Below are positions 1 to 64,000 of a stretch of DNA of 64,000 nt, one piece after another. The notes below the pieces were generated by a model. That model was not told where the DNA came from. It saw only the letters and a list, made by a program, of their open reading frames with translations, and made no database searches. Source of the stretch: Elusimicrobiota bacterium (GTDB taxonomy: Bacteria > Elusimicrobiota > UBA8919); the NCBI GenBank assembly GCA_028718185.1, contig JAQUMH010000001.1:31186-95185 (forward strand). The letters are read 5' to 3'. How positions within the stretch are numbered: the first letter of the stretch is position 1; each line of letters begins with the position of its first letter. A program made the translations under genes and the position numbers.

Positions 1-474
1 CACAGTTCTTGTATGATTTAACGGCATTACTCTACGGGAAACCTCTTTCATCCTTTTAGATAAAAGCCCTTCTGCAACATTTATTGGCACTCCAAACTTT
101 TCGAGAATATCTGCCTGCATACCCATAACTTCATAAAAATTTGCATAAGCTTGCCCTGAAGGATGATGAGTTAAAATCAAATCAATTTTACGACCTGATT
201 TTTTTAAATGTTCGGATAGAAGGACTTCGGCAACATCAATATCAATTCCGGTAAGAATAGATTTTATTTCCTCGTTACCGTTTCCGTTCAATATTCTTGT
301 ATCTTTATATGGATTTTTTAATTTCTCCTTGTCATACTCAGATTTTTTTTCCTCATCAAGTTTGTCATATTTCTGTTTATCTATATTTAACCGTTTTTTT
401 ACTACCTCAACACCCCGCGGATCAGATAAAACACCCTCTTCTACAATAAATTCATAGAACTCTCTTAATTTCAA
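1..474 (-). CDS. Nif3-like (YqfO/YbgI family) protein, N-terminal part; 3' end runs off the window
   Basis: Continuous minus-strand reading frame from a TTG at 474-472 (GGAGGG Shine-Dalgarno 7 nt upstream) to window edge; translation contains ...GIDIDVAEVLLSEHLKKSGRKIDLILTHHP... resembling the Nif3 HHP region. Absent from ORF track because it has no ATG start. Confidence 0.4.
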   Translation of the reverse strand, partial: MKLREFYEFIVEEGVLSDPRGVEVVKKRLNIDKQKYDKLDEEKKSEYDKEKLKNPYKDTRILNGNGNEEIKSILTGIDIDVAEVLLSEHLKKSGRKIDLILTHHPSGQAYANFYEVMGMQADILEKFGVPINVAEGLLSKRMKEVSRRVMPLNHTRTV

Positions 475-535
475 TCCGTTACCCTCCGAAAAACAATCCA
501 CTACATCCACTGCAATCGGGTTGTCTTTACTTTAA

Positions 536-739
536 TTACCTGAAAAACACTCTTTTCCGGATTTTTCTTCTTGCTTCTTCTGATTTACGTTTTCTTTTTA
601 TAGAAGGAGTCTCATAAAATTCACGTTTTTTTATTTCAGCAAGAATACCGTCTCTTTCGCATTCTCTTTTGAATCTTCTTAACGCTTCTTCAATAGATTC
701 GCCTTCTCGTATCTTTACATTAGCCAATTTTAACACCAC
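536..739 (-). CDS. rpsU: 30S ribosomal protein S21
   Basis: 67 aa, basic, [33 protein letters not shown]... typical S21 sequence. Confidence 0.93.
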
Positions 740-879
740 CTTTCTGTTTAAATAGGGCTTTAAAATTTTTGCCCTTTATTACATTTATTAAAAACTATAT
801 TTTACGGATTAAACTTAACAAAAATATCTATATAAACATTAAATTCAAACTTTAATATCAAACATTAATACCGAACATT

Positions 880-1224
880 TTATCCCGGAGGCCAACTAAA
901 GTTTCTACCGCCTAATAAATGCCAGTGAATATGAAACACAGACTGTCCGGCGTCAGAATTGGTGTTTAACACCAACCTGTAACCCTTTTTATCTACACTA
1001 TTTTTTTTTGCAAGTTCTTTAACAAGAAAATGAACATCAGCAATAATACTGCTGTCTGTTTTAACAATATCATTTAAGGTTGGAATATGTTTTTTGGGAA
1101 TTACCAACACATGAAAAGGTGCTTGCTGATTAATATCTTGTATAGCAATTAAAGTATCTGTTTCAGCTATCACTTTTGCAGGAACTTTCTTTTCAATAAT
1201 ACTGCAAAACAAACAATCAGACAT
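880..1224 (-). CDS. HIT (histidine triad) family hydrolase
   Basis: 114 aa; HVLVIPKKHIPTL and C-terminal HIHWHLLGG histidine triad. Confidence 0.85.
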   Translation of the reverse strand: MSDCLFCSIIEKKVPAKVIAETDTLIAIQDINQQAPFHVLVIPKKHIPTLNDIVKTDSSIIADVHFLVKELAKKNSVDKKGYRLVLNTNSDAGQSVFHIHWHLLGGRNFSWPPG

Positions 1225-1269
1225 CTTATATTTATAAAGAATTTTCCCTGTTTTGTCAAGTACTTTATT

Positions 1270-3123
1270 TCATTTTATGAAATATGTCATTTCTTTCTGA
1301 ACTTTTAACAATCGATCTACCTGACTATTTAATAATTTACTATTCAGTACTTCCTTATAATTTTCATCATACATTTTAATTCTTGGTATATTATATGATT
1401 CCAGCGGTATTACTATTGAAAGGGATTTATTTATAACCGCCATTTCATCCCATGTCGTGGTAACGATATATTCCCTTTCTTTGTTTTCCAAAAGAGAGAA
1501 CCCCTGACTATAGTCGTTTGATGAATTTTTACAGCCTAAAAACGAGAACATTGTAGAAACTACATCTAAATGACTTGTCAGTTTTTTATATATCTGCGGT
1601 TTATGGTTTGGAATATACAAAACAAACGGGACTTTGACCTGTTCTTCGCAAAAACCCTGATTATGACCATAAAAACCTTTTTCAAAAAATGCCTCGCCAT
1701 GATCGCCGGAAATAATTACAATAGTGTTTTTTAGAATATTTTTTTTCTCCAATTCACTTAAAATTTTACCTATGAGATAATCATCGTAGTAAATGGCATT
1801 TTTATATCTATTGAAAACCGGTAATATATTATCTTTATTAAGTGTGATATAATTAAATGTTTCAGCGGCAGGTTTAAATTTATGGAAGTTTGAAGGTGAT
1901 TCATAACTGCCATGCGGACAATCAAAAAAAATAAATGAAAAGAAAGGAGTTTTGGATTCTTTTTTACTTATATACTCTATTAAATCATTTGCTATTATTG
2001 CATCTTTTTCTGATTTGTCTTCTGATTTAGGTTTATCCATTATTTTTTCCGGAGGTATTTCAACAAAACATGTCTTCGTAAATTCAGGGAAAGTTAGTTC
2101 AGTAGCAGCAAGTATCTTAAAATCATAATTTAACTTAATCAAGGAATCAACAAAAACCGGTGATTGTCTTTCCCCCAGTATAGAATTCCAATAATATCCG
2201 TCAATACCATAAAACAATGAAAACACGCCAAATCTTGTACAATTACCCCCACTATAATGATCCTTAAAAACCAAAGATTTTCTGCTAAATTCATAGATAT
2301 TAGGAGTTATGTCTTTGTTTAACATATCATATCTGAAAGAATCGATTAAAATCCATATAATATTAGGTAAATTCTGCTGGTTTTTGTAAAATTCTATCTT
2401 TTTTTTTGGATAAATAAGTCCGGAATGTTCTTTATCCAATTGAAAGGAAACTGTTTCGTCTATTTTTAAATTAAAATATTTTTGAGCTAATTTCTTAATT
2501 GTAAGAGGTTGATATAAAGGGAATAATTTCATATGCCTGGTTATATAAGGGTTGTTTTTCAAGTCGGCATATGCATAAATCCCTTTATCCGCAACTATAA
2601 CCGACAGAACGCAAATAACTGCCAAATAAATATTATTTTTTCTTAAAATATATTTTTTTTCTACTAAAGATTTAGCAAGATAATTATACAAAAATATCTC
2701 AAGCAGGAATAAAGATATAATGATAAAAACAAAAAACAGCTTTGTCGCCAAGTTAAAATCCAACGATTCCCACCCGCCTTTCGTAAATAAAGTATTTATT
2801 ACAAATCCATTTATATGAAATCTAAAAATCCTGTAAATCCCGACGTCTATAAAGAACAATAGATTAACCGTAAAAAACATAAATATAAATATAATTTTGG
2901 GTAATCGCATAAAATAAAATACCGACAAAAGCAATAACAACAAAATATAAACCAAAAAAATATTTGAGAGATATGCGATAATTGTATATATTATCTCCGC
3001 AGGATTATTACCGACAAATTTAAAATACGGGAGACCAATAAGCAAAGTTAATATAAGATTAAAAAATACAAAGATAATGATTTTTAAATATTTTTTATTT
3101 TCCATAATGGTATATAATTTCAT
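1270..3123 (-). CDS. Membrane protein with C-terminal sulfatase / alkaline-phosphatase-superfamily domain (YejM / LTA-synthase-like)
   Basis: N-terminal multi-helix hydrophobic region; DSFRYDMLN and ISGDHGEAF motifs typical of sulfatase-type metal sites. Confidence 0.6.
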   Translation of the reverse strand: MKLYTIMENKKYLKIIIFVFFNLILTLLIGLPYFKFVGNNPAEIIYTIIAYLSNIFLVYILLLLLLSVFYFMRLPKIIFIFMFFTVNLLFFIDVGIYRIFRFHINGFVINTLFTKGGWESLDFNLATKLFFVFIIISLFLLEIFLYNYLAKSLVEKKYILRKNNIYLAVICVLSVIVADKGIYAYADLKNNPYITRHMKLFPLYQPLTIKKLAQKYFNLKIDETVSFQLDKEHSGLIYPKKKIEFYKNQQNLPNIIWILIDSFRYDMLNKDITPNIYEFSRKSLVFKDHYSGGNCTRFGVFSLFYGIDGYYWNSILGERQSPVFVDSLIKLNYDFKILAATELTFPEFTKTCFVEIPPEKIMDKPKSEDKSEKDAIIANDLIEYISKKESKTPFFSFIFFDCPHGSYESPSNFHKFKPAAETFNYITLNKDNILPVFNRYKNAIYYDDYLIGKILSELEKKNILKNTIVIISGDHGEAFFEKGFYGHNQGFCEEQVKVPFVLYIPNHKPQIYKKLTSHLDVVSTMFSFLGCKNSSNDYSQGFSLLENKEREYIVTTTWDEMAVINKSLSIVIPLESYNIPRIKMYDENYKEVLNSKLLNSQVDRLLKVQKEMTYFIK

Positions 3124-4360
3124 TTTCAGGATATTTTTTAGGAAGCTTTAAATAAATATAATTAGATGTATACCCGTAACCATTTGTCTCGGTTAAAACT
3201 TCCATTTTTTTACCCATAAACTTTTTAGAAAAATCATGCCGGAGCTGCAAATCCAACATCCGCAGCTTTGTTTGCCATTTCTTCACTAGCGATGAGTTTT
3301 CTCTTATCATTTTAAAATTGACAGGATTTATCAACTCTGCTTCTGTCCCAGGTCTTCTGGAAAACTTAAAGATATGCAACCGCGAGAACTTGCACTTTTT
3401 TATGAAGTTATATGTATTGTCAAACGTCTCTTCCGTATCTGTCGGATATCCGACAATAATGTCTGTTGTAATTCCAATATCTGTAATCTTTTTTCTTATT
3501 TTACTGACTTTTTTTAAAAATTCCTTAGTTAAATAAGGTCTTTTCATGTCTATTAATATTTTATCATCACCAGACTGGAGCGGAATATGTAAATGATGAC
3601 AAAGTTTTTTTGACTCAGCCATATGTTCTATCAAATCATCGGTAATGTCGTTTAATTCAATCGAAGAAAGCCTTATACGATAAAGTCCTTCTGTTTTTTC
3701 TAATTCTTTTATTAAACCGGTTATATTAACCTTTAACTTATTCTCAATAAATTCATATTTTCCAAGCCGTATGCCGCATAGAACAACCTCCTTGTGTCCG
3801 GCTGAAACATAACATCCCACTTCTCTAACAACATCATCATAACTTTTTGAAGATAATGTCGGTCTGACTTTCGGCACAACACAATAAGCGCATTTACCGT
3901 TACAACCATCCTGAACTTTCACAAAAGCCCTGGTGCGATTGTGAAAAACTTCAGCCGCTATATCAATATTGTTTATTTTATTATAATTAGCATCTATTAT
4001 ATTTAAAATGTTTTCTTTGTTTGAATTTTTAAACAGTTTTACCTTGGGAAACTCATTTCTTAAACTACTCTCCGCTCTTTCAACATAACATCCCGTGAGA
4101 AATATTTTTGCTTTAGTATTTATTCTTAAACATTTTCTTAAATATTGCTTTGTTTTATGATCTGCATTAGAAGTTACTGTACAAGAATTAATAATAATAA
4201 TATCGGCGTCTTCAGGTCCCGTAAAAACACACCCTGCTCTTGAAACTTCAGCCTGCATTTTTGAAGTTTCACACTGATTTACTTTACAACCAAAAGTATA
4301 GAAATGTATTTTCATTATATCAGCTATATTATATAATAAGAAGGTGATTTTAGAGGACAA
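3095..4360 (-). CDS. mtaB: MiaB-family radical SAM tRNA methylthiotransferase (MtaB-like)
   Basis: N-terminal MTTase Cys triad (FGCKVNQCE...NSCTVT...GCYV) plus radical SAM CNGKCAYC; sits downstream of dnaJ-rsmE as yqeV does in Bacillus subtilis. Confidence 0.8.
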   Translation of the reverse strand: MSSKITFLLYNIADIMKIHFYTFGCKVNQCETSKMQAEVSRAGCVFTGPEDADIIIINSCTVTSNADHKTKQYLRKCLRINTKAKIFLTGCYVERAESSLRNEFPKVKLFKNSNKENILNIIDANYNKINNIDIAAEVFHNRTRAFVKVQDGCNGKCAYCVVPKVRPTLSSKSYDDVVREVGCYVSAGHKEVVLCGIRLGKYEFIENKLKVNITGLIKELEKTEGLYRIRLSSIELNDITDDLIEHMAESKKLCHHLHIPLQSGDDKILIDMKRPYLTKEFLKKVSKIRKKITDIGITTDIIVGYPTDTEETFDNTYNFIKKCKFSRLHIFKFSRRPGTEAELINPVNFKMIRENSSLVKKWQTKLRMLDLQLRHDFSKKFMGKKMEVLTETNGYGYTSNYIYLKLPKKYPENEIIYHYGK

Positions 4361-4372
4361 GTGCGGTGTTTT

Positions 4373-5230
4373 CTAGTCTTCCAACTCATATAAAATATTT
4401 GCCACTGCGGCCATGGGAGCTGTTTCTGCACGAAAAATTCTTTTACCGATTGAAACGGATATAATATTATTTTTTTTTGCTAGTTCGATTTCAGAATCCG
4501 AGAAACCGCCTTCCGGACCAACTAAAAGATTAATTGATTGAATAGCTGAACGGTCTAATGATTTAAGAACATTTTTTAAAGTATTTTCCTTTTCATATTC
4601 CCATAAAATTAAAGAAATGCTATTTTTTAAATCTGGTGGTTTTTTTTCACTCTTTTCCTTTGATTGTTTTTCTGTTACTGAATTCATTATTATATATGAG
4701 GTAGATATTGTCTCTACTTTAGTTGCCACTGGTTCTATTGAATTTATAGATTTAACGACATCCGCAAACTTCAGAACTTGTAAAACTTTTGGAACAATAG
4801 TTCTTCCGCATTGTTTAGATGCTGCAATTGCAATTTTTTGCCACCTGCTTAATTTAGTAACACATCGCTCCGCCATTTCAGGGATTGTCCTTTCGGAAAT
4901 TACAGGAATAATCGTATTTACACCAAGCTCGGTAGTTTTTTCAACAATTAAATCGAATTTCTTTCTTTTAGGAACTGACTGATAAAGATTAACCTTGATT
5001 TTTGCTTCAACATTCTCCCTTAACTTTAAAATGATTTTTACTTTTACACTATCAGGATTAATTTCCAATATTTCCGTTTTATACTCGTTACCTTTCCCAT
5101 CAAACAAAAAAACCAAATCACCCACATTTTTTCTTAAAACATTTTTCAGGTGATGCACTTCACCGCCGGTAATTAAAGCCGTACCGCTTTCTATTTTCTC
5201 AACAAAAAATCTTCGCATTTGACTCACCAC
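4373..5230 (-). CDS. rsmE: 16S rRNA (uracil1498-N3)-methyltransferase RsmE
   Basis: MRRFFVEKIE...GEVHHLKNVLR N-terminus and C-terminal LLVGPEGGFSDSEIELAK...RIFRAETAPMAA. Confidence 0.8.
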   Translation of the reverse strand: MVSQMRRFFVEKIESGTALITGGEVHHLKNVLRKNVGDLVFLFDGKGNEYKTEILEINPDSVKVKIILKLRENVEAKIKVNLYQSVPKRKKFDLIVEKTTELGVNTIIPVISERTIPEMAERCVTKLSRWQKIAIAASKQCGRTIVPKVLQVLKFADVVKSINSIEPVATKVETISTSYIIMNSVTEKQSKEKSEKKPPDLKNSISLILWEYEKENTLKNVLKSLDRSAIQSINLLVGPEGGFSDSEIELAKKNNIISVSIGKRIFRAETAPMAAVANILYELED

Positions 5231-5267
5231 TCCTAAATAATTTCAGAATGATACTATAAATATATAT

Positions 5268-6410
5268 CTATTTGTTAAATATCTTTTTAAAAAAACTTTC
5301 GTCTATTTTTTCGCCGGATATCTGAGCATATTCTTTCAAAAGCTCTTTTTGGCGGGTAGTAAGATTCTCCGGCGGCACTATAAAAACTTTTACATATTCA
5401 TCTCCAACCCGTGAAGAATTAACTGATGGCATCCCTTTTTCTTTAAGACGAAACACTTTATTGGAAGGTGTCCCTGAAGGAATTTTCATCGAAACATTTC
5501 CGTAAAGCGTCGGAACTATTATTTCACCGCCTAATGCTGCCGTGGAAAAACCTATCGGTACATCAACATAAATATCATCTTTTTCTCTTCGAAATATTTT
5601 ATGTTGCAAAACTCTGACAACTATATATAAATCCCCGGAAGGTCCGCCTTTTTCACCCGCTTCTCCTTGTCCTTTAGCTCTTATTGTATTTCCGGTATCT
5701 ACACCTGCAGGAATTTTTACAGTTATTTTAGATTGTTTTTTGACTTTTCCCCTGCCTGAGCATTCAGAACAAGGTGTACCGACTATTTCACCGCTTCCTC
5801 CGCATTTTGAACATGTCTGTTGAAGCGAAAAAAAACCACGCGAATATCTGACAACACCGCTACCTTTACAAGTAGAGCACGTTTTTTTTGATGTTCCTTT
5901 TTTTGCACCGCTACCCCGGCAAATGGAACATACCTGCGTATGATAAATATCAATTGCCTTTTCACTACTTTTGAACGCTTCTTCTAATGTAATTGTCAGG
6001 TGGTATTCTAAATCTGCCCCCTTTGTAGATAGTGTCCTGTGACTTTGACCGGAAAATCCTCCACCACCAAAAATATCAAAAATGTCACCAAAAACCTCAC
6101 CAAACCCTCCATTCTGAAAAATATCTTCAAAACCGGAAAAATCGGCATTTTTGAAAATATCTTCAGATGTATATCTCCCGTCAATGCCAGCATGACCATA
6201 TTGATCATACAACTTTCTTTTCTCAGTATCAGACAAAACAGCATAAGCCTCAGAAATTTCCTTAAATCTTTCTTCTGCTTCTTTCTTTTTGTCAGCGGTA
6301 ACCCTGTCAGGGTGAAATTGTAAAGCAAGATTTCTATAGGCTTTTTTTATTTCATCTGCAGTTGCATTCTTTTGAACACCAAGAATTTCATAATAATCAC
6401 GTTTTGTCAT
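5268..6410 (-). CDS. dnaJ: Chaperone DnaJ
   Basis: J domain (DYYEILGV...HPD), Gly-rich linker, four CxxCxG zinc-finger repeats. Confidence 0.95.
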
Positions 6411-6434
6411 AATAAAATGAGCTACTTCGTCGCC

Positions 6435-8312
6435 TTACTTGCTTTCTTCTTTGTAATCAGCATCAATTACATCATCTTTCTTTTTCGTTTCTTCTGTAGG
6501 TGTTTCTGATTTTGTTTCTGGTTCCTGCTGGTTTGCTCCTTGCGATTCTGCTGATTGTTTTTTTGTTGCATCTTTATAAATTTCTTCAGCAAGTTTATGT
6601 GAAGCAGTTAAAACCTCTTCTTTTGCTTTTTTTATTTTTTCAAGATCATCTGTTTTTAGTGCTTCCTTTGCATCAGCAATTGCTCTTTCTAATTTAAGCC
6701 GTTCTTCGGCAGAAACCTTATCACCATGTTCTTTAAGTGACTTTTCCGCTGAATATACCACAGCATCGGCTTCATTTTTAACCTCTATTTCCTCTTTCCT
6801 TTTCTTATCTTCTTCTGCAAATCTTTCAGATTCTTTCACCATTTTATCAACTTCTTCTTTGGATAGTTTGGTAGGTGCAGTAATTTTTATTGATTGTTCT
6901 TTGCCTGTTCCTAAATCCTTTGCAGAAACGTGTAAAATACCGTTAGAATCAATATCAAATGTAACTTCAATCTGAGGAACACCGCGAGGTGCTGCAGGGA
7001 TACCGACTAAATCAAATCTACCTAATGAAACATTGTCCTTTGCCAACTGTCTTTCACCTTGCAAAACATTTATAGTAACAGCCGGCTGGCTATCCGCAGC
7101 AGTTGAAAATATTTGTGATTTTTTAGTAGGTATAGTAGTATTCCTGTCAATTAATTTTGTCATAACACTACCCAATGTTTCAACTCCCAATGAAAGCGGT
7201 GTAACATCTAATAATAATATATCTTTCACCTCGCCTGTTAAAACAGCTGCCTGAACCGCAGCGCCCATAGCTACACATTCCATAGGATCTACGCCTCTTT
7301 CTACTTTCTTACCGACTAACTCTTCAACAAATTTCTGTACTGCAGGCATTCTTGTCGGACCGCCGACCAGAATAACTTTTGCAATATCATTAGGGGTAAG
7401 TTTAGAATCCGAAAGTGCTTGCTCAACAGAATGCCTGCATTTATCTATTATGGGACCAACTATTGATTCTAATTTGGAACGGGAAATCTTCATAGTAAGA
7501 TGTTTTGGACCCGATGCATCTGCAGTAATGAACGGCAAATTTACATCTGTTTCTAAAACATTGGAAAGCTCTATTTTTGCTTTTTCGGCTGCTTCCTTTA
7601 AACGCTGTATTGCCATTTTATCATTTCTTAGATCAATACCGGTTTCTCTTTTAAATTCTGAAGCGATATAATCAATCATGGCATTATCCATATCTGTCCC
7701 GCCAAGCTGAGTATCACCACTGGTTGATTTCACTTCAAAAACACCACCGCCGAAATCCATTACTGTAACATCAAGTGTCCCGCCGCCAAAATCAAAAACA
7801 AGTATTTTTTCTTCTTTACCTTTCTTGTCAAGTCCGTATGCAAGACATGCCGCAGTCGGTTCATTAACTATTCTTTCAACTTTAAGCCCCGCAATTTCTC
7901 CTGCATCTTTAGTTGCCTGGCGTTGATTGTCATTAAAATAGGCAGGAACAGTAATTACCGCTCTATCGACAGTTGTACCTAAAAATGCTTCAGCATCTCT
8001 TTTAATTTTCTGTAAAATAAAGGCAGAAATCTGTTGAGGGGTATATTCCTTACCATAAATATTATACTTATAATCCGTACCCATCTTTCTTTTTGCTGCC
8101 ATAACCGTACCTTCCGTATTAGCTACAGCTTGACGGCGGGCCGGTTCACCTACTATCAGTTGTCCATCTTTCGTAAATGCTACATATGACGGAAATGCTT
8201 TTCCACCAAGTGTCATCCCCTCAGCTGATGGAATAATAGTTGCTTTACCACCTTCCATAATAGCAGCAGCTGAATTTGATGTGCCTAAATCAATACCAAT
8301 AATTTTTGCCAT
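6435..8312 (-). CDS. dnaK: Chaperone DnaK (Hsp70)
   Basis: 625 aa; [19 protein letters not shown] and other Hsp70 signatures. Confidence 0.97.
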
Positions 8313-8361
8313 AAATGCCTCCCTATTAACATCATATTTAAGAACTAAGAACTCTTTATTC

Positions 8362-8934
8362 TCAATCCTCTTTTTTTAATTCTGTTTCTTTTGACTCTAT
8401 CTTTTTTGCAGTCTTAACTATTGCCGGTTTTAAAACCCTGTCACCTATTTTATAACCTGATTTAACCTCTTCTATAATTATACCATCTTCCACATTTTCC
8501 TGCTCTAATACCCCAATAATATCATGTAACATAGGATCATATTTTTCACCAATAGTTGCTATTTGTACTACATTATGCTTTTTCAAAATCTCAGACAACT
8601 TCTTTTCTATATGCTGTAAACCTTCCTGTATCGATTCACTGCTATTTACTTTTTCAATCATTGTTTTAGCTAATTTTACTGTCTCAAATATATCAAGCAA
8701 CTCCATTATTGTTGAATTTTTGCCATCCTCAAAAAACTCTTTTTTTTCTTTTTCTGATCTCTTCCTATAATTTTCAAAATCCGCCTTAATGCGTAATATT
8801 TGTTCATAATATATTTCTGCTTGTTTCTTATGTTCAGACAATGATTGCCTTAATATTTCAAGTTCTGAAACCTTTTCTTCTCTATAAAGCTCTTCATTGC
8901 TTTTTTTATCTTCAGTCATTTTTATTCCCTGCAA
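8362..8934 (-). CDS. grpE: Nucleotide exchange factor GrpE
   Basis: 190 aa coiled-coil N-terminus with ADFENYRKR motif; located between hrcA and dnaK. Confidence 0.9.
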
Positions 8935-9709
8935 CTGACATAATTTCGCTTACACCCTTACTAATCCTATATGTATTTGATGCAATATCTATACCTTTGG
9001 ATTCAACATCATTTTCAAAATTAAAAATATTATCAATATTTTGCCTTAAAAAATCTAATTCTTTTTTATTAGTTATTTGAAATGATTCTACTTTATTATT
9101 AATACTATTGTTATTAATATTATTAATAATATTTTTTATTTCCGACAATACGACTCCCCTCATAATATTATTAACCATTTTTGAAAAACTATTTAAAAAA
9201 TCCTGACTTACAGGGTCCTCTGTTTTTATTATAAAATTTCTCACAACACTTATATCGGAATAAATAACCCCAAAAATTGTTTTTTTGTTAATAGATGTCA
9301 GTATCAGTTCTTTAAAAAATACTTTTTCCGGTTTGGGTAATATTGAATAGCTGGAATGTTGTAAAACATAAAAATAGATTCTTGACAATTCCATTAAAGC
9401 ATTGTTTTGTGATTTTATCTGTATAAAATAATTCTTTTCAAGTTCGTCTTTTTTCTTAAAAATCACTTGCTGTGCTTCCATAAGTTCATTTATATAAAAT
9501 CGCCAAGCTTTATCAGTCGGGATTTTACCGGATGATTTATGTAAACCATGCAAATAGCCGTCTTTTTCAAGTTTTGACATCCAACTTCTTATTGAACTCG
9601 ATGAACATGAACATCTTTTTGTCAGTTGTTTTGAACTCACTGGTTTTAAAGATGTTTCAATATATTCCAAAATAACTGTCTCTAATATCTTTTTGTTCTT
9701 GATATCCAT
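8912..9709 (-). CDS. hrcA: Heat-inducible transcription repressor HrcA (short form)
   Basis: N-terminal winged-helix region with HKSSGKIPTDKAWRFYI matching the HrcA HTSAGRVPTDKGYRYY signature; hrcA-grpE-dnaK-dnaJ order. Confidence 0.75.
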   Translation of the reverse strand: MDIKNKKILETVILEYIETSLKPVSSKQLTKRCSCSSSSIRSWMSKLEKDGYLHGLHKSSGKIPTDKAWRFYINELMEAQQVIFKKKDELEKNYFIQIKSQNNALMELSRIYFYVLQHSSYSILPKPEKVFFKELILTSINKKTIFGVIYSDISVVRNFIIKTEDPVSQDFLNSFSKMVNNIMRGVVLSEIKNIINNINNNSINNKVESFQITNKKELDFLRQNIDNIFNFENDVESKGIDIASNTYRISKGVSEIMSVAGNKND

Positions 9710-9712
9710 TTT

Positions 9713-10504
9713 TTATCCGATTATCCTGCACACTTTGTTACATTTACCAGATTCTGCATCAATTGTTAAAACAATTCCGTTGAAAAATATATCGTTTTTA
9801 GCAACTTGAAATTTAGCAGGCATACCGGTTAAAAACCTTTTAAGAACATCTGATTTTTCAACTCCTATTATCGAATCAGATGATCCGACCATACCAGCAT
9901 CAGTAATATAACCTGTTCCATTTGCTAATATTTTTTCATCAGATGTTTGAACATGAGTATGCGTTCCCACCACACCACTTACCCGGCCGTCTAAAAAAAA
10001 TCCTAATGCCTGTTTCTCTGAAGTTAACTCGGCATGAAAATCAACAATTATAATAGGTCTTGGCTTTAATCTTGACAGTTGCTCTAAGATTTTATCTGCT
10101 GTTCTAAAAGGACAATCAACTAAAGGCATATTAAATCTTCCTAAAAGGTTTACAACTGTTACTTTAATTGTTTTATTTGAGTCAGGGGTAGTAATATCTA
10201 CTGAACACAAACCTTTTCCCGGTACACCTTCAGGATAATTTGCAGGCCTGATAATTTTCGGATGATCAATTGTTTCAGTGAATTCTCTTCTGTCAAAAGA
10301 ATGATTGCCCAACGTTATGACATCAACACCTGCAGAAAAAAGATCCTCAGATGTTTTTTTGGTTATACCTGCCCCGCCGGCTGAATTTTCACCGTTAGCA
10401 ATTGTGAAATCAATTGAGTGCTTTTCCCTTAGAATAGGTAACAAATCACTTACTTTTTCCCTGCCTGGTGAACCTATAATATCACCGATAAAAAGAATGT
10501 TCAT
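9713..10504 (-). CDS. ymdB: YmdB-family metallophosphoesterase (2',3'-cyclic-nucleotide phosphodiesterase-like)
   Basis: MNILFIGDIIGSPGR...ANGENSAGGAGIT...GNH motifs; directly downstream of rny as in Firmicutes. Confidence 0.85.
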   Translation of the reverse strand: MNILFIGDIIGSPGREKVSDLLPILREKHSIDFTIANGENSAGGAGITKKTSEDLFSAGVDVITLGNHSFDRREFTETIDHPKIIRPANYPEGVPGKGLCSVDITTPDSNKTIKVTVVNLLGRFNMPLVDCPFRTADKILEQLSRLKPRPIIIVDFHAELTSEKQALGFFLDGRVSGVVGTHTHVQTSDEKILANGTGYITDAGMVGSSDSIIGVEKSDVLKRFLTGMPAKFQVAKNDIFFNGIVLTIDAESGKCNKVCRIIG

Positions 10505-10680
10505 ATATAACGTATAATTGTCAAATTTACTAAAAAATCTAGTTTTAAACGATTTAGAGACATTTAGGCGAATAAACTGTTAAAAAATGACTCGTTTAGT
10601 GAAAAACTATGATTTTTCAGTAAAATCCATCTTCTACTTCATTTTCTACTTAGACTATAAAATCAATACAAAGCAAAAAA

Positions 10681-12237
10681 CTACTTAGCCAGCTCTTGAT
10701 ATCGTGTTTCTCTTATGACTGTTACCTTAATCTGACCCGGATATTCCAGTTCTGTCTCTATTTTTCTTGCAATATCCTGGGCAAGCTGACTTGCCGCAGC
10801 ATCATCAATATCTTCAGGTTCAACTAAAATTCTTACTTCTCTGCCTGCCTGAACTGCATATGATTTTGCAACTCCAATGAATGATTCAGCAACTTTTTCA
10901 AGCCGTTCTATCCTTTTCAAATAATGTTCAAGCGTTTCCCTCCTAACACCCGGACGTGCTGCGGAAATAGCATCAGCAGCCTGTAAAACAAACGCTTCAA
11001 CCGATTCGGGTTGAACAATACCTTCATGATGAGCCAATATTGCATTTATCATTTTTGGAGATTCGCCATACTGTTTTGCAGTATCTGCAGAAAGCTGATG
11101 ATGCGTTCCTTCTACATCCTTATCAACTGCTTTTCCTATATCATGCAGAAGTCCGGCTTTTTTACAAAAATGAACATCAACTCCGAGTTCTGCTGCAAGA
11201 TAACCTGCTATATTTGCGACTTCAAGAGTATGTGACAGCTGGTTCTGACCATAAGATGTTCTGTATTTCAATTTACCGATAAGTTTTGTAATTTCAGGAT
11301 TCAAATTTGTAATACCTACCTCTAAGGATGCATCTTCTCCTGCTGCTTTTATATTTTCGTCCATTTCCTTCTTCACTTGATTAACAACTTCTTCTATTCT
11401 AGTGGGGTGAATTCTTCCATCTGCCATTAATCGTTCAAGCGATATTTTTGCAACTTCTCTTCTAACCCCGTCAAAACTTGATAAAGTAATAGTATCCGGC
11501 GTATCATCAACTATTAAATCAACACCTGTCGCCTGTTCAAATGCGCGTATATTTCTACCTTCCCTTCCAATTATTCTTCCTTTCATATCGTCATTTGGTA
11601 ATGGGACAGTAGATACAGTTATTTCCTGTGTATAGGTATTCGCACAATGTTGAATTGCAATCGCCAGTATCTCTTTTGCTTTTTTTGAAGCTGTTTCTCT
11701 TGCTTCCTGTTCTAATTTTTTTGTTAAAACAGCTGCTTCTTTTCTAGCTTCTTCTTCCATAATCTTCATTAAAACTTTCTTTGCTTCATCACCTGTCATT
11801 TGAGATATTTTCTCAAGTATCTTTTTTTGTTCATCTTTCTGCTGGTTCAATTTAATAAGTTCTAATTCTATTATTTTAGATTTCGAATTAATTTCGGTTT
11901 CTTTTTTTACAATATCTCTTTCTTTTTTCTCGATAATTTCAAATCTTTTATCAAGATTTTCTTCTTTTTGCAAAAGACGCCTTTCAAGATTTGACAATTC
12001 CTGCCGTCTTATTTTTGTCTGTGCTTCAAATTCCTGGCGCTGACGATGCATCTCTTCTTTTATTGATAATTCTCCTTCCCTTTTCTTCGCTTCAGCATTT
12101 TTTTCTGCATCCGTGATAATTTTCTTAGCTAAAGTTTCGGACGATTTTAAACTTTTTTTGGCAATAGAAACTCTAATGAAATATCCAACAATCAAACATA
12201 TAATCGAAGCCGCTAAAACCATTAAAATATTATCCAT
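10681..12237 (-). CDS. rny: Ribonuclease Y
   Basis: N-terminal transmembrane helix, long coiled coil, KH domain (GRIIGREGRNIR), HD domain (LLHDIGK). Confidence 0.95.
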   Translation of the reverse strand: MDNILMVLAASIICLIVGYFIRVSIAKKSLKSSETLAKKIITDAEKNAEAKKREGELSIKEEMHRQRQEFEAQTKIRRQELSNLERRLLQKEENLDKRFEIIEKKERDIVKKETEINSKSKIIELELIKLNQQKDEQKKILEKISQMTGDEAKKVLMKIMEEEARKEAAVLTKKLEQEARETASKKAKEILAIAIQHCANTYTQEITVSTVPLPNDDMKGRIIGREGRNIRAFEQATGVDLIVDDTPDTITLSSFDGVRREVAKISLERLMADGRIHPTRIEEVVNQVKKEMDENIKAAGEDASLEVGITNLNPEITKLIGKLKYRTSYGQNQLSHTLEVANIAGYLAAELGVDVHFCKKAGLLHDIGKAVDKDVEGTHHQLSADTAKQYGESPKMINAILAHHEGIVQPESVEAFVLQAADAISAARPGVRRETLEHYLKRIERLEKVAESFIGVAKSYAVQAGREVRILVEPEDIDDAAASQLAQDIARKIETELEYPGQIKVTVIRETRYQELAK

Positions 12238-12249
12238 TTTTCCTCCTTT

Positions 12250-12828
12250 TTATTCGTTGTTACAAATACAAGCATTTCGCCTGAAAATTCGTTTTTCCGT
12301 AATTACAAAATCCATCGGAACATCTTTTTCTGAAACCGGTATCCTTTTCAAAACCTGAAAACTGTGCGACAAACCAATCTTTACCGTAGAAATATTTTTT
12401 AAAAACTTGTCAAAATATCCTTTACCAAAACCAATTCGATTACATTGTTTGTCAAATACTACACCCGGAACAATCACTGCATCTAAATTAAAGTTGTTTT
12501 TAAGATTATTACCTTTAGTTTCCGGTTCTAAAATCCCATATTTACCTGAAACTAAATTTTTTAAATCTTTAATTTTAACAAGCATTAACTTATTTTTCAC
12601 AATTTTGGGTAAAAAAACGTCCTTCTTTAATTTTAATGAACTTTCTATCATCTTACGAGTATCAACCTCGTTTTTAAAAGATACGTAAAACGATACTCTT
12701 CTGGCATCGCAAAACTCCCTTAGCTTAAAAAGTTTTTTTAATATCTTTTCACTATTTACATCTACTTCCTTTTTATTAATTTCTTCTCTTATTGCTAATA
12801 TTTTTTTCCTGATATCCTGTTTATTCAT
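12250..12828 (-). CDS. 5-formyltetrahydrofolate cyclo-ligase
   Basis: 192 aa; DAVIVPGVVFDKQCNRIGFGKGYFDKFL motif typical of MTHFS/YgfA family. Confidence 0.85.
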   Translation of the reverse strand: MNKQDIRKKILAIREEINKKEVDVNSEKILKKLFKLREFCDARRVSFYVSFKNEVDTRKMIESSLKLKKDVFLPKIVKNKLMLVKIKDLKNLVSGKYGILEPETKGNNLKNNFNLDAVIVPGVVFDKQCNRIGFGKGYFDKFLKNISTVKIGLSHSFQVLKRIPVSEKDVPMDFVITEKRIFRRNACICNNE

Positions 12829-13923
12829 TTACTTATTTTTAAGTTCTTCCGGAACATCAACAATTCTTTCTTTTTCTATCTTTTCAATTTTTTCAAATAT
12901 TTTAGAATATGCTTCTCTGGATTTTTTTGCTAAAGACAAATATATCGTTACCTGAGAAAGTGAAATCTTTGCTTCAGGCATACCGACAAAATCAACTGCT
13001 TTAAGAACTGATGCTGCTAAAACTAATCCCATCGGGTCAGCATTACCAACATCTTCACTGGCAAAAATTACGAGCCGCCTTGCTATAAATCTAGGATCTT
13101 CACCGGCAACTAACATTTTTGCAAGCCAATAAAGAGCATCATCTGCTTTACCGGAACGCATAGATTTAATAAATGCAGAAATGGTATCATAATGACCATC
13201 TCCTTTTTTATCATAGACAACAACCTTTTTTTGAATGGATTCTACTGCAACATCTAAAGAAAATTCAACAAAACCTTCTTTATTTTTCTTTGTCGTTTCA
13301 AAACCTATCTCAACAGCATTCAAAAGCCGCCTGGCATCTCCTTCTGAATATTTTTTTAAATGATTTTTAGCTTCTACTGAAAATATAATTTTTAATTTTA
13401 ACCCGGTACTTTGTAGAATATTTTCTAAATTATCTTCTGAAAGCTTTTTAAATTCAAAAACCTGTGATCTTGACAAAAGTGCAGAGTTAATATAAAAATA
13501 TGGATTTTCAGTTGTGATTCCAATCAAAACGATTACTCCTTTTTCTACATAAGGCAGAAGACAATCTTGTTGCGACTTGTTAAAATGATGTATTTCGTCA
13601 ATAAGCAAAATAGTTTTTTTATCTCTATTTTTCGCTGTATTAATTGTTTTTCTTAAATCATCTACACCGCTTATAACAGCGCTTATTTCCTGAAAATATC
13701 CCGATGTCATATTAGCGATAATCTTTGCTAAAGATGATTTTCCGCTACCGGAAGGACCGTAAAATATAACAGATGAAAGTTTATCCGATACAATTGCCCT
13801 TCTTAATAGCTTGCCTTCCGATAAAATATCTTCTTGTCCCACAAAATCATCAAGTGTCTTGGGACTCATTCTCGATGCTAATGGTTCTTTTCTTTTGATA
13901 TTTTCTTTTTCAAACAAGTCCAT
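12829..13923 (-). CDS. rarA: Replication-associated recombination protein A (AAA+ ATPase RarA/MgsA)
   Basis: Walker A GPSGSGKSS, LLIDEIHHFNKSQQD, GDARRLLN, and conserved C-terminal MgsA domain (ALYWLAKMLVAGEDPRFIARRL). Confidence 0.85.
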   Translation of the reverse strand: MDLFEKENIKRKEPLASRMSPKTLDDFVGQEDILSEGKLLRRAIVSDKLSSVIFYGPSGSGKSSLAKIIANMTSGYFQEISAVISGVDDLRKTINTAKNRDKKTILLIDEIHHFNKSQQDCLLPYVEKGVIVLIGITTENPYFYINSALLSRSQVFEFKKLSEDNLENILQSTGLKLKIIFSVEAKNHLKKYSEGDARRLLNAVEIGFETTKKNKEGFVEFSLDVAVESIQKKVVVYDKKGDGHYDTISAFIKSMRSGKADDALYWLAKMLVAGEDPRFIARRLVIFASEDVGNADPMGLVLAASVLKAVDFVGMPEAKISLSQVTIYLSLAKKSREAYSKIFEKIEKIEKERIVDVPEELKNK

Positions 13924-13994
13924 ATATAGATACTAAAATTACTGAAATATCCGCCACTAAACCGTTGGCGGATTTATCCTTTACGCATTCTGCG

Positions 13995-14165
13995 TAATAG
14001 GATAAAAAAATCCCCGCGAATGCCGTGTGAACAAAATGTTTGAAGCACTACTTACTAAGTGGGTATCCTGTTCAAGTAACCAAAATTACAAGAAACGCAG
14101 ATTCCCAAAATTGTGCTTGTAAGCTCAAAACAGTCTATTCAACACCAACACCGCAGGGAAATTAT
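13995..14165 (-). ncRNA. ssrS: Candidate structured small RNA, possibly 6S RNA (SsrS)
   Basis: 247-bp non-coding gap immediately downstream of zapA; minus-strand 5' CCCUGCGG (about 14150) can pair with CGCGGGG (about 14015) followed by a U-run, enclosing about 140 nt; E. coli places ssrS between zapA and the 5-formyl-THF cyclo-ligase gene. Not verified by covariance model. Confidence 0.25.
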
Positions 14166-14169
14166 AATA

Positions 14170-14457
14170 TCACAAACGTAATGCTGACTCTAAATGCAAA
14201 ATCAACTCATCAACATTTCTATCTAATTCCGTTTCAATATTTTCTTTTTCTTCTTTCAACGCAAAAACTTCCTCCGCTAATGTAATAAGTGTAAGATTTA
14301 GTATCTTCAAAGTATCAGGTGTGTTCTGTTCTTTGCTTACTTCATTCAATTTTTCATTAACATATTTTGCAAGCTGGCTGACAAACAAGGGCTCCATTTC
14401 TGTTTCAATATCAAACTCACTATTCAATATTTTTATAGAAACCCTTTCTTTTGTCAT
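14170..14457 (-). CDS. zapA: Cell division protein ZapA
   Basis: 95 aa; N-terminal beta region (VSIKILNSEFDIETE) followed by coiled coil, ZapA-like. Confidence 0.7.
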   Translation of the reverse strand: MTKERVSIKILNSEFDIETEMEPLFVSQLAKYVNEKLNEVSKEQNTPDTLKILNLTLITLAEEVFALKEEKENIETELDRNVDELILHLESALRL

Positions 14458-14696
14458 TAGATTTTCGCCCTCTCAATGTTTTCTATAATACTTTTTATTC
14501 TACCTTTTATTATATCCCTTTCTTTAACATACTTTCGCACCATTTTATTTTCCTCCTCAAACATATTTACCTTTGAAAGTAATTCTTCATTCATGTCTCT
14601 AAGTTTCTGATTTTCTTTTTTCAAATCACTTATTCTAAACGAAATGCCTTTAACTTTTTCTTTTAACAAAGCAACTTTACTGCCAATCTTATCCAT
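14457..14696 (-). CDS. Small coiled-coil protein, possibly ZapB-like cell-division factor
   Basis: 79 aa, almost entirely heptad-like K/E/L/N-rich sequence; start overlaps zapA stop. Confidence 0.35.
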   Translation of the reverse strand: MDKIGSKVALLKEKVKGISFRISDLKKENQKLRDMNEELLSKVNMFEEENKMVRKYVKERDIIKGRIKSIIENIERAKI

Positions 14697-14788
14697 TACA
14701 CTAAAAAATTATACAAAAATATTTGATTTTGTCAACTCTCTTTTTGGTGATTATTTTTATAATAATTATTTGAACGAAATTGGCTATA

Positions 14789-17700
14789 CTATTTATCAGC
14801 CCAGTCTTTGGCGATTAAAATTGCTTGTTCCAATACTGTTTCGGTTGCTTTTTTCTGTTTATCAGGTGGATACCCATATTTTCTTAAAATTCTTTTTACC
14901 ATTACCCTCAAATTTGCCTGTATATTTTCTCTTATTGTCCAGTCAATAGTAACATTATTTCTCACTGTCTTTATCAGTTCCCTTGCAATTGTTCTCAAGA
15001 TTTCATCTCCAAGAACCTTAACTGCACTGTCATTTACTTCCAAAGCATCATAGAATGCAAGTTCATCTTCAGTTAAATTTAATAACTCACCCCGTTTATC
15101 AGCATCCCTCAACTTCTTTGCTAATTCAATGAGTTCTTCTATAACTCTTGCTGTTTCTATTGCCTTATTCTGATATTTCCGAATCGTCTTTTCCAGCATT
15201 TCCGCAAATGACCTGCCCTGTATTAGATTTCTTTTTGTCCTTATTTTTATTTCGTCATTCAGCAATTTTTTCAAAAGTTCAAACGCTAAATTTTTGTGCG
15301 GCATATTTTTTACTTCCGCCAAAAACTCATCCGAAAGAATTGAAATATCCGGTTTTTTAATCCCAGCTGCTTCAAATACATCAATCACTTTATCAGAAGT
15401 AATTGCTTTTGATATTATCTGTTTTATTGCCGTATCAAGTTCTTCTTCTGTTTTACCACCACCCACTTCAAACTTCGCAATTCTTGACCTTACCGCTTGA
15501 AAAAAACCTACATTGTCTCTAATCTCAAGTGCCTTTTCATTCGGGACGGCAAGGGCAAACGCCTTTGATAACTGCGAGACATAATTCAAAAATCTTTCTT
15601 TTCCCTTCTCTTTTTCCTTGCCTAATATAAATTCGGCCGCTTCAGCCAATATGCCCATCTTTTCTCTTACACCAACAGTGAAAAACTTCTTATAATCAAA
15701 TTTACCTGCCTCGCCAACAGGCGGGACGAACATGCCACAAACGATTTCGTATTTTTCAAGCATAACTGCAACTGCTTCTCTCTGGTCAAAAGTGGGCTTC
15801 CCTTCTCCGCCACTTTCTGTATAGATTGAAAGTGCTTCTTTCAAATCGGCTGCAATGCCTAAATAGTCAACCACGAGTCCACCGGGCTTATCTTTGAAAA
15901 CCCTGTTCACTCTTGCTATCGCCTGCATAAGACCGTGCCCGCGCATCGGCTTGTCAATATACATCGTATGCAAACAAGGAACATCAAATCCCGTAAGCCA
16001 CATATCTCTCACAATTGATAGCTTAAGCGGGTCGCTGTCATCTTTCATTCTGTTGCCTATTTCTCTGCGTCTCTGTTTATTTCTTATATGTTCCTGCCAA
16101 CCAACATCATCACTTGCAGAGCCGGTCATTATTATTTTAAGAAAACCTTTGTCATCGTCTTTGTGATACCAATCGGGACGGAGTTTTATAATCTCATTAT
16201 GCAGTTCAATACAAATACGCCTACTCATACAGACAATCATTCCTTTGCCATCAAGCACTTTTAGACGCTCTTCAAAATGTTCTACAATATCTTTTGCAAT
16301 CTGTTTAATCCTTTTTTCACTGCCAATGATTGCCTCAAGCCGAGCCCATCTTGTTTTTAACTTCTCTTTTTTCTTTACTTCTTCGAATTCGGTCACTTCT
16401 TCGAATTCAGGGTCAATTTTAGGTCGCTCTTCTGCTTTTAACTCAAGTTTAGCAAGACGGTTTTCATAAAATATTCTGACTGTGGCACCATCTTTAACTG
16501 CCTGCTCAATATCATAAACATCAATGTAATCGCCAAAAACTGCAATCGTATTCCTGTCAGTTTTTTCTATAGGCGTTCCGGTAAATCCTATAAATGAAGC
16601 ATTCGGCAATGCATCCCGCATATGCTTTGCGAAACCATCTATAAAATCATACTGACTTCTGTGTGCCTCATCTGCAATAACTACTATGTTTCGTCTTTCA
16701 GACAACAATTGGAAACGGTTTGCATTTTCTTCAGGGAAAAATTTTTGTATTGTTGTAAATACAACACCACCGGATGCAACTTTTAAATATTCTTTAAGTT
16801 CATCTCGTGTTTCTGCCTGTACCGGCTCTTGCCTTAAAAGTTCCTGACACCTGCAAAAAGTACCATACAATTGGTCATCTAAATCGTTTCTATCTGTAAG
16901 AACGACAATAGTCGGATTATCCATCCTAAGAACAAGTTTGCCGGTATAATATGCCATTATTAAACTTTTCCCTGAACCCTGAGTATGCCACACAACACCG
17001 CACCGTTTGTCGCCTTTCTTACTTGATGCTTTAATCGTTGATTCAACCGCCTTATTTACCGCATAATATTGGTGATATGCTGCTATCTTTTTGGAAGTTT
17101 TAATTTGCTCATTTTCAAAAACAATAAAATGTCTAATTAAATCAAGAAGAACTTTTTTATTCAGCATCCCTTTCAATAGCACTTCTATCTGCGGAACAGT
17201 TGCCGGTTCTTTTTCTGTGCCATCAATTGTTTTCCAAGGCAAAAACCTCTCCCAATCAGAAGTTATTGTCCCTGCTCTTGCTTCATTGCCATCACTTATT
17301 ATAAGGATTTCGTTGTAATTGAAAACGGAAGGTATTTGTGTTTTGTAGGTTTCAAATTGCTTGAATGCCGATTTTATAGTAGCGTTTTCATCAGCAGGAT
17401 TTTTTAATTCAATGACAACTAACGGCAAACCATTCACAAAAATAACAATATCGGGACGCCTGTTGTTATTATTTTCTATAACTGTAAATTGATTTACTGC
17501 TAAAAACTCATTATTGTTGATATTCTTAAAATCAAAAAGCCATACTTTATCACCAACAATTTTTCCCACCTTTTTATATTCAACATCAACACCGTTAACC
17601 AAGAGTTTATGGAAATTATGATTATTTACAATCAGGTTAGGGGTTTTGTCTCTCAATACTTTTTTAAGGACTTCTTCTTGGGCAGTTTTTGGAACCTGTG

Positions 17701-17890
17701 GATTTAACCTGTCAATTGCTTCCATTAACCGCTCAATCAAAACAGAATTGAAATAATCATCTCTTTCAGGTCTCGTGCCATCAACAGCAATATCCGGACC
17801 ATAAAGTGTCTTATATCCCAATTCTTTTAATATGTCCAATGATAACTGTTCAATTTCCGATTCGGTGATTATGTGTGGCATATTTTTCAA
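14789..17890 (-). CDS. hsdR: Type I restriction enzyme R subunit (HsdR)
   Basis: 1033 aa; N-terminal nuclease region, SF2 helicase motifs (TQGSGKS, DEAH-like [10 protein letters not shown]). Confidence 0.95.
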
Positions 17891-17893
17891 TGT

Positions 17894-18658
17894 TTATGAA
17901 ACTAATTCTTGCCTTATTGCTTCTCTCTCACTCCAAATTACTGGATTAACTCCATAATTAAACAGTGCTTCAATAACCGAAGGCATAGTTTTTTGTTCTG
18001 AATCATTTAAGAAAGCATAAGCTTTAGAATTAGTAGGTCTAACTTCCTTGGTATCAATCCAAGAAAAAGCAAGAGCTTGTGCAGTATCTTTATTGGGTCT
18101 ATTTATTGTTTGAATAATTCTTTCCGGTTGCCTTTTTGATGCAGGAATTACAAAGTCAAATAAATGGTCATAACCGCTTTTCCCAGTAAATTTAATCCTC
18201 GGAGTATATCTAATATCATTTATATTCATCCAAGAAGTAACATCTTCAAAAAACAAACTGGCAACCATAGGTGCAGCTAAATAAAATAAATCATTTATTG
18301 CTAACATAGCCTGTACCAAATTATGCTTTTTTAATGAAAAGTTTTCAGATGAAGCATGCAAAGTTAAAGATTTTTCTTGCATTTTAACGCCAAAACCGTT
18401 TAATGTTAATAGAAGAAGATCCTTGCGTTTTTTACTATCTAATTCACAGCCCGATTGCATAAGATCAGCAATGGTATAGCCATCATCTGTTAAAATATAA
18501 CCATTATTATCCCGCTTAACATATATTTGTAAATAATCATTGTGTCTATCCAAATAAGGAGTCGTTATTTCGACCCAATCTTCTACTTGACGTAAAGCTG
18601 TTTTATCTTTCAACCAATTTAAGTAATTATCCAAAAGCTTTTGTATTTCGTCTATCAT
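17894..18658 (-). CDS. Uncharacterised protein embedded in type I R-M operon (from memory resembles DUF1828/DUF1829-type proteins)
   Basis: 254-aa ORF; ATG overlaps stop of upstream 151-aa ORF (ATGA), and it ends 4 nt before hsdR start; no catalytic motif recognised. Confidence 0.5.
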
Positions 18659-19110
18659 GAAAATAACCCCCTCTCTATGTTCGGTGGTTCTATTATATTA
18701 CATAATATCATAAAATCGCTCAAGGTTTGCCATAAATCAGAAATATTTGGGAATCTGTCAATTGGCAAAGGTACTGCCCACTTATCACCAAATCCTTCAC
18801 GATAATAATGTAAATGTGGTGATGCTATTTCTTGCCCATCAGGATTCCTATGAGGCTGTCCACCAAAATCTAATCTAACAAGTATTACTACTTGTTGTGC
18901 ACGATTTTGATATGAACCTTTTAGTAAGTCAATTCTACCTCTGCTAATATCAAGCATAAAGTTCTCACGTTTGTTTACAGAAGTTATAGGAACGCGTATT
19001 TGTCCACCATATCCAGGGTATTCCCAACTTACATCATTGACTTTTACTTTTTCCATTGCTATCAAAGTATTCGCTTCGGTTTGAGGTAAATTAATTTCAG
19101 GCATTTGCAC
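18655..19110 (-). CDS. Uncharacterised protein embedded in type I R-M operon
   Basis: 151-aa ORF overlapping hsdS 3' end by 14 nt and coupled to the following 254-aa ORF; contains PHLHYYREG and HRNPDG segments of unknown significance. Confidence 0.5.
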
Positions 19111-20290
19111 TCCTTTTTATTCTTATCTTTCCTGACATTAGTTTTGGTAAAAGAGAATCACAAATATCGTTTAATTTTTTATTTTCTCGCAAATTCTCTA
19201 ATATTTGCTGCATGATAGGCTCAATTACCTTATGAAACTTTTTCATTATGAAATCATTTGGAACAACAATACTTATTCGCGCAAAATTTCCTGTATTAAG
19301 ATTCAATGTAGCTGTTCCCCCAAGTCCCATAGTTTTTATTTCTTCACTTTTGTTCAACATAGAAAAATACATAAAATATGGACTAATTTCTTTTTTACAA
19401 ATAATGCTATTTATTTGTTGATTTGTCTGACTAACTTCACTTGTAAGTGATACTAAACCTGGAGTAGCTATACAACTGACACAGACAGATAACGCAGATA
19501 AATATTTATTTTTTTGTAAATCAGCCCCTTGTTTTGAAAGTATTTTTTCTGTTTTAATTACAAAAACAAAATTACGCATATCAGGAATAGTAATGAACGG
19601 TATATCTGCTCCATAATTATCTCTATTTATAGTTGCAGGAGTTTTTCCGCAAATAATATCACCACAGTCTTTTATTTCTTTTTTCCCCCATCCATCAGGT
19701 AAACCATTTTTAAATTTTGTTTTTTCATAGTCGGGGAAACGGAAAGCAATAAACCACTCCTTGAATATTGCCTGAGCTATTGACTCAAGGGTTTTATTCA
19801 TCTGGTTATTTAGTTCTATCTTTTCATCAAGGTCAGAAAGAATTTTTGCAATCGCCCGCTGTTCATTGAACGATGGTATATGTTTTTTTATTTCATACAC
19901 GTAATCACGATTAAGTCCGGGAACTGCTGAATGACTATTCATTTCAGTAAGATTTAATGTTTTAAGAAAATAATACCAAAACAATATGTCGTTTTCTCCT
20001 TTTGTTTTTACGTAATATGTTGTATCAATAGGCCAAAAATCAGTTTTTGAAAATGTAACTTGTCCAACAGTGCCTTTCCTGCCAATAATAATTCCAGGTC
20101 CTTTTACAAGTGCTTCATTATGCTGACCAATAATACCATTTGAACCATAGACCGATATATCACCACCTTTTCTCTCTCTTGTTATAAGCCCATCACCATA
20201 AACTAACTCAATATTATTTCCAACAGATGATTCTTCCCATCCTTCGGGAATTGCACCAATTTCTGTTTGTTTGAATTTATTCTTTTCCAT
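19097..20290 (-). CDS. hsdS: Type I restriction-modification specificity subunit (HsdS)
   Basis: Two target-recognition domains separated by conserved spacer; ORF track begins at 20347 but likely start is the internal Met (MEKNKF...) at 20290, just after the HNH gene stop. Confidence 0.85.
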   Translation of the reverse strand: MEKNKFKQTEIGAIPEGWEESSVGNNIELVYGDGLITRERKGGDISVYGSNGIIGQHNEALVKGPGIIIGRKGTVGQVTFSKTDFWPIDTTYYVKTKGENDILFWYYFLKTLNLTEMNSHSAVPGLNRDYVYEIKKHIPSFNEQRAIAKILSDLDEKIELNNQMNKTLESIAQAIFKEWFIAFRFPDYEKTKFKNGLPDGWGKKEIKDCGDIICGKTPATINRDNYGADIPFITIPDMRNFVFVIKTEKILSKQGADLQKNKYLSALSVCVSCIATPGLVSLTSEVSQTNQQINSIICKKEISPYFMYFSMLNKSEEIKTMGLGGTATLNLNTGNFARISIVVPNDFIMKKFHKVIEPIMQQILENLRENKKLNDICDSLLPKLMSGKIRIKRSANA

Positions 20291-20297
20291 ATTGTAT

Positions 20298-20990
20298 TTA
20301 ATTAGTTGCGATTGTCTTACATTTTTTACAAAAACATCCCGGGTCATGAAAACCTATCTGCATAATAAGTTTGTCCCAGAACAGCATACCCCAGAAGTGA
20401 AATTTATTTAACTCGGGAATAATAATATATTTATAATCAAATACTGCTGGATACTGCCCTTTTGATGAGATATTACGTATATACTCAAACTCCAAATCAG
20501 GTCTTTGTCCTTCTGAGTAAATCTTGTTAATACGCGGTGTTCTATCAGGAAGAAACTGTCCGCATTCTTTAAAAAATAACCCTCTTGTAATTTTCCAAAC
20601 CACTCTCCAAACACGCTCGCCATTGAATCGTTTTAGTACTTTATTATATGGTAAAATAAGCCCTGACGGCCTTGTTTCAAATTCTTTAAAAACCATTTTG
20701 TGAAGACGACTACCTGCGGGACGCTTTCTTCTGCATACAATATCCTTCCAAATTTCGCTTCCTGTATCTGATTCCATTGTTAATGGAGCTATAGAATGAA
20801 CAAAATAGTCTTCATCTATCTGGTATGGTTCATGACATTTGCGATGAACCGGCAAAGTAAATAAATTTGGGGAATCTTTCTTCCTAACACGGGTCGCATA
20901 AAATTGTTTCGGAGGAACGTGGTCTTTATCTACTTTACCCGATAGCATATTACCGCACAAGTAACATATTTCTATTTCTTTTTTAGCCAT
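20298..20990 (-). CDS. HNH-motif endonuclease-like protein
   Basis: CYLCG...DKDHVPP...VHRKCH arrangement consistent with an HNH/zinc-finger nuclease core; C-terminal CFCKKCK; lies between yhcG-like gene and hsdS. Confidence 0.55.
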   Translation of the reverse strand: MAKKEIEICYLCGNMLSGKVDKDHVPPKQFYATRVRKKDSPNLFTLPVHRKCHEPYQIDEDYFVHSIAPLTMESDTGSEIWKDIVCRRKRPAGSRLHKMVFKEFETRPSGLILPYNKVLKRFNGERVWRVVWKITRGLFFKECGQFLPDRTPRINKIYSEGQRPDLEFEYIRNISSKGQYPAVFDYKYIIIPELNKFHFWGMLFWDKLIMQIGFHDPGCFCKKCKTIATN

Positions 20991-20992
20991 TG

Positions 20993-22132
20993 CTATTTTT
21001 TTATTTTGTTTGTGCTTTTACTCAACTCTTTCTCAATTTGTTTTATTGTTGGTAGATTCGATTTGAATTTCTTGGGTAAAGAATGTGTTAATTGATATTC
21101 AGAAACACCAATTGGCTTATGAATATCGCTTAAAGCATACTCAGCGACCACTTTATCTTTGGTTTTGCAGATAATTATTCCGACAGTCGGTTGGTCGAAT
21201 TCACTTCTCAACTGGCGGTCTACTGCAGTAATATAAAAATTCAATTTTCCGGCAAACTCCGGTTGAAATACCACAGTTTTTAGTTCTATCACGATATAAC
21301 AACGCAATTTAATATGATAAAAAAGCAGGTCTATGTAGAATTCACTTTCACCTACACGCAATGGAATTTGCCGTCCTACATAAGAAAAACCGGTTCCTAA
21401 TTCCAATAGAAACTTTGCAATATGCTCAATAAGAGCATTCTCCATGTCTTTTTCATTGTATTCTTCGGTTAACCTTAAAAAGTCAAAAATATAGGGGTCT
21501 TTGAGTGTTTGTTTGGCGAGGTCAGATTGGGGTTTAGGCAGTGTAAGAGAAAAGTTATTAACCGCCTTGCCTTCTCGTTTGAAAAGTCCCCATTCAATCT
21601 GGTGAACTAATACAGAGCGGCTCCAATTGTGCGTAATTGTTTTTTGAACATAATAAATTGCTTCTTTTATATTCTTACATTTTGTTATAATTGCGATGTT
21701 ATGACCCCAAGGTATCTGGGTGATTTGTGCAACGGCTTGTTGCACAAATTGTCCGACAGACTTTTGGATAATTCTGTTTATTGGCAATTGGGCAACAGCC
21801 TGTTGCCCAATTAAGCCAACAGGCTGTTGGCTTATCGCATTTCCCCGGCTATAAAACTGATACCATTGCTTGATATATTTAAGATTTCTAAGTGAGAATC
21901 CCTTCATATCCGAAAACTCTGCTGTTAAATCCTTGCTAAGCTGAATTAGAAAACCGCCACCCCATTTGGTGTTTGCCTGTTTAGCCACAATATCTGCACC
22001 AAGCTCCCAATAAAAGGAGAGCATTTCTGAATTAACTTTTACCGCTGCTTTAATCTGGGCGTTACGGACTTTTGCTTTTAAATCAGCAAGCCAAACTTTG
22101 TATTCCTTATCAAATACTAAATTAGATTTCAT
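20993..22132 (-). CDS. YhcG-like PD-(D/E)xK nuclease (DUF1016 family)
   Basis: QIPWGHN N-terminal motif and C-terminal [10 protein letters not shown]...IVIELK PD-(D/E)xK core; overlaps hsdM stop by 11 nt. Confidence 0.8.
21725..21835 (-). repeat. Three in-frame near-perfect palindromes inside the yhcG-like coding sequence
   Basis: TTGTGCAACGG/CTTGTTGCACAA (21725-21747), AATTGGGCAACAG-C-CTGTTGCCCAATT (21786-21812), AAGCCAACAG-G-CTGTTGGCTT (21814-21834); encode repeated QQAVAQ peptide. Confidence 0.6.
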
Positions 22133-23729
22133 ATCCCAGTCCTTTTAAATTTTTCTTTATTTCTTTTTCAAGTTCTTCGGATTTTTCAAACTGTTCTGAA
22201 AGTTCTTTGGTAAGTCGTTTCATTTTTTCATTAAACTTTTCTTTATCTTCTTCCACTTCTTCGGTGCCTACATATCTACCGGGTGTCAAAATATAACCCT
22301 GTGATTTTATTTCTTCAAGTGTTGCCGATTTGCAATAACCTTTTTCATCTTTATACTTGCCCGCCGACGTCCCAGTGGCGGGTTTACCTTCTCCCCGCCA
22401 TGCATGATATGTATCAGCAATTCTATTTATCTCTTCTTCAGTTAATTCCCTGTGCCTGCGGTCTATCATTACGCCCATTTTCCGAGCATCAATGAAAAGA
22501 ACTTTGCCCCTTCTGTCTTTGAATTTGTGATTTTTCTTATCGCGAGCAATAAACCAAAGACAGGCGGGTATCATTACATTGTAGAAAAGTTGTGATGGCA
22601 AAGAAACCATACAATCCACTATGTCTGACTCAAGCATATTTTTTCTTATTTCACCTTCATTTGACTGGTTAGAAGACATAGAACCGTTTGCTAATACAAA
22701 GCCTGCAATACCTTTTGGCGATAGATGATAAACAAAATGCTGAACCCATGCGAAGTTGGCATTACCTGTCGGAGGGACACCGTATTTCCATCTCACATCA
22801 TCTCTTAATTGCTCGCCCTTCCAATCACTGTCATTAAATGGTGGATTGGCTAATATAAAATCTGCTTTTAAATCTTTATGTTCATCTTTTAAGAAACTGC
22901 CTTCATTATTCCACATTATATTTGCATCTATACCACGGATTGCTAAGTTCATTTTACAGAGACGCCATGTGGTTTGATTGGATTCCTGTCCATTGATAGC
23001 AATATCACCTAATTTACCACCGTGTGCTTTTACAAATTTTTCGCTTTGAACGAACATACCACCGGAACCACAACACGGGTCAAAAATACGACCTTTATAT
23101 GGCTCCATCATTTCCACAAGTAATTGCACTATGCTCCGCGGAGTATAAAATTGCCCGCCTCGTTTACCTTCCGAATCTGCAAACTGCCCTAAGAAATACT
23201 CATAAACTCTACCCAAAATATCTTTACTGCGATTTTCGTAATCTCCTAAACTAATTGTACCTATAAGGTCTATTAGTTCACCAAGACGCTGTTTATCAAG
23301 TTTAGGGTCTGCATAATTTTTAGGAAGAACACCCTTAAGGGTTGGATTTTCCTTTTCTATAACATACATTGCGTCATCTATGATTTTACCTATTGTGGGT
23401 TGTTTTGCATTTTTCTGTAGGCGTGACCAGCGGGCTTTTTCCGGGACATAAAACACGTTTACGGCTTTATATTCGTCTCTGTCTTCAATTGTCTCATAAC
23501 GCACTTCGGGTTCTTTTATATATTGATTGCTTTTTGGATTAGAAACTTCTTTTACAAGTATTTGATAATGTTCTTCGAATGCGTCGGAGATATACTTAAG
23601 AAAAATCAATCCTAATACAATATGTTTATACTCAGCAGCATCCATATTGTTCCGCAGTTTATCAGCTGCTTTCCACAGTTTTTCCTCAAAACCAAGATTT
23701 CCACCATTTGAATTATCTTCTTTTTTCAT
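22122..23729 (-). CDS. hsdM: Type I restriction-modification DNA methyltransferase subunit (HsdM)
   Basis: 535 aa; N6-adenine MTase motifs including NPPFN and SAM-binding region. Confidence 0.95.
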
Positions 23730-23967
23730 AATTTATTTTTTATCACACGTATCTGTTTAATCACTCATTTTTTATCCTCTCCACTATAGTGAAAAGAAAA
23801 GGTGAGGGTAAGTGGATTTTATTCAATCTTATATGAAAATTATACCCAATTTTTAAGAAAAATCAAGAAACTGTATTGTGTAGGTATTGCAAAATAAAAT
23901 GTGCAGACAGATAAAGGGTTTGAACTATTTGGCAGGAGATTTTGTTTATTTTACTTGTTAAGTATTT

Positions 23968-26358
23968 TTACCTTAATTTTGTTTGGAATTTATTTTCAAG
24001 TTGTAAAACAATCTTTTTTACAACCACATCCACTTCTTCATCTTTTAATGTCCTGTCTGATAATCTAAATCTTATTCTAAAAGTAAGTGATTTATATCCT
24101 TCCTTAATTTGTTTTCCGGTATAAAAATCACATACGCTCACATCAACAGGAATATTAGACGCTTTTTCTTTTATAGCATTACATATTTCTACTGCAGGAT
24201 ACTGTTGAGATACTTCAATTGAAATATCCCTTTCTATAAACGGATATTTGGGAATATGTACGTATTTCCTCTCAAAACCGGCAGAACAAATAAGCTTATC
24301 TAAATCCAACTCAAAAACATATAAACAATCATTTTTAATATCTTGTTTTTTTATTACTTCAACATTGAGCAATCCAAAACTTCCGACATTATTGTTTTCT
24401 ATTAAAATATCTGCTGACTGATTTTGCTGAAACATTTCTTTGTCAGATTTTTTATACTCCCATGACTTAACCCCAATTTCCCTGAATAGTCTCTCAATAA
24501 AACCTTTTAAAAAATAAAAATCTACTGCAACAGCTTTTTCTTTCCACCAGTCATATTCCGAACCTAAAATACATCCTGAAAAAAATGTTTTTTCTTCCTC
24601 CCCAAAAACCTTTCCAATCTCAAATATTCTTATATCTTTATTACCTCTATTAATATTTCTTACCACAGTTTTTACCAGTCTTGGGATAAGCGATATTGAC
24701 AAAAACGGTTCTTCTAAAGATATAGGATTGGCAACTTTTCTTGCGCCTTCTGCCAACGTAAAAACAGCAAAGTCATCTTTAGATATAAAATTATAATTAA
24801 TCGTTTCATAAAATCCCACTGACACTGCAGTATTTCTTACTTTATCTATAACCTTTTCTGATTTATTTAAAACAATATCTGTTCTGAATGTTATTTTATC
24901 GCTTGTTTTTATTTTATCATAACCAAAAATACGAACGATTTCTTCTATTAAATCAAAATCTGTTTTGACATCGTTCCTGTGAGAAGGAACGGTTACAGAA
25001 AGTAAATAGGGGACAGGAAGCCCGCCACTAAACATTGGCGAGGCAGGCAAGAAGCAAGAAAAACCAAGGCGGGATAGAATATCCCTTATTGCATCAATTG
25101 AAATATCTATGCCTAATATTTTATTTACCCTGTCGGCATCAAGTTCTATTTTAATTAATTCTTTTTTATTTGAATATTTGTCAATCATACCGCCGGAAAT
25201 TTCGCCGCTGCAATTTTTTTTAATCATTTCCGATGCTATCATTCCTATATTTGAAATATTTTCCATATCGACCCCTCTTATAAATCTATAAGACGAATCT
25301 GTGGAAATTCCAAGTTTTTTTGAGGTTTTGCGTATAGAAATAGGATTAAAACATGCTACTTCTAAAAATACATTTTTAGTATTTTCAGAAACGGCTGTAG
25401 GCTCACCACCGATTACACCTGCAATAGCAATAGGGTCTTTTTCATCGGCAATCACAAGCATTTCTTCATCAAGACTATATTCCTTATTATCAAGTGCTAA
25501 AATCTTCTCATCCTTTTTAGCATTTCTGATAACAATTTTTCCCTTTATTTTTTCAATATCAAATGCATGCAGCGGTTGTCCATATTCAAATAGAATATAA
25601 TTTGTAATATCAACAACATTATTTATTGTTCTTAAACCACAACCTTCTATACGGTCAATAAGCCATTGCGGAGATTTTCCTACTTTTATATTTTTTATAA
25701 TAAATCCAACATATCGAGGACAATCTTTCGTATTTTCTACAACTACGGGAAAAATATTCTCTACTTTAATATCATAATCCCCTATCTCTTTCTTTAATTT
25801 TTTATTTAGTATTGCGGAAATCTCCCTTGCAATTCCAAAAACCGATAAACAATCACCCCTGTTTATTGTAACTTCAGTTTCAACATAAGAATCCTTATTC
25901 AGATATTCATTAATCGGGACACCAAGATTTACATCCGGAGGCAGAAGCAAAATCCCGGATGAATCATTACCAATTTTAAGTTCAGATTCTGAACAAAGCA
26001 TACCTTCTGATTCAACCCCGCGAAGCACAGCTTTTTTTATTTCACCTGCTGGCAACTTTGCCCCAATTTTTGCCAGCGGTACAATATCATCAACTTTCAT
26101 ATTTTTAGCACCGCAAACAATTTTGTAATTCTTCTGACCGTCGGTAACACTGCATATTGAAAGCTTATCTGCATTAGGATGTTTTTCTATTGATAAGATT
26201 TTTACAACAACAACATTTCTATCAATTGAAACACATTTAACAGGTTTAGTTTCAATCCCTGACATTGTAAGAAGGGAAGATAATTTTTCGGCATCAATAT
26301 CAACATCAATAAAATCCGACAGCCATTTTAATGAAATTATCATAATAGTATTATACAA
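23968..26358 (-). CDS. pheT: Phenylalanine--tRNA ligase beta subunit
   Basis: 796 aa; N-terminal tRNA-binding domain (LKWLSDFIDVD...), B3/4 and B5 regions. Confidence 0.95.
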   Translation of the reverse strand: MYNTIMIISLKWLSDFIDVDIDAEKLSSLLTMSGIETKPVKCVSIDRNVVVVKILSIEKHPNADKLSICSVTDGQKNYKIVCGAKNMKVDDIVPLAKIGAKLPAGEIKKAVLRGVESEGMLCSESELKIGNDSSGILLLPPDVNLGVPINEYLNKDSYVETEVTINRGDCLSVFGIAREISAILNKKLKKEIGDYDIKVENIFPVVVENTKDCPRYVGFIIKNIKVGKSPQWLIDRIEGCGLRTINNVVDITNYILFEYGQPLHAFDIEKIKGKIVIRNAKKDEKILALDNKEYSLDEEMLVIADEKDPIAIAGVIGGEPTAVSENTKNVFLEVACFNPISIRKTSKKLGISTDSSYRFIRGVDMENISNIGMIASEMIKKNCSGEISGGMIDKYSNKKELIKIELDADRVNKILGIDISIDAIRDILSRLGFSCFLPASPMFSGGLPVPYLLSVTVPSHRNDVKTDFDLIEEIVRIFGYDKIKTSDKITFRTDIVLNKSEKVIDKVRNTAVSVGFYETINYNFISKDDFAVFTLAEGARKVANPISLEEPFLSISLIPRLVKTVVRNINRGNKDIRIFEIGKVFGEEEKTFFSGCILGSEYDWWKEKAVAVDFYFLKGFIERLFREIGVKSWEYKKSDKEMFQQNQSADILIENNNVGSFGLLNVEVIKKQDIKNDCLYVFELDLDKLICSAGFERKYVHIPKYPFIERDISIEVSQQYPAVEICNAIKEKASNIPVDVSVCDFYTGKQIKEGYKSLTFRIRFRLSDRTLKDEEVDVVVKKIVLQLENKFQTKLR

Positions 26359-26377
26359 AATTACTTAATATTTTCAA

Positions 26378-26411
26378 TAAAAAAAATTCGCTTAATCCCA
26401 TTTAAGCGAAT
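26378..26411 (-). terminator. Rho-independent terminator-like hairpin (minus strand)
   Basis: ATTCGCTTAA-6 nt loop-TTAAGCGAAT perfect 10-bp stem followed on the minus strand by an 8-nt U run; lies between the 103-aa ORF and pheT. Confidence 0.55.
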
Positions 26412-26457
26412 TTCTATATTATTATCCGTTATTTTGTTTTTTAACAAAAGATATTTA

Positions 26458-26769
26458 TTATCTTGGTATACTTGCTAACTGGTGTTTGACTTCAGTTATT
26501 ATCCTGGCAACAAAACTTCCTATAAGCGGCATATCTACCATTTTATGTAATATAAGAATTATTAACGTTACAACAATAGCACCAATAATAGTCATGCCAA
26601 GAAGCAACCCTACTCCTCTAGCAACACCTATCAAAAAGTTAGCCCATATAAGCTTCCATGGTTTTTTTACAAAATCAAGTATATCCCTGAATTCACATGT
26701 AACCATGTTTTTCACCTGTTTTGAAATGTGCTCATATTGTTGGTCTGTATCTTCTTCTTTATCCGGCAT
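26458..26769 (-). CDS. Small hypothetical membrane protein
   Basis: 103 aa with one or two predicted hydrophobic helices; no recognised family. Confidence 0.4.
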   Translation of the reverse strand: MPDKEEDTDQQYEHISKQVKNMVTCEFRDILDFVKKPWKLIWANFLIGVARGVGLLLGMTIIGAIVVTLIILILHKMVDMPLIGSFVARIITEVKHQLASIPR

Positions 26770-26783
26770 ATACTCTCCTTAAT

Positions 26784-27005
26784 TCAAATTCCAACAATCT
26801 GAATTACCTTATGTCTGGATTTTTCACCTCTTTTAATAAAAATACTGTTTTTTCTAACATTAAAACTTTCAGATAAAAATTCTATCAACTTTTTATTTGC
26901 TTTTCCCTCAACTGCAGGTGCAGTTATGTAAATCTTATATTTATCTCCTTCTTTTTTTATCTCGTTCTTTTTAGCATTAGGAATAATTTTTATCTCTAAA
27001 ATCAT
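26784..27005 (-). CDS. DUF167 (YggU-like) family protein
   Basis: 73 aa; IKIIPNAKKNEI...KIYITAPAVEGKANKKLIEFL pattern typical of YggU family. Confidence 0.6.
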   Translation of the reverse strand: MILEIKIIPNAKKNEIKKEGDKYKIYITAPAVEGKANKKLIEFLSESFNVRKNSIFIKRGEKSRHKVIQIVGI

Positions 27006-27910
27006 TTCTTCTCCAACTTTTTTACCATTTTAAGAAGTGCTTTATTAACTGGAACCTCTACTTTAATCTTATTAGCAATATCTACTACCGCACCATTTAA
27101 ATAATCAATTTCTGTTTTATGACTAGCAACAACATCCGCAAGCATTGAATTTATATTTCGGGAAGTTGAACTGCATACTTTTTCAATCTTTTCTGAAATT
27201 TTTGAAAATAATATTTTAATTCCCAGCACTTTCGCTACTTTCATAACCTCTTTCCCTGATTCTACCGCTACCTCTTTGTAATTTTTATTTTTAGCTATCT
27301 CTCCGTTTTTAACACCTGTAACAGCAGCAACAGGGTTTATTGCACAATTCAAAATAAGTTTTGACCATATTACCGAATCAATACTCTTACTTAGACTTGT
27401 TTTTATACCGCAATGATTAAAAATATTGCAGATCCTCTTTGATAGTATATTATCATTTTTATCAATTATTGTATCACCTTTCCCCGTATGAATAACTTCT
27501 CCATATTTAACAAATATTGCTGATTCTAAAGTCACCCCTCGTATTATTCTGTTTTTAGTGATATATTTTGAAATATTCTCATAATTTCTTAAACCATTCT
27601 GAAGGGTTAATACAACTGTGTTTTTACCCATCATTTTTCTTATTGATGGAATTACTGAACTTGTATCATAAGATTTTACAAAAATTATTATTAAATCCTG
27701 GGAACTTACAGAATCGGGCAGCGAAGTAATCCGCACTTTTGCGGGTGATATGAAGAATTTAGATAGTCCTGTAATTTTTATTCCTTTTTTTTTAAGGATT
27801 ATTTCTTTTTTTTTATCTCTTGCTAAAACCGTGACATTATTTCCGCCTTTTGCCAAAAATCCCGCAAAAAGTGTCCCCATTGCACCGGCACCGACAATTA
27901 CAATATTCAT
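27002..27910 (-). CDS. panE: 2-dehydropantoate 2-reductase (ketopantoate reductase)
   Basis: N-terminal Rossmann GAGAMG motif, ApbA/PanE-like length and layout. Confidence 0.75.
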   Translation of the reverse strand: MNIVIVGAGAMGTLFAGFLAKGGNNVTVLARDKKKEIILKKKGIKITGLSKFFISPAKVRITSLPDSVSSQDLIIIFVKSYDTSSVIPSIRKMMGKNTVVLTLQNGLRNYENISKYITKNRIIRGVTLESAIFVKYGEVIHTGKGDTIIDKNDNILSKRICNIFNHCGIKTSLSKSIDSVIWSKLILNCAINPVAAVTGVKNGEIAKNKNYKEVAVESGKEVMKVAKVLGIKILFSKISEKIEKVCSSTSRNINSMLADVVASHKTEIDYLNGAVVDIANKIKVEVPVNKALLKMVKKLEKK

Positions 27911-28116
27911 TTTTTATATTGAGTTATATATTTTTCTATAGACCTGTCATATGTCTTCTCCAAATCTTTAGAAAAGAAACAGCCCGGCAATTCGCTGTTT
28001 TTTAAGTGATATGCCACGCATTCGCAGCACTTTCCTCTCCTTGAACAGGAATTGTACGTGCATTTACATTCTTTCAGATTTCTATCTACATTACAATTAG
28101 GCATTTCCAAATCCAA
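27907..28116 (-). CDS. Small cysteine-rich hypothetical protein
   Basis: 69 aa with about 9 Cys (CNVDRNLKECKCTYNSCSRRGKCCECV). Confidence 0.4.
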   Translation of the reverse strand: MDLEMPNCNVDRNLKECKCTYNSCSRRGKCCECVAYHLKNSELPGCFFSKDLEKTYDRSIEKYITQYKK

Positions 28117-28480
28117 TTTTTCGGTCTAATTCACTTGAAACTTTTATCGTTCCAAATTTATCTTCATATTTTTTAATATTTTCGGAAAGCGCCTGCAAAA
28201 ATCTCTTGGCATGTACCGGACTTGAAATTATCCTGGCCCTGACTTTTGCTTTAGGCTGCTGTGGTTGTACATAAGTGAAATCAAAAACGAATTCCATATC
28301 GTTATGTGTAATAAGCGCAAGATTAGAATATAATCCTTGAGCTGTTGCATCATCTATCTCAATCTGTATCTGGACCTGTTTTTGAACATTTTCTTCCGGC
28401 ATACTCTTTACCTCCTTTATGTTGGGACCCCACTTCGTATAAATATGTTTCCCTTTTTTATATTTTTTTAGTTCTGACAT
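28097..28480 (-). CDS. Hypothetical protein (DUF3467-like)
   Basis: 127-aa ORF in operon context; weak family recollection only. Confidence 0.4.
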   Translation of the reverse strand: MSELKKYKKGKHIYTKWGPNIKEVKSMPEENVQKQVQIQIEIDDATAQGLYSNLALITHNDMEFVFDFTYVQPQQPKAKVRARIISSPVHAKRFLQALSENIKKYEDKFGTIKVSSELDRKIGFGNA

Positions 28481-29651
28481 AAAATTCAGCCGGTCTCTTG
28501 CTCCTCAATCCAAAATAAAACTCAATATATTCAACAGTTCTTAAAGCAGCAAACCCATCACCATACGGATTTACACTTTTGGCAATTTTTTCATAATATT
28601 TTTTATTAATAATAAGCTTTGAAACTTCATTAAATATTTTATGTTCATCAGGTCCTACAATCTTTACGGTACCCGATTTAACTGCTTCAGGTCTTTCTGT
28701 CACATATCTTGTTACAAGTACGGGCTTACCCAAAGCAGGCGCTTCCTCCTGTAACCCCCCTGAATCCGTTAAAACCAGATATGATATCCTTAAAAGATTT
28801 GTAAAATCAAGATAGTTGAGCGGTTCAATAAGGTATACATTTTTTATCTTATTTAATAACTTATAAACCACTGCTTTTATATTCGGATTAGGATGTACAG
28901 GATAAATAATACTATAAGTAGGAAATCTATACGAAATCCGTTTTATTGCTTTACAAATATTTTCAATGGGTTTACCGAAATTCTCACGGCGATGTGCGGT
29001 AACTAGTATTAGTTTAGAGTTTAAAGTTGAGAGTTGAGAATTAAACAATTCTTTTAATATTTGATTTTGAAATTTATGCTTCTTTTTCAAAATCATATAT
29101 AGCGCATCTATAACCGTATTTCCGGTTATAAAAATATTTTTTGTATTTATGTTTTCTTTAACAAGTGCTCTTTTAGCAGTTAAAGTAGGACAGAAATGTA
29201 TATCACAGACTGCATCTGTTAACCGGCGATTAACCTCTTCCGGATAAGGGTTGAATTTATCATACGAACGAAGACCTGATTCAACATGCCCGATAGGAAT
29301 TTTTCTATAAAAAGAAGATATCGTGGATGCAAAAGTAGTTGTTGTATCACCATGAACAAGAATTAAATCCGGTTTTTCTGATATAAGAATTGGTTCTAAA
29401 CGGTTAAGCACAGTAGAAGTTATATGAAAAAGCGTTTGATTATCTGTCATTATATTCAAGTCATAATCAGGTTCTATTTCAAATGTTCTTAAAATATCGT
29501 CTAAAAGATACCTGTGCTGGGCAGTCACACATACCTTAACTTTAAATCTTTTAGAATTGGCTTTCAGCTGTTTTACAACAGGTGCCATTTTTACGGCTTC
29601 AGGTCTTGTTCCGAATATACACAATATTTTTTTCATAATATTAACACTCAC
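28458..29651 (-). CDS. wecB: UDP-N-acetylglucosamine 2-epimerase (non-hydrolysing)
   Basis: IFGTRPEAVKMAPV...LVHGDTTTT...HVESGLRS...AHRREN motifs. Confidence 0.9.
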   Translation of the reverse strand: MSVNIMKKILCIFGTRPEAVKMAPVVKQLKANSKRFKVKVCVTAQHRYLLDDILRTFEIEPDYDLNIMTDNQTLFHITSTVLNRLEPILISEKPDLILVHGDTTTTFASTISSFYRKIPIGHVESGLRSYDKFNPYPEEVNRRLTDAVCDIHFCPTLTAKRALVKENINTKNIFITGNTVIDALYMILKKKHKFQNQILKELFNSQLSTLNSKLILVTAHRRENFGKPIENICKAIKRISYRFPTYSIIYPVHPNPNIKAVVYKLLNKIKNVYLIEPLNYLDFTNLLRISYLVLTDSGGLQEEAPALGKPVLVTRYVTERPEAVKSGTVKIVGPDEHKIFNEVSKLIINKKYYEKIAKSVNPYGDGFAALRTVEYIEFYFGLRSKRPAEFYVRTKKI

Positions 29652-30532
29652 TTTTGTCTATATGTTTTAAAATATATCTTAGCAATTCTAATATCATCTT
29701 CAATTCTTTTAACAAGTTTTTCAACAGTAGGGAACTTTTCGTCATTTCTTATTTTTGAGATTAATTCTATAGTCAACTTCTTATTATAAAGTTTGTCTGA
29801 AAAGTTAATTATATATATTTCTATAGTCTTTTTATGCAATCCGAATGTAGGTCTTTTGCCTATGTATGCTATTGCCTGGTATTTTCTCTTGCCTACTTTG
29901 ACATTGGCTATAAAAATTCCTTCAGGCAACATTTTATTATTATTCACTTTTAAATTTGCTGTAGGAAACCCGAGTTTTGCTCCTAAACCCCAGCCTTTAA
30001 TAACATTACCCTCGAAATCATACCTTCTTCTTAGTAAATTATTTACACGCTCAATTTCCCCTGAAATCAACAATTCTTTTATGTTTGTAGATGAAATTAT
30101 TTTGCTTTCATACTTTACCGGTTTTACCACAAGCGTGTGAACCGCTTGTGGTTTTACTCCCATCGTATTTTCATAAAATTGTTTTATTGTATTTATATTA
30201 CCTTCTTTATTTTTACCAAATCTAAAGTTATATCCAACTACAATAGCGGAATAATTTTTAAGGTATTTCTTTAAAAAACCGACAGGTGAAAGGTTTTTAA
30301 CTTTTTGAAAATAAATAATCTTTACTGTTTTTATACCAATGGATTTTATAAGTTTTATTTTTTCCTTTAAGGTGGAAAGATTTCCATAATTATTTTTTGG
30401 AATATTATCAAAAGTTAATACAACGCTTCTTAGTTTTTTATTTTTAGCATATTCAACCACTGTTTTTAACATTCTTTGATGTCCTAAATGAACACCATCA
30501 AACATCCCTATAGTAACTATTTCTTTTTCCAT
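29648..30532 (-). CDS. ribF: Bifunctional riboflavin kinase / FMN adenylyltransferase
   Basis: IGMFDGVHLGHQ N-terminal FAD synthetase motif and C-terminal riboflavin kinase domain. Confidence 0.9.
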   Translation of the reverse strand: MEKEIVTIGMFDGVHLGHQRMLKTVVEYAKNKKLRSVVLTFDNIPKNNYGNLSTLKEKIKLIKSIGIKTVKIIYFQKVKNLSPVGFLKKYLKNYSAIVVGYNFRFGKNKEGNINTIKQFYENTMGVKPQAVHTLVVKPVKYESKIISSTNIKELLISGEIERVNNLLRRRYDFEGNVIKGWGLGAKLGFPTANLKVNNNKMLPEGIFIANVKVGKRKYQAIAYIGKRPTFGLHKKTIEIYIINFSDKLYNKKLTIELISKIRNDEKFPTVEKLVKRIEDDIRIAKIYFKTYRQK

Positions 30533-30645
30533 AAAACAGCTCTCTCTTTGCTTGAAAATACGAACTTATTACTAATATTAGCGTGATATTCGCGATATTT
30601 CTATTATTCGCATTTATTCGCGCGTATTAGCTTAAAAATAGGATA

Positions 30646-31278
30646 CTATAAACTATTTAAACTAATTGCTTCGTCAATTGAGTATTTCCCGATACCTTCT
30701 CTTATTAGCTGACTGACAACGGCACAAGTCTTAAGTCTTTCCCCAATATCTTCAGCTAATTTTCTTATATAAGTTCCTTTTGAACAAGTAACATTCATTA
30801 CAATTTCTTCTTCATTAAAATTCAAAAGCTTGATTTTGTAAATCTGAATCATCCTTGGTTTTATTTTTATATTTATTCCCGCTCTTGCATATTCATAAAG
30901 TTTCTTACCCTTATATTTTATCGCAGAATAGATATGAGGCACTTGTTTTATTTTACCTTCATATTTTTTTAAAACTGCTGATATTTTCTTCCTATCCAAC
31001 ACAGGCACGCGACATTTTTTTATTACCACACCTGCCAAATCCCCGGTATCTGTCTTAATACCCAACCTCATCTTTACAAAATATTTCTTTTTCATCTCCA
31101 TAAACTTGTTTGATTCTTTTGTAGCTTCATTAATTAAAACAATTAGCAATCCGGAGGCAAGCGGGTCAAGGGTTCCTGCATGTCCTATCTTCTTAGGATG
31201 AAGTTTTCTTTTAATTATCCTTATAACATCATATGACGTAATTCCTGACGGCTTATTTATTAAAAGAACATTTTCCAT
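30646..31278 (-). CDS. truB: tRNA pseudouridine(55) synthase
   Basis: GHAGTLDPLASGLL catalytic motif. Confidence 0.9.
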   Translation of the reverse strand: MENVLLINKPSGITSYDVIRIIKRKLHPKKIGHAGTLDPLASGLLIVLINEATKESNKFMEMKKKYFVKMRLGIKTDTGDLAGVVIKKCRVPVLDRKKISAVLKKYEGKIKQVPHIYSAIKYKGKKLYEYARAGINIKIKPRMIQIYKIKLLNFNEEEIVMNVTCSKGTYIRKLAEDIGERLKTCAVVSQLIREGIGKYSIDEAISLNSL

Positions 31279-31321
31279 TTAGTTATTCCAATTATGCAGT
31301 TTATTACAAGCGGTTTACTCG

Positions 31322-32332
31322 CTAATGATTTAATTCACTTTCAACATAACCAATAACAATGTCTATAACTTTATCCAAATTACCATTAATCGTACAACCG
31401 GAAGCATTTTTATGACCGCCACCACCGAACTTATTGGAAATTTTATTAACATCTATTTCCTTTGCAGAGCGAAAACTTACTTTTACTAAATTTTGTTTAT
31501 GCATTTCTTTAAAAAGTAACCATACTTGAACATTCGGAATCATTCCGGCATAATTAATAATTTCTTCCGTATCTTCAATTGTAGTTTTTGTTTTATTTAA
31601 ATCATCTTCCGTAATCGTTGTATATGCAATTCTGTTTGACCTACTCATTTTTATCTTAGTTAAGACAATGCCTAATAGATGAAGAGCATTAAGCGTTTTT
31701 GTTCCATAAATATGTTTATTAATTATATTAGTTTCAACACCGTATTTTAAAAGTTCAGAAGTTATAATATGTGATTGAGATGTAGTATTGGCATGCCTGA
31801 AATTATAAGTATCCGTAACTATTCCGGTATAAAGTAAAGTTGCCTCTTCTTTTGTTAAAGACATTTTTAAATATTTAAAAACATAATAAATCATTTCAGA
31901 AACTGATGAAGAAGTTGAGTCGAACCAGTTAATATCCGCCCACTCCTGTTGAAACAAGTGATGATCGATATTTATCGCTGTTTTTATATTTTTTTTTACA
32001 TCTATCATATTGCCAAAACGGGAAATTTCCGAACACTCCAAAAACACACCTACATCGAATTTTTTATCAACTTTTTGAGTAACTACTATTTTTTCCGAAT
32101 AGGGCAGAAACTTCAGAAAAGACGGGGTCGGATCATAATTGTATAAAAAAACGTCTTTTTTTAAACGTTTTAAAATCGAATACATAACAAGTGCAGCACC
32201 GATAGTATCGCCATCCGGTTTTTGGTGACCTGTTATAAAAAAACTTTTATTTTTTGGATTTTTTAGAACTTTTTTTATATCGGCGAGGTTTTTTAAAAAC
32301 TGTTTCGGTACGTTCAAGATTTTCCTCCTCAA
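31322..32332 (-). CDS. nrnA: DHH-family phosphoesterase (NrnA-like oligoribonuclease / pAp phosphatase)
   Basis: DGDTIGA, DHH and GGGHKNASG (DHHA1) motifs; overlaps rbfA 3' end so true start may be downstream or non-ATG. Confidence 0.8.
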   Translation of the reverse strand: MRRKILNVPKQFLKNLADIKKVLKNPKNKSFFITGHQKPDGDTIGAALVMYSILKRLKKDVFLYNYDPTPSFLKFLPYSEKIVVTQKVDKKFDVGVFLECSEISRFGNMIDVKKNIKTAINIDHHLFQQEWADINWFDSTSSSVSEMIYYVFKYLKMSLTKEEATLLYTGIVTDTYNFRHANTTSQSHIITSELLKYGVETNIINKHIYGTKTLNALHLLGIVLTKIKMSRSNRIAYTTITEDDLNKTKTTIEDTEEIINYAGMIPNVQVWLLFKEMHKQNLVKVSFRSAKEIDVNKISNKFGGGGHKNASGCTINGNLDKVIDIVIGYVESELNH

Positions 32333-32672
32333 TTTGATTCAAAAGCTCAAAAACACGCGATGCACGGGCAGGTGTGTTGTCATACTCAAATCTGATTACC
32401 GGGGTATATTTTATATGAAGGTCTTGTCCTATTTGCTTATTAATATACGCTCTGTAATTTTCAAGAACTATAGCTGTTCTTTTTCTTTCATCTTCATTTC
32501 CTAAAACACTGTAGGAAACCGTGGCATTCCTTAAATCAGGGGTTACTTTTACTTCAGTTATTGTAGTAAAACCCATCTTATCGCGCAAATCCCTAATTAT
32601 AACTTCAGAGATCCTTGCTTTTAATATTTCAGAGATTCTTGCACATCTTAATTCATTCATATTTCTTACCAT
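32247..32672 (-). CDS. rbfA: Ribosome-binding factor A
   Basis: RbfA-like KH fold sequence (RISEVIIRDLRDK...TITEVKVTPDLRNATVSYSV). Confidence 0.85.
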   Translation of the reverse strand: MVRNMNELRCARISEILKARISEVIIRDLRDKMGFTTITEVKVTPDLRNATVSYSVLGNEDERKRTAIVLENYRAYINKQIGQDLHIKYTPVIRFEYDNTPARASRVFELLNQIEEENLERTETVFKKPRRYKKSSKKSKK

Positions 32673-32681
32673 CCTTATAAA

Positions 32682-33065
32682 TCAATTTATATTTAACATC
32701 AAACAAACATTATGTATGACTTTCAGCCCGTTATCAAAACAGAATTTCAATGCGGCTTCATTTTCCGCGCCCGGCTGCATCCATACATATTTTATATTTT
32801 TTCCTTTACAATCCTTGACTATTTGTTCGGTAACTTTCGGCGGAGTTACTATGTCTACAGCATCAATAGGATACGAAATATCATTTATAGTAGGATAACA
32901 TTTAATATTTTCCACTTCCGACAAAGCCGGATTTACAGGAAAAGCATTGTAACCTTTTTCTATAAGTTTTAAAAATATCTTATATGCTATCTTGTCTTTT
33001 GAACAAAAAGAACCAATAACTGCGATGTTTTTCTGTTCCAAATATTCTTTAATTATATTTTCCAT
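32682..33065 (-). CDS. CoA-binding domain protein (YccU-like)
   Basis: 127 aa; IAVIGSFCSKDKIAYKIFLKLIEKGYNAFPVNP resembles CoA-binding domain. Confidence 0.55.
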   Translation of the reverse strand: MENIIKEYLEQKNIAVIGSFCSKDKIAYKIFLKLIEKGYNAFPVNPALSEVENIKCYPTINDISYPIDAVDIVTPPKVTEQIVKDCKGKNIKYVWMQPGAENEAALKFCFDNGLKVIHNVCLMLNIN

Positions 33066-33637
33066 TAATAATTTTCTGATAATACTTCATAATAGCTTTG
33101 TGGATGTTTGCAGGCCGGACATTCCTTCGGCGATTCTTTGCCTTCATAAATATAACCGCAGTTGCGGCAGTGCCATTTTACGATTTTATCCTTTTTAAAT
33201 AAACTATTCCCTTGCAGCTGTTTAGCAAGAATTCGATATCTTTCCTCATGAAATTTTTCCACTTTAGCTATCTGATTAAATGATTCAGCAATATTATTAA
33301 ATCCCTCAGCTTTTGCTGTCTTTTCAAAATCCGAATAAATAGTTGTCCATTCCATATTTTCACCTACAGCGGCATGAAGTAAATTTTCCTCTGTTGATTT
33401 GATAATACCCGCGGGATAACTCGCTGTAATCTCCACATCGCCACCTGATAGATATTTAAAAAATATCTTAGCGTGTTCTTTTTCATTTTCTGCTGTTTCA
33501 ATAAAAAGAGATGAAATTTGTTCGTAACCTTCTTTTTTTGCAGCAGATGCAAAATAAGTATACCTATTTCTTGCCTGCGATTCACCTGCAAATGCCTTCA
33601 AAAGATTTTTTTCTGTTTTACTTCCTTTTAATTCCAT
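33065..33637 (-). CDS. rbr: Rubrerythrin
   Basis: Ferritin-like diiron domain with E..H motifs plus C-terminal rubredoxin-like CRNCGY...CPACKHP. Confidence 0.9.
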
Positions 33638-33878
33638 TCTTATTCTCCTTTAAAATATCTTTAACTTTATCCCATCTTTCTGCTCCGATACACTCTCTTG
33701 CAGACTTGCACCATTCGATACAAGACGGGATTTTATCTTTAAAAACAAACTTTTTGCATTTTGGACACTTGACCCGAAACTCATCAGAAAATATTTCAAC
33801 TTCCTGAGCACAATAAGAACATTTATATATTCCTACTTTTAGATTTCTTGTCGATTGACCGGGACACTTTTCAAACAT
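33618..33878 (-). CDS. Small cysteine-rich zinc-ribbon-like protein
   Basis: 86 aa with CPG, CSYC, CPKC and further Cys pairs. Confidence 0.4.
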
Positions 33879-33888
33879 AGCCTTTTAA

Positions 33889-34407
33889 TTACTTTTTTAT
33901 TTTACTATCTCTGTAAAACTTGTACAATAACGGTTCATCAGAAGCGACAACATCACCATTAATAACATCCGCAACAATTATCATATGTGTGCCACAATCA
34001 ATAAACATCTCTGATATAACTTTACATTCCATCCAGGCAAGAATATCGTCTAAAATAGGTGCTTTTACAGTAGAGAGGTTATATTTAACATTTTCAAATT
34101 TATTAATATCGCGCCCGGATTTAAGCCCAAAAAGAGAAACCAATTCTAACTGGCTCTGTTTTAATATATTTATCACAAAAACACCGCTTTCTTTAATAAG
34201 TTCATAAGTATAATTTTTCTTATTTATTCCAATGGCTACCCGTAAAGGCACTGACGTTATCTGAAAAACAGTGTTGCCTATTTGACCATTTATGCGACCG
34301 TCGCTACTTACTGATGTTATCACATAAAGCCCATAAGATATTTTATTTACTGCTTCGATTATTTTTTTTCTATTTTGTTCCATATTTATAAATTCATCCA
34401 GCTCCAT
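33889..34407 (-). CDS. Flavin reductase-like protein (FMN-binding split barrel)
   Basis: 172 aa; GLYVITSVSSDGRINGQIGNTVFQITSVPLRVAIGINK typical of flavin reductase/flavoredoxin family. Confidence 0.65.
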   Translation of the reverse strand: MELDEFINMEQNRKKIIEAVNKISYGLYVITSVSSDGRINGQIGNTVFQITSVPLRVAIGINKKNYTYELIKESGVFVINILKQSQLELVSLFGLKSGRDINKFENVKYNLSTVKAPILDDILAWMECKVISEMFIDCGTHMIIVADVINGDVVASDEPLLYKFYRDSKIKK

Positions 34408-34904
34408 GTTTTACTCTCTTCTTCCTGAAACCAATCGCCAGTTTTTGTTAAATAAAAATAAACATTGCTCAATGAATCCAAATGTTCTTTCTCTTGTTTC
34501 ATTAATTGTCCGAAAAAATCTTTTTCTAAATCATTTTTAGCGTTCTCGCGAAAATTAGCATATGCACTGTAACCCTTTTTTTCCATTTCCATTGCAATAT
34601 CATAACCGAAAACATTTTCAGAATCTTTTTTTAAATCTATGTTTTTTGCCCGAATAAAATATTCCTTAATTTCTTTTTCAATAGAAAAAACACTTTTCGA
34701 CATATCTAATTCAGAATTATTATTTACTTTTATTTGTTCATATATCTCTTCCACATCTTTAGCATGATTAACTTCTTGTGATGCCAACGAATAAAAAAGC
34801 TGTTTAGATAGTATATTTTTAGTTTTTTTAGCAATCTTAAGATAAAGTATTGTTCCTTTTATTTCGAAATCAAGTGCAAATTCCAAAGATTTAATTTTTC
34901 CCAT
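34386..34904 (-). CDS. Ferritin-like / rubrerythrin-like domain protein
   Basis: Paired E-x-x-H motifs (EVNHAKD, EKEHLD); ORF track starts at 34982 overlapping pheS, the internal Met at 34904 is the more likely start. Confidence 0.5.
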   Translation of the reverse strand: MGKIKSLEFALDFEIKGTILYLKIAKKTKNILSKQLFYSLASQEVNHAKDVEEIYEQIKVNNNSELDMSKSVFSIEKEIKEYFIRAKNIDLKKDSENVFGYDIAMEMEKKGYSAYANFRENAKNDLEKDFFGQLMKQEKEHLDSLSNVYFYLTKTGDWFQEEESKTWSWMNL

Positions 34905-34920
34905 AATACCTCCATATGCC

Positions 34921-35934
34921 TTAAAATTGTTTAAGAAAATCCAGTTCATTCTCATAGAAAAGACGCATGTCATCAATACCATATTTCAACATGGCGATAC
35001 GTTCAATACCCATGCCAAAAGCATAACCTGAATATTTCTTAGCATCATAACCCACGAATTCAAAAACCTTAGGATTCACCATTCCGCAACCCAGCAACTC
35101 AAGCCAACCGCTCTGTTTACAAACACTGCAACCTTTACCTTTACAAATCAAACATTGTATATCCACTTCAGCAGATGGTTCTGTGAAAGGAAAATAACTT
35201 GGTCTAAATCGTGATAATACATCAACTCCAAACATCCTTTTGACGAAAATTTCAAGCAGCGTTTTTAAATCAGCAAAAGTAATATCCTCATCAACAGCAA
35301 GACCCTCAACCTGATGAAATGTAAATGAATGTGAAGCATCAACAGCCTCGTGTCTATAAACCTTACCAGGTGCTATTATTCTTACAGGCGGCTTCTGTTT
35401 TTCCATCACATGTATCTGAACCGGTGAAGTATGTGTTCTTAAAAGCAAATCGTCTTTCCCTTCTATATAAAAAGTGTCCTGCATATCTCTCGATGGATGA
35501 TCTTTTGGAATATTTAAAGCTGTAAAATTATAATAATCAGTTTCAATTTCAGGTCCCGTTGCAACTTTAAAACCAAGGCTTAAAAAAATATTTTTCACTT
35601 CGGACATTATCTGTGTGATAGGATGAATTTTACCTATTATAAAAGGTTTCCCCGGAAGCGTAACATCAATTAAATCTTCCGAGTTGTTAGTTGTTGTTTT
35701 CTTTTTATTTATTTCAACTATACGTTCTTCAATTATATCGCTTAATTTTTGCTTTAAGATATTCAGTTTCTTACCAAAAGTTTTTTTGTCTTCTAAAGAT
35801 AATTTTGAAAGATTAGACAATTCTTCAGTAACTATACCTTTCCTGCCCAAATACTTAATCCGGATTTTTTCTATCTCTTCTATTGTTTGAGATTTAGATA
35901 TCTCTTCGAGTGCTTCTTTTTCAATGTCTTTCAT
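34921..35934 (-). CDS. pheS: Phenylalanine--tRNA ligase alpha subunit
   Basis: Class II aaRS motifs (FRPSYFPFTEPSAEVD, GMGIERIAMLKYGIDD). Confidence 0.95.
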   Translation of the reverse strand: MKDIEKEALEEISKSQTIEEIEKIRIKYLGRKGIVTEELSNLSKLSLEDKKTFGKKLNILKQKLSDIIEERIVEINKKKTTTNNSEDLIDVTLPGKPFIIGKIHPITQIMSEVKNIFLSLGFKVATGPEIETDYYNFTALNIPKDHPSRDMQDTFYIEGKDDLLLRTHTSPVQIHVMEKQKPPVRIIAPGKVYRHEAVDASHSFTFHQVEGLAVDEDITFADLKTLLEIFVKRMFGVDVLSRFRPSYFPFTEPSAEVDIQCLICKGKGCSVCKQSGWLELLGCGMVNPKVFEFVGYDAKKYSGYAFGMGIERIAMLKYGIDDMRLFYENELDFLKQF

Positions 35935-36218
35935 ATTCCTACCAGCTTATCAAGATGTTTTTTTGCCGTTTTATGGTCCGGCTTTATTTCAAGGGTTTTT
36001 TCAAACATTTTCTTTGCACCATCAATATCATTCTTAGCTTCCTTGACAATCCCCATGTTAAAATATGCATCCGCACTTTTAGGATTTATTTTTATAACCT
36101 TTTCAAATTCCGAAATTGCCTCATCATATTTTTCACTCAAAAAATAAAACTTGCCCATCTCAATCAAATCAATTTCATTTTTTGAATCAATTTCTAAACT
36201 TGAATCTTTATCTTTCAT
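35931..36218 (-). CDS. Small TPR-repeat protein
   Basis: 95 aa with two to three TPR-like units (AISEFEKVIKINPKSADAYFNMG...). Confidence 0.55.
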   Translation of the reverse strand: MKDKDSSLEIDSKNEIDLIEMGKFYFLSEKYDEAISEFEKVIKINPKSADAYFNMGIVKEAKNDIDGAKKMFEKTLEIKPDHKTAKKHLDKLVGI

Positions 36219-36901
36219 ATCTTTTTCACCCTATCGATATCAGTATAAGTCCCAATAATAACTATTGTATCACCATCCTGTAAAATATCTGATGCAGAAG
36301 GAGCAATAATCAATTCCTCTTTGAAATCGGTATCACCATCATCTTTTACATATGGTATTTTCCTTTTTATTCCTATAATATGTAATTTATACTTAGCTCT
36401 GATATCCAAATCTTTAATCGTTTTATTAATAAATTCTTTAGGAACTATTATTTCAGCTAAATTATATTCAGGTGAAAGTTCTATCTCTTCTATAATATTG
36501 GGTGATATCAGCATTTCAGCAAGTTTTATTCCCATATCTCTTTCCGGAAAAACAATTCTATCAGCACCAATCTTTTGGAGTACTCTTGAATGCAGCGGGT
36601 CAAGTCCTTTTACTATAATATGTTTTATGCCTAATTTTTTCAATATTAAGGTAGTCATAATACTTGCTTCACGATTATCCCCTGTAGCAACAACCACTGT
36701 CTCGCAATCATGTAATCCTAATTCTTTCATCGTTTTCTCATCAGTAGAATCTGCAACAATTGATTGTGTTACAAATGTAGAAATATCTTGTACTTTCTGC
36801 TCGTTTGTATCAATAGCTAATACTTGGACTCCTTTATCAGAAAGTTCCTTTGCAACTGCCACACCGAAAGTTCCAAGCCCGATCACTGCTACTTGTTTCA
36901 T
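36215..36901 (-). CDS. trkA: Potassium uptake protein TrkA/KtrA (RCK domain, NAD-binding)
   Basis: VAVIGLGTFG Rossmann motif, RCK_N and RCK_C layout. Confidence 0.85.
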   Translation of the reverse strand: MKQVAVIGLGTFGVAVAKELSDKGVQVLAIDTNEQKVQDISTFVTQSIVADSTDEKTMKELGLHDCETVVVATGDNREASIMTTLILKKLGIKHIIVKGLDPLHSRVLQKIGADRIVFPERDMGIKLAEMLISPNIIEEIELSPEYNLAEIIVPKEFINKTIKDLDIRAKYKLHIIGIKRKIPYVKDDGDTDFKEELIIAPSASDILQDGDTIVIIGTYTDIDRVKKI

Positions 36902-36954
36902 AATTAAGAACAGTTATTTAGTGACTTTATAACTATTCACTTTTTCACTGCCCC

Positions 36955-38286
36955 CTAACCGACAGCAATTTTATCTTCTGCGTAATAATATTTTTTATTA
37001 CTGTTTTCTTCCATAACTGCAACCGCAATTGTTAAAGGACCTAATCGACCGACAAACATAGCAATTATTATTAAAAACTTGCCCAATGGAGTAAAAAATG
37101 ATGAAAAAGAAAGTGGAGTTCTTAATGCTGCGGATAATCCACATGTAGCAAAAGCAGAAACTACTTCAAAAAGTGTCCTTAAAAAGTCCTTACCTTCAGT
37201 AACAAGTAAAGTAAAAGTTATGCCTAAAACAAAAATGAAAGATAGTAATGTCAAAATAAAAGATTTTTGAACAATTTCCGAAGAAATGGACCGTTTGAAT
37301 AAAGAAACATTCTTCCTGTTCTTAAAGGTCGCCCTTATGGCTGCAAAAAGAGTAGCAAAAGTAGTTGTTTTTATTCCGCCGCCTGTACCCGATGGTGAAG
37401 CACCTATGAACATAAGTCCGATAATCAATAATAAAACCGGTGCATTAAGAACTGATATATCAACAGTATTAAAACCTGCTGTTCGCGGGGTTATAGCCTG
37501 AAAATAAGCAGCTAAAATTTTACCTTTAAGTGACAATGCTCCAATTGTCATAGGATTTTTATATTCAAGCCAAAAAATTAAAACAGTAGATGATATTATG
37601 AGAAAAATTGTTGTAACTAATACTATTTTTGTATGTAAAAGAAGTCTTTTTGTCCTTTTGTAAGAATGTAAATCACTTATTACTATATAACCAATTCCGC
37701 CTATAATAATAAGAATGGTTATCCCTAAATTTACCGGTACTGAATCAACATATTTCATAAGATTGGTTTCAAATGTTGAAAAACCGGCATTACAAAAAGC
37801 TGAAACTGAATGAAAAATAGAATGCCCTGAACCGGCTAAAAAACCATACTCCGGAATCCATTTTAAAGATAGAATTAAAGCACCTATAAACTCAAAAAAC
37901 AACGTAATTTTTACAACATAAACAATAAATTTTCTTATTTCAGTAAATGAAAATGTTTGTATGCCTTCCACAAACGCCAATCTATCTTTAAGAGATATTT
38001 GTTTCCCAATCATTATAACAAAAAGAGTAGCTAGAGTCATATAACCTAACCCGCCAATCTGAATAAGTAATGCAATTACTATCTTCCCGAATAAAGACCA
38101 GTGTACTGCCGTATTAACAACAATCAACCCGGTAACACAAACAGCAGATGTTGTAGTAAACAAAGCATCTATAAAGCTAGTAAACAAACCTGATGCTGAA
38201 GAGATAGGTAAAGATAAAATAACACTTCCTGTAAAAATAACCGCAGCAAAACCAATTACTAGAATTTGTTGTGGTGAAAATTTCAT
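36955..38286 (-). CDS. trkH: Potassium transporter TrkH/KtrB
   Basis: 443-aa polytopic membrane protein with repeated selectivity-filter-like GxG segments (TGL, GGGIKT). Confidence 0.85.
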   Translation of the reverse strand: MKFSPQQILVIGFAAVIFTGSVILSLPISSASGLFTSFIDALFTTTSAVCVTGLIVVNTAVHWSLFGKIVIALLIQIGGLGYMTLATLFVIMIGKQISLKDRLAFVEGIQTFSFTEIRKFIVYVVKITLFFEFIGALILSLKWIPEYGFLAGSGHSIFHSVSAFCNAGFSTFETNLMKYVDSVPVNLGITILIIIGGIGYIVISDLHSYKRTKRLLLHTKIVLVTTIFLIISSTVLIFWLEYKNPMTIGALSLKGKILAAYFQAITPRTAGFNTVDISVLNAPVLLLIIGLMFIGASPSGTGGGIKTTTFATLFAAIRATFKNRKNVSLFKRSISSEIVQKSFILTLLSFIFVLGITFTLLVTEGKDFLRTLFEVVSAFATCGLSAALRTPLSFSSFFTPLGKFLIIIAMFVGRLGPLTIAVAVMEENSNKKYYYAEDKIAVG

Positions 38287-38292
38287 CTTAGA

Positions 38293-38655
38293 TTAAGCAG
38301 CCGGTAACGATTGCGATTTTGCAACATTAGCAAGTTGAGCAAAATCATCTGGCGAGGAAACAGCAATTTCTGCTAACATTTTCCGGTTTAGCAATATGCC
38401 TGCTTTTTTTATTCCGCTTATAAACTTACTGTACGTCAAACCATTGATGCGGGCAGCCGCATTAAGCGTCATAATCCATTGGCTTTTTTTATCTCGTTTT
38501 TTTTGTTTCCTGCCAACATAAGAATGAACCAATGCTTTATCTACCCGTTCAGAAGCATGAATATAAACATTCTTGTTTGATAACCGAAAACCCTTGGATT
38601 TCTTAAATAATCTCTTTTTTCTTCTTCTTGTAACAATACCGCCTTTAATTCGCAT
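38293..38655 (-). CDS. rplT: 50S ribosomal protein L20
   Basis: MRIKGGIVTRRRKKR...typical L20. Confidence 0.95.
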   Translation of the reverse strand: MRIKGGIVTRRRKKRLFKKSKGFRLSNKNVYIHASERVDKALVHSYVGRKQKKRDKKSQWIMTLNAAARINGLTYSKFISGIKKAGILLNRKMLAEIAVSSPDDFAQLANVAKSQSLPAA

Positions 38656-38747
38656 GATAAATTCAGTGATTAAGCAATTAAGTGATTAAGCGTTTAAGTA
38701 AAAACTAAACTACTTATCTGCTTATCTGCTTTTTATCCCCGCCTCCT

Positions 38748-38945
38748 TTATAGATAAGGTAGAATAGTCCTTATCATTTTCGTATCCGTCTTATTAAGTA
38801 CACCAGATTTCCTTAAACTACGCATTTTGCTGGATGATTTATCTGTCAGAAGATGACGGGCAAATGCTTTTTTCCTTTTAATCTTTCCGGTCGATGAAAT
38901 AAAAAATCTTTTTTTTGCGCCACTATGTGATTTTAACTTTGGCAT
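38748..38945 (-). CDS. rpmI: 50S ribosomal protein L35
   Basis: MPKLKSHSGAKKRF... typical L35, 65 aa. Confidence 0.9.
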   Translation of the reverse strand: MPKLKSHSGAKKRFFISSTGKIKRKKAFARHLLTDKSSSKMRSLRKSGVLNKTDTKMIRTILPYL

Positions 38946-39106
38946 TTTTCTCTCCTATAATAGAAACCCTGCAGACCCCTACTCAGTAACTATAAAAAAC
39001 TAAACAGCCACTGAGACTCTAACTTGTGTAATCCAATTTTTAATCTATTGAATTACAATCCTTGTGCTTTTTCAACTAAAAACTATTTATAATTTGTCGG
39101 TATTTG

Positions 39107-39685
39107 CTATTCGTGTTTGGTTTTTGGTGAAAGAATTACATTTATAGAATTTCCTATTAAACGAGGCGAAGCATCAGGTGCACCATATTCACTAACTTCT
39201 GCAAGCAACCGGTTAATTATCTCTCCACCTATTGAGATATGCTCTCTTTCTCTGCCAAAAAACTGCATTAATACCTTCACCTTATTTTTCTCTTCAAGAA
39301 ACTTTTGAATGTGCCGTATTTTAACTACTAAGTCATGTTCTCCAATTTTAGGCCTTATCTTTATTTCTTTCATTACACCTGTTTTATGCACCACTTTATT
39401 TTTCTTTTCCTGAATATACCTAAACTTTTTATAATCAATAACCTTACAAACCGGCGGAACCGCCTGTGGGGCTATTTCAACAAGGTCCAATCCTGCTTCT
39501 CTTGCCAGATGCAATGCTTCCTGTATAGGCTTTATTCCAAGCTGAGATCCATCTTCACTGACAAGCCTAACATTCTGTGCCCTAATCTGACCATTAATCC
39601 TTAAAAAACTTTTTGCGATTTTACACCACCCCCTATATAAAAAAGATAGCCCAGTGGCTATCTTAAATTCGGTGCTTTGCACCAC
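39107..39685 (-). CDS. infC: Translation initiation factor IF-3
   Basis: INGQIRAQNVRLV...LDLVEIAPQAVPPVCKVIDY signature; infC-rpmI-rplT order; true start may be an unusual codon. Confidence 0.9.
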   Translation of the reverse strand: MVQSTEFKIATGLSFLYRGWCKIAKSFLRINGQIRAQNVRLVSEDGSQLGIKPIQEALHLAREAGLDLVEIAPQAVPPVCKVIDYKKFRYIQEKKNKVVHKTGVMKEIKIRPKIGEHDLVVKIRHIQKFLEEKNKVKVLMQFFGREREHISIGGEIINRLLAEVSEYGAPDASPRLIGNSINVILSPKTKHE

Positions 39686-39782
39686 CTTTTCTCCACTGGA
39701 TTAAGGTGACTCATAAAACAAATGAGTTCTTATATTGCAATTATACAATTAAAAGTTTATTTGTCAAGCCCAATTGTGTTTT

Positions 39783-40466
39783 TTATTTTTTCAACAATTT
39801 TTTAGATTCGTTAAGTTTCTGTTGAGCATCTTTATAAGAAGGAGCTACTTTAAGAACATTCTTAAATTCAGCAATAGCAAGTTCATATTCTTCATTGTTA
39901 AAGTATATTACCCCTCTTTGATAAATTTCGTTCAACATTACTGCCATTTTTTTCTCTGAAGGTTCAGATGATTCACTACCAAACAACCGATAATAAAGTG
40001 CAATGTTACAAACAAATTCTACACCGTCAACTTTTACATCGTCAGAATTAAGGGCAATAAATGTCGGTGAAAAATCCAATGCAAGCGATAATTCTTCTGT
40101 AATAAAATACTCACTTCCAACAAACAATGCACCTTCATATCCTGTACCTTTGATATCCAAAGTGTCAAACCCTATATACCCGCCTTCAAGTCCTATGAAT
40201 AACCTTAATTTATCAGCAGAATAAAAATTGTAATACAATCTTCCTGCATAAACATTTATTCCGTCACTTGTAGCAAACCTTCCTTCACCAACAAGTTTTG
40301 AGAAATCATATTTCAATCCAATATAAGGCCAACCAAGTCCGATACTAACCTCACCAGCATTAAGGACAGTGAGAAAACAAGAGAGTAAGAGGGTAAAAAC
40401 AAAAAACCTATTAAAAAACAAGTGAGCAAAACTACGAATTTGAGACCGTTTTGAAAATTGATACAT
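39783..40466 (-). CDS. Secreted hypothetical protein, outer-membrane beta-barrel-like N-region with C-terminal TPR-like tail
   Basis: Signal-peptide-like N-terminus, alternating hydrophobic Gly/Tyr-rich strands, C-terminal NNEEYELAIAEFKNVLKVAP. Confidence 0.4.
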   Translation of the reverse strand: MYQFSKRSQIRSFAHLFFNRFFVFTLLLSCFLTVLNAGEVSIGLGWPYIGLKYDFSKLVGEGRFATSDGINVYAGRLYYNFYSADKLRLFIGLEGGYIGFDTLDIKGTGYEGALFVGSEYFITEELSLALDFSPTFIALNSDDVKVDGVEFVCNIALYYRLFGSESSEPSEKKMAVMLNEIYQRGVIYFNNEEYELAIAEFKNVLKVAPSYKDAQQKLNESKKLLKK

Positions 40467-40636
40467 GTTCTTATATCCTGTTATTGAGCATTCTATCTAA
40501 CGTTTCAGACTATATGAAGTCGGCGTAAACCTATTTGGGTGAATGCATTGAGCCATAATCATTAACCCCTAATTATTCTTATGTGAATTATACGGACTTG
40601 GATATACATTTACATTACTTAAATTATCTCCATGAA

Positions 40637-42334
40637 TTATTTTATATTTTCTTGTATAGCTTTTTTATATGCATAGAATGCTGGTGTTTCTTTAAAATCT
40701 GTTGTATGTAGATTTCTTCCATAAAAGAGAACATATCCATCAAAATTATTTTTTTGTGCAAAATATATTGTAGCTTTTATGTAATCTTCTGCTAAACTAT
40801 CTAAATACTGTCCAGCATTATCCCAAGTTTCTCCAATCCAAAGTTTTTTATTATTTCTGTTAGGAAGAATTTTTGACTCAATCCAATCTTTATATCCACT
40901 AAGCACATAAGGATTCAAACCAATAACATCTATGCTTTCCACTAATGATAACTTTTGAAATAATACGGTTGGATCATTACTGCATATAGAATTTATTACA
41001 ATACATTGTGGTAAAAGTTGCTTTACTCTTTTGGATAAAACAGAAATAACATTTATCCATTCATCTACCGAAGGACTACCACTTACACGCGTTCCAGTCC
41101 ATCCATAAGGTTCATTAGCTACTATAACATACTCTGGCATATAACGAGGGATTAATGCTTCAATTTCTTGCAGGCATATATCCTTATAGTTTTCAAGGGT
41201 TGTTGGAGTATCCCATTCCTTAAGCCCACGTATATCAAGACAAAATTTCTTATTATTTTTCCTTATTTGCTCAACCGCAGTATCAGTTTTATTAATTATC
41301 TCAGTATTATTATCTTTAAACCAAGTGTAAAAAACATCCAATCTAATTATATCAACCCCTGTATTACTTCCCATATCTATTTCGTTTCTTATATATTCTA
41401 ATGTAACAGCAGAATCTTTTATATTATCGTAACTTGGTGGATCAAACTGAACTGCAAATTTCATCGGATGATAATTGCCAGGTGCATATTTTTCTATAAA
41501 TGCTTTATACTCTGATGTAAGGTATTTTGCGCGTAACGTTCTTTCTAAAGGAATAATATTAATTCTTTTTTCTTTTACTTGTAAATAATCATTGTATAAA
41601 ATATTTGCATCTGCGTCTGAAAGAGGTATACTCATACTAACAAGAGCATTTGTGGATATGTTTATAGCACTATCTACTTCTGCTTCTTTAAGATGAAGGT
41701 TGCTTACATCTTCAGAAGAGAATTTATTTTCTAATCCTAACAATAAAGTGATAGGATATACCCATTTTACCCTAACCCAGTAACTTAACACGCTGTTTTT
41801 ATCAAAATCAACCCATAAGCGTAATTGTTCTTTTGATAATGAGAGAAACAAATCATTTATAGTAGTGTTTATATAATGTTGGTCGTAATCATTTGTTGTC
41901 CATAATATACCGATCGTTATTACATTCACGCTCCGTTGTGCAGTTCCGCCTTTACCATCCGAAACAATACACGAAACAATATAAGTACTTGAAGATGCTG
42001 GTGCAATCCAGTTAACGGATGAACCGCTACCAGAGATCGTTCCACTGGTGCAACTCCAAGTATACGTTAATTTATCCCCGTCAGGGTCAGAGGCAGTGCA
42101 GGTAATGGTAGTTACTGCAACTATATAAACATTTGTAGAATTTACAACAAGTGAAGATATTACCGGTGAGTGATTAGCAGATTTCTCTTCCTTTACTTTT
42201 TTCAGTTCTTTTACTTTAGTTTTAACTGCTGATGTTATTCCCAAATTAGTTTTTGCTACCATACATGTCGTAGGGAAAAAAACTAAAATACCTAAAACCA
42301 ACAAAACCATTTTTACATTAAAACTCTTACCCAT
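40637..42334 (-). CDS. Secreted protein with PKD-like domain and glycoside-hydrolase-like TIM-barrel region
   Basis: Signal peptide; DPDGDKLTYTW PKD-type motif; C-terminal region with WIGETW resembling GH catalytic segment. Confidence 0.5.
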   Translation of the reverse strand: MGKSFNVKMVLLVLGILVFFPTTCMVAKTNLGITSAVKTKVKELKKVKEEKSANHSPVISSLVVNSTNVYIVAVTTITCTASDPDGDKLTYTWSCTSGTISGSGSSVNWIAPASSSTYIVSCIVSDGKGGTAQRSVNVITIGILWTTNDYDQHYINTTINDLFLSLSKEQLRLWVDFDKNSVLSYWVRVKWVYPITLLLGLENKFSSEDVSNLHLKEAEVDSAINISTNALVSMSIPLSDADANILYNDYLQVKEKRINIIPLERTLRAKYLTSEYKAFIEKYAPGNYHPMKFAVQFDPPSYDNIKDSAVTLEYIRNEIDMGSNTGVDIIRLDVFYTWFKDNNTEIINKTDTAVEQIRKNNKKFCLDIRGLKEWDTPTTLENYKDICLQEIEALIPRYMPEYVIVANEPYGWTGTRVSGSPSVDEWINVISVLSKRVKQLLPQCIVINSICSNDPTVLFQKLSLVESIDVIGLNPYVLSGYKDWIESKILPNRNNKKLWIGETWDNAGQYLDSLAEDYIKATIYFAQKNNFDGYVLFYGRNLHTTDFKETPAFYAYKKAIQENIK

Positions 42335-42442
42335 TTTGTTCCCTCCTTTAAAATCACACTTTTTTAGTGACCTTTGTATGTTTAATTTTATTTTACTAAA
42401 AACATAAAACTTGTAAAGCGAAAAAGGGCAATGTGTAAAAAG

Positions 42443-42564
42443 TCACAATTTGAGGTTCACCGAAAAAAAGCAAAGTTTTTTTAGAAATACTGATGGAAAG
42501 AAGCTATAACAGGGTTATCAAGATTTTGTAGGTTGAAAAGCAGTCTTCACAAATTGAGGTTCAC
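42443..42564. promoter_or_regulatory. Pair of 18-bp direct repeats in the 326-bp intergenic region upstream of the PKD/GH gene
   Basis: TCACAATTTGAGGTTCAC (42443-42460) and TCACAAATTGAGGTTCAC (42547-42564), one mismatch, about 104 bp apart. Confidence 0.3.
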
Positions 42565-42660
42565 TTAAAAACTTAGACTTAATCAAAAATGTAATATAAA
42601 TTGATTAATTATTTGGTTAAAAAATTGGGGAGGAATTAAATATAAGACTGAGGGCTCTTA

Positions 42661-43728
42661 TTATTTTGTTTTTTGACTTTTTAATTTCTCCTGATCTTTC
42701 TTCATTTGCTGTACTGTTGCTTTTGCGTCAAGGTAAACATCTTTACCTGATAATTTATATGCTATCATAAATTCATTTTCAGCATTATCAAGTTCCCCCG
42801 TAACTTCATAATATACTCCCAAATTATTATATACTTTGGGATATATTTTTTTAAGCGATGGGTCATTTAATATTTCCATCCAAATATTTTTTGCGTCCTC
42901 CCACATACCTCTTTTAACCAGATCATATGACTGCTTCATCTTCTTATGTCCGCTATTCTCAACATATCTCAATTCAGATACATAATAAGGCGCAATCTGT
43001 TGAATAAGGTAATCTAAAACCTTATTTGCAGCAAGTAATAACATCTTCTCAGAATCAGGAAGATTTGAAGTAGCTTCATCTTTTGCTTTCTCTTCAGAAC
43101 TTCTAAAATCCTTATTAATAGCCTTTTCGGCAATTGATTCGAGACTGAAATATTCCTTCAACTTTTCAGGCTTGTATTCCACCCTTTCCGGCTCTGATAC
43201 AATCTTCTCAGATTTGGATATTGTATGTAAAACCTTACCTGTTTCAGCACTGACTATTTTTAAAATAATATCAACCTTAGCTTCCCGTTGAACAACATAA
43301 TAATTTTTCTTTACCTTTGTTTTAGTTTTTTTATCTTCGTATTCTTCTTCTTTTGCTCCCCCAACATCATTAAAAGAATAATCAATAACATTACCTGATA
43401 TGAACATATCAACCTTTAATTGTTTACCAAGTTTTATTATTTCTTCTGAATCAGATAAGTCTATCTTTTGCTCTTTTGTTGTTTTAGAAGGTTGTTCCTT
43501 TTCAATAATTTCATAAGATTTATTATCTAAAAGTTTTTTGACAAATAAACCAGTAACCACTTCGCTTTTTTTACCTTCAAAATCAAGAACGGATATTCTT
43601 TTTATTCCGGCAAGATAGTTCGTCTCAGCCGGCTTTAAATATTTTATATTAATTTTTCCCGTTCCACAACCAACAATTAAAATTGGAAGTGTGAAAAATA
43701 AAAAATAACTAATTATCTTTTTTCTCAT
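42661..43728 (-). CDS. Lipoprotein (hypothetical)
   Basis: Signal peptide with lipobox LIVGC; ISVLDFEGK segment resembling CsgG/LpoB-like lipoproteins; C-terminal TPR-like region. Confidence 0.5.
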   Translation of the reverse strand: MRKKIISYFLFFTLPILIVGCGTGKINIKYLKPAETNYLAGIKRISVLDFEGKKSEVVTGLFVKKLLDNKSYEIIEKEQPSKTTKEQKIDLSDSEEIIKLGKQLKVDMFISGNVIDYSFNDVGGAKEEEYEDKKTKTKVKKNYYVVQREAKVDIILKIVSAETGKVLHTISKSEKIVSEPERVEYKPEKLKEYFSLESIAEKAINKDFRSSEEKAKDEATSNLPDSEKMLLLAANKVLDYLIQQIAPYYVSELRYVENSGHKKMKQSYDLVKRGMWEDAKNIWMEILNDPSLKKIYPKVYNNLGVYYEVTGELDNAENEFMIAYKLSGKDVYLDAKATVQQMKKDQEKLKSQKTK

Positions 43729-43745
43729 ATGATGGCAAGAATTAT

Positions 43746-44168
43746 TTATTTGCTACCGGATTTTTTTCTTTTTTTAATATCACCAATTACTTTAATACGG
43801 GCAGTAGCGCGTTGAATTGCCGCCTGGATTTGAATTGAATCAATATTAGGTTCTTTTAATTTCTCTTTTGCTCTCATCTTTGAGAGGTTCGCTCTTTCTA
43901 TATCTATCTCTTCTGCTGATTCTGCTGTTTCACATAAAACAACAACATTCTTCGGGTGAATTTCAACAAACCCGCCGGAAATAGCAAGCAACTCTAAATC
44001 ATCACCATTTTTTATTCTTATCTCACCGGGTGTAAGTAATGATAAATAATCTATATGTCCCGGCAAAACCCCTAATTCACCGTTATATGCCGGTACAACA
44101 ACGCTTTCCACGTTGTTGCTATAAGCTACTTTATCGGGTGTTATTATTTCAAGTAAAAATGTCTTCAT
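43746..44168 (-). CDS. atpC: ATP synthase F1 epsilon subunit
   Basis: LEIITPDKV...GELGVLPGH motif. Confidence 0.9.
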   Translation of the reverse strand: MKTFLLEIITPDKVAYSNNVESVVVPAYNGELGVLPGHIDYLSLLTPGEIRIKNGDDLELLAISGGFVEIHPKNVVVLCETAESAEEIDIERANLSKMRAKEKLKEPNIDSIQIQAAIQRATARIKVIGDIKKRKKSGSK

Positions 44169-44238
44169 ATAAATACCACGGAACCGACACGGAACTAATA
44201 CACGGAACTTTTAGCGTTCTTTTCCGCATCCTACTGTT

Positions 44239-45707
<1,469 letters not shown>

Positions 45708-45812
45708 TTATACCTTATGATGATTTTTTAACACCTATTACATTGATTAAAACATATCCCTATTAACTAAAATCTGTGTAATCTATTTTTTAATCTGCGT
45801 AATCAGACACTC

Positions 45813-46655
45813 TTACGCTTCACTCGCATTTACTATTTCCGTCAATTCTTTGGTTATCTGTTGCTGGCGAAGTTTATTTAAATAAAGTGATAGACCATCT
45901 ATAAGTTCTGATGCATTTTTGGTTGCATTTTCCATAGAATTTCTTCTTGCTGCTATTTCCGAAGTATACGCATTAATGAGAATCCTAAAAAACTCTGATT
46001 TTACATATCTACTGAAAAGTTTATCTAAAATAATCTCTTTTGACGGTTCATATATATAATCATATTTTAGTTCATCTACAGGTACTTTTTCTATAGGAAG
46101 TATCTGTTTTATAACAATCTGTTGAGAAAACAGCGATTTATATTCCGCATATATTACATTAAACCTTAAAAGTTTATTAAAAAAAAATAACTTTGTAATT
46201 TCATCTGAAATGATTTCCGCTTGATTGGAAGAAAAATTTTTAAATACATCAAAATAATCATGATTTATTTTTAGCCCGTTCCTCCTGAAGAATTCCCTGC
46301 CTTTTTTTCCTATAACGGAAATATCCAATTCAGTTTGTGGTTTTGATTTTATAAATTCAAAAGTTTTTTTTATTATATTGGTATTATACGAACCACAAAG
46401 TCCTTTTTCTGATGTTATTACAAGAAGCCCTTCGTTATTTGTTATGCCGGCTTCTAAAAACGGATGTGACTTCCCTGTTTTCTTAAGCAAATCAAATAGC
46501 AACTGTTGGATTTTTTGTGAGTAAGATTTTGTTGAATTTATTTGTTGTTGTAATTTCTGAAACCTTGCGGCAGAAATCATCTGCATCGCCCTGGTTGTTT
46601 TCTGTATTGATTTAGTTGATTTTATCTTTTTTCTTATTTCCCTTAAAGTCGCCAT
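45813..46655 (-). CDS. atpG: ATP synthase F1 gamma subunit
   Basis: MATLREIRKKIKSTKSIQKTTRAMQMISAARF N-terminus and C-terminal NASEA. Confidence 0.9.
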   Translation of the reverse strand: MATLREIRKKIKSTKSIQKTTRAMQMISAARFQKLQQQINSTKSYSQKIQQLLFDLLKKTGKSHPFLEAGITNNEGLLVITSEKGLCGSYNTNIIKKTFEFIKSKPQTELDISVIGKKGREFFRRNGLKINHDYFDVFKNFSSNQAEIISDEITKLFFFNKLLRFNVIYAEYKSLFSQQIVIKQILPIEKVPVDELKYDYIYEPSKEIILDKLFSRYVKSEFFRILINAYTSEIAARRNSMENATKNASELIDGLSLYLNKLRQQQITKELTEIVNASEA

Positions 46656-46791
46656 AATAAAAAATTACTTCTGCTGTCATTGCGAGAGCCAATTTATTGG
46701 CTCGTGGCAATCCTGTCTTAGACGGACTACATTTTACGAGATTGCTTCGCTAACGCTCGCAATGACAAATTACGAGATTTTTCAATATACA

Positions 46792-48291
46792 CTATTTAGA
46801 TTTATACTCTTTTATTGCACTATCTATTTTCTCATTAAGTTCTTTCGAAATTTCATTTTTCTGTCTTAATTCATCCAATATTCCAGGATATTTATTTTCA
46901 AAATACTCATATAATTCATTTTCTGTTTTTTTCACTTTTGATATTTCTATGTCATCAAGATACCCGCCAATACCTGCAAAAATAATAATTACCTGTTTTT
47001 CAATTGGAAGCGGATTATATTGGTCCTGTTTCAATATTTCAACAAGTCGTTCGCCCCTGGTTATTTGCGCTTTTGTTGAGGCGTCTAACTCAGATGAAAA
47101 CTGGGCAAATGACGATAAATCGTTATACTGAGCAATTTCAAGTCTAAGACGACCGGCAACCTGTTTTATTGCCTTAGTTTGTGCATGCCCTCCTACACGG
47201 GAAACCGATAACCCGACATTTACGGCAGGACGGATACCTGAATAAAAAAGGTTACCTTCTAAAAAAATCTGACCGTCAGTTATTGAAATGACATTTGTAG
47301 GAATATAAGCTGAAATATCACCTGCCTGGGTTTCTATTATAGGAAGTGCAGTTATAGAACCACCGCCATTTTCGTCGGAAAGTTTACATGCCCGCTCAAG
47401 AAGCCGGGAATGTAAATAAAACACATCTCCGGGATATGCTTCTCTGCCAGGAGGCCTCCTTAAAAGAAGCGATATCTGCCTGTATGCCTGCGCATGTTTT
47501 GAAAGGTCGTCATATACAATAAAAACATCTTTACCTTGCCACAAAAATTCTTCCGCAATCGCACAACCGCTATATGGTGCAATATAAAGAAGCGGAGCAG
47601 GGTCAGAAGCAGAAGCTGATACCACAATAGTATATTCATCTGCTTTATTTTTCTTTAATGTTTCAAAAATACCTGCTATAGTTGATTGCTTCTGTCCTAT
47701 GGCAACATATATACAAATAGGTCTATTTTTAACGTTCTTTTGATTTATTATTGCATCTATCGCTATTGCTGTTTTACCAATCTGCCTATCTCCTATAATC
47801 AACTCGCGCTGCCCTCTTCCAATTGGAATCATTGAGTCAATTGCTTTTATACCTGTTTGAAGCGGAACCTTGACCGGTTGTCTTTCAGCCATATTCGGTG
47901 CAACAACTTCTATCGGTCTTTTCTTGTTAGATTTTGGATTTTCTCTGCCATCTAACGCTCTACCTAAAGGATCTATAATCCTTCCTATGAGCGAATCACC
48001 GACAGGTACTTCCATTATACGGCTAGTTCTTTTTACAATATCCCCTTGTTTGAGAAATTTTTCATCACCAAATAAGATACAGCCTACTTCCTCTTCTTCA
48101 AGATTAAGGGCTATACCCATAATATCATTTGGAAATTCTATTAATTCATTGACAAAAGCATTTTCTAATCCCTGCACCCTGGCAATACCGTCGCCGACAG
48201 TTACAATACTACCAACTTCATTTATAGAAATATCTTTATTAAAAGAAGCAATTTTTGACTTTATTATCTCAGTAATTTCCCCAGTTTTCAT
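46792..48291 (-). CDS. atpA: ATP synthase F1 alpha subunit
   Basis: Walker A GDRQIGKT, conserved alpha subunit. Confidence 0.97.
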
Positions 48292-48309
48292 TTTCTAACT
48301 TTCTCCTTC

Positions 48310-48450
48310 TATTCATCGCGGAGCGAAGGAGTTGTTGAGCAGAACTTCACGGAGTCCCGCTTAAAACATTCAGCGGGACGAGTGAGAGTGCCCCGACGTA
48401 ACGTCGGGGACAACGGTTCTGCGAAACAAGCTTCCGAACGCATATTACTT
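48310..48450 (-). repeat. Intercistronic hairpin repeat element, copy A1 (atpH-atpA spacer)
   Basis: Shares about 110 bp with copy A2 (GAGTTGTTGAGCAGAACTTCACGGAGT.CCGCTTAAAACATTCAGCGG.ACGAGTGAGAGTGCC...GGTTCTGCGAAACAA); two internal hairpins; 3' terminus overlaps last codons of atpH. Confidence 0.65.
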
Positions 48451-48984
48451 ACGAGCGATTTCCCGACTCAAAATACCAACCCTTCCTCTTATACTTCCAT
48501 CAATTACAAAATCCCCTACTTTTATCAACAAACCACCGATAAGCGATTTATCGATTTCTTCGTCAACTAAAATATCCTTATTAGTAATCCTGTTTATCGC
48601 TTTTTTTATTTTTTCAATAGATGTTTTTTCAAGCTTATCGGTAGAAATTATTTTTGCCTTTATAATATTTCTTGAAAGTAAAAATGCATCATTATATTTT
48701 TCTTCTATTTCCGATAAAAGATACATCTTATTCCTATCAATAAGCATATACATAAGATTTAAAATAATTTCAGGCAAATCAGGAAAATTATCTTTTACTA
48801 AATTTATTTTCTCTTCTTTATCCACAAAAGGATTCACTAAAAACCTTACAACATCTTCACTATAAAGAAACTTAATTTCCCTGAATGAATCTTTGATTAT
48901 TTCTATTTGCTTTGTTTCATCTGCTAATTGAAACAACGCCTTTGCATACTTTTTTGAATTGTCTTTCTTCATTAACATCCTCAC
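48445..48984 (-). CDS. atpH: ATP synthase F1 delta subunit
   Basis: OSCP/delta-like 179 aa, position between atpF and atpA. Confidence 0.8.
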   Translation of the reverse strand: MRMLMKKDNSKKYAKALFQLADETKQIEIIKDSFREIKFLYSEDVVRFLVNPFVDKEEKINLVKDNFPDLPEIILNLMYMLIDRNKMYLLSEIEEKYNDAFLLSRNIIKAKIISTDKLEKTSIEKIKKAINRITNKDILVDEEIDKSLIGGLLIKVGDFVIDGSIRGRVGILSREIARK

Positions 48985-49514
48985 CGCTGCTCAGAATAGG
49001 CGGATATATCATTTAAAAACTTATCAATAAGCTGCTTTTGAGTACCTTTATCAATAGTCTTCTCCATAATTTTTTCAGCAATAGAAATAGCAATTGGAAC
49101 TATCTCCCGCCTTAAGTCATCTTTAACCAAATCTCTTTCCTGTTCAATTTGTTTTTTTGCTATCTCAAGAATTTTCTTTGCTTCCTCTCTAGCTTCAGTT
49201 ATTATCTTTTGCTTATTTTCCTCACCGGAAAGAGTTGCTTTTTGAAGAAATTCCTGTGCCTTTTTATCAATATCTGCTACCATCTGTTCATACTCAACTT
49301 TTAATTTATCTGTTTGCAATTTCAAACTTTCAGCATCTGAAATGCTTTTGGCAATATCACTTTTTCTCTTTGATAAAACATCAACAAGTGATTTCCATGC
49401 TATTTTCCATAAAACAAAAACAGCAATCAAAAACGTTATAACCTGCACCAGAATAATTTTAAAATCAATATCTAACATAAAAATTCGCGAATAAAACATC
49501 ACGAATATTATCAC
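48981..49514 (-). CDS. atpF: ATP synthase Fo subunit b
   Basis: N-terminal TM helix followed by long charged helix; operon position. Confidence 0.8.
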   Translation of the reverse strand: MIIFVMFYSRIFMLDIDFKIILVQVITFLIAVFVLWKIAWKSLVDVLSKRKSDIAKSISDAESLKLQTDKLKVEYEQMVADIDKKAQEFLQKATLSGEENKQKIITEAREEAKKILEIAKKQIEQERDLVKDDLRREIVPIAISIAEKIMEKTIDKGTQKQLIDKFLNDISAYSEQR

Positions 49515-49594
49515 AAATGTTCACGAATAAACCAACGTCGTTATTCGTGTATTGTTCGTGATGTGTGCCTTTATTCGTGTGCTTCTATTCGTGA

Positions 49595-49960
49595 CTACTG
49601 TACGAAGTACTTAGTAAACGGATTCGCAAATAAAAGTATTATACTTATAAAAAGCACGTATAAAACCAACGATTCAATAAATGCAAGACCTATAATCATT
49701 ACTAATTGCAATTGCCCGCCTGCTTCAGGTTGCCTCGCTATTCCTTCCAATGCTTTTTTGATTGCAACCGACTGCATACTTGCGCCGACAGCAGCAACAA
49801 CTACAAGACCCATTGCCGCTACAACAACTGATGTCTTAAAAAAATCAGCCGCCCCCTGATTTAATACAACCGCTACCTTATCTTCAGCAAAAACAACGCT
49901 ACTCAATAACATAAGAACACAAGAACACAAGAACATAATAACACAAGAACGCCTTTTCAT
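49595..49960 (-). CDS. atpE: ATP synthase Fo subunit c (with unusually long N-terminal extension as drawn)
   Basis: GIARQPEA loop and two TM helices; first about 35 residues are hydrophobic and encoded by ACAAGAAC tandem repeats, true start uncertain. Confidence 0.8.
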   Translation of the reverse strand: MKRRSCVIMFLCSCVLMLLSSVVFAEDKVAVVLNQGAADFFKTSVVVAAMGLVVVAAVGASMQSVAIKKALEGIARQPEAGGQLQLVMIIGLAFIESLVLYVLFISIILLFANPFTKYFVQ

Positions 49961-49976
49961 AACCCTTTCCTCCTTT

Positions 49977-50702
49977 TTAATGTTCCGACTTTACTGCACC
50001 ACCAACATATATTATACTCAAAATCAAAAAAATCAGTGCTTGAACTAGACCAACTACTAAAGCTAATAAAATTATAATTGGTCTTAAAAACAAAGGCATT
50101 ACTAATATCGCTTTAAGCATCCCTGGTAATGAATAAAAGGTAATAATAAGAAATCCTAATACACCTAAAAGCGTCTCTTTAGCGAATACATTGCAAAACA
50201 AACGAAGTGATAAAGAAAAAGGCCTGACAAACTGGCTTATCACTTCAATAGAAAAAATTAATATATTTATAGGAAACATCCACTTTGGAAGACCAGGCAC
50301 AATAAAATGTTTCAAGTATGATATTTTATGTTTAATGAAACCTTGTATATTATAATAAACAAAAACAATGATTGCGAGTGAAATCGGTATATTTATATTT
50401 GATGTCGGCGATATCATTCCCGGAACAATTCCTAAAATATTAGAAATAAAAATGAAAAAAAATATTCCTAAGAAAAGAGGGTAATATCTTTTCGCTTCAT
50501 CACCGATTATAGTGTCTGCTAAATTAAAGATCTGCTCAAAAACCATTTCAAGAAAATTCTGCATCCGATTGGGAACAACCGAAACTTTTATTGTACCCAA
50601 TATTGACAAAATAAAAACCACAAACCATACTATTAATGACATTAAAACTATTGTCGGTAAATGCGGTATATTAAATTCTATTGCTTCTTTAACAATCTGC
50701 AT
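49977..50702 (-). CDS. atpB: ATP synthase Fo subunit a
   Basis: Polytopic membrane protein with conserved Arg region (LSLRLFCNVFA). Confidence 0.9.
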   Translation of the reverse strand: MQIVKEAIEFNIPHLPTIVLMSLIVWFVVFILSILGTIKVSVVPNRMQNFLEMVFEQIFNLADTIIGDEAKRYYPLFLGIFFFIFISNILGIVPGMISPTSNINIPISLAIIVFVYYNIQGFIKHKISYLKHFIVPGLPKWMFPINILIFSIEVISQFVRPFSLSLRLFCNVFAKETLLGVLGFLIITFYSLPGMLKAILVMPLFLRPIIILLALVVGLVQALIFLILSIIYVGGAVKSEH

Positions 50703-50959
50703 CTAATTACCTCAAAACACATAATAAACAAGGGTATCCCAAAACCGCCAAGCACAGCAATAACATTTACTTTCAACTTCAATAAAATATAAAACAAAAG
50801 CAGAATAGTGATAAATTTTATTATTGTCCTGATGAAGTATCTTTTTAAATCCAGATTCTTTGTTGTAAAAAACGTAAATAAAATGTTAATAAGACCCAAA
50901 GATACACCACCCAAAATACCAAATATTACCATTTTATCTCTAAAAATAAACAAAGACAC
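50678..50959 (-). CDS. Small membrane protein, AtpI-like
   Basis: 93-aa hydrophobic ORF immediately upstream of atpB. Confidence 0.4.
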   Translation of the reverse strand: MSLFIFRDKMVIFGILGGVSLGLINILFTFFTTKNLDLKRYFIRTIIKFITILLLFYILLKLKVNVIAVLGGFGIPLFIMCFEVIRCRLLKKQ

Positions 50960-50985
50960 AATTACAACAATTAGCGTTTCAATAA

Positions 50986-51192
50986 TTATTGTTTTTTTTG
51001 AAATATTCTAATCTCCTTAAATACAGAATATATGCCACTCACCATTCCGATTGCTGTAAAAATCACAGTAAAAACCGGATGCGTCTTAAAAATTTTGTCA
51101 AGAAATATTCCGATACCCAACCCGACAACAATAGATAAAACAAATATAAATCCAAAAGACGCCGCAGATATAAAATTATAAATATTCTTCAT
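50986..51192 (-). CDS. Small membrane protein, AtpZ/AtpI-like
   Basis: Two TM helices; ORF track start 51225 is encoded by upstream repeat, internal Met at 51192 more plausible. Confidence 0.35.
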   Translation of the reverse strand: MKNIYNFISAASFGFIFVLSIVVGLGIGIFLDKIFKTHPVFTVIFTAIGMVSGIYSVFKEIRIFQKKQ

Positions 51193-51250
51193 TAAAAACC
51201 ACGAAACCGACACGGAACAAAACACAGAACTGACACGAAAAGTTTAATGT

Positions 51251-52234
51251 TTACCTTATGAGACGACAGAGGTCTCCACGAGACGGTTTTGAACCGCTTA
51301 AAACCTTTGCAGTAGAACCATTGTCGCCAAAATAATCAGCAACCGCTACTTCACCGACTTTTTCTTCTGTTTTACCGATTACCATCCCGGTATCAGGACT
51401 TCTAATCTCTTTTCCCTGGTGATAGACTACTAATTTTGTTCCTATTTTCAGATTAGATTCTTGTCCTGCATCAAGATAGATATTATTTTCATCAACTTCG
51501 GCAACTCTGCATGACCAGGGGCGAGCATTAACCTGAAAAACTATGTTGTCAACAAATTTTGCAATAGCTGCTCTCAACGCCTCACCTTCAAGCGTTTCAT
51601 CATAACCACCTTTTGTCCCCATTCCTAAAAACGAGCCTTTGGAAGATTTTGCTACACCCTTACCCGAATCAATATAAATTATTCTTCCGGTTTCTACTTC
51701 AATTACTCTTATATCAACAGTACATTCTGCAACCTGTTGCTTTGATTGGGTAATAAGATAATCCGAACCTCCGGTTTTAACCCCGAATTGTGAAATAGAA
51801 CCAACAACAATAGCATCAAGTCCTAAAATTTTTCCCATCTGGACAGCGGTGTTTGCATCAGTCATACCTGTTGTCTGAAGTTTTTGTTCTTCCATAACCT
51901 TATCTAATTTTGACCTTTCAATTAGAATAAACTTTTTTGACTTGCCAAGTTCAGTCAGAAGAACATCAGAAGCTGCAGTTCCAAGTCGCCTTTGACCATA
52001 TGCGGTTTTGTTTTCAAACTCAACAACTGATATCTTCTTCTTAGGTGGAATAAATTCATCTTTTGGTTTCTCAATAGTTATCGCCTCTTTTTTCCTCACC
52101 GATGTTGACGGTGCACAAGATGTTAGAAACAAGAGACAAGAGACTAGAGGCAAGAGACAAGATGCAAGATGCAAGATGCAAGAAGACTTTGCCCGCTGAC
52201 TACTGTGTGCTGAATACTGAATGCTGACTTTCAT
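51251..52234 (-). CDS. CsgG-family lipoprotein
   Basis: ISVVEFENKTAYG...LLTELGKSKKFILIERSKLDKVMEEQ resembles CsgG/curli-transport-component-like lipoproteins; N-terminus encoded by tandem repeats. Confidence 0.55.
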   Translation of the reverse strand: MKVSIQYSAHSSQRAKSSCILHLASCLLPLVSCLLFLTSCAPSTSVRKKEAITIEKPKDEFIPPKKKISVVEFENKTAYGQRRLGTAASDVLLTELGKSKKFILIERSKLDKVMEEQKLQTTGMTDANTAVQMGKILGLDAIVVGSISQFGVKTGGSDYLITQSKQQVAECTVDIRVIEVETGRIIYIDSGKGVAKSSKGSFLGMGTKGGYDETLEGEALRAAIAKFVDNIVFQVNARPWSCRVAEVDENNIYLDAGQESNLKIGTKLVVYHQGKEIRSPDTGMVIGKTEEKVGEVAVADYFGDNGSTAKVLSGSKPSRGDLCRLIR

Positions 52235-52236
52235 AC

Positions 52237-52899
52237 CTACCTCCCTGGAAGCGTCTGAATAGAAATGTTTACTACTCCATTCGCTTCTTCTTTTAAAGGA
52301 GAACGCAACGCCTTATCAACTGTTTTCTCAATAAGCTGTGAAGCGAATGCTTTCCCTATATCTTTAAATTCAAATTTTTTATTCGATATCTTTCTTTCAT
52401 CTTCCCATAATAACTGTTCTTTCTTTACATCAAACAACTTGAAATTGGCTTGAACAGTTCTTGCATAATAAAAACCAAGCGTTGTATACTTAAATTCAAT
52501 AACATCGCCATAAACAAGCCCGTCAACATTTAGTTTTTCGCCAAGCTCTTTTATTGTCGCTGTAGGCAACTGTCCTGCGTCGGTAATCCCTAATTCCCTA
52601 AGTTCTGAATCTATTATTTCAAACGATATAGTGTCATAACCACGATTTATTAATCTCTTATTAAAAAGGTATCTTAATAAAACCGGTGCATCTAAATCTA
52701 TTGATTGGTTAGAAAACGGCAATACTGCAACTTTTGCAGGAGGCACATAATTTTCAATTAAATATTTAGCCTTAGGCGCACAACCCCAAAAACCAGCAGA
52801 CAGCACACAAAATACAGCAAACAGTAGTAAAACCCACTTCTGAATCCTGAATTCTGAGTGCTGAATTCTGAGTACTGAATCATCAATTCTGACTTCCAC
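52237..52899 (-). CDS. Lipoprotein (hypothetical, partner of CsgG-like gene)
   Basis: Signal peptide with lipobox FWGC; VAVLPFSNQS segment; first about 20 codons derive from CTGAATTCTGAGT-type repeats. Confidence 0.45.
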   Translation of the reverse strand: MEVRIDDSVLRIQHSEFRIQKWVLLLFAVFCVLSAGFWGCAPKAKYLIENYVPPAKVAVLPFSNQSIDLDAPVLLRYLFNKRLINRGYDTISFEIIDSELRELGITDAGQLPTATIKELGEKLNVDGLVYGDVIEFKYTTLGFYYARTVQANFKLFDVKKEQLLWEDERKISNKKFEFKDIGKAFASQLIEKTVDKALRSPLKEEANGVVNISIQTLPGR

Positions 52900-53376
52900 C
52901 TATCCTCCCCTTGCCATCGCTATTATTCCTGTTCTTGCCATTTCTTTTATACCAAATGGTTTAAGCATATTTAATAGAGCCTGTATCTTTTCTTCGTCTC
53001 CTGTCATTTCTATAATCAGTACATTTGTCGAAACATCAACTATTTTTGCTCTAAAAATATCAACAATTTGTAATATTTCGTTCCTGGTGCTTTTATCAGC
53101 TTTTACTTTAAGTAGCACTAAATCCCTTTCAACGTGTTCCACGTTGAGAAAATCGTTAAGTTTTATAATGTCAATTAGTTTATTTAACTGTTTTTCGACC
53201 TGTTCAAGAATTTTCTCGTCACCGCGAACAACAATGGTCATCCTGGAAATACTCGGATCGTCAGTTTCACCGACAGAAAGCGAATCAATATTGTATCCCC
53301 GCGCAGCAAAAAGTGTAGCAATCCGCGCTAATACACCTGACTTATTTTCTACTAAAACAGAAATAGTATGCCTCAT
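52900..53376 (-). CDS. ilvH: Acetolactate synthase small (regulatory) subunit
   Basis: ACT domain HTISVLVENKSGVLARIATLFAARGYNIDSLSV; ORF track start 53421 lies in repeat element, Met at 53376 preferred. Confidence 0.9.
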   Translation of the reverse strand: MRHTISVLVENKSGVLARIATLFAARGYNIDSLSVGETDDPSISRMTIVVRGDEKILEQVEKQLNKLIDIIKLNDFLNVEHVERDLVLLKVKADKSTRNEILQIVDIFRAKIVDVSTNVLIIEMTGDEEKIQALLNMLKPFGIKEMARTGIIAMARGG

Positions 53377-53394
53377 AAACCCCCCATCGCATAG

Positions 53395-53507
53395 CGAGGG
53401 AGTTGTTGAGCAGAACTTCACGGAGTTCCGCTTAAAACATTCAGCGGAACGAGTGAGAGTGCCAGCACAGGCTGGACACGGTTCTGCGAAACAATCTCCC
53501 GAGCGAT
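53395..53507 (-). repeat. Intercistronic hairpin repeat element, copy A2 (ilvB-ilvH spacer)
   Basis: Near-identical to A1 with compensatory changes in both hairpins; ends immediately after ilvB stop codon. Confidence 0.65.
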
Positions 53508-53509
53508 TT

Positions 53510-55237
53510 TTATGCTAGACTCGTTATAATTTCATCCAATGCTGCGCCTGCGGGAACCATCGGAAAAACATTCTCTTCTTCCTCAACTAAAAAATCCATA
53601 ACTACCGTTTTTTCTATCTTTAACGCTTTTATAAGAGTATTTTCAACATCTTCCTTTTTTGTAACTCTTATACCAACAGCGCCATATGCTTCGGCAAGTT
53701 TTACAAAATCAGGTATCATCAATGGTGACCTCTTAAAAGAAAGTTCTGAAGCAAGACACCCGTTTGGTTTTGCTAAACATACAGCAGAATATCTTTTCTT
53801 ATAAAACATTTCCTGCCATTGACGAACCATTCCCAAACAATTGTTATTTAAAATAACAATTTTCACGTTTATATTATTCAGGACTGCGGTTGCAAGCTCC
53901 TGTATATTCATTTGTATAGAACCGTCGCCTGCAATATCAATAACCGTTTTTTTAGGATTAGCTATTTTAGCTCCGATAGCCGCAGGAAAACCATAGCCCA
54001 TCGTCCCAAGCCCGCCGCTTGACAAAAAATGCCGGGGATACTTTGGTTTATAGAACTGTGCAGACCACATCTGGTTCTGACCCACTTCCGTAACAACAAT
54101 CGCTTCGCCTTTCGTTATCTCTGAAATTTTATCGATAATATATTGCGGACGAAGTTTATTATCTTTTTTATATGAAAATGGATTTGCTTTTTGCCATTCT
54201 GATATTTTTTTAAGCCAATCTTTATTGTTTTTCTTATTCACATACTTTAAAAGTTCAGTAATAACATTTTTTGCATCACCGACAATAGGTATATCAACCA
54301 TAACATTTTTAGAAATTGAGGTTGGGTCGATATCAATATGGATTATTTTGGCTTTTGGTGCAAAAGCAGAAAGCTTTCCCGTTACCCTGTCATCAAATCT
54401 TGCACCGATTGCTATTATTAAATCGCAATTCTGGAATGCGTGGTTAGCTGCATAATTTCCATGCATGCCCGGCATATAAAGATTCAATGGATGATCCGGA
54501 GGAAAACATCCTATTGCCATTAGAGTTGTAGTAACCGGCGTATGTATTTTTTCAGCAAGTTTCAAAAGTTCGGTTGAAGCATCTGATGAAACTATTCCGC
54601 CGCCTACATACAACAATGGCTGTTTAGCAGAGTTTATCATATCTGCAACTTTCTTTATTTGTCCGATATGACCCGAATAAACCGGTTTATATGAACGTAT
54701 ATCTACTTTTTCAGGCCAGACAAACTCTGTAGTTGCTCTTTGAATATCAGCGGGAATATCTACAAGAACCGGTCCCGGTCTGCCGGTTTTTGCAATATAA
54801 AACGCTTCACGTATTGTTCTTGCTAAATCTTTAACATCTTTTACTAGAAAATTATGTTTAGTAACAGGTCTGGTTATACCTGTTGTATCAGCTTCTTGAA
54901 AAGCATCATTTCCTATAAGTGTTGTTACTACCTGTCCGGTAAATGCAACAACCGGAATTGAATCCATGTTTGCTGTTGCAAGCGCAGTAGTTAGATTTGC
55001 TGCTCCGGGCCCGCTAGTTGCAATACAAACACCAACATCACCTGTAGATCTGGCATACCCGTCAGCCATATGCCCGGCACCCTGTTCATGTCGTGTCAAA
55101 ACAAACTTTATTTTATCCCTTGCGTCAAATATTTTATCAAAAATCGGAAGCACCTGTCCACCCGGAATTCCAAATAACACTTTGACATTTTCTTTTAAAA
55201 GACATTCAATAAATATTTCAGCCCCGGTTTTTATCAT
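53510..55237 (-). CDS. ilvB: Acetolactate synthase large subunit
   Basis: TPP-enzyme motifs, 575 aa. Confidence 0.95.
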   Translation of the reverse strand: MIKTGAEIFIECLLKENVKVLFGIPGGQVLPIFDKIFDARDKIKFVLTRHEQGAGHMADGYARSTGDVGVCIATSGPGAANLTTALATANMDSIPVVAFTGQVVTTLIGNDAFQEADTTGITRPVTKHNFLVKDVKDLARTIREAFYIAKTGRPGPVLVDIPADIQRATTEFVWPEKVDIRSYKPVYSGHIGQIKKVADMINSAKQPLLYVGGGIVSSDASTELLKLAEKIHTPVTTTLMAIGCFPPDHPLNLYMPGMHGNYAANHAFQNCDLIIAIGARFDDRVTGKLSAFAPKAKIIHIDIDPTSISKNVMVDIPIVGDAKNVITELLKYVNKKNNKDWLKKISEWQKANPFSYKKDNKLRPQYIIDKISEITKGEAIVVTEVGQNQMWSAQFYKPKYPRHFLSSGGLGTMGYGFPAAIGAKIANPKKTVIDIAGDGSIQMNIQELATAVLNNINVKIVILNNNCLGMVRQWQEMFYKKRYSAVCLAKPNGCLASELSFKRSPLMIPDFVKLAEAYGAVGIRVTKKEDVENTLIKALKIEKTVVMDFLVEEEENVFPMVPAGAALDEIITSLA

Positions 55238-55357
55238 AATTTAATTCTCCTATAACATTAAATATAAAGTTATTGGGTTATAGCGTTATAGAGTTATAGG
55301 GTTTTAGTGTCATAGGATTGCAACTCTACAAACTCTATAACACTATAAACTCTAAAA

Positions 55358-57010
55358 CTACTTCAATATTGCACCCAAATCTGCAGAAGTTACCAGCTTG
55401 GCGTATCTTGAAAGCCAACCGGTTTTTACTTTTGATTCAAAAGGTTTTCTCCTTGCTAAACGAAGTTTTACTTCTACATCAGTAAGACGGACATTTATCG
55501 TTCTATTCGGTATATCTATTGTAATTTCTTCTCCATCTTTTATAATTCCAATAGGACCGCCATCTACTGCTTCCGGTGCAATATGACCTATACACGGACC
55601 GCGAGTCCCGCCAGAAAATCTACCATCAGTAATTAAAGCAACTGACTCTGAAAGTCCCATGCCGACAATTGCTGAAGTCGGAGAAAGCATTTCTCTCATA
55701 CCAGGCCCGCCTTTGGGTCCCTCATTCCTGATGACTATTACTTCTCCTTTCTTAATTCTTTTAAGCGTAATTAAATTCATAGCCGATTCTTCGGACTCAC
55801 AAACCCTTGCTTTTCCTGAAAATTTTAACATTTTTGAACTAACAGCTGATTGTTTTACAACACAACCATTAGGAGCGATATTACCAAAAAGTATTGCTAT
55901 ACCTCCGGTTTGGCTGTAAGGTTTGTTCAAAGGTCTAATAACTTTGTCATCGCCAACTTTTCCAATTTTGGAAATTTCCGAAATTCTTTTCCCGGATATA
56001 GTCGGATTATCTTTTAATTTACCCTTTAAGACAGAAATAACTGCCGGAATTCCACCGGCATTATCAAGGTCTTCCATGTAATAATCTCCTGCCGGTTCAA
56101 GTTTGACTATATTTGGCGTCTTTTTAGATATTTCATCAAAAAGTGAAAGCGGAAGTTTTATATTACACTCATTTGCTATTGCAGGAAGATGCAAAACTGT
56201 ATTAGTTGAACCGCCTAATGCCATATCCATAACTATTGCATTATAAAATGCTTCGCTTGTCATTATTCTTTTTGGTAAAATTTGCTTATTAACAATTTCA
56301 ACAATCCTCTGACCTGATTCGTATGCAATCCGTCTCTTTTTACTTGATACAGCAGGAGCGGTAGCACATCCGGGAAGAGACATTCCCATAGTTTCCGTTA
56401 AACATGCCATTGTATTTGCAGTATAAAGTCCCTGACAACTTCCTGAACCGGGACATGCAGCCATTTCGAGTTCTTCAAGTTCAGTTGCATCCATCTTCTT
56501 TGCACGGAAAAGTCCGACCGCTTCAAATGAATCTCTAACAAGTGAACGCCTCTTGCCATTGTAAAAACCGGTCAACATTGGACCTGCAGTAACTACTATT
56601 GAAGGAATATTCAAACGTCCCGCTGCCATAAGCATTCCGGGCGTGATTTTATCACAATTAGTCAGCAAAATTAAACCGTCAAGCTTATGAGCATTTGCTA
56701 CTGATTCAACACAATCAGATATAAGTTCTCTTGAGGGCAATGAATAACACATTCCCGAGTGTCCCATAGCAATTCCATCGCATATAGCAGGAACACCGAA
56801 AATAAAAGGTGTACCGCCGGCGGATTCTACTCCCCGTTCTATAAATCTTTCTAAATCTCTCATTCCAAAATGACCCGGAACCAGATCGGAGTAACTTGAA
56901 GCTATTCCGATAAATGGCTTCTGTACCGACGCTTTAGAAATTCCTGTTGCATAAATAAGACACCTGTTTGGAGCTCTTTCAACACCTTTCTTCGCATCAT
57001 CGCTTCTCAT
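55358..57010 (-). CDS. ilvD: Dihydroxy-acid dehydratase
   Basis: IlvD/EDD family signatures (CDGIAMGH, Fe-S Cys ligands). Confidence 0.95.
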
Positions 57011-57077
57011 TTCCTTCCTCCATTCACTTCGCTTACACGCAAATATTCGCGTGTATTCACGCTCTTTATATTTGCGT

Positions 57078-58634
57078 TTATTCGCGGTCCTTTAAAAGCT
57101 TATATTCTATTGCATCAACTAATGCCTGCCAAGACGCCTCAATTATGTTTTCTGAAACACCAACAGTATTCCATTCATCTTTACCGTCAGTGGATTGTAT
57201 TAAAACCCTTACTTTCGCTTCAGTTCCGCCGGACGGATTTATAATCCTCACCTTGAAATCGGAAAGACGAACATTTCTCAGTTGCGGATAAAAATTTTCC
57301 AATGCCTTTCTTAATGCATTATCAAGTGCATTTACGGGACCATCGCCTTCCGCAGCAGTAAGTTCTTCTACACCTTTTACAAAAACCTTAATTGTCGCTT
57401 CTGATTTGATATGTCCCATTCTATCTTTTTCAACTGAAACCCTGAAACCGCCTAAACTAAAAAATGTTTTATGCTTACCAATATTTTTCTTTACTAAAAC
57501 CTCAAATGAACCCTCAGCACCTTCATAAAGATATCCTTTCTTTTCATGGTCTTTTACAATTTGCAAAATCTTTTTTGTCGTATCGCTGTCTTTTTCAAAA
57601 TCTATATTTAACTCTTTGGACTTAAGTAAAATATTGGCGCGACCGGAAAGTTCTGATATTAAAATTCTTCTTTGATTACCGACAATAGACGGATCAATAT
57701 GTTCATATGTTGACGACTTTTTAGAAATTGCGGAAACATGAATACCACCCTTGTGTGCAAAAGCCGAGTAACCCGTATACGGCTGCTTGTCGTTGGGAAT
57801 GATATTGGCAACTTCTGATATATAACGCGATGTCTCTGTAAGCAATTTGAGTTTTTGGTCAGAAATACAGTCAATTCCAACCTTAAGTTTGAGATTAGCA
57901 ATCACTGCTGACAGATTTGCATTTCCACATCTCTCACCCCATCCATTGAGCGTCCCCTGCACAATAACGCAGCCCGATTGTATAGCAACTATTGAATTTG
58001 CGACAGCACATCCGGAATCGTTATGCGCATGAATACCTAATGGAACAGAAACATGGTTTTTTATTTCTGAGATTATTTCTATAATTTGATTAGGAAGCAT
58101 TCCCCCGTTAGTATCACAAAGAGAAATATTATCTGCATCAGAAGCAGCTTCAAGCGTCTTTAATGCATAATCACTATTTGAAATATAACCGTCAAAAAAA
58201 TGTTCGGCATCATAAATAACTTCCAGACCCTTTGACTTCAAAAATTTTATGGATGAATAAATCATATCCAAATTTTTTTCAAGACTTGTATTTAAAGCAT
58301 ATTTTACATGTAAATCCCATGTTTTTCCAAATATACAGGCACAATCCGGCTTAATTTTTACTATTGCCAGAAGATTCTCATCTTTTTCCGGCTTATTATC
58401 TTTGTGCCTGGTAGAACCAAAAGCAGTAATCTTTGCATTTTTTAATTTAAGCTTTTTAACTTTTTTAAAAAATTCAATATCTTTTGGGTTTGAATACGGC
58501 CAACCACCTTCGATATAATGTATTCCAATATTGTCCAGTGCTACTGCAATCTTCAATTTATCCTCAACAGTAAGAGAAATCCCCTCTCCCTGAGTTCCAT
58601 CTCTTAACGTCGTATCAAAAACCTTTATCTCCAT
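57078..58634 (-). CDS. cimA: 2-isopropylmalate / (R)-citramalate synthase family enzyme (CimA-like)
   Basis: [11 protein letters not shown]-terminal motif, HxH metal site, LeuA-dimerisation C-terminus; long-form length about 520 aa. Confidence 0.8.
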
Positions 58635-58653
58635 ATTTTAACACCTCTTGAAT

Positions 58654-59880
58654 TTATTTTATCAGACTATCTGCTAAATTAAATTTTCTATGTAACGACT
58701 TAACTGCTCTCTCCGTATCCCTGTTTGATATGATACAGGAAATCTTAATCTCTGAAGTTGAAATCATCTGAATATTTATACCTTCATCAAAAAATATTTT
58801 AAACATCTTTGCAGCAATACCGGGATGACTTCTCATCCCTATCCCGATTATCGATACTTTAGATACATTCTCATCGGCAATAACAGGACCACCGCCAAGT
58901 TTCTTAGATATGTTTTTCAACAATGGGACAGCATTTTTTAGCTCGTTTTTTGAAACAGTAAATGAAATATCATTAGTTTTTTCTCTTGCTGCCGACTGAA
59001 TTATCATATCAACATTTATGTTTTTTTTTGCAAGCGCCCCGAATATTTTTGCAGCAATTCCGGGTTTATCAGGAACATCCGTTACTGAAAGTTTTGCTTC
59101 GTTTTTATCGTAGGCAACTCCTGATACAACAACATCCTCCATATAAGGAACCTCCTTTGTTATAATAGTACCTTTTTCATTGGAAAAAGTGGAACGAACA
59201 TGTATATCCACGTTATATTTTTTTGCAACTTCAATTGAACGCGCCATCATAACCTGACTGCCACTACCGGCATATTCCAGCATTTCGTCGTATGAAATTT
59301 TATCAATTTTTCTTGCATCATCAACAATTCGTGGATCCGTTGTATAAACCCCTTTTACATCCGTATAAATTTCACATTCTTTTGCTTTAAGCGCTGCTGC
59401 TAATGCAACAGCTGTTAAATCACTTCCACCACGACCAAGAGTAGTAATATCTTCATTTGAGTTTAATCCCTGGAAACCGGCTACTATTACTATCTTATTT
59501 TTTTTAAGTTCTTCTATTATTTTCTTTGGCCGGATTCTTTTTATCCTTGCCTTTGTATGAACATTATCAACATGAATACCCGCCTGTGGACCGGTCAGAG
59601 AAATCGCATCTAACCCGTCAGATTTTATAGCCATTGAAAGAAGGGCAATTGACTGCATTTCACCGGTTGCAAGAAGCATATCCATTTCCCTCGGGTCAGG
59701 TGACTCTGTTATACTTTTTGCTTTTTCTATTAAATCATCAGTCATATCACCGGGCGCAGAAACAACCACAACAATCCTGTGTTTTTTTGCTTTTGCAGCC
59801 ACGCGACCGGCAACATTTTTTATTTTCTCAGGGTTAGAAACCGACGACCCCCCAAATTTCATTACAATAAGATTATCCAT
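58654..59880 (-). CDS. lysC: Aspartate kinase
   Basis: VMKFGGSSV, kinase core and two C-terminal ACT domains. Confidence 0.9.
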   Translation of the reverse strand: MDNLIVMKFGGSSVSNPEKIKNVAGRVAAKAKKHRIVVVVSAPGDMTDDLIEKAKSITESPDPREMDMLLATGEMQSIALLSMAIKSDGLDAISLTGPQAGIHVDNVHTKARIKRIRPKKIIEELKKNKIVIVAGFQGLNSNEDITTLGRGGSDLTAVALAAALKAKECEIYTDVKGVYTTDPRIVDDARKIDKISYDEMLEYAGSGSQVMMARSIEVAKKYNVDIHVRSTFSNEKGTIITKEVPYMEDVVVSGVAYDKNEAKLSVTDVPDKPGIAAKIFGALAKKNINVDMIIQSAAREKTNDISFTVSKNELKNAVPLLKNISKKLGGGPVIADENVSKVSIIGIGMRSHPGIAAKMFKIFFDEGINIQMISTSEIKISCIISNRDTERAVKSLHRKFNLADSLIK

Positions 59881-59899
59881 AAATACACCTAATAACGGC

Positions 59900-59933
59900 G
59901 TTCACGTGTTCACGTGTTGATATGTTCACGTGT
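59900..59933 (-). promoter_or_regulatory. Three tandem TTCACGTG units upstream of lysC
   Basis: TTCACGTG at 59901-59908, 59909-59916 and 59925-59932, 20-50 nt upstream of the lysC start codon; each contains the CACGTG palindrome. Confidence 0.35.
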
Positions 59934-60009
59934 AAATTGCTAATAGAAAGTTAAAAATTTTATTAAGACTTTTAAAGAGCATATAATCCTTACAAATCAA
60001 AGCGAAGTA

Positions 60010-60100
60010 AGAAATTTCTGAAGAGCCTGAATTTGCGACTTATTTTTTCCAGGAGCAAATGTTAGAGCGACCACAAGGGAGCGTCTCAAAGAAATTTACT
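60010..60100 (-). repeat. Intercistronic repeat element, copy B1 (thrB-lysC spacer)
   Basis: About 85 bp nearly identical to B2 (GAAATTTCTGAAGAGCCTGAATTTGCGACTTATTTTTTCCAGGAGCAAATGTTAGAGCGACCACAAGGGAGCGTCTC); terminus overlaps thrB stop. Confidence 0.65.
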
Positions 60101-61015
60101 TACGAGCACACCTTTATTATCAAAATCACAAACGATATATTTTGACTTAATTCTATGTCCTGCAAACGCTCTTTGCATTGATTTCCCGATGCCAACTGAT
60201 AGACGCTGACTACTGAGCGATAATATAGTAGAACCACTACCGGAAATACAAACACCGTAAGCACCTGATTTTTTGGCAGAACTGAAAACTTCTTCCATTC
60301 CCGGAATTAGTTTTTTTCTATACGGCTGATGTAGTCTGTCTTCCATAGCTGTCCCTAGTAGATTATATTTTTTTTGAATGATTGCCGATAAAAAAAATCC
60401 GACTCTGCTTGAATTAAAAACTGCATCTTCACGACTTATCATTTTTGGTAAAATTTTTCTTGCCTTATCTGTTGAAACTTCAAAATCAGGAATACAAAGA
60501 ACTGCCTTTAAATCACCTGGCATTTTTATCTTTGTACATTTTATATCTTTTCCATTATAATTGCAAACACAAAGTCCGCCAAAAAGCGAAGGAACTACAT
60601 TATCGGGATGCCCTTCAAGTTTCGTGACCATCTGTATAATTTCATTATCTGAAAGTTTACTACCGCAAATTTTATTTGCTGCAATAAATCCGCCAAGTCG
60701 TGCGGCAGCCGAACTTCCCAATCCCCGTGCAAGAGGAATATGATTAATAAACCGTATATGTAATGTGTTATGTGTAATATGTAATATATCGAAAACCTTT
60801 TTCATCGCCTGCCAAACAATATTTTTTTCATCTCTTGGAAGTTTCTCTTCCCCTTCACCTTCAATATCTATTTTTAGACCTCGGACATTGGACTTCGGAC
60901 ATTGGACGATATTTACTTCTATCTCATTATAAAGTTTTAATGCAGCCCCGAGCACATCATATCCGGCACCAAAATTTGATGTCGTAGCCGGAATTTTAAT
61001 TTTTATTTTGTTCAT
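60086..61015 (-). CDS. thrB: Homoserine kinase
   Basis: GHMP kinase motif [11 protein letters not shown]. Confidence 0.85.
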
Positions 61016-62142
61016 AAACCTATTGTTTTTACAATTTTTTTCAAATCCGGCTCCATAATTTTAGGCTTTATTGCAGATTTTATCGCTCTATCCGGATCTT
61101 TAAGTCCATGTCCCGTAAGAGTGCAAACGATTGTAGTTTGTAGTTTTTGGTTTGCAGTTCGTGAACCCATAAACGCATGAACTCGTGAACGATATTTTAT
61201 AAGCCCGGCTACCGATGCAGCAGATGCCGGCTCTACAAAAACTCCTTCAAGAGATGCAAGTAACTTGTATGCTTTTAGAATTTCAGTATCTGTAACTATA
61301 TCAATAACTCCCTTTGATTCATCCCTCGCTTCTTCTGCTTTCTTCCAACTAGCAGGATTTCCTATTTTTATTGCAGTCGCTATCGTTTTAGGATTTTTTA
61401 TTGGTTTTCCTTTAACAATCGGTGCAGCACCCGCTGCCTGAAAACCCATCATGTGAGGCAGTTTATTAGTTAATAGTTCATTGTTCATAGTTTTTTGATT
61501 TTTCTCTGAACTCTGAACCCTGAACTCTGAACTGTATTCCTTATATCCCTTCCAATATGCTGTTATATTTCCTGCATTGCCAACTGGGATAAAATGGTAA
61601 TTAGGCGCTTTACCTAAAAAATCAATTATCTCAAAAGCAGCAGTCTTTTGTCCCTCAATACGATAAGGATTTAATGAATTTACAAGCGTGATGGGATATT
61701 TTTCTGTAATTTCGAGAACTATTTTTAACGCATCATCAAAATTGCCTTTTAACGCAATAACCTTTGCTCCATGCATCATCGATTGTGAAAGTTTACCGAG
61801 CGCAATAGAACCGTCCGGTATTATAACAACACATTTCAATCCTGCTCTTGCCGAATATGCAGCAGCAGATGCAGCAGTATTACCTGTTGATGCACAAATC
61901 ACCGCTTTGCTACCCTCTTCAACAGCTTTAGAAATAGCCATCGTCATTCCACGGTCCTTAAATGAACCGGTTGGATTTGTACCTTCAAACTTAAGATATA
62001 TATCAACGTTTATATTAAGATATTTTTCTAAATTTTTTGCTCTCAAAAGCGGCGTATTGCCTTCGTAAAGAGTGACAACAGGCATCTTGTCCATTACCGG
62101 CAAATATTTTCGATACCTTTCAATTATACCTTTATAAACCAT
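61012..62142 (-). CDS. thrC: Threonine synthase
   Basis: PLP-dependent fold with [14 protein letters not shown] lysine motif. Confidence 0.9.
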
Positions 62143-62157
62143 ATATAAACCTTAAAG

Positions 62158-62240
62158 CGTTCATGTGTTCACGTGTTGATGTGTTCAAATATTAATCATA
62201 AATGCGTTCACGTGTTCACATGTTCATATGTTCAAATGTT
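62158..62240 (-). promoter_or_regulatory. Array of about 8 degenerate TTCAYRTG units upstream of thrC
   Basis: GTTCATGTG, TTCACGTG, GTTGATGTG, TTCAAAT, GTTCACGTG, TTCACATG, TTCATATG, TTCAAATG in tandem beginning 16 nt upstream of thrC start. Confidence 0.35.
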
Positions 62241-62317
62241 AATCGCAAAACAAGTTACATATTTTATCTTCTCTTCATCGCGAAGCGAGAAACAAACCTT
62301 ATCCACGCTTAATCGCG

Positions 62318-62425
62318 AAGCGAGGAAGAAATTTCTGAAGAGCCTGAATTTGCGACTTATTTTTTCCAGGAGCAAATGTTAGAGCGACCACAAGGGAGCG
62401 TCTCGAAGAAATTTGCTCCCGAGCG
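62318..62425 (-). repeat. Intercistronic repeat element, copy B2 (hom-thrC spacer)
   Basis: Near-identical to B1; abuts hom stop codon; preceded at 62277-62295 by an extra partial copy of the CATCGCGAAGCGAG terminus. Confidence 0.65.
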
Positions 62426-63724
62426 TTATTCCATGATACGCAACACAACTGCTTTAGTTTTAACAAAAGATAAATTATTAATTATTTTTATCGCTTTCCT
62501 GATATTTCCTTCTTTTGCCTGATGTGTAAGCATTACTATAGGAACACCGTATTTTTTATGACACTCTTCCTGAAGACAAGCAGAAATAGAAACATTATTA
62601 TCCCCTAATATTCCGAAAATTTTTGAAAGCGCCCCGGGTTTATCTGCTGTCATAACTCTTATATAATATTTAGTCTCAATATTTTCAACCGGCTTTATAT
62701 TCAGTTTTACTTTTTTATCATACGAAATATATGGTGATTTCCCTGCTATACCATAAAAAATATTTCTTGCGAGATATATTATATCAGAAACAACAGCACT
62801 CGCAGCAGCAGAACCACCGGCACCTTTTCCATAAAACATCACATCACCTACAAAGTCACCATCGACATAAATTGCATTATATTCATTTTCCACTGATGCA
62901 AGAGGATGCTCATCAGAAATAAAAGTCGGATAAACAGTCGCAGAAATTTCATTATTTTCATTTTTCACAGTTGCTAAAAGCTTTAGAACATAGTTAAACT
63001 CTTCCTTGGCATATTTTATATCTATAGAATTTATATCAGAAATGCCTTCCCTGTAAATTTTTTCAAACGGCAAATGATTTCCATATGCTATTGATGCAAG
63101 TATTGAAAGTTTATGCGCTGCATCAGAACCGTCAATATCAAGAGAAGGATTTGATTCTGCAAAACCGGATTTTTGCGCTAATTTAACTGCTTCATCAAAA
63201 CTCATATTATCATCTGTCATTTTTGAAAGAATAAAATTAGTTGTACCATTCAAAATACCAATTATTGACTGTATTTTATTTGCAGCCAGCCCTTCATTTA
63301 ACGACTGAATTATCGGTATCCCTGCACCTACAGCTGCTTCGAAATATACAAGAACCTTTTTCCTCAGAGCAAGCGAAAATATCTCGTCCCAGTTACTCGA
63401 AAGTACCGCTTTATTGGCAGTAACAATATGTTTCCCACGATTCATTGCCTCTATAATTATTTTTTTCGAAACATCCATGCCGCCTATCAACTCAACAATA
63501 ATATCAACTGACGGGTCAAGAATAATCTTACTTGCATCTGAAGTGAAAGTTTCCCTGGGTAAATTTGATTGTTTAAACCGCGAAGTATCTTTATCGCAAA
63601 CCCATTTTATATTTATCTCGCAACCAACTTTCCTATTTACAATAGATGAATGCTTTAATAATATTTTTATAACATTTAGCCCTACGGTACCACATCCAAC
63701 AATTCCAATATTAATTTTTCTCAT
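62426..63724 (-). CDS. hom: Homoserine dehydrogenase
   Basis: N-terminal NAD-binding GCGTVG, catalytic domain, C-terminal ACT domain. Confidence 0.9.
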   Translation of the reverse strand: MRKINIGIVGCGTVGLNVIKILLKHSSIVNRKVGCEINIKWVCDKDTSRFKQSNLPRETFTSDASKIILDPSVDIIVELIGGMDVSKKIIIEAMNRGKHIVTANKAVLSSNWDEIFSLALRKKVLVYFEAAVGAGIPIIQSLNEGLAANKIQSIIGILNGTTNFILSKMTDDNMSFDEAVKLAQKSGFAESNPSLDIDGSDAAHKLSILASIAYGNHLPFEKIYREGISDINSIDIKYAKEEFNYVLKLLATVKNENNEISATVYPTFISDEHPLASVENEYNAIYVDGDFVGDVMFYGKGAGGSAAASAVVSDIIYLARNIFYGIAGKSPYISYDKKVKLNIKPVENIETKYYIRVMTADKPGALSKIFGILGDNNVSISACLQEECHKKYGVPIVMLTHQAKEGNIRKAIKIINNLSFVKTKAVVLRIME

Positions 63725-63780
63725 AACGCTGATTTCCTGTACGCTGATTACCGCTGATAATCTGCGGTCATATGTGACAT

Positions 63781-64000
63781 TTATCTGCCAGTATCTGCGT
63801 TTTTTATAAACTTTCCCAATCTTAACAAGGCATCGTGAAATCTGTTAAAATGAGTAACTAACGCAAACCGTAAATAACCTTCCCCATATTTTCCAAAACC
63901 GGTTCCCGGAGAGCAAGCAATACCTGTTTTTTTTATTAGTTCTTCAGAAAATTTCAACGAATCCATTTTTTGAGATTCAGGAATCTTTGCCCATAGATAC
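63781..64000 (-). CDS. PLP-dependent aminotransferase, C-terminal fragment (5' end outside window)
   Basis: C-terminal GIACSPGTGFG...GYLRFAL pattern typical of class I aminotransferases; open to window edge. Confidence 0.5.
   Translation of the reverse strand, partial: YLWAKIPESQKMDSLKFSEELIKKTGIACSPGTGFGKYGEGYLRFALVTHFNRFHDALLRLGKFIKNADTGR

What the first reader, a model, noticed from the sequence alone, without database searches (positions are those of the whole stretch)
740..63800. Pervasive locus-specific tandem word repeats at 5' gene ends, some encoding N-terminal hydrophobic peptides
Many 5' regions carry 2-5 tandem copies of a different 7-13-nt word per locus: AACATT (about 840-880, before rpsU), AGTGATTAAGC and CTTATCTG (38666-38728), ACACGGAAC (44175-44208, 51196-51240), ATCTGYGTAATC (45770-45800), CACGAATA/TATTCGTG (49486-49600), ACAAGAAC (49900-49950), CAAGAGA/CAAGATG (52100-52200), CTGAATTCTGAGT (52840-52890), TATAGRGTT (55270-55355), ATTCGCG (57030-57080 and 30590-30640), CGCTGAT and ATCTGC (63725-63800). 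Several extend into the annotated ORF so that the first 10-30 codons (atpE, both lipoprotein genes, atpZ-like, ilvH as drawn) are repeat-encoded Cys/Leu-rich peptides. Either true starts are downstream, or repeat expansion is generating signal-peptide-like N-termini.
Basis: seen in the sequence. Interest (0 to 1): 0.5.

Follow-up and report, generated by a model that had tools for sequence, protein, structure and literature searches.

The report
Mobile heptamer-repeat hairpins in Elusimicrobia genes
This groundwater Elusimicrobia genome and its relatives carry many ~30-base runs of 7- or 8-base words, often paired with their reverse complement, which lie between genes and inside them (translated as signal peptides and enzyme surface loops) and are swapped as whole units between near-identical strains.

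Summary
The window (an Elusimicrobia MAG, all genes on the minus strand) has 21 short tandem arrays against 2.4 expected. The excess is confined to periods 7 and 8, usually about 4 units (~30 nt).

Nine or more related MAGs from independent assemblies show the same pattern, so it is not an assembly artefact.

About a quarter to 40% of arrays have a reverse-complement array next to them and form hairpins. The purine-rich arm is always 5' on the coding strand (28/28).

Arrays fill spacers within operons. They also lie in frame inside genes:
- the signal peptides of two lipoproteins and of ATP synthase subunit c;
- two loops of ThrC and two segments of ThrB.

Orthologous sites carry different words in different genomes. 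Strains 99.8% identical differ by insertion or replacement of whole cassettes, and one 97-nt element occurs twice in one genome.

The repeat-encoded N-termini of the lipoproteins and AtpE are genuine signal peptides. The ilvH and atpZ starts lie downstream, and the words are not strictly locus-specific.

The best reading is a clade-wide, fast-turning-over class of heptamer/octamer arrays and miniature hairpin elements, filtered by selection. This is a new variant of known heptameric repeats and MITE/REPIN/RPE-like elements. The mechanism is unresolved.

The parts
834..879 (-). Period-13 array (AAACATTAAAATC x3.5) about 95 nt upstream of rpsU. An outlier in period.
   Evidence: TRF; sequence
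29011..29039 (-). Heptamer array (CTCAACT-type, x4.1) inside the wecB ORF.
   Evidence: TRF
30560..30640 (-). CGCGAATA-type words in the truB-ribF spacer.
   Evidence: Sequence
38660..38731 (-). Paired arrays CAGATAAG x2.4 and CTTAATCA x4 between rpmI and rplT. They fold as a hairpin (z = -2.4).
44175..44208 (-). GTTCCGTG(T) x3 directly upstream of the atpC start. The same array type occurs upstream of atpZ.
   Evidence: family D9
45770..45812 (-). GATTACRCAGATT x2 in the atpG-atpD spacer.
49479..49594 (-). The whole atpE-atpF spacer is CACGAAYA x4 followed by TATTCGYG x4. It folds as a hairpin (-37 kcal/mol, z = -4.0).
49904..49950 (-). Octamer array (TTCTTGTG x6) encoding the hydrophobic core of the AtpE signal peptide MKRRSCVIMFLCSCVLMLLSSVVFA.
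51196..51250 (-). GTTCYGTG-type array filling the lp2-atpZ spacer. This spacer is empty in some relatives.
52115..52229 (-). Arrays ATTCAGY x4 then TCTTGYN x10, encoding the 40-aa signal peptide of the CsgG-like lipoprotein up to lipobox LTSC.
52838..52896 (-). Heptamer array (A[TC]TCAGA x8) encoding the n-region of the GNA1162-like lipoprotein signal peptide. It pairs with the T-rich region downstream (z = -2.3).
55263..55360 (-). ilvD-ilvB spacer with an AGAGTTTAT-type array followed by a CTATAACN array. The 18-nt arms are 94% complementary. Hairpin z = -4.35.
57020..57077 (-). CGCGAATA / GCGTGAATA words upstream of ilvD.
59900..59933 (-). ACGTGAAC x4 array 19 nt upstream of the ask start.
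   Evidence: (D1)
60756..60787 (-). ATTACAY x4.6 array in frame in thrB (encodes ..[12 protein letters not shown]..).
60877..60907 (-). GTCCRAN x4.4 array in frame in thrB (encodes ..[10 protein letters not shown]..). The same word is a perfect array in relative L001.
61131..61195 (-). ThrC loop 2: GTTCAYGN x4 plus AAACTAC x4, in frame. It adds 8 aa relative to PDB 2zsj.
61460..61533 (-). ThrC loop 1: (AGTTCAG)x4, an A-run, then (CTATGAA-like)x4. An in-frame hairpin (z = -3.3). It adds 16 aa relative to 2zsj, and residues 210-225 have pLDDT below 50.
62153..62244 (-). Two TGAACAYR x4 arrays directly upstream of the thrC start.
63725..63800 (-). GCAGAT and ATCAGCG words directly upstream of the hom start.
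62300..62425 (-). Companion dispersed element, family X (~110 nt). Other copies lie at 60006-60107 and 44237-44340. It is also found in the atpE-atpF spacer of relative L005.
53377..53509 (-). Companion dispersed element, family Y (~140 nt). A second copy lies at 48292-48444. It covers the mis-drawn 'ilvH N-terminus' and occurs in the atpE-atpF spacer of relative L011.
46656..46791 (-). Companion palindromic element, family Z, with termini GTCATTGCGAG...CTCGCAATGAC, in the atpA-atpG spacer. A 30-nt version lies in frame in ThrC loop 2 of relatives.
   Evidence: (I1)

Best explanation
These are not independent curiosities of individual genes. They are one genome-wide, clade-wide class of DNA element.

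What the element is (shown): a run of about 4 units (~30 nt) of a 7- or 8-nt word. It often has a second run of the reverse-complement word a few to ~40 nt downstream, so the pair forms a 60-110-nt hairpin.

Proposed behaviour:
1. Shown: the elements are inserted, lost or replaced as whole cassettes on the time scale of strain divergence. They can exist in several copies per genome, like miniature non-autonomous mobile elements.
2. Shown only by pattern, otherwise inferred: units within an array are repeatedly homogenised, so the word drifts or is replaced while position and length persist.
3. Shown by distribution: selection removes copies wherever they do harm. Survivors sit in spacers within operons, 5' leaders, signal-peptide-coding segments and surface loops, always in frame and free of stop codons.
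4. Shown at sequence level: where they are translated, the fixed polarity (purine-rich arm first, pyrimidine-rich arm second) yields a charged stretch followed by a hydrophobic stretch. That is a signal peptide.

Not identified: the enzyme or process that writes or moves the arrays. Candidates are replication slippage with a 7-8-nt register plus template switching between arms, or orientation-specific single-strand transposition.
For: - Excess restricted to periods 7 and 8, about 4 units.
- Same pattern in at least 9 related MAGs. Independent assemblies are identical through the arrays (L008=L019=L020=L021, L006=L022, L011=L013).
- Reverse-complement partner within 90 nt for 19/77 arrays at the 16/21 threshold (control 3/77) and 32/77 at 15/21 (control 9/77).
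- Hairpin z-scores from -2.3 to -4.35.
- Purine-rich arm is 5' in 28/28 hairpins, including 15/15 intergenic ones.
- Strains L016 and L017 are 99.8% identical. They differ by a 105-nt hairpin insertion flanked by AATG, a wholly different ilvB-ilvH spacer, and a replaced lp1 signal-peptide core that is still in frame with the lipobox.
- The inserted element has a second copy, 97% identical over 97 nt, 2.3 kb away.
- The atpE-atpF spacer is 88-128 nt in every genome but holds a different element in each. The lp2-atpZ spacer is empty in four genomes and filled in the others.
- Words at non-adjacent loci of one genome match within 1 mismatch in 16.7% of pairs, against 5.5% between genomes and 2.8% for shuffled words.
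- In-frame arrays in ThrC: loops are hypervariable in 25 orthologues, add 16 and 8 aa relative to PDB 2zsj, and have low pLDDT. In ThrB.
- The same thrC hairpin is a perfect array in L001, nearly perfect in the window and decayed at equal length in L039. Both arms changed together in L002.
- Selection against stop codons: the third unit of the L002 (AGTGTAA)4 array is GTGACAA, exactly where TAA would fall in frame.
- Signal peptides.
Against: - No transposase or other candidate enzyme lies in the 64-kb window.
- A target-site duplication is seen in only one case, is only 4 nt, and could be microhomology.
- Words are far more diverse than in any classical MITE or REP family.
- No unit-number (+/-7 or 8 nt) polymorphism was seen among the few near-identical strain pairs, so ongoing slippage is inferred rather than observed.
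- The window and L001 share thrC and thrB words (36/37 and 29/31 nt) although thrC 4-fold sites are saturated at 37% identity. This fits neutral turnover poorly. It suggests constraint on the word, patch-wise recombination or directed homogenisation.
- Constant occupancy and size of some spacers could reflect a selected RNA function rather than parasitism.
- Transcription and replication polarity cannot be separated, because all genes point the same way.
Confidence: 0.55

Rival explanations
1. The arrays and hairpins are selected cis-regulatory RNA elements. They would act as intercistronic stabiliser or processing hairpins and as protein-binding 5'-leader repeats (S1, Csp or CsrA type, as proposed for TAACTGA repeats). 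Their sequences are free to drift as long as pairing and periodicity persist, and the coding copies are by-products.
For: - Arrays sit within 0-20 nt of start codons, often with no Shine-Dalgarno sequence in between.
- The atpE-atpF spacer is always occupied and of similar length.
- The two arms co-vary between genomes at the same site.
- Stable folds.
- Elements are concentrated inside highly expressed operons (atp, ilv, thr) rather than in promoter spacers of the first 38 kb.
- Literature precedent: PMC4679880.
Against: - The sense strand folds no better than the antisense strand (16/28, p = 0.26).
- Some spacers are simply empty in close relatives.
- The same spacer can hold unrelated elements (X, Y or arrays).
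- Word diversity argues against one sequence-specific binding protein.
- Identical architecture occurs inside ThrC and ThrB coding sequence, where a regulatory role is implausible.
Confidence: 0.2
2. Ordinary simple-sequence-repeat contingency loci: slippage changes unit number and switches surface lipoproteins on and off by frameshift (phase variation).
For: - Units of 7 or 8 nt are not multiples of 3, so a change of one unit would shift the frame.
- Two of the affected genes are lipoproteins.
- Heptanucleotide phase-variable loci exist in Haemophilus.
Against: - Arrays are short (about 4 units) and mostly imperfect.
- They occur in essential genes such as atpE, thrC and thrB.
- Independent samples give identical unit numbers.
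- Near-identical strains differ by cassette replacement, never by one unit.
Confidence: 0.05
3. Mis-annotation only: all true starts lie downstream of the arrays, which are plain 5' untranslated spacers.
For: True for ilvH, atpZ and atpF, whose mechanical ORFs run into upstream repeats.
Against: - For lp1, lp2 and atpE the mature domains need a signal peptide, and the lipobox Cys follows the arrays directly.
- There is no alternative in-frame start between the arrays and the hydrophobic core.
- Shine-Dalgarno sequences precede the upstream starts.
- All relatives keep the frame open through different arrays.
- The ThrC and ThrB arrays lie mid-gene.
Confidence: 0.05
4. Assembly or sequencing artefact of metagenome assemblers at low-complexity sequence.
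For: One relative (L012, a UBA MAG) has runs of N exactly at two variable elements.
Against: - The same arrays appear at orthologous positions in MAGs from different studies and assemblers, and in identical contigs from different samples.
- Reading frames stay intact through every coding array.
Confidence: 0.01

Closest known systems
Heptameric long simple sequence repeats in prokaryotes (Mrazek et al. 2007, as summarised in PMC4679880 and PMC4692102)
   Same: - Over-representation specific to 7-nt units in some genomes.
- Slippage with a ~7-nt polymerase register was proposed.
- Mostly near gene ends.
   Different: - Here 8-nt units are also enriched and the words are very diverse.
- Arrays are capped at about 4 units.
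- Many arrays are paired with their reverse complement.
- Many lie in frame inside coding sequence although 7 and 8 are not multiples of 3.
- Phylum Elusimicrobia, low G+C, small genomes.
TAACTGA direct repeats of Beggiatoaceae, cyanobacteria and Bacteroidetes (MacGregor 2015, PMC4679880)
   Same: - Runs of 2-6 heptamer copies within a few nucleotides upstream of start codons.
- Often no canonical ribosome binding site.
- A few copies overlap ORF ends.
- Spread between lineages is unexplained.
   Different: - One word genome-wide there, dozens of words here.
- Only one indirect repeat there, whereas inverted pairs are common here.
- Coding copies there are peripheral and in hypothetical proteins. 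Here they lie in ThrC, ThrB, AtpE and lipoprotein signal peptides.
GGGNATC heptamer repeats of Xanthomonas and Nostoc (Rehm et al. 2015, PMC4692102)
   Same: [quoted passage not shown]
- Located between co-oriented ORFs, within 50 bp of ORF ends.
- Transcribed.
   Different: - Those are G-quadruplex-forming and under-represented in coding sequence.
- Window words have no G-tracts. Only some relatives carry GGGAAGT x4.
REPINs / REP-BIME (PMC3116915, PMC3333891) and MITEs in general (PMC10969869)
   Same: - Hairpins of 60-110 nt made of two inverted arms.
- Intergenic location and several copies per genome.
- Presence/absence between strains.
- Strict orientation, which is compatible with single-strand transposition.
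   Different: - No genome-wide conserved arm sequence.
- Arms are internally tandem-repetitive.
- No RAYT or IS partner identified.
- Target-site duplication uncertain.
- Copies occur inside coding sequence.
Rickettsia palindromic elements (RPE; PMC10969869)
   Same: Palindromic elements inserted in frame into unrelated housekeeping genes at positions compatible with protein folding.
   Different: - RPEs are ~100-150 bp, belong to conserved families and encode a conserved peptide.
- These inserts are ~66 nt or less, have variable words and are built from heptamer arrays.
- They also build signal peptides.
Cyanobacterial STRR heptamers and small dispersed repeats (Mazel 1990; Elhai 2008). Recalled from memory; the papers are not held in the library.
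   Same: - Tandem heptamers in intergenic DNA.
- Very small (<30 nt) mobile repeats associated with hairpins and heptamer arrays.
- Replacement without length change was reported.
   Different: - Not verifiable here.
- Few word families in cyanobacteria.
- No report known to me of signal-peptide or enzyme-loop coding.

Membership tests
Heptameric long simple sequence repeats (LSSR, 5-11-nt class) | Head-to-tail copies of a 5-11-nt unit, longer than chance allows | tested here: met
   21 arrays against 2.4 expected. Period 7: 43 against 0.3 in 204 kb.
Heptameric long simple sequence repeats (LSSR, 5-11-nt class) | Over-representation peaks at 7-nt units | tested here: met
   Excess only at periods 7 and 8.
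Heptameric long simple sequence repeats (LSSR, 5-11-nt class) | Unit-number polymorphism through slippage between close strains | tested here: not met
   Near-identical strain pairs show whole-cassette insertion or replacement and no +/-7 or 8-nt changes. Only a few pairs were available, so this is weak.
TAACTGA-type 5'-leader heptamer repeats | One dominant word genome-wide | tested here: not met
   Dozens of words. Largest single-linkage clusters.
TAACTGA-type 5'-leader heptamer repeats | Arrays within a few nucleotides upstream of start codons | tested here: met
   thrC, ask, hom, atpC, atpZ, atpF and rplT.
G-quadruplex heptamer repeats (GGGNATC) | Four or more G-tracts able to form a G4 | tested here: not met
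   No G-tract words in the window. GGGAAGT x4 occurs only in relatives L005 and L007.
G-quadruplex heptamer repeats (GGGNATC) | Preference for four units | tested here: met
   Peak at 4.0-4.4 copies with a sharp drop above 4.5.
MITE | Terminal inverted repeats flanking a short non-coding core | tested here: met
   Inverted arms. The L017 element has arms TGTGCGATAGCGGG.. / ..CCCGCAATCGCACA.
MITE | Several near-identical copies and insertion polymorphism | tested here: met
   L017 element: 2 copies, 97% identical, one absent from sister strain L016. Families X (3 copies) and Y (2 copies) occur in the window and at other loci in relatives. Not shown for most window arrays, because only 64 kb is available.
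MITE | Target-site duplication | tested here: inconclusive
   One clean insertion flanked by AATG on both sides. 4 nt could be microhomology.
MITE | Cognate autonomous element or transposase in the genome | not testable with these tools
   No transposase in the window.
REPIN / RAYT system | Genome-wide conserved REP sequence arranged as inverted doublets | tested here: not met
   Doublet hairpins are present, but arm sequences differ from locus to locus.
REPIN / RAYT system | RAYT (Y1 transposase) gene present | not testable with these tools
   None in the window. Needs the whole genome.
Rickettsia palindromic element-like in-frame insertion | Palindromic element inserted in frame in housekeeping ORFs at structurally tolerant sites | tested here: met
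   ThrC loop 1 hairpin adds 16 aa relative to 2zsj, with low pLDDT. Loops are hypervariable in 25 orthologues.
Rickettsia palindromic element-like in-frame insertion | Conserved ~100-150-bp families encoding a conserved peptide | tested here: not met
   Inserts are about 66 nt or less, and words and peptides differ between genomes.
Phase-variable contingency locus | Long perfect repeat tract whose unit number varies within populations | tested here: not met
   About 4 mostly imperfect units. Identical in independent samples.
Sec / lipoprotein (SPII) signal peptide, for the repeat-encoded N-termini | Positively charged n-region, hydrophobic core of at least ~10 residues, lipobox ending in Cys (or an AxA-type site for AtpE) | tested here: met
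   Net n-region charge +1 to +6 (0 for window lp1). Best 12-aa window has mean Kyte-Doolittle 1.8-3.1. Last residues are F/L-x-[GSA]-C. Cleavage and lipidation were not testable.

The most novel reading that the evidence does not exclude
A so-far undescribed DNA-level process in this clade, and at lower density in other uncultivated bacteria, writes or transposes ~30-nt arrays of a 7-8-nt word together with the complementary array, in one fixed orientation. Candidates are orientation-specific single-strand transposition of structure-defined rather than sequence-defined hairpins, or templated snap-back synthesis during replication or repair.

Because the purine-rich arm always comes first, an in-frame insertion encodes 'charged then hydrophobic'. 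The process would therefore repeatedly create and replace signal peptides and surface loops of otherwise conserved proteins. This would be a built-in generator of N-terminal and loop diversity.
Probability: 0.2. Interest if true: 0.8.

Novelty: new variant of a known kind. Interest (0 to 1): 0.6.

Why it matters
- It shows a non-triplet repeat class (7 and 8 nt) living inside essential genes, which is generally taken to be strongly counter-selected.
- It gives a concrete example of signal peptides assembled from, and replaced by, repeat cassettes at the time scale of strain divergence.
- It points to a class of miniature hairpin elements defined by architecture (inverted heptamer arrays, fixed polarity, ~4 units) rather than by sequence. 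Repeat-family finders based on sequence similarity would miss such elements.
- Practical consequences: these elements mislead start-codon calling, inflate 'hypothetical' N-terminal extensions, break metagenome assemblies (runs of N in one MAG), and make orthologue alignments look hypervariable.
- If the fixed polarity reflects a single-strand or replication-linked mechanism, the system would allow direct study of how hairpin DNA is generated and spread in uncultivated bacteria.

Tried and rejected
- Exact look-up of the window's ThrC, given with its stop codon: nothing on record. The homologue search identified the MAG instead.
- Rfam at gathering threshold and at E<=1: only 6S RNA and one chance snoRNA hit. 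No known RNA family covers the arrays or families X and Y.
- Sense against antisense RNA folding, as a test for selection at the RNA level: no bias.
- Classifying arrays as coding or non-coding by open frames and stop-free words: partly circular. I used only the single L002 example of stop avoidance.
- Transposon-footprint idea, in which repeated target-site duplications build arrays: rejected, because the flanking arrays are inverted rather than direct.
- G-quadruplex explanation: rejected for the window, which has no G-tracts.
- Shine-Dalgarno-array idea for the purine-rich arms: rejected for the lipoproteins, because a separate SD and ATG precede the arrays.
- Search for strains nearly identical to the window: none closer than ~83% protein identity. 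Strain-level inference therefore rests on relatives (L016, L017, L018, L012).
- Elhai 2008 (small dispersed repeats) could not be read.
- Literature searches for Elusimicrobia plus tandem repeats, and for heptamer repeats plus signal peptide, found nothing relevant.

Full report
**Source and layout.** The window has about 33% G+C and a uniformly negative GC skew on the plus strand. Every long ORF is on the minus strand. Its ThrC is 100% identical to a protein from an NCBI 'Elusimicrobia bacterium' MAG on a 970-kb contig, and the nearest homologues are all Elusimicrobia MAGs.

Pfam gives this gene order, running from high to low coordinates:
- hom, thrC, thrB, ask, leuA/cimA, ilvD, ilvB, ilvH;
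- a GNA1162-like lipoprotein (lp1) and a CsgG-like lipoprotein (lp2);
- atpZ, atpI-like, atpB, atpE, atpF, atpH, atpA, atpG, atpD, atpC;
- then ribosomal, tRNA-synthetase and chaperone genes and a type I restriction-modification island.

The only Rfam match is 6S RNA.

- Arrays of period 6-16 with at least 2.9 copies number 21, against 2.4 +/- 1.7 (maximum 9) in dinucleotide shuffles.
- With codon-block shuffles, the excess is confined to period 7 (7 against 0.15) and period 8 (4 against 0.05). Periods 6 and 9-15 show none.
- In 204 kb pooled from the window and relatives, period-7 arrays of at least 2.5 copies number 43 against 0.3 expected. Period-8 arrays number 12 against 0.2. There is a local peak at 4.0-4.4 units and almost nothing above 4.5.
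- So the unit is a heptamer or octamer and a typical array is about 30 nt.
- Fourteen of the 21 arrays lie in 38-64 kb, inside the thr, ilv and atp operons. The promoter-type spacers of the first 38 kb lack them.

**Not an artefact, and not private to this genome.** I fetched loci around thrC (L001-L004) and around atpB and lp2 (L005-L038).
- All Elusimicrobia relatives carry the same kind of arrays, at 3-12 per 10 kb.
- Contigs from different samples and assemblers are identical through the arrays: L008=L019=L020=L021, L006=L022 and L011=L013.
- More distant relatives (lp2 60-66% identical) still have arrays in the lp2 signal peptide.
- A distant 55%-G+C contig carries a (CGCAGAGA)x3 / (TCTCTGCG)x3 pair.

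**Anatomy: inverted pairs with a fixed polarity.**
- Of 77 arrays, 19 have a reverse-complement match of at least 16/21 within 90 nt, against 3 for a complement-only control. At 15/21 the figures are 32 against 9.
- In the window, five regions fold better than shuffles: the atpE-atpF spacer (z = -4.0), the ilvD-ilvB spacer (z = -4.35), the rpmI-rplT spacer (z = -2.4), the lp1 5' end (z = -2.3) and ThrC loop 1 (z = -3.3).
- Other arrays are unpaired: the atpE N-terminus, lp2, the arrays upstream of thrC and ask, and thrB.
- In all 28 hairpin regions examined, including 15 intergenic ones, the 5' arm on the coding strand is the purine-rich one.
- Sense and antisense strands fold equally well (16/28, p = 0.26). 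There is therefore no sign of selection on the sense RNA specifically.

**Arrays inside conserved genes.**
- ThrC carries (AGTTCAG)x4, an A-run and (CTATGAA-like)x4 after YWKGYKEY. A second array pair lies before [10 protein letters not shown].
- Relative to Aquifex ThrC (PDB 2zsj) these are insertions of 16 and 8 residues.
- In an AlphaFold model, residues 210-225 are unstructured with pLDDT below 50 (the model is only moderate, mean pLDDT 73).
- In 25 orthologues that are otherwise 70-85% identical, these two loops vary from 0 to about 35 residues and have repeat-like sequences. Some orthologues have no insert.
- ThrB has two arrays that overwrite variable segments with a length change of 3 aa or less. 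Each of four genomes has a different word at the same two places.
- Because 7 is not a multiple of 3, each unit is read in a different frame. In L002 the third unit of (AGTGTAA)x4 is GTGACAA, exactly where TAA would fall in frame. This shows that the arrays arise at the DNA level and are then filtered by selection.

- lp1 and lp2 are conserved across 8 relatives from the lipobox Cys onward (..GC|APKAKY and ..GC|APSTTVKKK).
- The preceding 24-45 residues differ in every genome. In most genomes they are encoded by a purine-rich array followed by a pyrimidine-rich array. An example is L006: MRQRIEDRGQRT... (GGACAGA array) followed by ...LFFLCSMLYALC..FTGC (TCTATGC array), in both lipoproteins.
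- An ATG or GTG with a Shine-Dalgarno sequence precedes the arrays, and no alternative in-frame start follows them.
- L011 and L012 have ordinary 24-aa signal peptides on lp2.
- All versions keep a hydrophobic core and F/L-x-[GSA]-C, and all but one keep a positive n-region. Window lp1 has net charge 0 when read from its only canonical start, GTG 52899.
- AtpE has a 25-34-aa signal-like extension in every relative, with or without arrays, behind AGGAGG. In five genomes an octamer array fills the hydrophobic core at a constant 25 aa, and it is a perfect array (TGTGTTTA x5.6) in L010.
- From memory, not verified here: a cleaved N-terminal signal peptide on subunit c has been reported for Aquifex aeolicus.
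- By contrast, the extended ilvH ORF runs into dispersed element Y, and its true start is MRHTISVLVENK. The arrays near atpZ and atpF are untranslated; the true starts are ATG 51195 and ATG 49478.

**Dynamics.**
- L016 and L017 are 99.8% identical over 6.8 kb but differ in three places:
  1. a clean 105-nt insertion between lp2 and atpZ, flanked by AATG on both sides. It is a hairpin with arms TGTGCGATAGCGGGGTAGCGGGATAGTGCGATA and TATCATCACACAATCCCGCAATCGCACA;
  2. a completely different ilvB-ilvH spacer;
  3. a replaced hydrophobic core in the lp1 signal peptide, in frame in both strains and ending at the same lipobox.
- The inserted element has a second copy in the same contig, 97% identical over 97 nt.
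- A third MAG of this strain group (L012) has runs of N at exactly these two spacers, as expected where strain variants break an assembly.
- None of the near-identical pairs differs by one repeat unit.
- Across genomes, the atpE-atpF spacer is always 88-128 nt but holds a different occupant in each. The occupants are array hairpins with unrelated words, a family X element (L005) or a family Y element (L011).
- The lp2-atpZ spacer is empty (-3 to 7 nt) in four genomes and filled (35-102 nt) in the others.
- Words at non-adjacent loci of the same genome match within one mismatch (any rotation, either strand) in 16.7% of pairs. The figure is 5.5% between genomes and 2.8% for letter-shuffled words. 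So words are not locus-specific, and they spread or are preferred within genomes.

**Persistence and homogenisation.** The thrC loop 1 element has the same architecture in several genomes: 30 nt, an A-run, then 30 nt.
- It is a perfect array in L001.
- It has one mismatch in the window's arm 1.
- It is decayed (about 70% identity to the perfect word) in L039, whose ThrC is only 70% identical.
- L002 has both arms changed together, to AGTGTAA and TTACACC.
- Yet 4-fold degenerate sites of thrC between the window and L001 are saturated (37% identity), while arm 1 plus its flank is 36/37 identical.

This calls for repeated homogenisation, constraint on the word, or patch-wise recombination. I cannot tell which.

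**Interpretation.** The best-supported reading is a clade-wide class of heptamer/octamer arrays, frequently organised as inverted pairs, that behave as miniature insertion and replacement cassettes and are filtered by selection.
- They persist only in spacers, leaders, signal-peptide segments and surface loops.
- The fixed purine-then-pyrimidine polarity means that a translated copy reads 'charged then hydrophobic'. This explains why they serve so readily as signal peptides.
- How they are generated and moved is inferred, not shown. One possibility is slippage with a 7-8-nt register, as proposed for heptameric SSRs by Mrazek et al. (cited in PMC4679880), combined with template switching between arms. 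Another is orientation-specific single-strand transposition, as in IS200/IS605 and REPIN systems (PMC3116915).
- No candidate enzyme lies in the window.
- The main rival is a selected RNA function: intercistronic hairpins and leader repeats, as argued for TAACTGA repeats (PMC4679880). It explains the constant occupancy of some spacers. It does not explain the empty sites, the interchangeable occupants, the lack of strand bias in folding or the coding copies.

**Relation to known systems.**
- Over-representation of heptameric repeats (PMC4679880, PMC4692102), placement next to start codons (PMC4679880) and a four-unit preference (PMC4692102) are all published. So are miniature hairpin elements and in-frame palindromic insertions (REPINs and RPEs).
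- I did not find the following described:
  - the combination of many words;
  - inverted heptamer arrays with strict polarity;
  - a cap at about 4 units without G4 potential;
  - in-frame residence in essential enzymes;
  - construction and strain-level replacement of signal peptides;
  - occurrence in Elusimicrobia.
- I therefore rate this a new variant of a known kind, of moderate to high interest.

Noticed in passing
window 62300-62425, 60006-60107, 44237-44340 (minus strand); L005 atpE-atpF spacer: Dispersed ~110-nt intergenic element 'X' (AAATTTCTTYGAGACGCTCCC...GTCGCAAAT...CAGAAATTTCTTCCTCGCTTCGCGATTAA). Three copies in the window, two of them 95% identical. It contains alternative mutually exclusive hairpins (GGGAGC..GCTCCC and GGAGCAAAT..ATTTGCTCC). 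A copy sits at a different locus in another genome, so it is mobile. No Rfam match.
   Followed up: partly
window 48292-48444 and 53377-53509 (minus strand); L011 atpE-atpF spacer: Dispersed ~140-nt element 'Y', 82% identical between the two window copies. One internal hairpin is replaced by a different, compensating hairpin (CCCCGACG..CGTCGGGG against CCAGC..GCTGG). X and Y share termini ATCGCTCGGGAG...CTCCCTCGCT..GCGAT. Y accounts for the false N-terminal extension of ilvH.
   Followed up: partly
window 46656-46791 (minus strand); ThrC loop 2 of L001 and many orthologues in alignment A1: Palindromic element 'Z' with termini GTCATTGCGAG...CTCGCAATGAC in the atpA-atpG spacer. A ~30-nt version (GTCATTGCGAG-N-CGAAGCAATCTCG) lies in frame in ThrC loop 2 of relatives, giving the recurring peptide KNVIAS..TKQSRLT.
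   Followed up: partly
L001 11171-13302, L002 11125-16005 and 17066-19044, L003 11022-11985: In relatives the thrC-thrB junction, which overlaps in the window, is a hotspot for inserted restriction-modification genes (N6_N4 methyltransferases, DpnII/BanI-like and NmeDI-like endonucleases). The cargo differs in each genome.
   Followed up: no
window 14789-23729 (minus strand): Type I restriction-modification island (hsdR, DUF1828/1829, DUF6978, hsdS, an unannotated ORF, YhcG-like nuclease, hsdM) lying between 6S RNA/rarA and pheT. pheS (34921-35934) and pheT (23968-26358) are about 8.5 kb apart.
   Followed up: no
window 38656-38760 (minus strand): A strong Shine-Dalgarno-like AAGGAGG lies directly after the rpmI stop, about 90 nt upstream of the rplT ATG. 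The array hairpin sits between them, and its closing stem (GAUAAA/UUUAUC) would bring the SD next to the start codon when folded.
   Followed up: no
L005 2331-2449, L007 4488-4654, L008 5577-5752 (atpZ to atpI-like spacer): Three relatives carry 110-164-nt insertions of small G+C-rich hairpins (for example GGCGGGTTTCAACCCGCC and CCCCCGACTTTAGTCGGGGG), where the window and seven other loci (L006, L009, L011, L012, L014, L016, L017) have 28-32 nt. A similar G+C-rich double hairpin is inserted in frame in the lp1 signal peptide of L016.
   Followed up: no
L012 2968-3148 and 5381-5506: Runs of N in a UBA MAG coincide exactly with the two spacers that differ between sister strains L016 and L017. 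The hairpin cassettes evidently break or scaffold assemblies.
   Followed up: partly
L033 1610-1700 and the N-terminal region of ORF 278-1573: A distant 55%-G+C contig carries a (CGCAGAGA)n / (TCTCTGCG)n inverted array hairpin, which yields spurious 'TAETQRAQR / PRPLRLCGE' peptides in long ORF calls. Inverted short-unit arrays may be widespread outside Elusimicrobia.
   Followed up: no
window 14007-14162 (minus strand): 6S RNA gene (64 bits, above the Rfam gathering score). It is the only Rfam family in the window.
   Followed up: no

Follow-up and report, generated by a model that had tools for sequence, protein, structure and literature searches.

Background

The small 6S RNA resembles an open promoter and sequesters RNA polymerase; in Escherichia coli it is a processed RNA that is cotranscribed with ygfA. 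In E. coli K-12, zapA, ssrS (the 6S RNA gene) and fau (ygfA, encoding 5-formyl-THF cyclo-ligase) follow one another on one strand. 6S RNAs and promoters are competitors for the housekeeping holoenzyme; a 6S RNA is released through the transcription of a short product RNA, or pRNA (PMC4793215). Two genomic neighbourhoods have been described: ygfA adjoins the 6S RNA gene in several proteobacterial classes and in some Firmicutes (PMC9130861), and rarA adjoins it in nearly all lactic acid bacteria and at the 6S-1 gene of Bacillus subtilis (PMC8414754). In the lactic acid bacteria rarA is found 5' of a monocistronic 6S RNA gene that has its own promoter and terminator, and in B. subtilis rarA lies on the strand opposite to 6S-1 (PMC8414754), whereas at the locus described here rarA lies 3' of the 6S RNA gene and on the same strand. 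Our literature search found no paper that links 6S RNA with Elusimicrobia.

A 6S RNA gene between zapA and rarA

The locus is part of a 64-kb stretch of DNA from an Elusimicrobiota contig, which was analysed as a whole and is called the window below. The stop codon of zapA ends at 14170 and the ATG of rarA is at 13923, which leaves a non-coding gap of 246 bp (13924..14169). A preliminary description of this DNA had recognised the gap, with a length of 247 bp, and had named the flanking genes; Pfam bears out all three of them (ZapA, RarA/MgsA and 5-formyl-THF cyclo-ligase). Its comparison of the locus to the E. coli zapA-ssrS-ygfA arrangement was accurate when checked against the E. coli gene order, and its proposal of a 6S RNA in the gap, to be examined with the Rfam model RF00013, led to a full-length match over the curated threshold on the predicted strand.

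We scanned the whole window against the 4227 families of Rfam 15 at their gathering scores. The 6S/SsrS family, RF00013, gave the sole gathering-level match in the 64 kb, on the minus strand at 14162..14007, covering the full model (positions 1-187) with 64.0 bits against a gathering score of 46.4 and E = 2.5e-10 (E = 3.1e-12 when the search is restricted to the local region). A second 6S copy in the window was sought and rejected, as none appears at the Rfam gathering level or with our own model R1 (see below). Other Rfam families considered for the gap, at E values up to 10, were chance-level partial matches (NsiR4, 16.9 bits; Chlorobi-RRM, 15 bits), both of them on hairpin 2. Judged from its sequence, the zapA-rarA gap holds an ordinary 6S RNA of a well-known family, of the kind that a standard model finds. 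The coordinates of the gene, its parts and its neighbours are collected in Table 1; the real 3' end of the RNA probably lies inside the U-run at 14010..14004.

Table 1. Features of the 6S RNA locus and of the tRNA-linked palindrome copies. Positions are those of the window unless a locus is named.
Feature	Position	Strand	Details
zapB-like coiled-coil gene	14457..14696	-	79 aa; PF06005, 25.3 bits, under its cut-off; overlaps the zapA start
Sigma-70 promoter, TTGACA-16-TATAAT	14708..14735	-	Consensus match 12/12; 5' of the zapB-like gene
zapA	14170..14457	-	95 aa; PF05164, 48.7 bits
6S RNA gene (ssrS)	14007..14162	-	156 nt by the Rfam bounds
Closing stem, 5' strand, nt 4-15	14148..14159	-	UCCCUGCGGUGU; pairs with 14024..14010
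Central bubble, 5' side	14107..14122	-	UUACAAGCACAAUUUU; unpaired in the Rfam consensus structure
Terminal stem-loop, shortened	14061..14106	-	5 nt vs 32 in the Rfam consensus
Central bubble, 3' side	14046..14060	-	ACUUAGUAAGUAGUG; preceded by conserved ACCCAC
U7 run	14004..14010	-	Directly past the closing stem; possible leaky intrinsic-terminator tail or 3' end
Hairpin 1	13974..14005	-	UUAUCCU-A-UUACGCA GAA UGCGUAA AGGAUAA; absent from the preliminary description
Hairpin 2, copy of a REP-like palindrome	13949..13973	-	Core CCGCCAACGGTTTAGTGGCGG at 13971..13951
rarA/mgsA, short form	12829..13923	-	364 aa; PF12002, PF16193, PF00004; 3' of the 6S RNA, same strand
5-formyltetrahydrofolate cyclo-ligase gene (fcl; ygfA/fau homologue)	12250..12828	-	PF01812, 153 bits
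RNase Y gene (rny)	10681..12237	-	PF12072, PF01966, PF00013; last conserved gene of the cluster, by synteny
tRNA-linked palindrome copies	L082:1078-1250, L086:5889-6060, L117:2889-3060, L183:1-160, L186:1480-1660, L122:5990-6250		tRNAs Thr, Lys, Gln, Arg

Structure and covariation

The 156-nt stretch has a minimum free energy of -53.8 kcal/mol, against a mean of -34.6 for shuffled sequences (z = -5.1), and none of 200 shuffles folds as low. Applied to an alignment of 12 sequences, RNAalifold returns 34 pairs, which make up the closing stem, an extended internal stem, an open central bubble and the base of the terminal stem. The central bubble between helices that had been anticipated for a 6S RNA is thus open in the alignment fold, but the minimum free energy fold of the single sequence partly closes it. 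In the same 12 sequences, whose mean column identity is 63%, 16 of the 34 pairs have changed on both sides, i.e., in a compensatory manner. Paired cells amount to 91.2%, compared with 82.5 ± 0.9% when the partners are shuffled among sequences, and the covariation score is 0.278 as opposed to 0.126 in the shuffles; not one of 500 shuffles reaches any of the five covariation measures. If the partners are slid by 1-3 columns the pairing drops to 35-51%, a control that is somewhat favourable given that the structure was derived from the same alignment; the independent Rfam structure agrees with it save for a shift of one position. Eight of the 44 pairs assigned by Rfam are non-canonical in the window 6S RNA, but it retains its closing stem, internal stem and bubble, and the conserved blocks CCCUGCG, UGAGC..AC, ACCCAC, CACGGCA and GCGGGG are all present.

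Positions C5, C7, U8, G9 and C10 of the closing stem are invariant in the 12 sequences. The pairing of CCCUGCGG (14158..14151) with CGCGGGG (14018..14012) had already been noticed, with a separation of about 135 nt that in fact is 140 nt, and the outer closing stem is made up of this pair both in the Rfam alignment and in the alignment fold. The U-run reported to follow CGCGGGG is there as well, and a U-rich tail occurs in all 12 aligned homologues and in three further loci (L203, L205 and L206), with U6-U8 in the close relatives. The U-G pairs at columns 8/175 and 15/167 are invariant; read from the opposite strand they would become C-A, which fixes the coding strand, in agreement with synteny. 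Compensatory change is also seen in the terminal stem, in five of the seven pairs of columns 59-66/116-123.

6S RNA and gene order in related genomes

RarA was used to fetch 80 rarA loci from GTDB species representatives. Among the 20 related loci that were searched with Rfam, 11 carry a 6S RNA above the gathering score directly 5' of rarA and on the same strand. A covariance model of our own (R1), built from the 12 aligned sequences, matches 16 of 81 sources counting the window, i.e., 15 other rarA loci, always on the rarA strand; it finds no 6S RNA in the rarA loci of Verrucomicrobia or Chloroflexi. Rfam missed four of these 15 syntenic loci. At the R1 loci other than the window, the cyclo-ligase gene comes after rarA (by tblastn) in all but L065. 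RNase Y follows as well, with L065 and L072 as exceptions, and most of the loci show zapA on the 5' side. Four more close relatives, obtained by exact protein look-up, have the order pheT - zapB-like - zapA - 6S - rarA - fcl - rny, and their 6S RNAs score 137-147 bits with R1.

Shortened 6S-like elements were observed 5' of rarA at L041:2342-2455 (114 nt), L052:2244-2326 (83 nt) and L036:2407-2492 (86 nt), and L072:2264-2446 was grouped with them as an element at the syntenic rarA position. In such elements the closing stem and the U-run are kept, the terminal stem and the greater part of the bubble are missing, and Rfam gives no match at its gathering score. Decay of 6S genes may account for them, or they may have been kept for a terminator function; the existence of shortened versions in three related loci indicates that the 6S element can decay in this group.

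The RarA of the window is 100% identical to a protein of an NCBI 'Elusimicrobia bacterium' MAG. Its Pfam MgsA_C match ends at profile position 108 of 167, and a short RarA is common to the closest relatives (364-383 aa), with 430-460 aa in more distant ones. Fusions of RarA with the cyclo-ligase, of 627-630 aa, occur in some relatives (P0030, P0031 and P0095). A rarA-fcl fusion was considered for the nearest lineage in which the two look fused (L005) and rejected, since there they are two ORFs 3 nt apart.

Putative operon context

The zapB-like gene is kept 5' of zapA in L001-L003 and L203-L206. The sigma-70 promoter that precedes it in the window (14735..14708) has equivalents before the zapB-like gene in L001, L002 and L003; it is the sole convincing promoter and likely that of the operon. 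From the zapA stop codon to the 5' end of the 6S RNA there are 8 nt here and 2-20 nt in the relatives. On the other side, the spacer between the U-run and rarA ranges from 24 to 83 nt, and in L205, where the rarA ATG stands only about 24 nt past the U-run, there is no room for a rarA promoter. The promoter and terminator scan found neither a minus-strand promoter nor a classical terminator in the gap. A TATAAT at 14166..14161 was considered as a 6S promoter and rejected, being too near the invariant closing-stem bases for an intact closing stem. As no dedicated promoter was found, the 5' end of the 6S RNA is uncertain, and a promoter inside the 3' end of zapA may be an alternative source of the transcript.

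The spacing and the promoters suggest that the zapB-like gene, zapA, 6S, rarA, fcl and rny form a single transcript. With the 6S RNA starting 8 nt past the zapA stop codon, and with rarA only about 25 nt past the U-run in some relatives, excision from a polycistronic transcript is its most likely origin, so that the RNA is probably cut out of the zapB-like/zapA/6S/rarA transcript. Such a transcript would resemble the processed, ygfA-cotranscribed 6S RNA of E. coli.

Upstream of the operon, a block of about 9 kb on the minus strand (14789-23729) holds the type I restriction enzyme gene hsdR (14789-17890) and six further ORFs, and separates pheT (23968-26358) from the zapB-like gene, zapA and 6S. 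Four close relatives have the zapB-like gene within about 55 nt after pheT, and in the light of this adjacency the block resembles an inserted restriction-modification island 5' of the operon promoter.

Alternative readings of the element

One alternative takes up the possibility, raised in the preliminary description, that the gap merely holds the rarA promoter; it adds a zapA terminator and supposes that AT-rich, self-complementary sequence produced the Rfam match by chance. A TCAACA-18-TATAAT can be read on the plus strand at 14139..14168, along with a -10-like TATAAT. However, the minus-strand promoter scan of the gap is empty, and in some relatives a rarA promoter cannot fit. With 4227 families searched over the whole window the match has E = 2.5e-10, and it recurs at the same position, with compensatory changes, in 15 other GTDB loci and 4 more. 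The Rfam match, its recurrence and the covariation effectively refute this explanation, to which we assign a negligible probability.

One could also suppose that the element acts mainly in cis, with the closing stem and U7 serving as a terminator or attenuator that ends zapB-zapA transcription and doses the read-through to rarA-fcl-rny, and that its likeness to 6S RNA is secondary or vestigial. The position of the element is as this supposition would have it: it shares the strand of its neighbours, begins 8 nt past zapA and leaves only 24-83 nt to rarA. Every close relative has U6-U8 after the closing stem, and L052 and L036 retain little beyond closing stem and U-run. A terminator, however, would not need the bubble sequence or the internal and terminal stems, which are conserved and covarying, and the full Rfam model is matched over threshold in 12 genomes. 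We regard a mainly cis-acting element as very unlikely, while a cis role is compatible with that of a trans-acting 6S RNA and probably additional to it. A genuine 6S RNA (SsrS) gene within an operon, with hairpin 2 standing apart from it, is the best overall explanation, and we hold it with high confidence.

Predicted function and product RNA

By homology, the RNA would fold as a long irregular helix whose large central bubble imitates an open promoter. In this form it would bind RNA polymerase carrying the housekeeping sigma factor and sequester the enzyme when growth slows, and release would follow when the polymerase copies the 5' side of the bubble into a short product RNA. The predicted template region has UGAGCUUAC, with UGAGC just 5' of the bubble segment UUACAAGCACAAUUUU, and within it A43 and C44 are nearly invariant (C44 in 11 of the 12 sequences) and A45 is invariant. 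The E. coli pRNA starts at U44, and window C44 and E. coli U44 share Rfam model position 45. From this alignment we predict a G-initiated pRNA, 5'-GUAAGCUCAAAACAG..., whose first G is opposite C44 (window 14119), as compared with an A at U44 in E. coli. The predicted window pRNA, GUAAGCUCAAAAC, resembles that of B. subtilis 6S-1, GUUCGGUCAAAACU. The B. subtilis 6S-1 pRNA likewise starts with G (PMC4793215).

As for expression, the sigma-70 promoter is predicted to drive the zapB-like gene, zapA, 6S, rarA, the 5-formyl-THF cyclo-ligase gene and the RNase Y gene. The closing stem and U7 would be at most a leaky terminator, with read-through into rarA-fcl-rny. The hairpin before rarA stands outside the 6S RNA; on this reading, a dispersed REP-like palindrome was inserted there later.

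Comparison with known 6S loci

The E. coli 6S RNA belongs to the same Rfam family, where it scores 139.8 bits (64.0 for the window 6S RNA). The two share the layout of closing stem, bubble and terminal stem and the UGAGC template motif, and zapA, 6S and the cyclo-ligase gene follow in the same order on one strand. They differ in that the window 6S RNA has 156 nt and a much shorter terminal stem (184 nt in E. coli), in the distance from zapA to 6S (8 nt here and 41 nt in E. coli), and in that the window locus has rarA between 6S and the cyclo-ligase gene, the zapB-like gene before zapA and RNase Y after the cyclo-ligase. The 6S RNA genes of lactic acid bacteria and that of B. subtilis 6S-1 (bsrA) are likewise closely linked to rarA (PMC8414754). 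The genes by which 6S neighbourhoods are known, ygfA/5-FCL or rarA, are both found here: the window and related loci have the arrangement zapA-6S-rarA-fcl.

The Elusimicrobia locus unites both known 6S neighbourhoods, ygfA/zapA and rarA, in one putative operon, and the order zapB-zapA-6S-rarA-fcl-rny may be the ancestral one behind the proteobacterial zapA-ssrS-ygfA and the Firmicute rarA-6S arrangements. An operon that holds both neighbourhoods and RNase Y argues that the linkage of 6S RNA to replication-restart and folate-salvage genes is ancient and not lineage-specific. The annotation also places a standard global regulator of transcription in a lineage of uncultured Elusimicrobia with a small genome, the contig being about 0.97 Mb long, and the gene order can serve as a synteny anchor for finding 6S RNAs that are divergent or decayed.

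Hairpins in the spacer before rarA

Two hairpins are found between the 6S RNA and rarA, and the segment that contains both (13924..14012) folds with -28.9 kcal/mol (z = -5.5). Hairpin 1 is unique to this genome: it has no other copy in the window and is absent from the spacers of the relatives, and in the fetched loci there is one chance-level match with 2 mismatches (L142). Hairpin 2 had been placed correctly in the preliminary description, at 13971..13951, although it has six Watson-Crick pairs, or eight with the flanking AU/AU, and not seven. It had been listed there with the 6S candidate, within a gap that was said to be free of repeat elements. The hairpin lies outside the 6S RNA, and its 21 nt are not specific to this locus but belong to a widely dispersed family of palindromes, so that the gap does hold a repeat element.

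A locus-specific hairpin that regulates rarA, as a terminator, a processing site or a stabiliser of the mRNA 5' end, would be a competing explanation of hairpin 2. The identical 21-mer does occur in the same gap of L003, which also has a second variant (L003:894-914 and 983-1003), and the hairpin in the same gap of L002 shares the TCCGCC/GGCGGA stem; moreover, a moderately U-rich tail follows hairpin 2 on the rarA strand. Against this, hairpin 2 fails the criteria of the terminator scan, and it is missing from L001, L205 and L206, whose short, unstructured spacers resemble empty sites. The family is present in other contexts in at least 120 unrelated metagenome contigs, where it shows no orientation bias (20 vs 23) and forms tandem arrays and doublets of alternating orientation. 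We therefore consider a regulatory hairpin specific to this locus improbable, and follow hairpin 2 below as a member of the dispersed family.

Hairpin 2 was also considered as a repeat within the window and rejected: the sole other CCGCC..GGCGG match, CCGCCGACGTCCCAGTGGCGG at 22361..22381 on the plus strand, lies inside a 535-aa ORF (22122-23729) and is probably coincidental coding sequence.

A dispersed family of palindromes

At least 120 metagenome contigs (L081-L200) carry the pattern Y-CCGCCAAMGSTTYAGTGGCGG-R, also written Y-CCGCCAANGNTTYAGTGGCGG-R, between unrelated flanks. The hosts range from 32 to 63% GC among the matches listed, and named cluster members place some of them in Elusimicrobia, Omnitrophota and Desantisbacteria. 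A match from Pseudomonas, on a GC-rich contig beside biotin-synthesis genes, is probably a chance match in coding sequence. About two thirds of the distinct copies (77 of 111 among the matches listed, by a crude ORF call) lie between genes. Tandem and composite forms include an array of four palindromes with a 27-nt period (L153), doublets of alternating orientation (L144 and L149) and nested palindromes in which several 5' arms are followed by several 3' arms (L098, L152, L154 and L171).

Several assignments of the family were tried and rejected. For a phage or plasmid motif, there is 1 match among 2.9 million viral contigs and none that is real across 7.3 Gb of plasmid sequence. For an insertion-sequence end, the 745 ORFs clustered around 125 copies gave no recurrent neighbour, the top family being found at 9 of 120 loci; individual copies have no transposase beside them, no transposase-like family recurs near these 125, and the neighbour families that were scanned are housekeeping ones (ABC-F ATPase, tadA-like deaminase, radical SAM proteins and ferredoxins). 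Nor does it behave as a strand-specific RNA motif, since 20 copies point one way and 23 the other when compared with co-directional flanking genes (p = 0.76).

Among the matches listed, 20 of 125 copies have a tRNA gene no more than 150 nt away, and 16 of the 20 are upstream of that gene. At the six tRNA-linked loci of Table 1, a direct repeat of 15-35 nt, made up of leader and tRNA nt 1-13, precedes the palindrome and always ends at tRNA position 13/14; L122 has three such repeat copies, one of which is followed by a different hairpin. The pattern looks like repeated insertion in the D-arm region with regeneration of the 5' part of the tRNA.

In form, the family is close to the REP/BIME/REPIN elements of proteobacteria: a short imperfect palindrome of about 23 nt, mostly extragenic, that occurs as singlets, tandem arrays or clusters, and inverted doublets of alternating orientation. 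It differs from them in that hosts of 32-63% GC, from three or more candidate phyla, have nearly the same sequence, while a REP is usually species-specific; in its low density here, with one intergenic copy in the 64 kb; and in that some copies are located at tRNA position 13/14 and come with the 5' part of the tRNA directly repeated, which to our knowledge is no known property of REPs. No RAYT (Y1 HUH transposase) gene was identified around the 125 copies, and a single-copy gene could lie elsewhere in the genome. In a literature search the palindrome sequence appeared only as unrelated primers, no account of the element came up, and none of the results listed tied REPs to these phyla. From form and distribution, we would describe the hairpin 2 family as a REP/BIME/REPIN-like palindrome, with tentative membership. 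It is conceivable, though we are inclined to doubt it, that the palindrome is an undescribed mobile element spread across Elusimicrobiota, Omnitrophota and Desantisbacteria, with copies that seemingly insert into the loops of earlier copies. If true, a palindrome mobile across phyla would imply a trans-acting enzyme or a mechanism conserved across phyla. This family is the only part of the locus with real potential for novelty, and as a cross-phylum palindrome it may merit a study of its own.

In L101 (1249-1269) the palindrome stands directly before GAGGAAAGTCCGAGCTCC, at the position of helix P3 of bacterial RNase P RNA, where it takes the place of the hairpin that immediately precedes the GAGGAAAGUCC box.

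Other repeats in the window

Iteron-like runs of GTTCACGTGTTCACGTGTTGATATGTTCA, and a 102-nt repeat whose copies are 95% identical and 2.3 kb apart, were observed at 59881-59943, 62140-62249, 60006-60107 and 62323-62424. Further repeat families are located at 44231-44285, 48306-48447 and 53385-53512.

Follow-up and report, generated by a model that had tools for sequence, protein, structure and literature searches.

A putative type I restriction-modification operon carrying three candidate anti-phage modules at two internal junctions in an Elusimicrobia genome

PrrC is an ABC-ATPase/anticodon nuclease that is encoded in the hsdMSR locus of EcoprrI and is physically masked by the restriction-modification (R-M) enzyme. 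PrrC-like systems are almost exclusively embedded in R-M loci. A broader pattern was described by Payne et al. 2024 (bioRxiv 10.1101/2024.01.29.577857), who reported defence genes nested within type I R-M, BREX, DISARM and Hma systems ('guilt-by-embedding') and summarised PrrC in EcoprrI as a precedent for an embedded effector. The PADLOC PDC models derived in that study drew on genes nested in BREX, DISARM and type I R-M loci, and its authors describe the 145 PDC families as untested candidates; PDC-M24 is listed among them as the cassette FAM_00129>>FAM_00065. The same authors found that embedded genes were co-oriented in 96.7% of cases, and they discussed genomic-sink and selfish-linkage explanations. 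YhcG/DUF1016 (PF06250/PF17761) is a predicted nuclease (PMC1189080) that has been noted within type I R-M systems and also adjoining a type II R-M gene (PMC9881135); no biochemical or phage-defence activity was reported in the literature cited for this family. DUF1829 is contained in DS-6B of HipAD/DS-6, a validated anti-phage system (DefensePredictor, PMC13092281). In the present study, we analysed a stretch of 64,000 nucleotides (the window) from an uncultured Elusimicrobia metagenome-assembled genome (MAG), a host outside the RefSeq set used by Payne et al. 2024. The locus studied here resembled their systems in that co-oriented extra genes were nested between hsdM and hsdS and between hsdS and hsdR. 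The original prediction had called it a composite defence locus; it is composite, but the pattern is one already described, and the uncatalogued exception is the HNH-like gene ORF230.

The locus consisted of seven genes in one direction on the minus strand (14789-23729), in the order hsdM, YhcG/DUF1016, ORF230, hsdS, DUF6978, DUF1828/DUF1829 and hsdR. ORF, Pfam and NCBIfam analyses confirmed this order as predicted. At 8941 nt, the locus is 1.5 times the size of the core (hsdM, hsdS and hsdR, 5961 nt in total) and not the doubling that had been claimed. All profile matches obtained were full length, and the catalytic motifs were intact. HsdM (22122-23729, 535 aa), the methyltransferase subunit, matched Pfam N6_Mtase (E=6e-112) and HsdM_N as well as PADLOC MTase_I (E=8e-223), and carried the catalytic motif NPPF at residue 295. 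Its family-level identity was clear from these matches; the score against TIGR00497 was 196 bits, under the cut-off of 242.75, and did not reach the equivalog-level name. The specificity subunit HsdS (longest ORF 19097-20347) matched Pfam Methylase_S in two stretches, corresponding to two target-recognition domains, and PADLOC Specificity_I (E=8e-110) over residues 46-412. HsdR (14789-17890), the restriction/translocase subunit, matched Pfam HSDR_N, SWI2_SNF2 and T1RH-like_C, and exceeded the TIGR00348 cut-off of 284.55 with 664.7 bits (E=1.6e-199). Its motifs were D147...E161-L-K163, GSGKS at 305 and DEAH at 407. At the sequence level, the features of type I R-M subunits were all present, namely HsdM, a two-domain HsdS and an HsdR with nuclease, SF2 translocase and assembly regions. 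These results suggested that hsdM, hsdS and hsdR apparently form a complete and functional type I R-M operon.

With the longest ORFs, the six junctions from hsdM to hsdR were -11, +2, -50, -14, -4 and +3 nt, including an 11-nt overlap between the YhcG gene and hsdM and a 4-nt overlap between the DUF6978 and DUF1828-DUF1829 genes. Three starts were then revised. The likely start of hsdS is ATG 20290 (397 aa), the point where homologue alignments begin (residue 20-23 onward), 7 nt past the ORF230 stop. For ORF151, the likely start is ATG 19104, which is preceded by AAGGAG, and an independent gene call placed the hsdR start at ATG 17881 (1030 aa, compared with 1033 aa from TTG). The corresponding junctions became +7 (hsdS), -8 (ORF151) and +12 (hsdR). 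The predicted tight spacing was retained, with every junction an overlap or a gap of <=12 nt; the limit of under 10 nt was relaxed accordingly. Equally tight junctions made up 18/52 (35%) of those elsewhere in the window, and six consecutive ones would be expected by chance at ~0.2%. Within the locus, promoter-like and terminator-like matches were at or under the shuffle expectation; the terminator-like sites were few and all within coding sequence, and no convincing internal terminator was found in 14789-23729. A candidate operon promoter on the minus strand (TTGATT-16-TATAAT, 10/12, 23866-23839) was located, within the 238 nt that separate pheT from hsdM, by a consensus scan in which promoter-like matches were at chance level overall across the region. 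The same scan detected a perfect sigma-70 consensus, TTGACA-16-TATAAT (14735-14708, minus strand), past hsdR and before the next gene. The single transcriptional unit proposed earlier is plausible on these signals and the tight spacing, and weak promoters may also lie within the operon.

The operon was bounded as an island by housekeeping genes on the same strand. On the upstream side lies pheT (23968-26358), encoding the phenylalanyl-tRNA synthetase beta chain (Pfam B3_4, tRNA_synthFbeta, FDX-ACB, B5), and on the downstream side lie a ZapB-like coiled-coil gene (14457-14696) and zapA (14170-14457). No tRNA, integrase, mobility genes or flanking repeats were found at the locus, and its composition was only mildly atypical. 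The same gene order was present in an independent assembly (L053). Two orthologous R-M loci (L007 and L065) carried neither YhcG nor the DUF6978 and DUF1828/DUF1829 pair.

The first passenger, ORF379 (20993-22132, 379 aa), belonged to the YhcG/DUF1016 family. Both DUF1016_N and YhcG_C were matched end to end above the Pfam gathering score, and PADLOC assigned the protein to PDC-S02 (E=2e-154), with residues 1-372 aligned to positions 1-352 of the 355-position profile. The YhcG-like PD-(D/E)xK nuclease named in the original prediction was upheld by an intact motif, D268...E283-L-K285. The family occurred in 489 plasmid records; among the sampled plasmid contexts, the gene was solo in 4/5, and in 1/5 it lay between pglX and Shedu/pglZ of BREX-1. 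These results demonstrated that YhcG is an autonomous cassette, mostly solo on plasmids.

The two genes between hsdS and hsdR, previously regarded as unknowns, corresponded to the catalogued candidate pair PDC-M24A/B; they were adjacent and co-oriented and matched both HMMs. ORF151 (18655-19110; 149 aa from the likely start) matched Pfam DUF6978 (E=5e-43, 1-133 of 133) and PDC-M24A (E=2e-55, PADLOC), and the alignment of its family revealed the invariant motif ...LVRLD..G.PHRNPDG(6)PHLHxY.... ORF254 (17894-18658, 254 aa) contained DUF1828 and DUF1829, each matched end to end in Pfam, and matched PDC-M24B (E=3e-108, PADLOC). The structure model of ORF254, which was of moderate confidence (pLDDT 68), suggested an N-terminal domain resembling secretion chaperones/DUF2170 and a C-terminal domain with a restriction-endonuclease-like fold; a canonical ExK was not evident in the DUF1829 domain. 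The pair recurred in many plasmid and prophage copies, the latter in lysogeny modules, as well as in viral contigs and MAGs. Copies with 53/57% identity (IncP plasmid pRSB223) and 50/50% identity (pAOF1), as well as one in prophage Lj965, generally retained the 4-nt overlap. In phage 37, a small ORF weakly similar to DUF6978 lay just upstream of the homologue, adjoining the integrase. Among six distinct MAG or metagenome contexts retrieved, the pair was within or beside R-M genes in one, an R-M/Abi island (L057). It was solo beside housekeeping genes in contigs L058-L062 and L064, and in L063 it lay close to a type I system without being inside it. In L070, the pair lay between putative hsdS and hsdR genes of an unrelated type I family, whose HsdM and HsdR were only 24-27% identical to those of the window. 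Collectively, these results indicated that M24 is a fixed, autonomous two-gene unit that has entered an unrelated type I system independently.

The reading that best accounted for these observations, to which we assign a probability of roughly 70%, is an intact type I R-M operon whose two internal junctions house three candidate anti-phage modules, each self-contained. The M/S junction would have acquired the YhcG/DUF1016 nuclease (PDC-S02) and the HNH_5-like ORF230, and the S/R junction would have acquired the obligate DUF6978 and DUF1828/DUF1829 cassette (PDC-M24). One promoter upstream of hsdM probably reads all seven genes; if so, the passengers would be expressed together with the R-M system and transferred along with it. 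Host DNA would be methylated by the type I enzyme, which would cut unmodified invading DNA. The passengers are most likely independent nuclease-type defence layers and not subunits of the restriction enzyme, and each passenger family was found to be autonomous.

The second passenger, ORF230 (20298-20990, 230 aa), had no match in Pfam, NCBIfam, PADLOC or PHROGs, and even at E<=10 no Pfam profile was matched, so that the window protein is not assigned to the HNH clan by profile. The HNH motif ascribed to it was nevertheless a real conserved motif. The N-terminus contained an HNH_5-like zinc-knuckle/His-Me motif (C9, C12, D23-H24, H49, C52, H53), followed by a C-terminal alpha/beta domain and then an H215/C219/C221/C224 cluster. 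Across the family (145 homologues; 2879 representative clusters), the pattern CxxC...DH...HxxC(H/N) was conserved, with a conserved D59-E60 just after it. Sub-threshold HNH_5 matches were obtained in 8/31 relatives (best E=0.005) and in 35/114 (best E=1.2e-4). The AF2 model (pLDDT 90) had a beta-beta-alpha secondary structure across the HNH_5-like segment, and no close PDB fold was found for it. These results weakly suggested an HNH_5-like N-terminus. Most family members were solo. The 48/49 genome loci outside R-M systems shared no conserved neighbour, and defence or mobile genes, including AbiU, GajA, AriA, Old and integrases, occurred nearby sporadically.

The closest relatives of ORF230 all lay directly upstream of hsdS (L050, 84-86% identity; L065, 70%; L007, 53%). 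In L065 and L007, the relative directly followed an orthologous hsdM that was 68-71% identical to that of the window, and an hsdR with 63% identity to that of the window lay downstream in L007. ORF230 apparently moves together with this restriction lineage, and the consistent placement of its closest relatives beside hsdS hints that it may be more than a hitch-hiker. The ORF230 (53-70%), hsdM and hsdR identities fit long co-inheritance as one unit, and together with the precedent of PrrC in EcoprrI they favoured a coupling of the PrrC type, in which the R-M complex would keep one or more of the passengers (ORF230 being the most plausible) inactive or recruit them. The back-up nuclease would then fire once a phage anti-restriction protein disabled the enzyme. 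We consider this coupling unlikely. The original prediction had raised a possible coupling of restriction with a back-up layer, and the distribution of the families did not indicate one. In the contexts surveyed, 48/49 genome loci of the ORF230 family were outside R-M systems (embedded 1/49), as were most YhcG and most M24 loci, so that none of the three families occurs almost exclusively in type I R-M systems; this speaks against an obligatory coupling to restriction of the PrrC kind. In addition, the smallest neighbour-joining clade uniting the embedded ORF230 members also included a solo member (P0033/L051) adjoining Fic.

It is more doubtful still that the passengers are selfish hitch-hikers without a defence role, with M24 acting as an addiction or toxin-antitoxin-like unit and ORF230 and YhcG as free-standing homing-type nucleases. 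According to this explanation, R-M loci tolerate insertions as a 'genomic sink', and the passengers ride along in horizontal transfer, as in the genomic-sink and selfish-linkage explanations raised by Payne et al. 2024. Each passenger family was patchy in distribution and lacked conserved neighbours. The families were also found on plasmids, integrase-adjacent on prophages and on satellites. PDC-M24B relatives (>120 clusters, nearly all 254 aa) were 72-80% identical across phyla, which implies frequent recent transfer. However, all passengers were intact genes of full length, in register with the operon, the window locus had no mobility genes or repeats, and ORF230 was rare in viral contigs (2 loci). 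Prophage copies lay between a repressor and an integrase, in Lj965 with a superinfection-exclusion gene alongside, and such positions are typical of host-benefiting defence cargo. It is very improbable that the passengers are regulators or maintenance factors acting in restriction alleviation, hsdR expression control or establishment in a new host: only operon position favours this, and co-orientation is the rule for embedded genes (Payne et al. 2024), while no passenger matched a DNA-binding regulator domain or controller-protein model in Pfam, NCBIfam or PADLOC, nuclease-type motifs and folds were seen instead, and the L007 and L065 loci do without YhcG and M24.

The locus is like PrrC/EcoprrI in placing an extra effector inside a type I R-M operon, and PrrC, a single gene, offers a conceptual model of a back-up layer; however, PrrC has no relative among the four passengers, whose families occur mostly outside R-M systems. 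The YhcG protein shares with its family the full-length two-domain architecture, the intact D...ExK motif and a place between type I core genes, and differs from the precedents in that a second nuclease-like gene, ORF230, follows it. With the HNH_5 (PF14279) His-Me finger endonucleases, ORF230 shares the CxxC...DH...HxxC(N/H) pattern and the modelled beta-beta-alpha segment; its third putative zinc ligand is His and not Cys, and an additional helix is placed between the two strands. ORF254 and HipAD/DS-6 have the DUF1829 domain in common (C-terminal in ORF254). DS-6B combines DUF1829 with DUF3037 and acts alongside a HipA-like kinase, whereas ORF254 joins it to DUF1828 and has a DUF6978 protein as its partner, with no kinase present. 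As in the systems of Payne et al. 2024, 3/4 passengers match PDC-S02 or PDC-M24A/B. Unlike their cases, ORF230 matches no PADLOC v2.0.0 model, and one type I system holds three separate modules, stacked at two of its junctions.

Seven consecutive minus-strand ORFs filled positions 14789-23729, and the predicted order from hsdM to hsdR was borne out by both the ORF coordinates and the profile identities. Profile searches identified hsdM (N6_Mtase and HsdM_N), a YhcG/DUF1016 gene (20993-22132; PADLOC PDC-S02, E=2e-154), hsdS (Methylase_S in two stretches), the DUF6978 gene ORF151 (PADLOC PDC-M24A, E=2e-55), the DUF1828 and DUF1829 gene ORF254 (PADLOC PDC-M24B, E=3e-108) and hsdR (HSDR_N, SWI2_SNF2 and T1RH-like_C; TIGR00348, 665 bits). 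ORF230 (20298-20990; 230 aa), which lay between the YhcG gene and hsdS, had no match in Pfam, NCBIfam, PADLOC or PHROGs, and its product was 100% identical to the MAG protein PHE88_00250. The domain matches all ran end to end, and the catalytic motifs of HsdM (NPPF at 295), HsdR (D147...E161xK163, GSGKS at 305 and DEAH at 407) and YhcG (D268...E283xK285) were present. The organism was also represented by an independent short-read assembly (L053), in which gene order and gene calls were identical. Given these calls, the full-length profile matches and the widespread homologues of the same length, no gene of the locus, including the four passenger genes (YhcG, ORF230, ORF151 and ORF254), was a pseudogene or mis-called ORF. 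A sequence and profile search for solved-structure relatives of the four passenger proteins returned nothing credible. The locus measured 8941 nt and its three hsd genes 5961 nt in total, so the cassette was 1.5 times the core and not doubled as had been proposed.

With the longest ORFs, the junctions from hsdM to hsdR were -11, +2, -50, -14, -4 and +3 nt. Probable downstream starts were found for hsdS (ATG 20290, where the homologue alignment begins), ORF151 (ATG 19104, preceded by AAGGAG) and hsdR (ATG 17881), which revised their junctions to +7, -8 and +12 nt, respectively. The tight coupling thus held as overlaps or short gaps at all six junctions, but the revised gap before hsdR exceeded the proposed limit of 10 nt. 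Equally tight junctions made up 35% of those elsewhere in the window, so six in a row would be expected by chance in approximately 0.2% of cases. A scan for separate promoters and terminators between the genes revealed no enrichment of either: 45 promoter-like sites were observed against 39.8 ± 7 expected, and four terminator-like sites, all inside coding sequence, against 6.3 ± 2.6. A promoter-like element was located upstream of hsdM, and a perfect sigma-70 consensus (TTGACA-16-TATAAT; 14708-14735, minus strand) was observed 53 nt past the hsdR stop, just upstream of a ZapB-like gene. Taken together, the junctions, the scan and these two elements made a single transcript across the seven genes plausible. 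With this consensus promoter, the housekeeping genes downstream therefore retain a promoter of their own in spite of the R-M insertion. The 64-kb window held 61 non-overlapping ORFs of 90 aa or more, every one on the minus strand, an extreme co-orientation, so the shared strand of the locus genes carried no weight by itself. GC skew was negative in every 1-kb bin.

The locus was flanked by housekeeping genes, with pheT upstream and a ZapB-like gene, zapA, 6S RNA, an MgsA-like ATPase, 5-formyl-THF cyclo-ligase and RNase Y downstream. Neither a tRNA gene nor an integrase was found near the locus, and no direct or inverted repeats flanked it; mobile-element boundaries were therefore rejected. The GC content of the locus was 0.357 versus 0.337 in the rest of the window, and the GC3 of its genes ranged from 0.21 to 0.33 around a background of 0.252 ± 0.03. 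The genes formed a mild GC3 mosaic, with hsdM, YhcG, ORF230 and hsdR higher and hsdS and the ORF151/ORF254 pair lower. The composition was only slightly atypical, and a foreign origin was not accepted on this weak signal. The 6S RNA gene (ssrS; 14007-14162, minus strand; Rfam RF00013, 64 bits) was directly downstream of zapA, and the cyclo-ligase gene (12250-12828) followed further downstream. We take this order to resemble the zapA-ssrS-ygfA neighbourhood of E. coli, with the MgsA-like gene interposed in the window. The MgsA-like AAA+ ATPase ORF (12829-13923, minus strand) covered just positions 4-108 of the MgsA_C profile, which has 167, and ended with a 0-nt gap before the cyclo-ligase gene; it may represent an MgsA that has been shortened or truncated.

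Earlier work noted DUF1016 genes lying among the core genes of type I systems (PMC9881135). Three of the four passengers belonged to PADLOC "phage defence candidate" families (PDC-S02, PDC-M24A and PDC-M24B), whose models were derived from genes that lie within BREX, DISARM and type I R-M systems (PDC models; Payne et al. 2024, bioRxiv 10.1101/2024.01.29.577857). That study nominated 145 candidates, called untested by its authors, and entered PDC-M24 as a two-family cassette. From these two studies, the composite-locus phenomenon had been described before, and its parts were for the most part catalogued. The original prediction of a composite defence locus was therefore upheld as to a composite defence operon, but this was not a new kind of locus. 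Conceptually the embedding added little; the locus provides an intact operon context for the PDC-S02 and PDC-M24 candidates and illustrates layered immunity in a compact, natural form, in which a single promoter would serve a type I restriction enzyme and up to four further nuclease-like proteins.

The M24 pair (ORF151 and ORF254) was found in many other settings. On plasmids, in a prophage and in most IMG/VR matches, the DUF6978 gene directly preceded the DUF1828/9 gene, and the two generally overlapped by 4 nt, as in the window. The pair occurred on the IncP plasmid pRSB223 (53/57% identity), on the Acetobacter plasmid pAOF1, and in the Lactobacillus prophage Lj965, where the repressor module lay on one side of it and the superinfection-exclusion and integrase genes on the other. 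Staphylococcus phage 37 had a small ORF with weak DUF6978 similarity at the DUF6978 position, adjoining the integrase. In the Streptococcus satellite phage Javan357 (2676-3759), a DUF1828/9 homologue adjoined the integrase, and an unannotated DUF6978-like frame lay just upstream of it (tblastn E=2.7e-8), so this satellite may carry the pair as cargo. In MAG contigs the pair was solo beside housekeeping genes (L058-L062 and L064), inside an R-M/Abi island (L057), or near, yet outside, another type I system (L063). The latter system (15160-20765), approximately 5 kb from the solo pair, was a different type I R-M with DUF4411 and HTH/Peptidase_M78 proteins between hsdS and hsdR. In contig L070 the pair separated a putative hsdS from an hsdR, in a type I system only 24-27% identical to that of the window; this was an independent capture at the same junction. 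M24B comprised more than 120 clusters (P0270-P0389), 72-80% identical and nearly all of 254 aa, spanning Elusimicrobiota, Desulfobacteraceae, Nitrospiraceae, Zixiibacteriota and others, and in L057-L064 the upstream DUF6978 gene almost always had the same 4-nt overlap. This identity across phyla and the fixed overlap imply that a rigid two-gene unit has spread horizontally, frequently and very recently. The locus thus brings out the pair as an unusually conserved, highly mobile unit of plasmids, prophage lysogeny modules and solo chromosomal sites.

As for its mechanism, the invariant DUF6978 motif (...LVRLD..G.PHRNPDG(6)PHLHxY...) suggests a metal site. The C-terminal half of the ORF254 model resembled restriction-endonuclease-fold proteins (among them PspGI at 9.3, NgoMIV at 8.9, Can2, NucS and Cfr10I); the model reached a pLDDT of only 68, so the assignment of chaperone-like and restriction-endonuclease-like domains is tentative. 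D168 and E179 were largely conserved, a canonical ExK was not evident in the DUF1829 domain, and the most conserved residues formed an acidic cluster in DUF1828 (D37, D41, D58 and D59). The DUF1829 domain of ORF254 recurs in DS-6B, a component of HipAD, which is a validated system (PMC13092281). Our best guess is that M24 would be a two-component nuclease-type, toxin-antitoxin-like or abortive-infection module.

YhcG was found in 489 plasmid records. Four of the five contexts sampled were solo, and in the fifth, inside BREX-1, the gene had pglX on one side and a Shedu gene on the other. This BREX-1 locus, on the Methylomonas koyamae plasmid pFW12EY (1338-10861), had two genes embedded between pglX and pglZ, for a YhcG/PDDEXK protein and a Shedu nuclease, and was, besides the window locus, a further example of stacked embedding with the same YhcG family. 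An imperfect inverted repeat of 22 nt with a spacer of 11 nt was located within the window YhcG gene (21784-21838); it coincided with a repeated QQAVAQ peptide in the linker of the DUF1016_N region.

Of all parts of the locus, ORF230 is the least ordinary; it represents an uncatalogued family, for which "guilt-by-embedding" would provide a nomination. The indexed search returned 145 homologues and the exhaustive search 2879 representative clusters at E<=1e-3, almost all from metagenomes or MAGs. No homologue was found on plasmids, the viral scan with alignment A1 yielded two loci only, and a metagenome scan for close relatives gave three short contigs that added nothing. Across 114 diverse representatives, C9, C12, D59, E60 and Y62 were invariant, and H24, H49, C52 and N53 (H53 in the window protein) were at least 90% conserved; closer relatives also shared an H215/C219/C221/C224 cluster. 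Sub-threshold Pfam HNH_5 matches were detected in 8 of 31 and 35 of 114 relatives (best E=1.2e-4) but not in the window protein itself, so an HNH-type nuclease is a reasonable hypothesis and not a demonstrated membership.

Only one of 49 ORF230 genome loci was embedded in an R-M system (L007, Ca. Hydromicrobium americanum). The others had no conserved neighbour, and AbiU, Gabija, PARIS, Old, integrase, Xre-like antitoxin, Fic and TIR genes occurred sporadically next to them. The closest relatives differed from the rest of the family in lying next to hsdS, as ORF230-hsdS-SLFN/AlbA_2 in L050 (ORF230 84-86% identical), hsdM-ORF230-hsdS in L065 (70%; hsdM 71%) and hsdM-ORF230-hsdS-hsdR in L007 (53%; hsdM 68%, hsdR 63%). 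Elusimicrobia and Ca. Hydromicrobium shared the last order, at 53-70% identity. These contexts suggest that hsdM-ORF230-hsdS-hsdR was the older arrangement of this R-M lineage, which YhcG and M24 would have joined later, in the ancestor of the window. ORF230 may have a real functional link to this R-M family; that reading was weakened by a quick NJ tree, in which a solo member fell within the smallest clade that joined the embedded ones. ORF230 appears to be co-inherited with hsdM and hsdR in one type I lineage, and this makes it the most testable case for real R-M coupling in the locus. On the fullest reading, ORF230 would be the founding member of a widespread family not recognised before (approximately 2,900 clusters at 50% identity), made up of HNH_5-like nucleases that have a new C-terminal domain and act as a single-gene anti-phage system. 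In one lineage it would have become a stable fourth type I component, in the order hsdM-ORF230-hsdS-hsdR, serving as an accessory or back-up nuclease with its activity tied to the restriction complex. We give this joint reading roughly one chance in four. The uncatalogued family and its apparent co-inheritance slightly lift the locus above the ordinary.

The proposed coupling of a nuclease back-up to restriction was not favoured by the comparative contexts. With ORF230 as a possible exception, this evidence fits passengers that act as independent layers under a shared promoter better than it fits mechanistic coupling. PrrC, the anticodon nuclease that is the model for an R-M-coupled back-up, is almost exclusively R-M embedded (Payne et al. 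2024, bioRxiv 10.1101/2024.01.29.577857). The distributions of YhcG and M24 do not match that pattern; unlike PrrC, these passenger families are distributed like self-contained cassettes with repeated entries into defence operons.

Follow-up and report, generated by a model that had tools for sequence, protein, structure and literature searches.

What are two overlapping genes doing between hsdS and hsdR of a type I R-M operon in an Elusimicrobia MAG, and are they under the control of the R-M system that surrounds them? We refer to the whole stretch of DNA that was analysed, 64,000 nucleotides in length, as the window, and to the two genes as A and B in their order along the operon. A first-pass annotation had placed both ORFs inside an otherwise canonical operon. 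The two ORFs are present on the minus strand as described, but the operon is less canonical than that wording implies, because a YhcG-like gene and a 230-aa ORF also lie between hsdM and hsdS. Seven co-oriented, close-packed genes run on the minus strand from 23729 to 14789, with one promoter-like element ahead of them:

23866-23839, upstream of hsdM: promoter-like TTGATT-16-TATAAT
22122..23729, minus strand: hsdM, methyltransferase, first gene of the operon (Pfam HsdM_N and N6_Mtase, E = 6e-112)
20993..22132, minus strand: gene for a YhcG/DUF1016 PD-(D/E)xK protein (PADLOC PDC-S02), between hsdM and hsdS (YhcG_C, E = 4.8e-66; DUF1016_N, E = 3.6e-37; PDC-S02, E = 2e-154)
20298..20990, minus strand: ORF230, 230 aa, between the YhcG-like gene and hsdS (from the ORF list)
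19097..20347, minus strand: hsdS, specificity subunit, directly upstream of gene A (Pfam Methylase_S in two stretches, E = 6e-37)
18655..19104, minus strand: gene A, 149-aa DUF6978 protein, PDC-M24A (an alternative start at GTG 19110 gives 151 aa)
17894..18658, minus strand: gene B, 254-aa DUF1828+DUF1829 protein, PDC-M24B, its start overlapping the stop of gene A
14789..17890, minus strand: hsdR, restriction subunit, directly downstream of gene B (Pfam HSDR_N, SWI2_SNF2, T1R_D3-like and T1RH-like_C)

The hsd operon is a multi-cargo locus with four embedded genes rather than two, since the YhcG-like gene, which stands apart from the A–B pair, and ORF230 are also embedded. ORF230 had no match in Pfam, PADLOC, PHROGs, NCBIfam or the sequences of the PDB. 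At the junction of hsdS and gene A, which reads AAAAAGGAGTGCAAATGCCTGA, the stop codon of hsdS falls within the start of gene A. The 151-aa product and 14-nt overlap with hsdS given at first do follow from the GTG at 19110, but the ATG at 19104, which lies 5 nt after an AGGAG Shine-Dalgarno sequence, yields a 149-aa product, the length of an identical database protein (P0001, NCBI) and of nearly all gene A homologues; the ribosome-binding-site spacing and homologue length make the resulting 8-nt overlap the likelier one. Genes A and B overlap by an exact ATGA at 18658-18655, just as claimed. The 4-nt gap reported before hsdR needs correction, as the TAA of gene B ends at 17894 and hsdR starts either 3 nt (TTG 17890) or 12 nt (ATG 17881) further on. 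A single transcript with translational coupling across the operon is plausible, and a promoter and terminator scan is consistent with it without proving it: counts were at or under shuffle expectation, and the operon contained no convincing internal terminator. The GC content of the cassette (0.32-0.34) is in line with that of the host and so gives no sign of recent arrival.

Profile searches placed both proteins in defined families. Protein A belongs to Pfam DUF6978 (E = 5e-43; 147 bits against a gathering cut-off of 29.6), and the likeness of the 254-aa protein to DUF1828 and DUF1829, suggested at first, proved correct (E = 1.3e-29 and 102.8 bits against a cut-off of 22 for DUF1828; E = 2.5e-34 and 118.1 bits against 22.2 for DUF1829). 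Both proteins also matched PADLOC profiles nearly end to end, protein A the PDC-M24A profile PDLC04538 (E = 2.3e-55; residues 7-150 of the 151-aa ORF, profile positions 2-145 of 146) and protein B the PDC-M24B profile PDLC04539 (E = 3.4e-108; residues 4-253, profile positions 3-254 of 255). The gene order, A then B, adjacent and on one strand, is that of PDC-M24 (FAM_00129>>FAM_00065). This system is among 145 phage defence candidates of Payne, Hughes, Fineran & Jackson (2024), whose Table S8 lists cassette CAS_00098, FAM_00129>>FAM_00065, with the entry 'Assign as candidate PDC-M24', and whose criterion for a candidate was embedding in BREX, DISARM or type I R-M systems (bioRxiv 10.1101/2024.01.29.577857). 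The window pair shares with PDC-M24 its two families, its order and its embedding, with no structural difference. By these profile matches, then, the pair is identified as a further instance of a catalogued candidate, here in an Elusimicrobia MAG; it is not the novel module it had been taken for, and the argument from embedding had already been published.

Other resources added little to this identification. PHROGs returned only families of unknown function and NCBIfam no match, and across Pfam, PADLOC and NCBIfam neither gene matched a toxin-antitoxin, ATPase or nuclease family. The profile search of each ORF suggested with the original description yielded DUF6978, DUF1828 with DUF1829, and PDC-M24A/B. 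A literature search with 'PDC-M24' and the Pfam accessions gave no main-text match and no report of the family having been tested; DUF6978 and DUF1828 received no more than incidental mention, in omics and genomics papers on S. aureus, and one proteomics preprint reports quantification of a protein from this species that resembles DUF6978 by BLASTp.

We then asked how the pair is distributed, using a scan of one genome per species that found a protein A relative in 191 genomes and from which 80 loci were kept. Pair order was read by tblastn with the window proteins, a locus being testable where the contig continues past gene A. Gene B came directly after gene A in 79 of 79 testable loci, three genera of methanogenic archaea among them, with an alignment gap of 0-9 nt, which shows that the arrangement is not due to chance and bears out the tight coupling proposed from the single locus. 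Pairwise identities of A and B were strongly correlated (r = 0.91; 0.74 without three phage and plasmid outliers), indicating that the genes are inherited as a unit, in which B always adjoins A in that order, usually with an overlap. For each protein, the 120 closest homologues retained 67-82% identity to that of the window across phyla, their sources including Elusimicrobia, KSB1, Zixibacteria, Desulfobacteraceae, Nitrospirae and Syntrophomonadaceae. The distribution of the pair is patchy, with horizontal transfer across bacteria and archaea.

Only part of this distribution falls in R-M operons. Among the 37 well-flanked loci (at least 5 kb on both sides), 18 had the pair flanked by hsdM/hsdS upstream and by hsdR downstream, with every gene on one strand, 18 had no type I genes nearby and one had only a partial operon; the full set of 80 comprised 28 embedded loci, 9 with a partial R-M operon, 18 solitary, 24 undetermined and one at which the contig ends after gene A. 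On the question raised at first, whether homologues of the pair recur together inside R-M or defence islands, the linkage and the 18 embedded loci give a positive answer, but an equal number lie outside R-M operons. Wherever a pair was embedded, the flanking HsdR belonged to the window's family (45-70% identity to the window HsdR), and the alignment gap between gene B and hsdR was 0-24 nt in ten loci. Solitary cassettes were found among housekeeping genes (L001, L091, L093 and L094). The L004 cassette borders an island of toxin-antitoxin pairs, and that of L095 belongs to a defence island that also contains AbiEi, Mrr and another type I system; the L093 cassette also adjoins other toxin-antitoxin pairs. 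Embedded and solitary states were interspersed, with an embedded cassette as the nearest relative of 10 of the 18 solitary ones.

Cassette and operon also diverged independently of one another. Across the 23 embedded loci with a full-length HsdR, cassette identity was unrelated to HsdR identity (Mantel r = 0.06, p about 0.3), and similar cassettes sat beside much less similar restriction subunits (92% identity over A and B against 52% for HsdR in L034/L051; 82% against 50% in L066/L068), with a few concordant recent pairs (L037/L038 and L039/L050). This uncoupling points to a module that is autonomous mobile cargo and leaves gating of the PrrC type unsupported. In related operons, the stretch between gene B and hsdR held genes for Abi_C, RhuM-Fic, Fic, AAA_14-DUF4143 and AAA_21-DUF4276 proteins. 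Overall, the hsdS-hsdR gap behaves as a hotspot that gathers independent cargo, of which the A–B pair is one item.

Copies on mobile elements extended this picture. In both Lactobacillus prophage Lj965 and S. aureus phage 37 (ORF031/ORF014), the pair occupies the interval from repressor to integrase; further copies are found on the IncP plasmid pRSB223, and on an S. epidermidis plasmid record of 41.6 kb where phage-like repressor and integrase genes surround the pair. These phage and plasmid copies are about 23-35% identical to the window proteins, with both Pfam families confirmed, and none of them, nor the S. aureus copies, has adjoining hsd genes. The repressor-integrase interval of temperate phages is a typical place for exclusion and defence genes that are expressed in the lysogen. 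In the IMG/VR database, an A-like ORF was present at 39 of 50 loci with a relative of B, directly upstream and on the same strand in 37 of them, while 9 of the 11 loci lacking one had only a truncated, DUF1828-only B; four viral contigs each carried two tandem pairs. As a separate observation, a gene annotated 'superinfection exclusion' lies two genes from the pair in Lj965.

The cassette thus moves between several settings, namely type I operons, the lysogeny modules of phages, a plasmid and chromosomal sites where it stands alone. We consider it reasonably probable that the A–B pair, PDC-M24, is a conflict cassette of two genes that is autonomous, spreads horizontally and is carried as R-M-independent cargo in the hsdS-hsdR gap; our confidence in any assignment of roles within the pair is much lower. 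Its strong association with type I R-M and other conflict contexts makes 'candidate anti-phage module' a reasonable label, as first suggested. Against a conflict cassette stand the many solitary copies that lie among ordinary genes with no defence neighbours.

The alternative that fares best, though we judge it unlikely, is a plain toxin-antitoxin or addiction module that stabilises its carrier element and has no direct anti-phage activity. A compact cassette of two coupled genes, with constant linkage and with mobility between phyla and types of replicon, would suit such a role, as would the toxin-antitoxin neighbours at L004 and L093 and the frequency of decayed or split copies. There is also a published parallel in HipAD/DS-6, a validated two-gene defence system whose second protein, annotated DUF1829, is proposed to be antitoxin-like (DefensePredictor, Science 2026, PMC13092281). 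Neither A nor B, however, resembles a known toxin or antitoxin family, both proteins are unusually conserved among their closest 120 homologues, and placement in lysogeny modules and R-M gaps is typical of defence cargo.

How a conflict cassette of this kind might act depends on the two proteins, of which B is taken up first. Its predicted structure (pLDDT 72.6 overall, below 50 for residues 127-166) suggests a YbjN/type-III-chaperone-like N-domain followed by a restriction-endonuclease-like C-domain. Fold-likeness scores for the C-terminal half were 8.8 to PspGI, 8.3 to VC1899, 7.5 to both NucS and AF1548, 7.2 to Can2 and 7.0 to NgoMIV and Cfr10I. Foldseek ranked EndoMS/NucS, Card1 and VC1899 at the top, weakly (E = 5e-3 to 2e-2) and with no match at E = 0.001; sequence and profile searches of the PDB gave no meaningful match, and an hhalign comparison of the C-domain with an alignment of YhcG_C from the window and related loci was uninformative (probability 0.1%). 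The initial statement that neither protein has a PD-(D/E)xK signature accordingly stands for the canonical motif, but the C-domain of B looks restriction-endonuclease-like at the level of fold.

Conservation in B gives a mixed picture of that domain. Residues E138, D139, D168, E179, N218 and D219 are conserved across the wide family, and the spacing of D168 and E179 is suitable, with E179 followed by R/K and then by a hydrophobic I/F/M at 181. The canonical D...(D/E)xK motif is nonetheless absent, with no lysine conserved in the C-domain in the family alignment, so the nuclease domain may be inactive or serve only in DNA binding. The C-domain is often lost or split off in S. aureus and prophages. 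The N-domain and central helix have invariant polar residues of their own (D37, D41, Y46, D58, R78, K111, H112, Q116 and D123).

Protein B has no detectable sequence similarity to NucS/EndoMS or to the CARF-nuclease effectors Can2, Card1 and VC1899, from which it further differs in its N-domain, which is neither CARF nor that of NucS, in lacking the D...(D/E)xK lysine and in having the obligately linked partner A. In comparison with YbjN, DUF2170, CesT and SycE-like chaperones, the N-domain of B stands out by its invariant D37, D41, D58, K111, H112 and D123 and by its fusion to a nuclease-like domain outside any secretion-system context; such invariant acidic and histidine residues are not known from secretion chaperones. 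YbjN- and DUF2170-type proteins are regulators according to the descriptions of their PDB entries. The only published link between DUF1829 and defence that we found is DS-6B of HipAD (PMC13092281), which combines DUF3037 with DUF1829 and is partnered by a HipA-like kinase, whereas protein B combines DUF1828 with DUF1829 and is partnered by a DUF6978 protein; for DS-6B, the proposed role is that of a DNA-binding, antitoxin-like protein and not of an effector (PMC13092281).

Protein A was modelled with higher confidence (pLDDT 88.4, pTM 0.85) as an N-terminal helix, a six-stranded antiparallel meander and a C-terminal helix, and no known fold or sequence relative was found for it. Structure comparison, which had been proposed for each ORF, therefore gave a two-domain likeness and weak Foldseek matches for B and no fold relative for A. 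Across 44 homologues, down to 23% identity, K19, R77, N87, H97 and H99 of protein A are invariant and R68, H85, P88, Y101 and C135 at least 90% conserved; the core motif reads R-L-D-x-x-G-x-P-H-x-N-P-D-G...P-H-L-H-x-Y. This polar cluster may form a metal-binding or catalytic site. Over long distances protein A also diverges faster than protein B, identity to the phage 37 proteins being 23% for A and 30% for B, and PADLOC holds at least five models for PDC-M24A and two for PDC-M24B.

On the reading of the pair as an R-M-independent conflict cassette, translational coupling would ensure that both proteins are made together and act as a complex. Protein B would be the likelier effector, with a restriction-endonuclease-like C-domain under a chaperone-like, protein-binding N-domain, and protein A the faster-evolving sensor or regulator, or else a metal-dependent co-catalytic subunit. 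The complex would respond to phage infection by cleaving nucleic acid, be it directly, in a restriction-like manner, or as an abortive-infection toxin. Embedding in the R-M operon would provide expression from the hsdM promoter and co-transfer rather than control.

One objection to B as effector is that the polar cluster of A would fit an enzyme or toxin just as well. In the converse arrangement, A would be a metal-dependent enzyme of novel fold and B a DNA- or protein-binding regulator whose endonuclease-like domain is inactive. Several features speak for this: the invariant K19/R77/N87/H97/H99 set of A together with H85, R68, Y101 and C135, the absence of the ExK lysine from B, the regulatory DUF1829-annotated partner in HipAD (PMC13092281) and the description of YbjN- and DUF2170-type proteins as regulators. 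We nevertheless think it quite unlikely, as no fold or sequence relative of A points to catalysis, its three histidines and one cysteine could coordinate zinc in a structural role, it is the faster-evolving of the two proteins, and B too has many invariant acidic and histidine residues.

Less likely still, and to us improbable, is a guard mechanism like that of PrrC, as suggested in the first-pass annotation, in which HsdMSR keeps the pair latent until a phage anti-restriction factor releases it. PrrC itself is the precedent, being a defence gene that is hardly ever seen outside type I operons (bioRxiv 10.1101/2024.01.29.577857), and the window pair shares with PrrC/RloC the position of an accessory gene inside a type I hsd operon, co-oriented and close-packed. 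About half of the well-flanked loci are likewise embedded, in one slot, one orientation and beside one HsdR family, and their boundaries are often as tight as in the window, including the ten short gaps between gene B and hsdR. The resemblance ends there. PrrC combines ABC-ATPase and anticodon-nuclease domains in a single protein, whereas the pair consists of two proteins with neither domain; PrrC is almost exclusively embedded, whereas the pair is embedded in only about half of well-flanked loci and, unlike PrrC, also occurs in phages and on plasmids. With half of the well-flanked loci free of type I genes within at least 5 kb, no hsd genes adjoining the phage, plasmid and S. aureus copies, and cassette and HsdR divergence uncoupled, R-M gating is unlikely to be the core mechanism.

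A non-conflict role, whether as a housekeeping or regulatory pair or in element maintenance or homing at the hsdS-hsdR junction, is highly improbable: several solitary copies do have ordinary metabolic genes as neighbours, PDB entries describe YbjN-family proteins as general regulators and the cassette recurs at one type I operon junction, but its distribution is patchy and horizontally transferred across bacteria and archaea, with enrichment in R-M operons, defence islands and the lysogeny modules of prophages. It has no consistently linked transposase or integrase, and its borders in the window are seamless gene overlaps.

Returning to the conflict-cassette reading, the window locus alone adds little, being a further instance of a catalogued candidate that was flagged by an already published logic. 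The survey, by contrast, defines PDC-M24 beyond its catalogue entry through the exceptionless linkage of the two genes, their single slot in type I operons, their exchange independently of hsdR, their sites in phage lysogeny modules and the two-domain fold assignment of B. If the cassette is defensive, it would offer a new effector and sensor architecture and a clean example of cassette swapping in R-M hotspots. A stronger version, which we regard as possible but would put at somewhat below an even chance, is that PDC-M24 represents a new anti-phage mechanism, in which a DUF6978 protein of new fold with a metal site joins a partner that is chaperone-like and non-canonically endonuclease-like in a self-sufficient, cassette-exchanged system. 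Were this true, the system would work unaided in archaea, bacteria and temperate phages, those of S. aureus and the lukED region among them.

What remains of particular interest is the unusual conservation of the family, the lack of a known fold for A and the S. aureus phage copies, which can be tested. In S. aureus chromosomes, the pair flanks lukED beside an epidermin-type lantibiotic (gallidermin) cluster and, together with the phage 37 copy, makes the candidate testable in a tractable host. These chromosomal pairs are sometimes duplicated, and gene B is often split into ORFs of 164 and 112 aa.

The type I restriction-modification (R-M) operon that carries genes A (DUF6978) and B (DUF1828+DUF1829) has two further genes between hsdM and hsdS:

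20993-22132, minus strand: YhcG/DUF1016 PD-(D/E)xK gene (PADLOC candidate PDC-S02, E 2e-154)
20298-20990, minus strand: 230-aa ORF between the YhcG-like gene and hsdS

The start of the YhcG-like gene shares 11 nt with the 3' end of hsdM, with hsdS lying on its other side. Because a YhcG homologue fills the equivalent hsdM-hsdS slot in at least six related A-B operons (L015, L035, L038, L039, L055 and L064), these six being from different lineages, the composite hsdM-yhcG-hsdS-A-B-hsdR is a recurrent arrangement. Related operons also carry extra conflict-type genes between B and hsdR (L015, L027, L040, L041, L047, L051, L066 and L076), namely Abi_C, RhuM with Fic, Fic, AAA_14 with DUF4143, and AAA_21/AAA_15 with DUF4276 pairs. 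The interval from hsdS to hsdR is a hotspot for multiple cargoes.

The 230-aa ORF had zero matches in Pfam, PADLOC, PHROGs, NCBIfam and PDB sequences, and tblastn against 86 loci of the wider survey returned none. Its motifs (CxxC...DKDHVPPK...HRKCH) look, by eye, HNH- or zinc-finger-like. The annotated hsdS start falls 50 nt within this ORF, unless hsdS begins at internal Met20.

Beyond the hsdR end of the operon, three features lie close together:

14708-14735, minus strand: sigma-70 consensus match TTGACA-16-TATAAT, 12/12 perfect
14696-14457, minus strand: small coiled-coil ORF next to the sigma-70 consensus site
14457-14170, minus strand: second small coiled-coil ORF

The consensus site lies ~55 nt past the stop codon of hsdR, immediately ahead of both coiled-coil ORFs, and probably marks the restart of host transcription beyond the R-M island. 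Read by eye, the genes on both flanks are housekeeping, with RNase Y-like, 5-formyltetrahydrofolate cyclo-ligase-like, RarA/MgsA-like and small coiled-coil ORFs at one end (10681-14457) and a pheT-like gene at the other (23968-26358). GC is host-like throughout (0.29-0.40). This makes the R-M island an old, ameliorated insertion in an Elusimicrobia MAG. Exact matches (100% identity) to proteins A and B have been recorded on a 970-kb contig.

At another locus (L004, 1-11211), the A-B cassette lies on the margin of an island whose other contents include PIN-MazE, HicAB and an AAA_14-DUF4143 gene. Bordered by a duplicated trpA fragment and a prephenate dehydrogenase gene (Pfam PDH_N/PDH_C), this island has the look of an insertion that duplicated its target.

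On Staphylococcus aureus chromosomes (L096-L099), the DUF6978 and DUF1828/1829 pair adjoins the lukED leukocidin genes and a lantibiotic (gallidermin family) cluster, and in L098 and L099 two such pairs flank lukED. Gene B is split in L097 into a 164-aa (DUF1828) and a 112-aa (DUF1829) ORF, and the homology search revealed many more S. aureus sequence clusters with a truncated, DUF1828-only B.

In IMG/VR, some viral contigs have two tandem A-B pairs each (L130, L139-L141), and two show a convergent layout, with A downstream of B on the opposite strand (L110 and L119). Nine short, DUF1828-only B genes without an A-like ORF (L109, L121-L123, L125 and L145-L148) may form a single-domain family of their own or be copies that have decayed.
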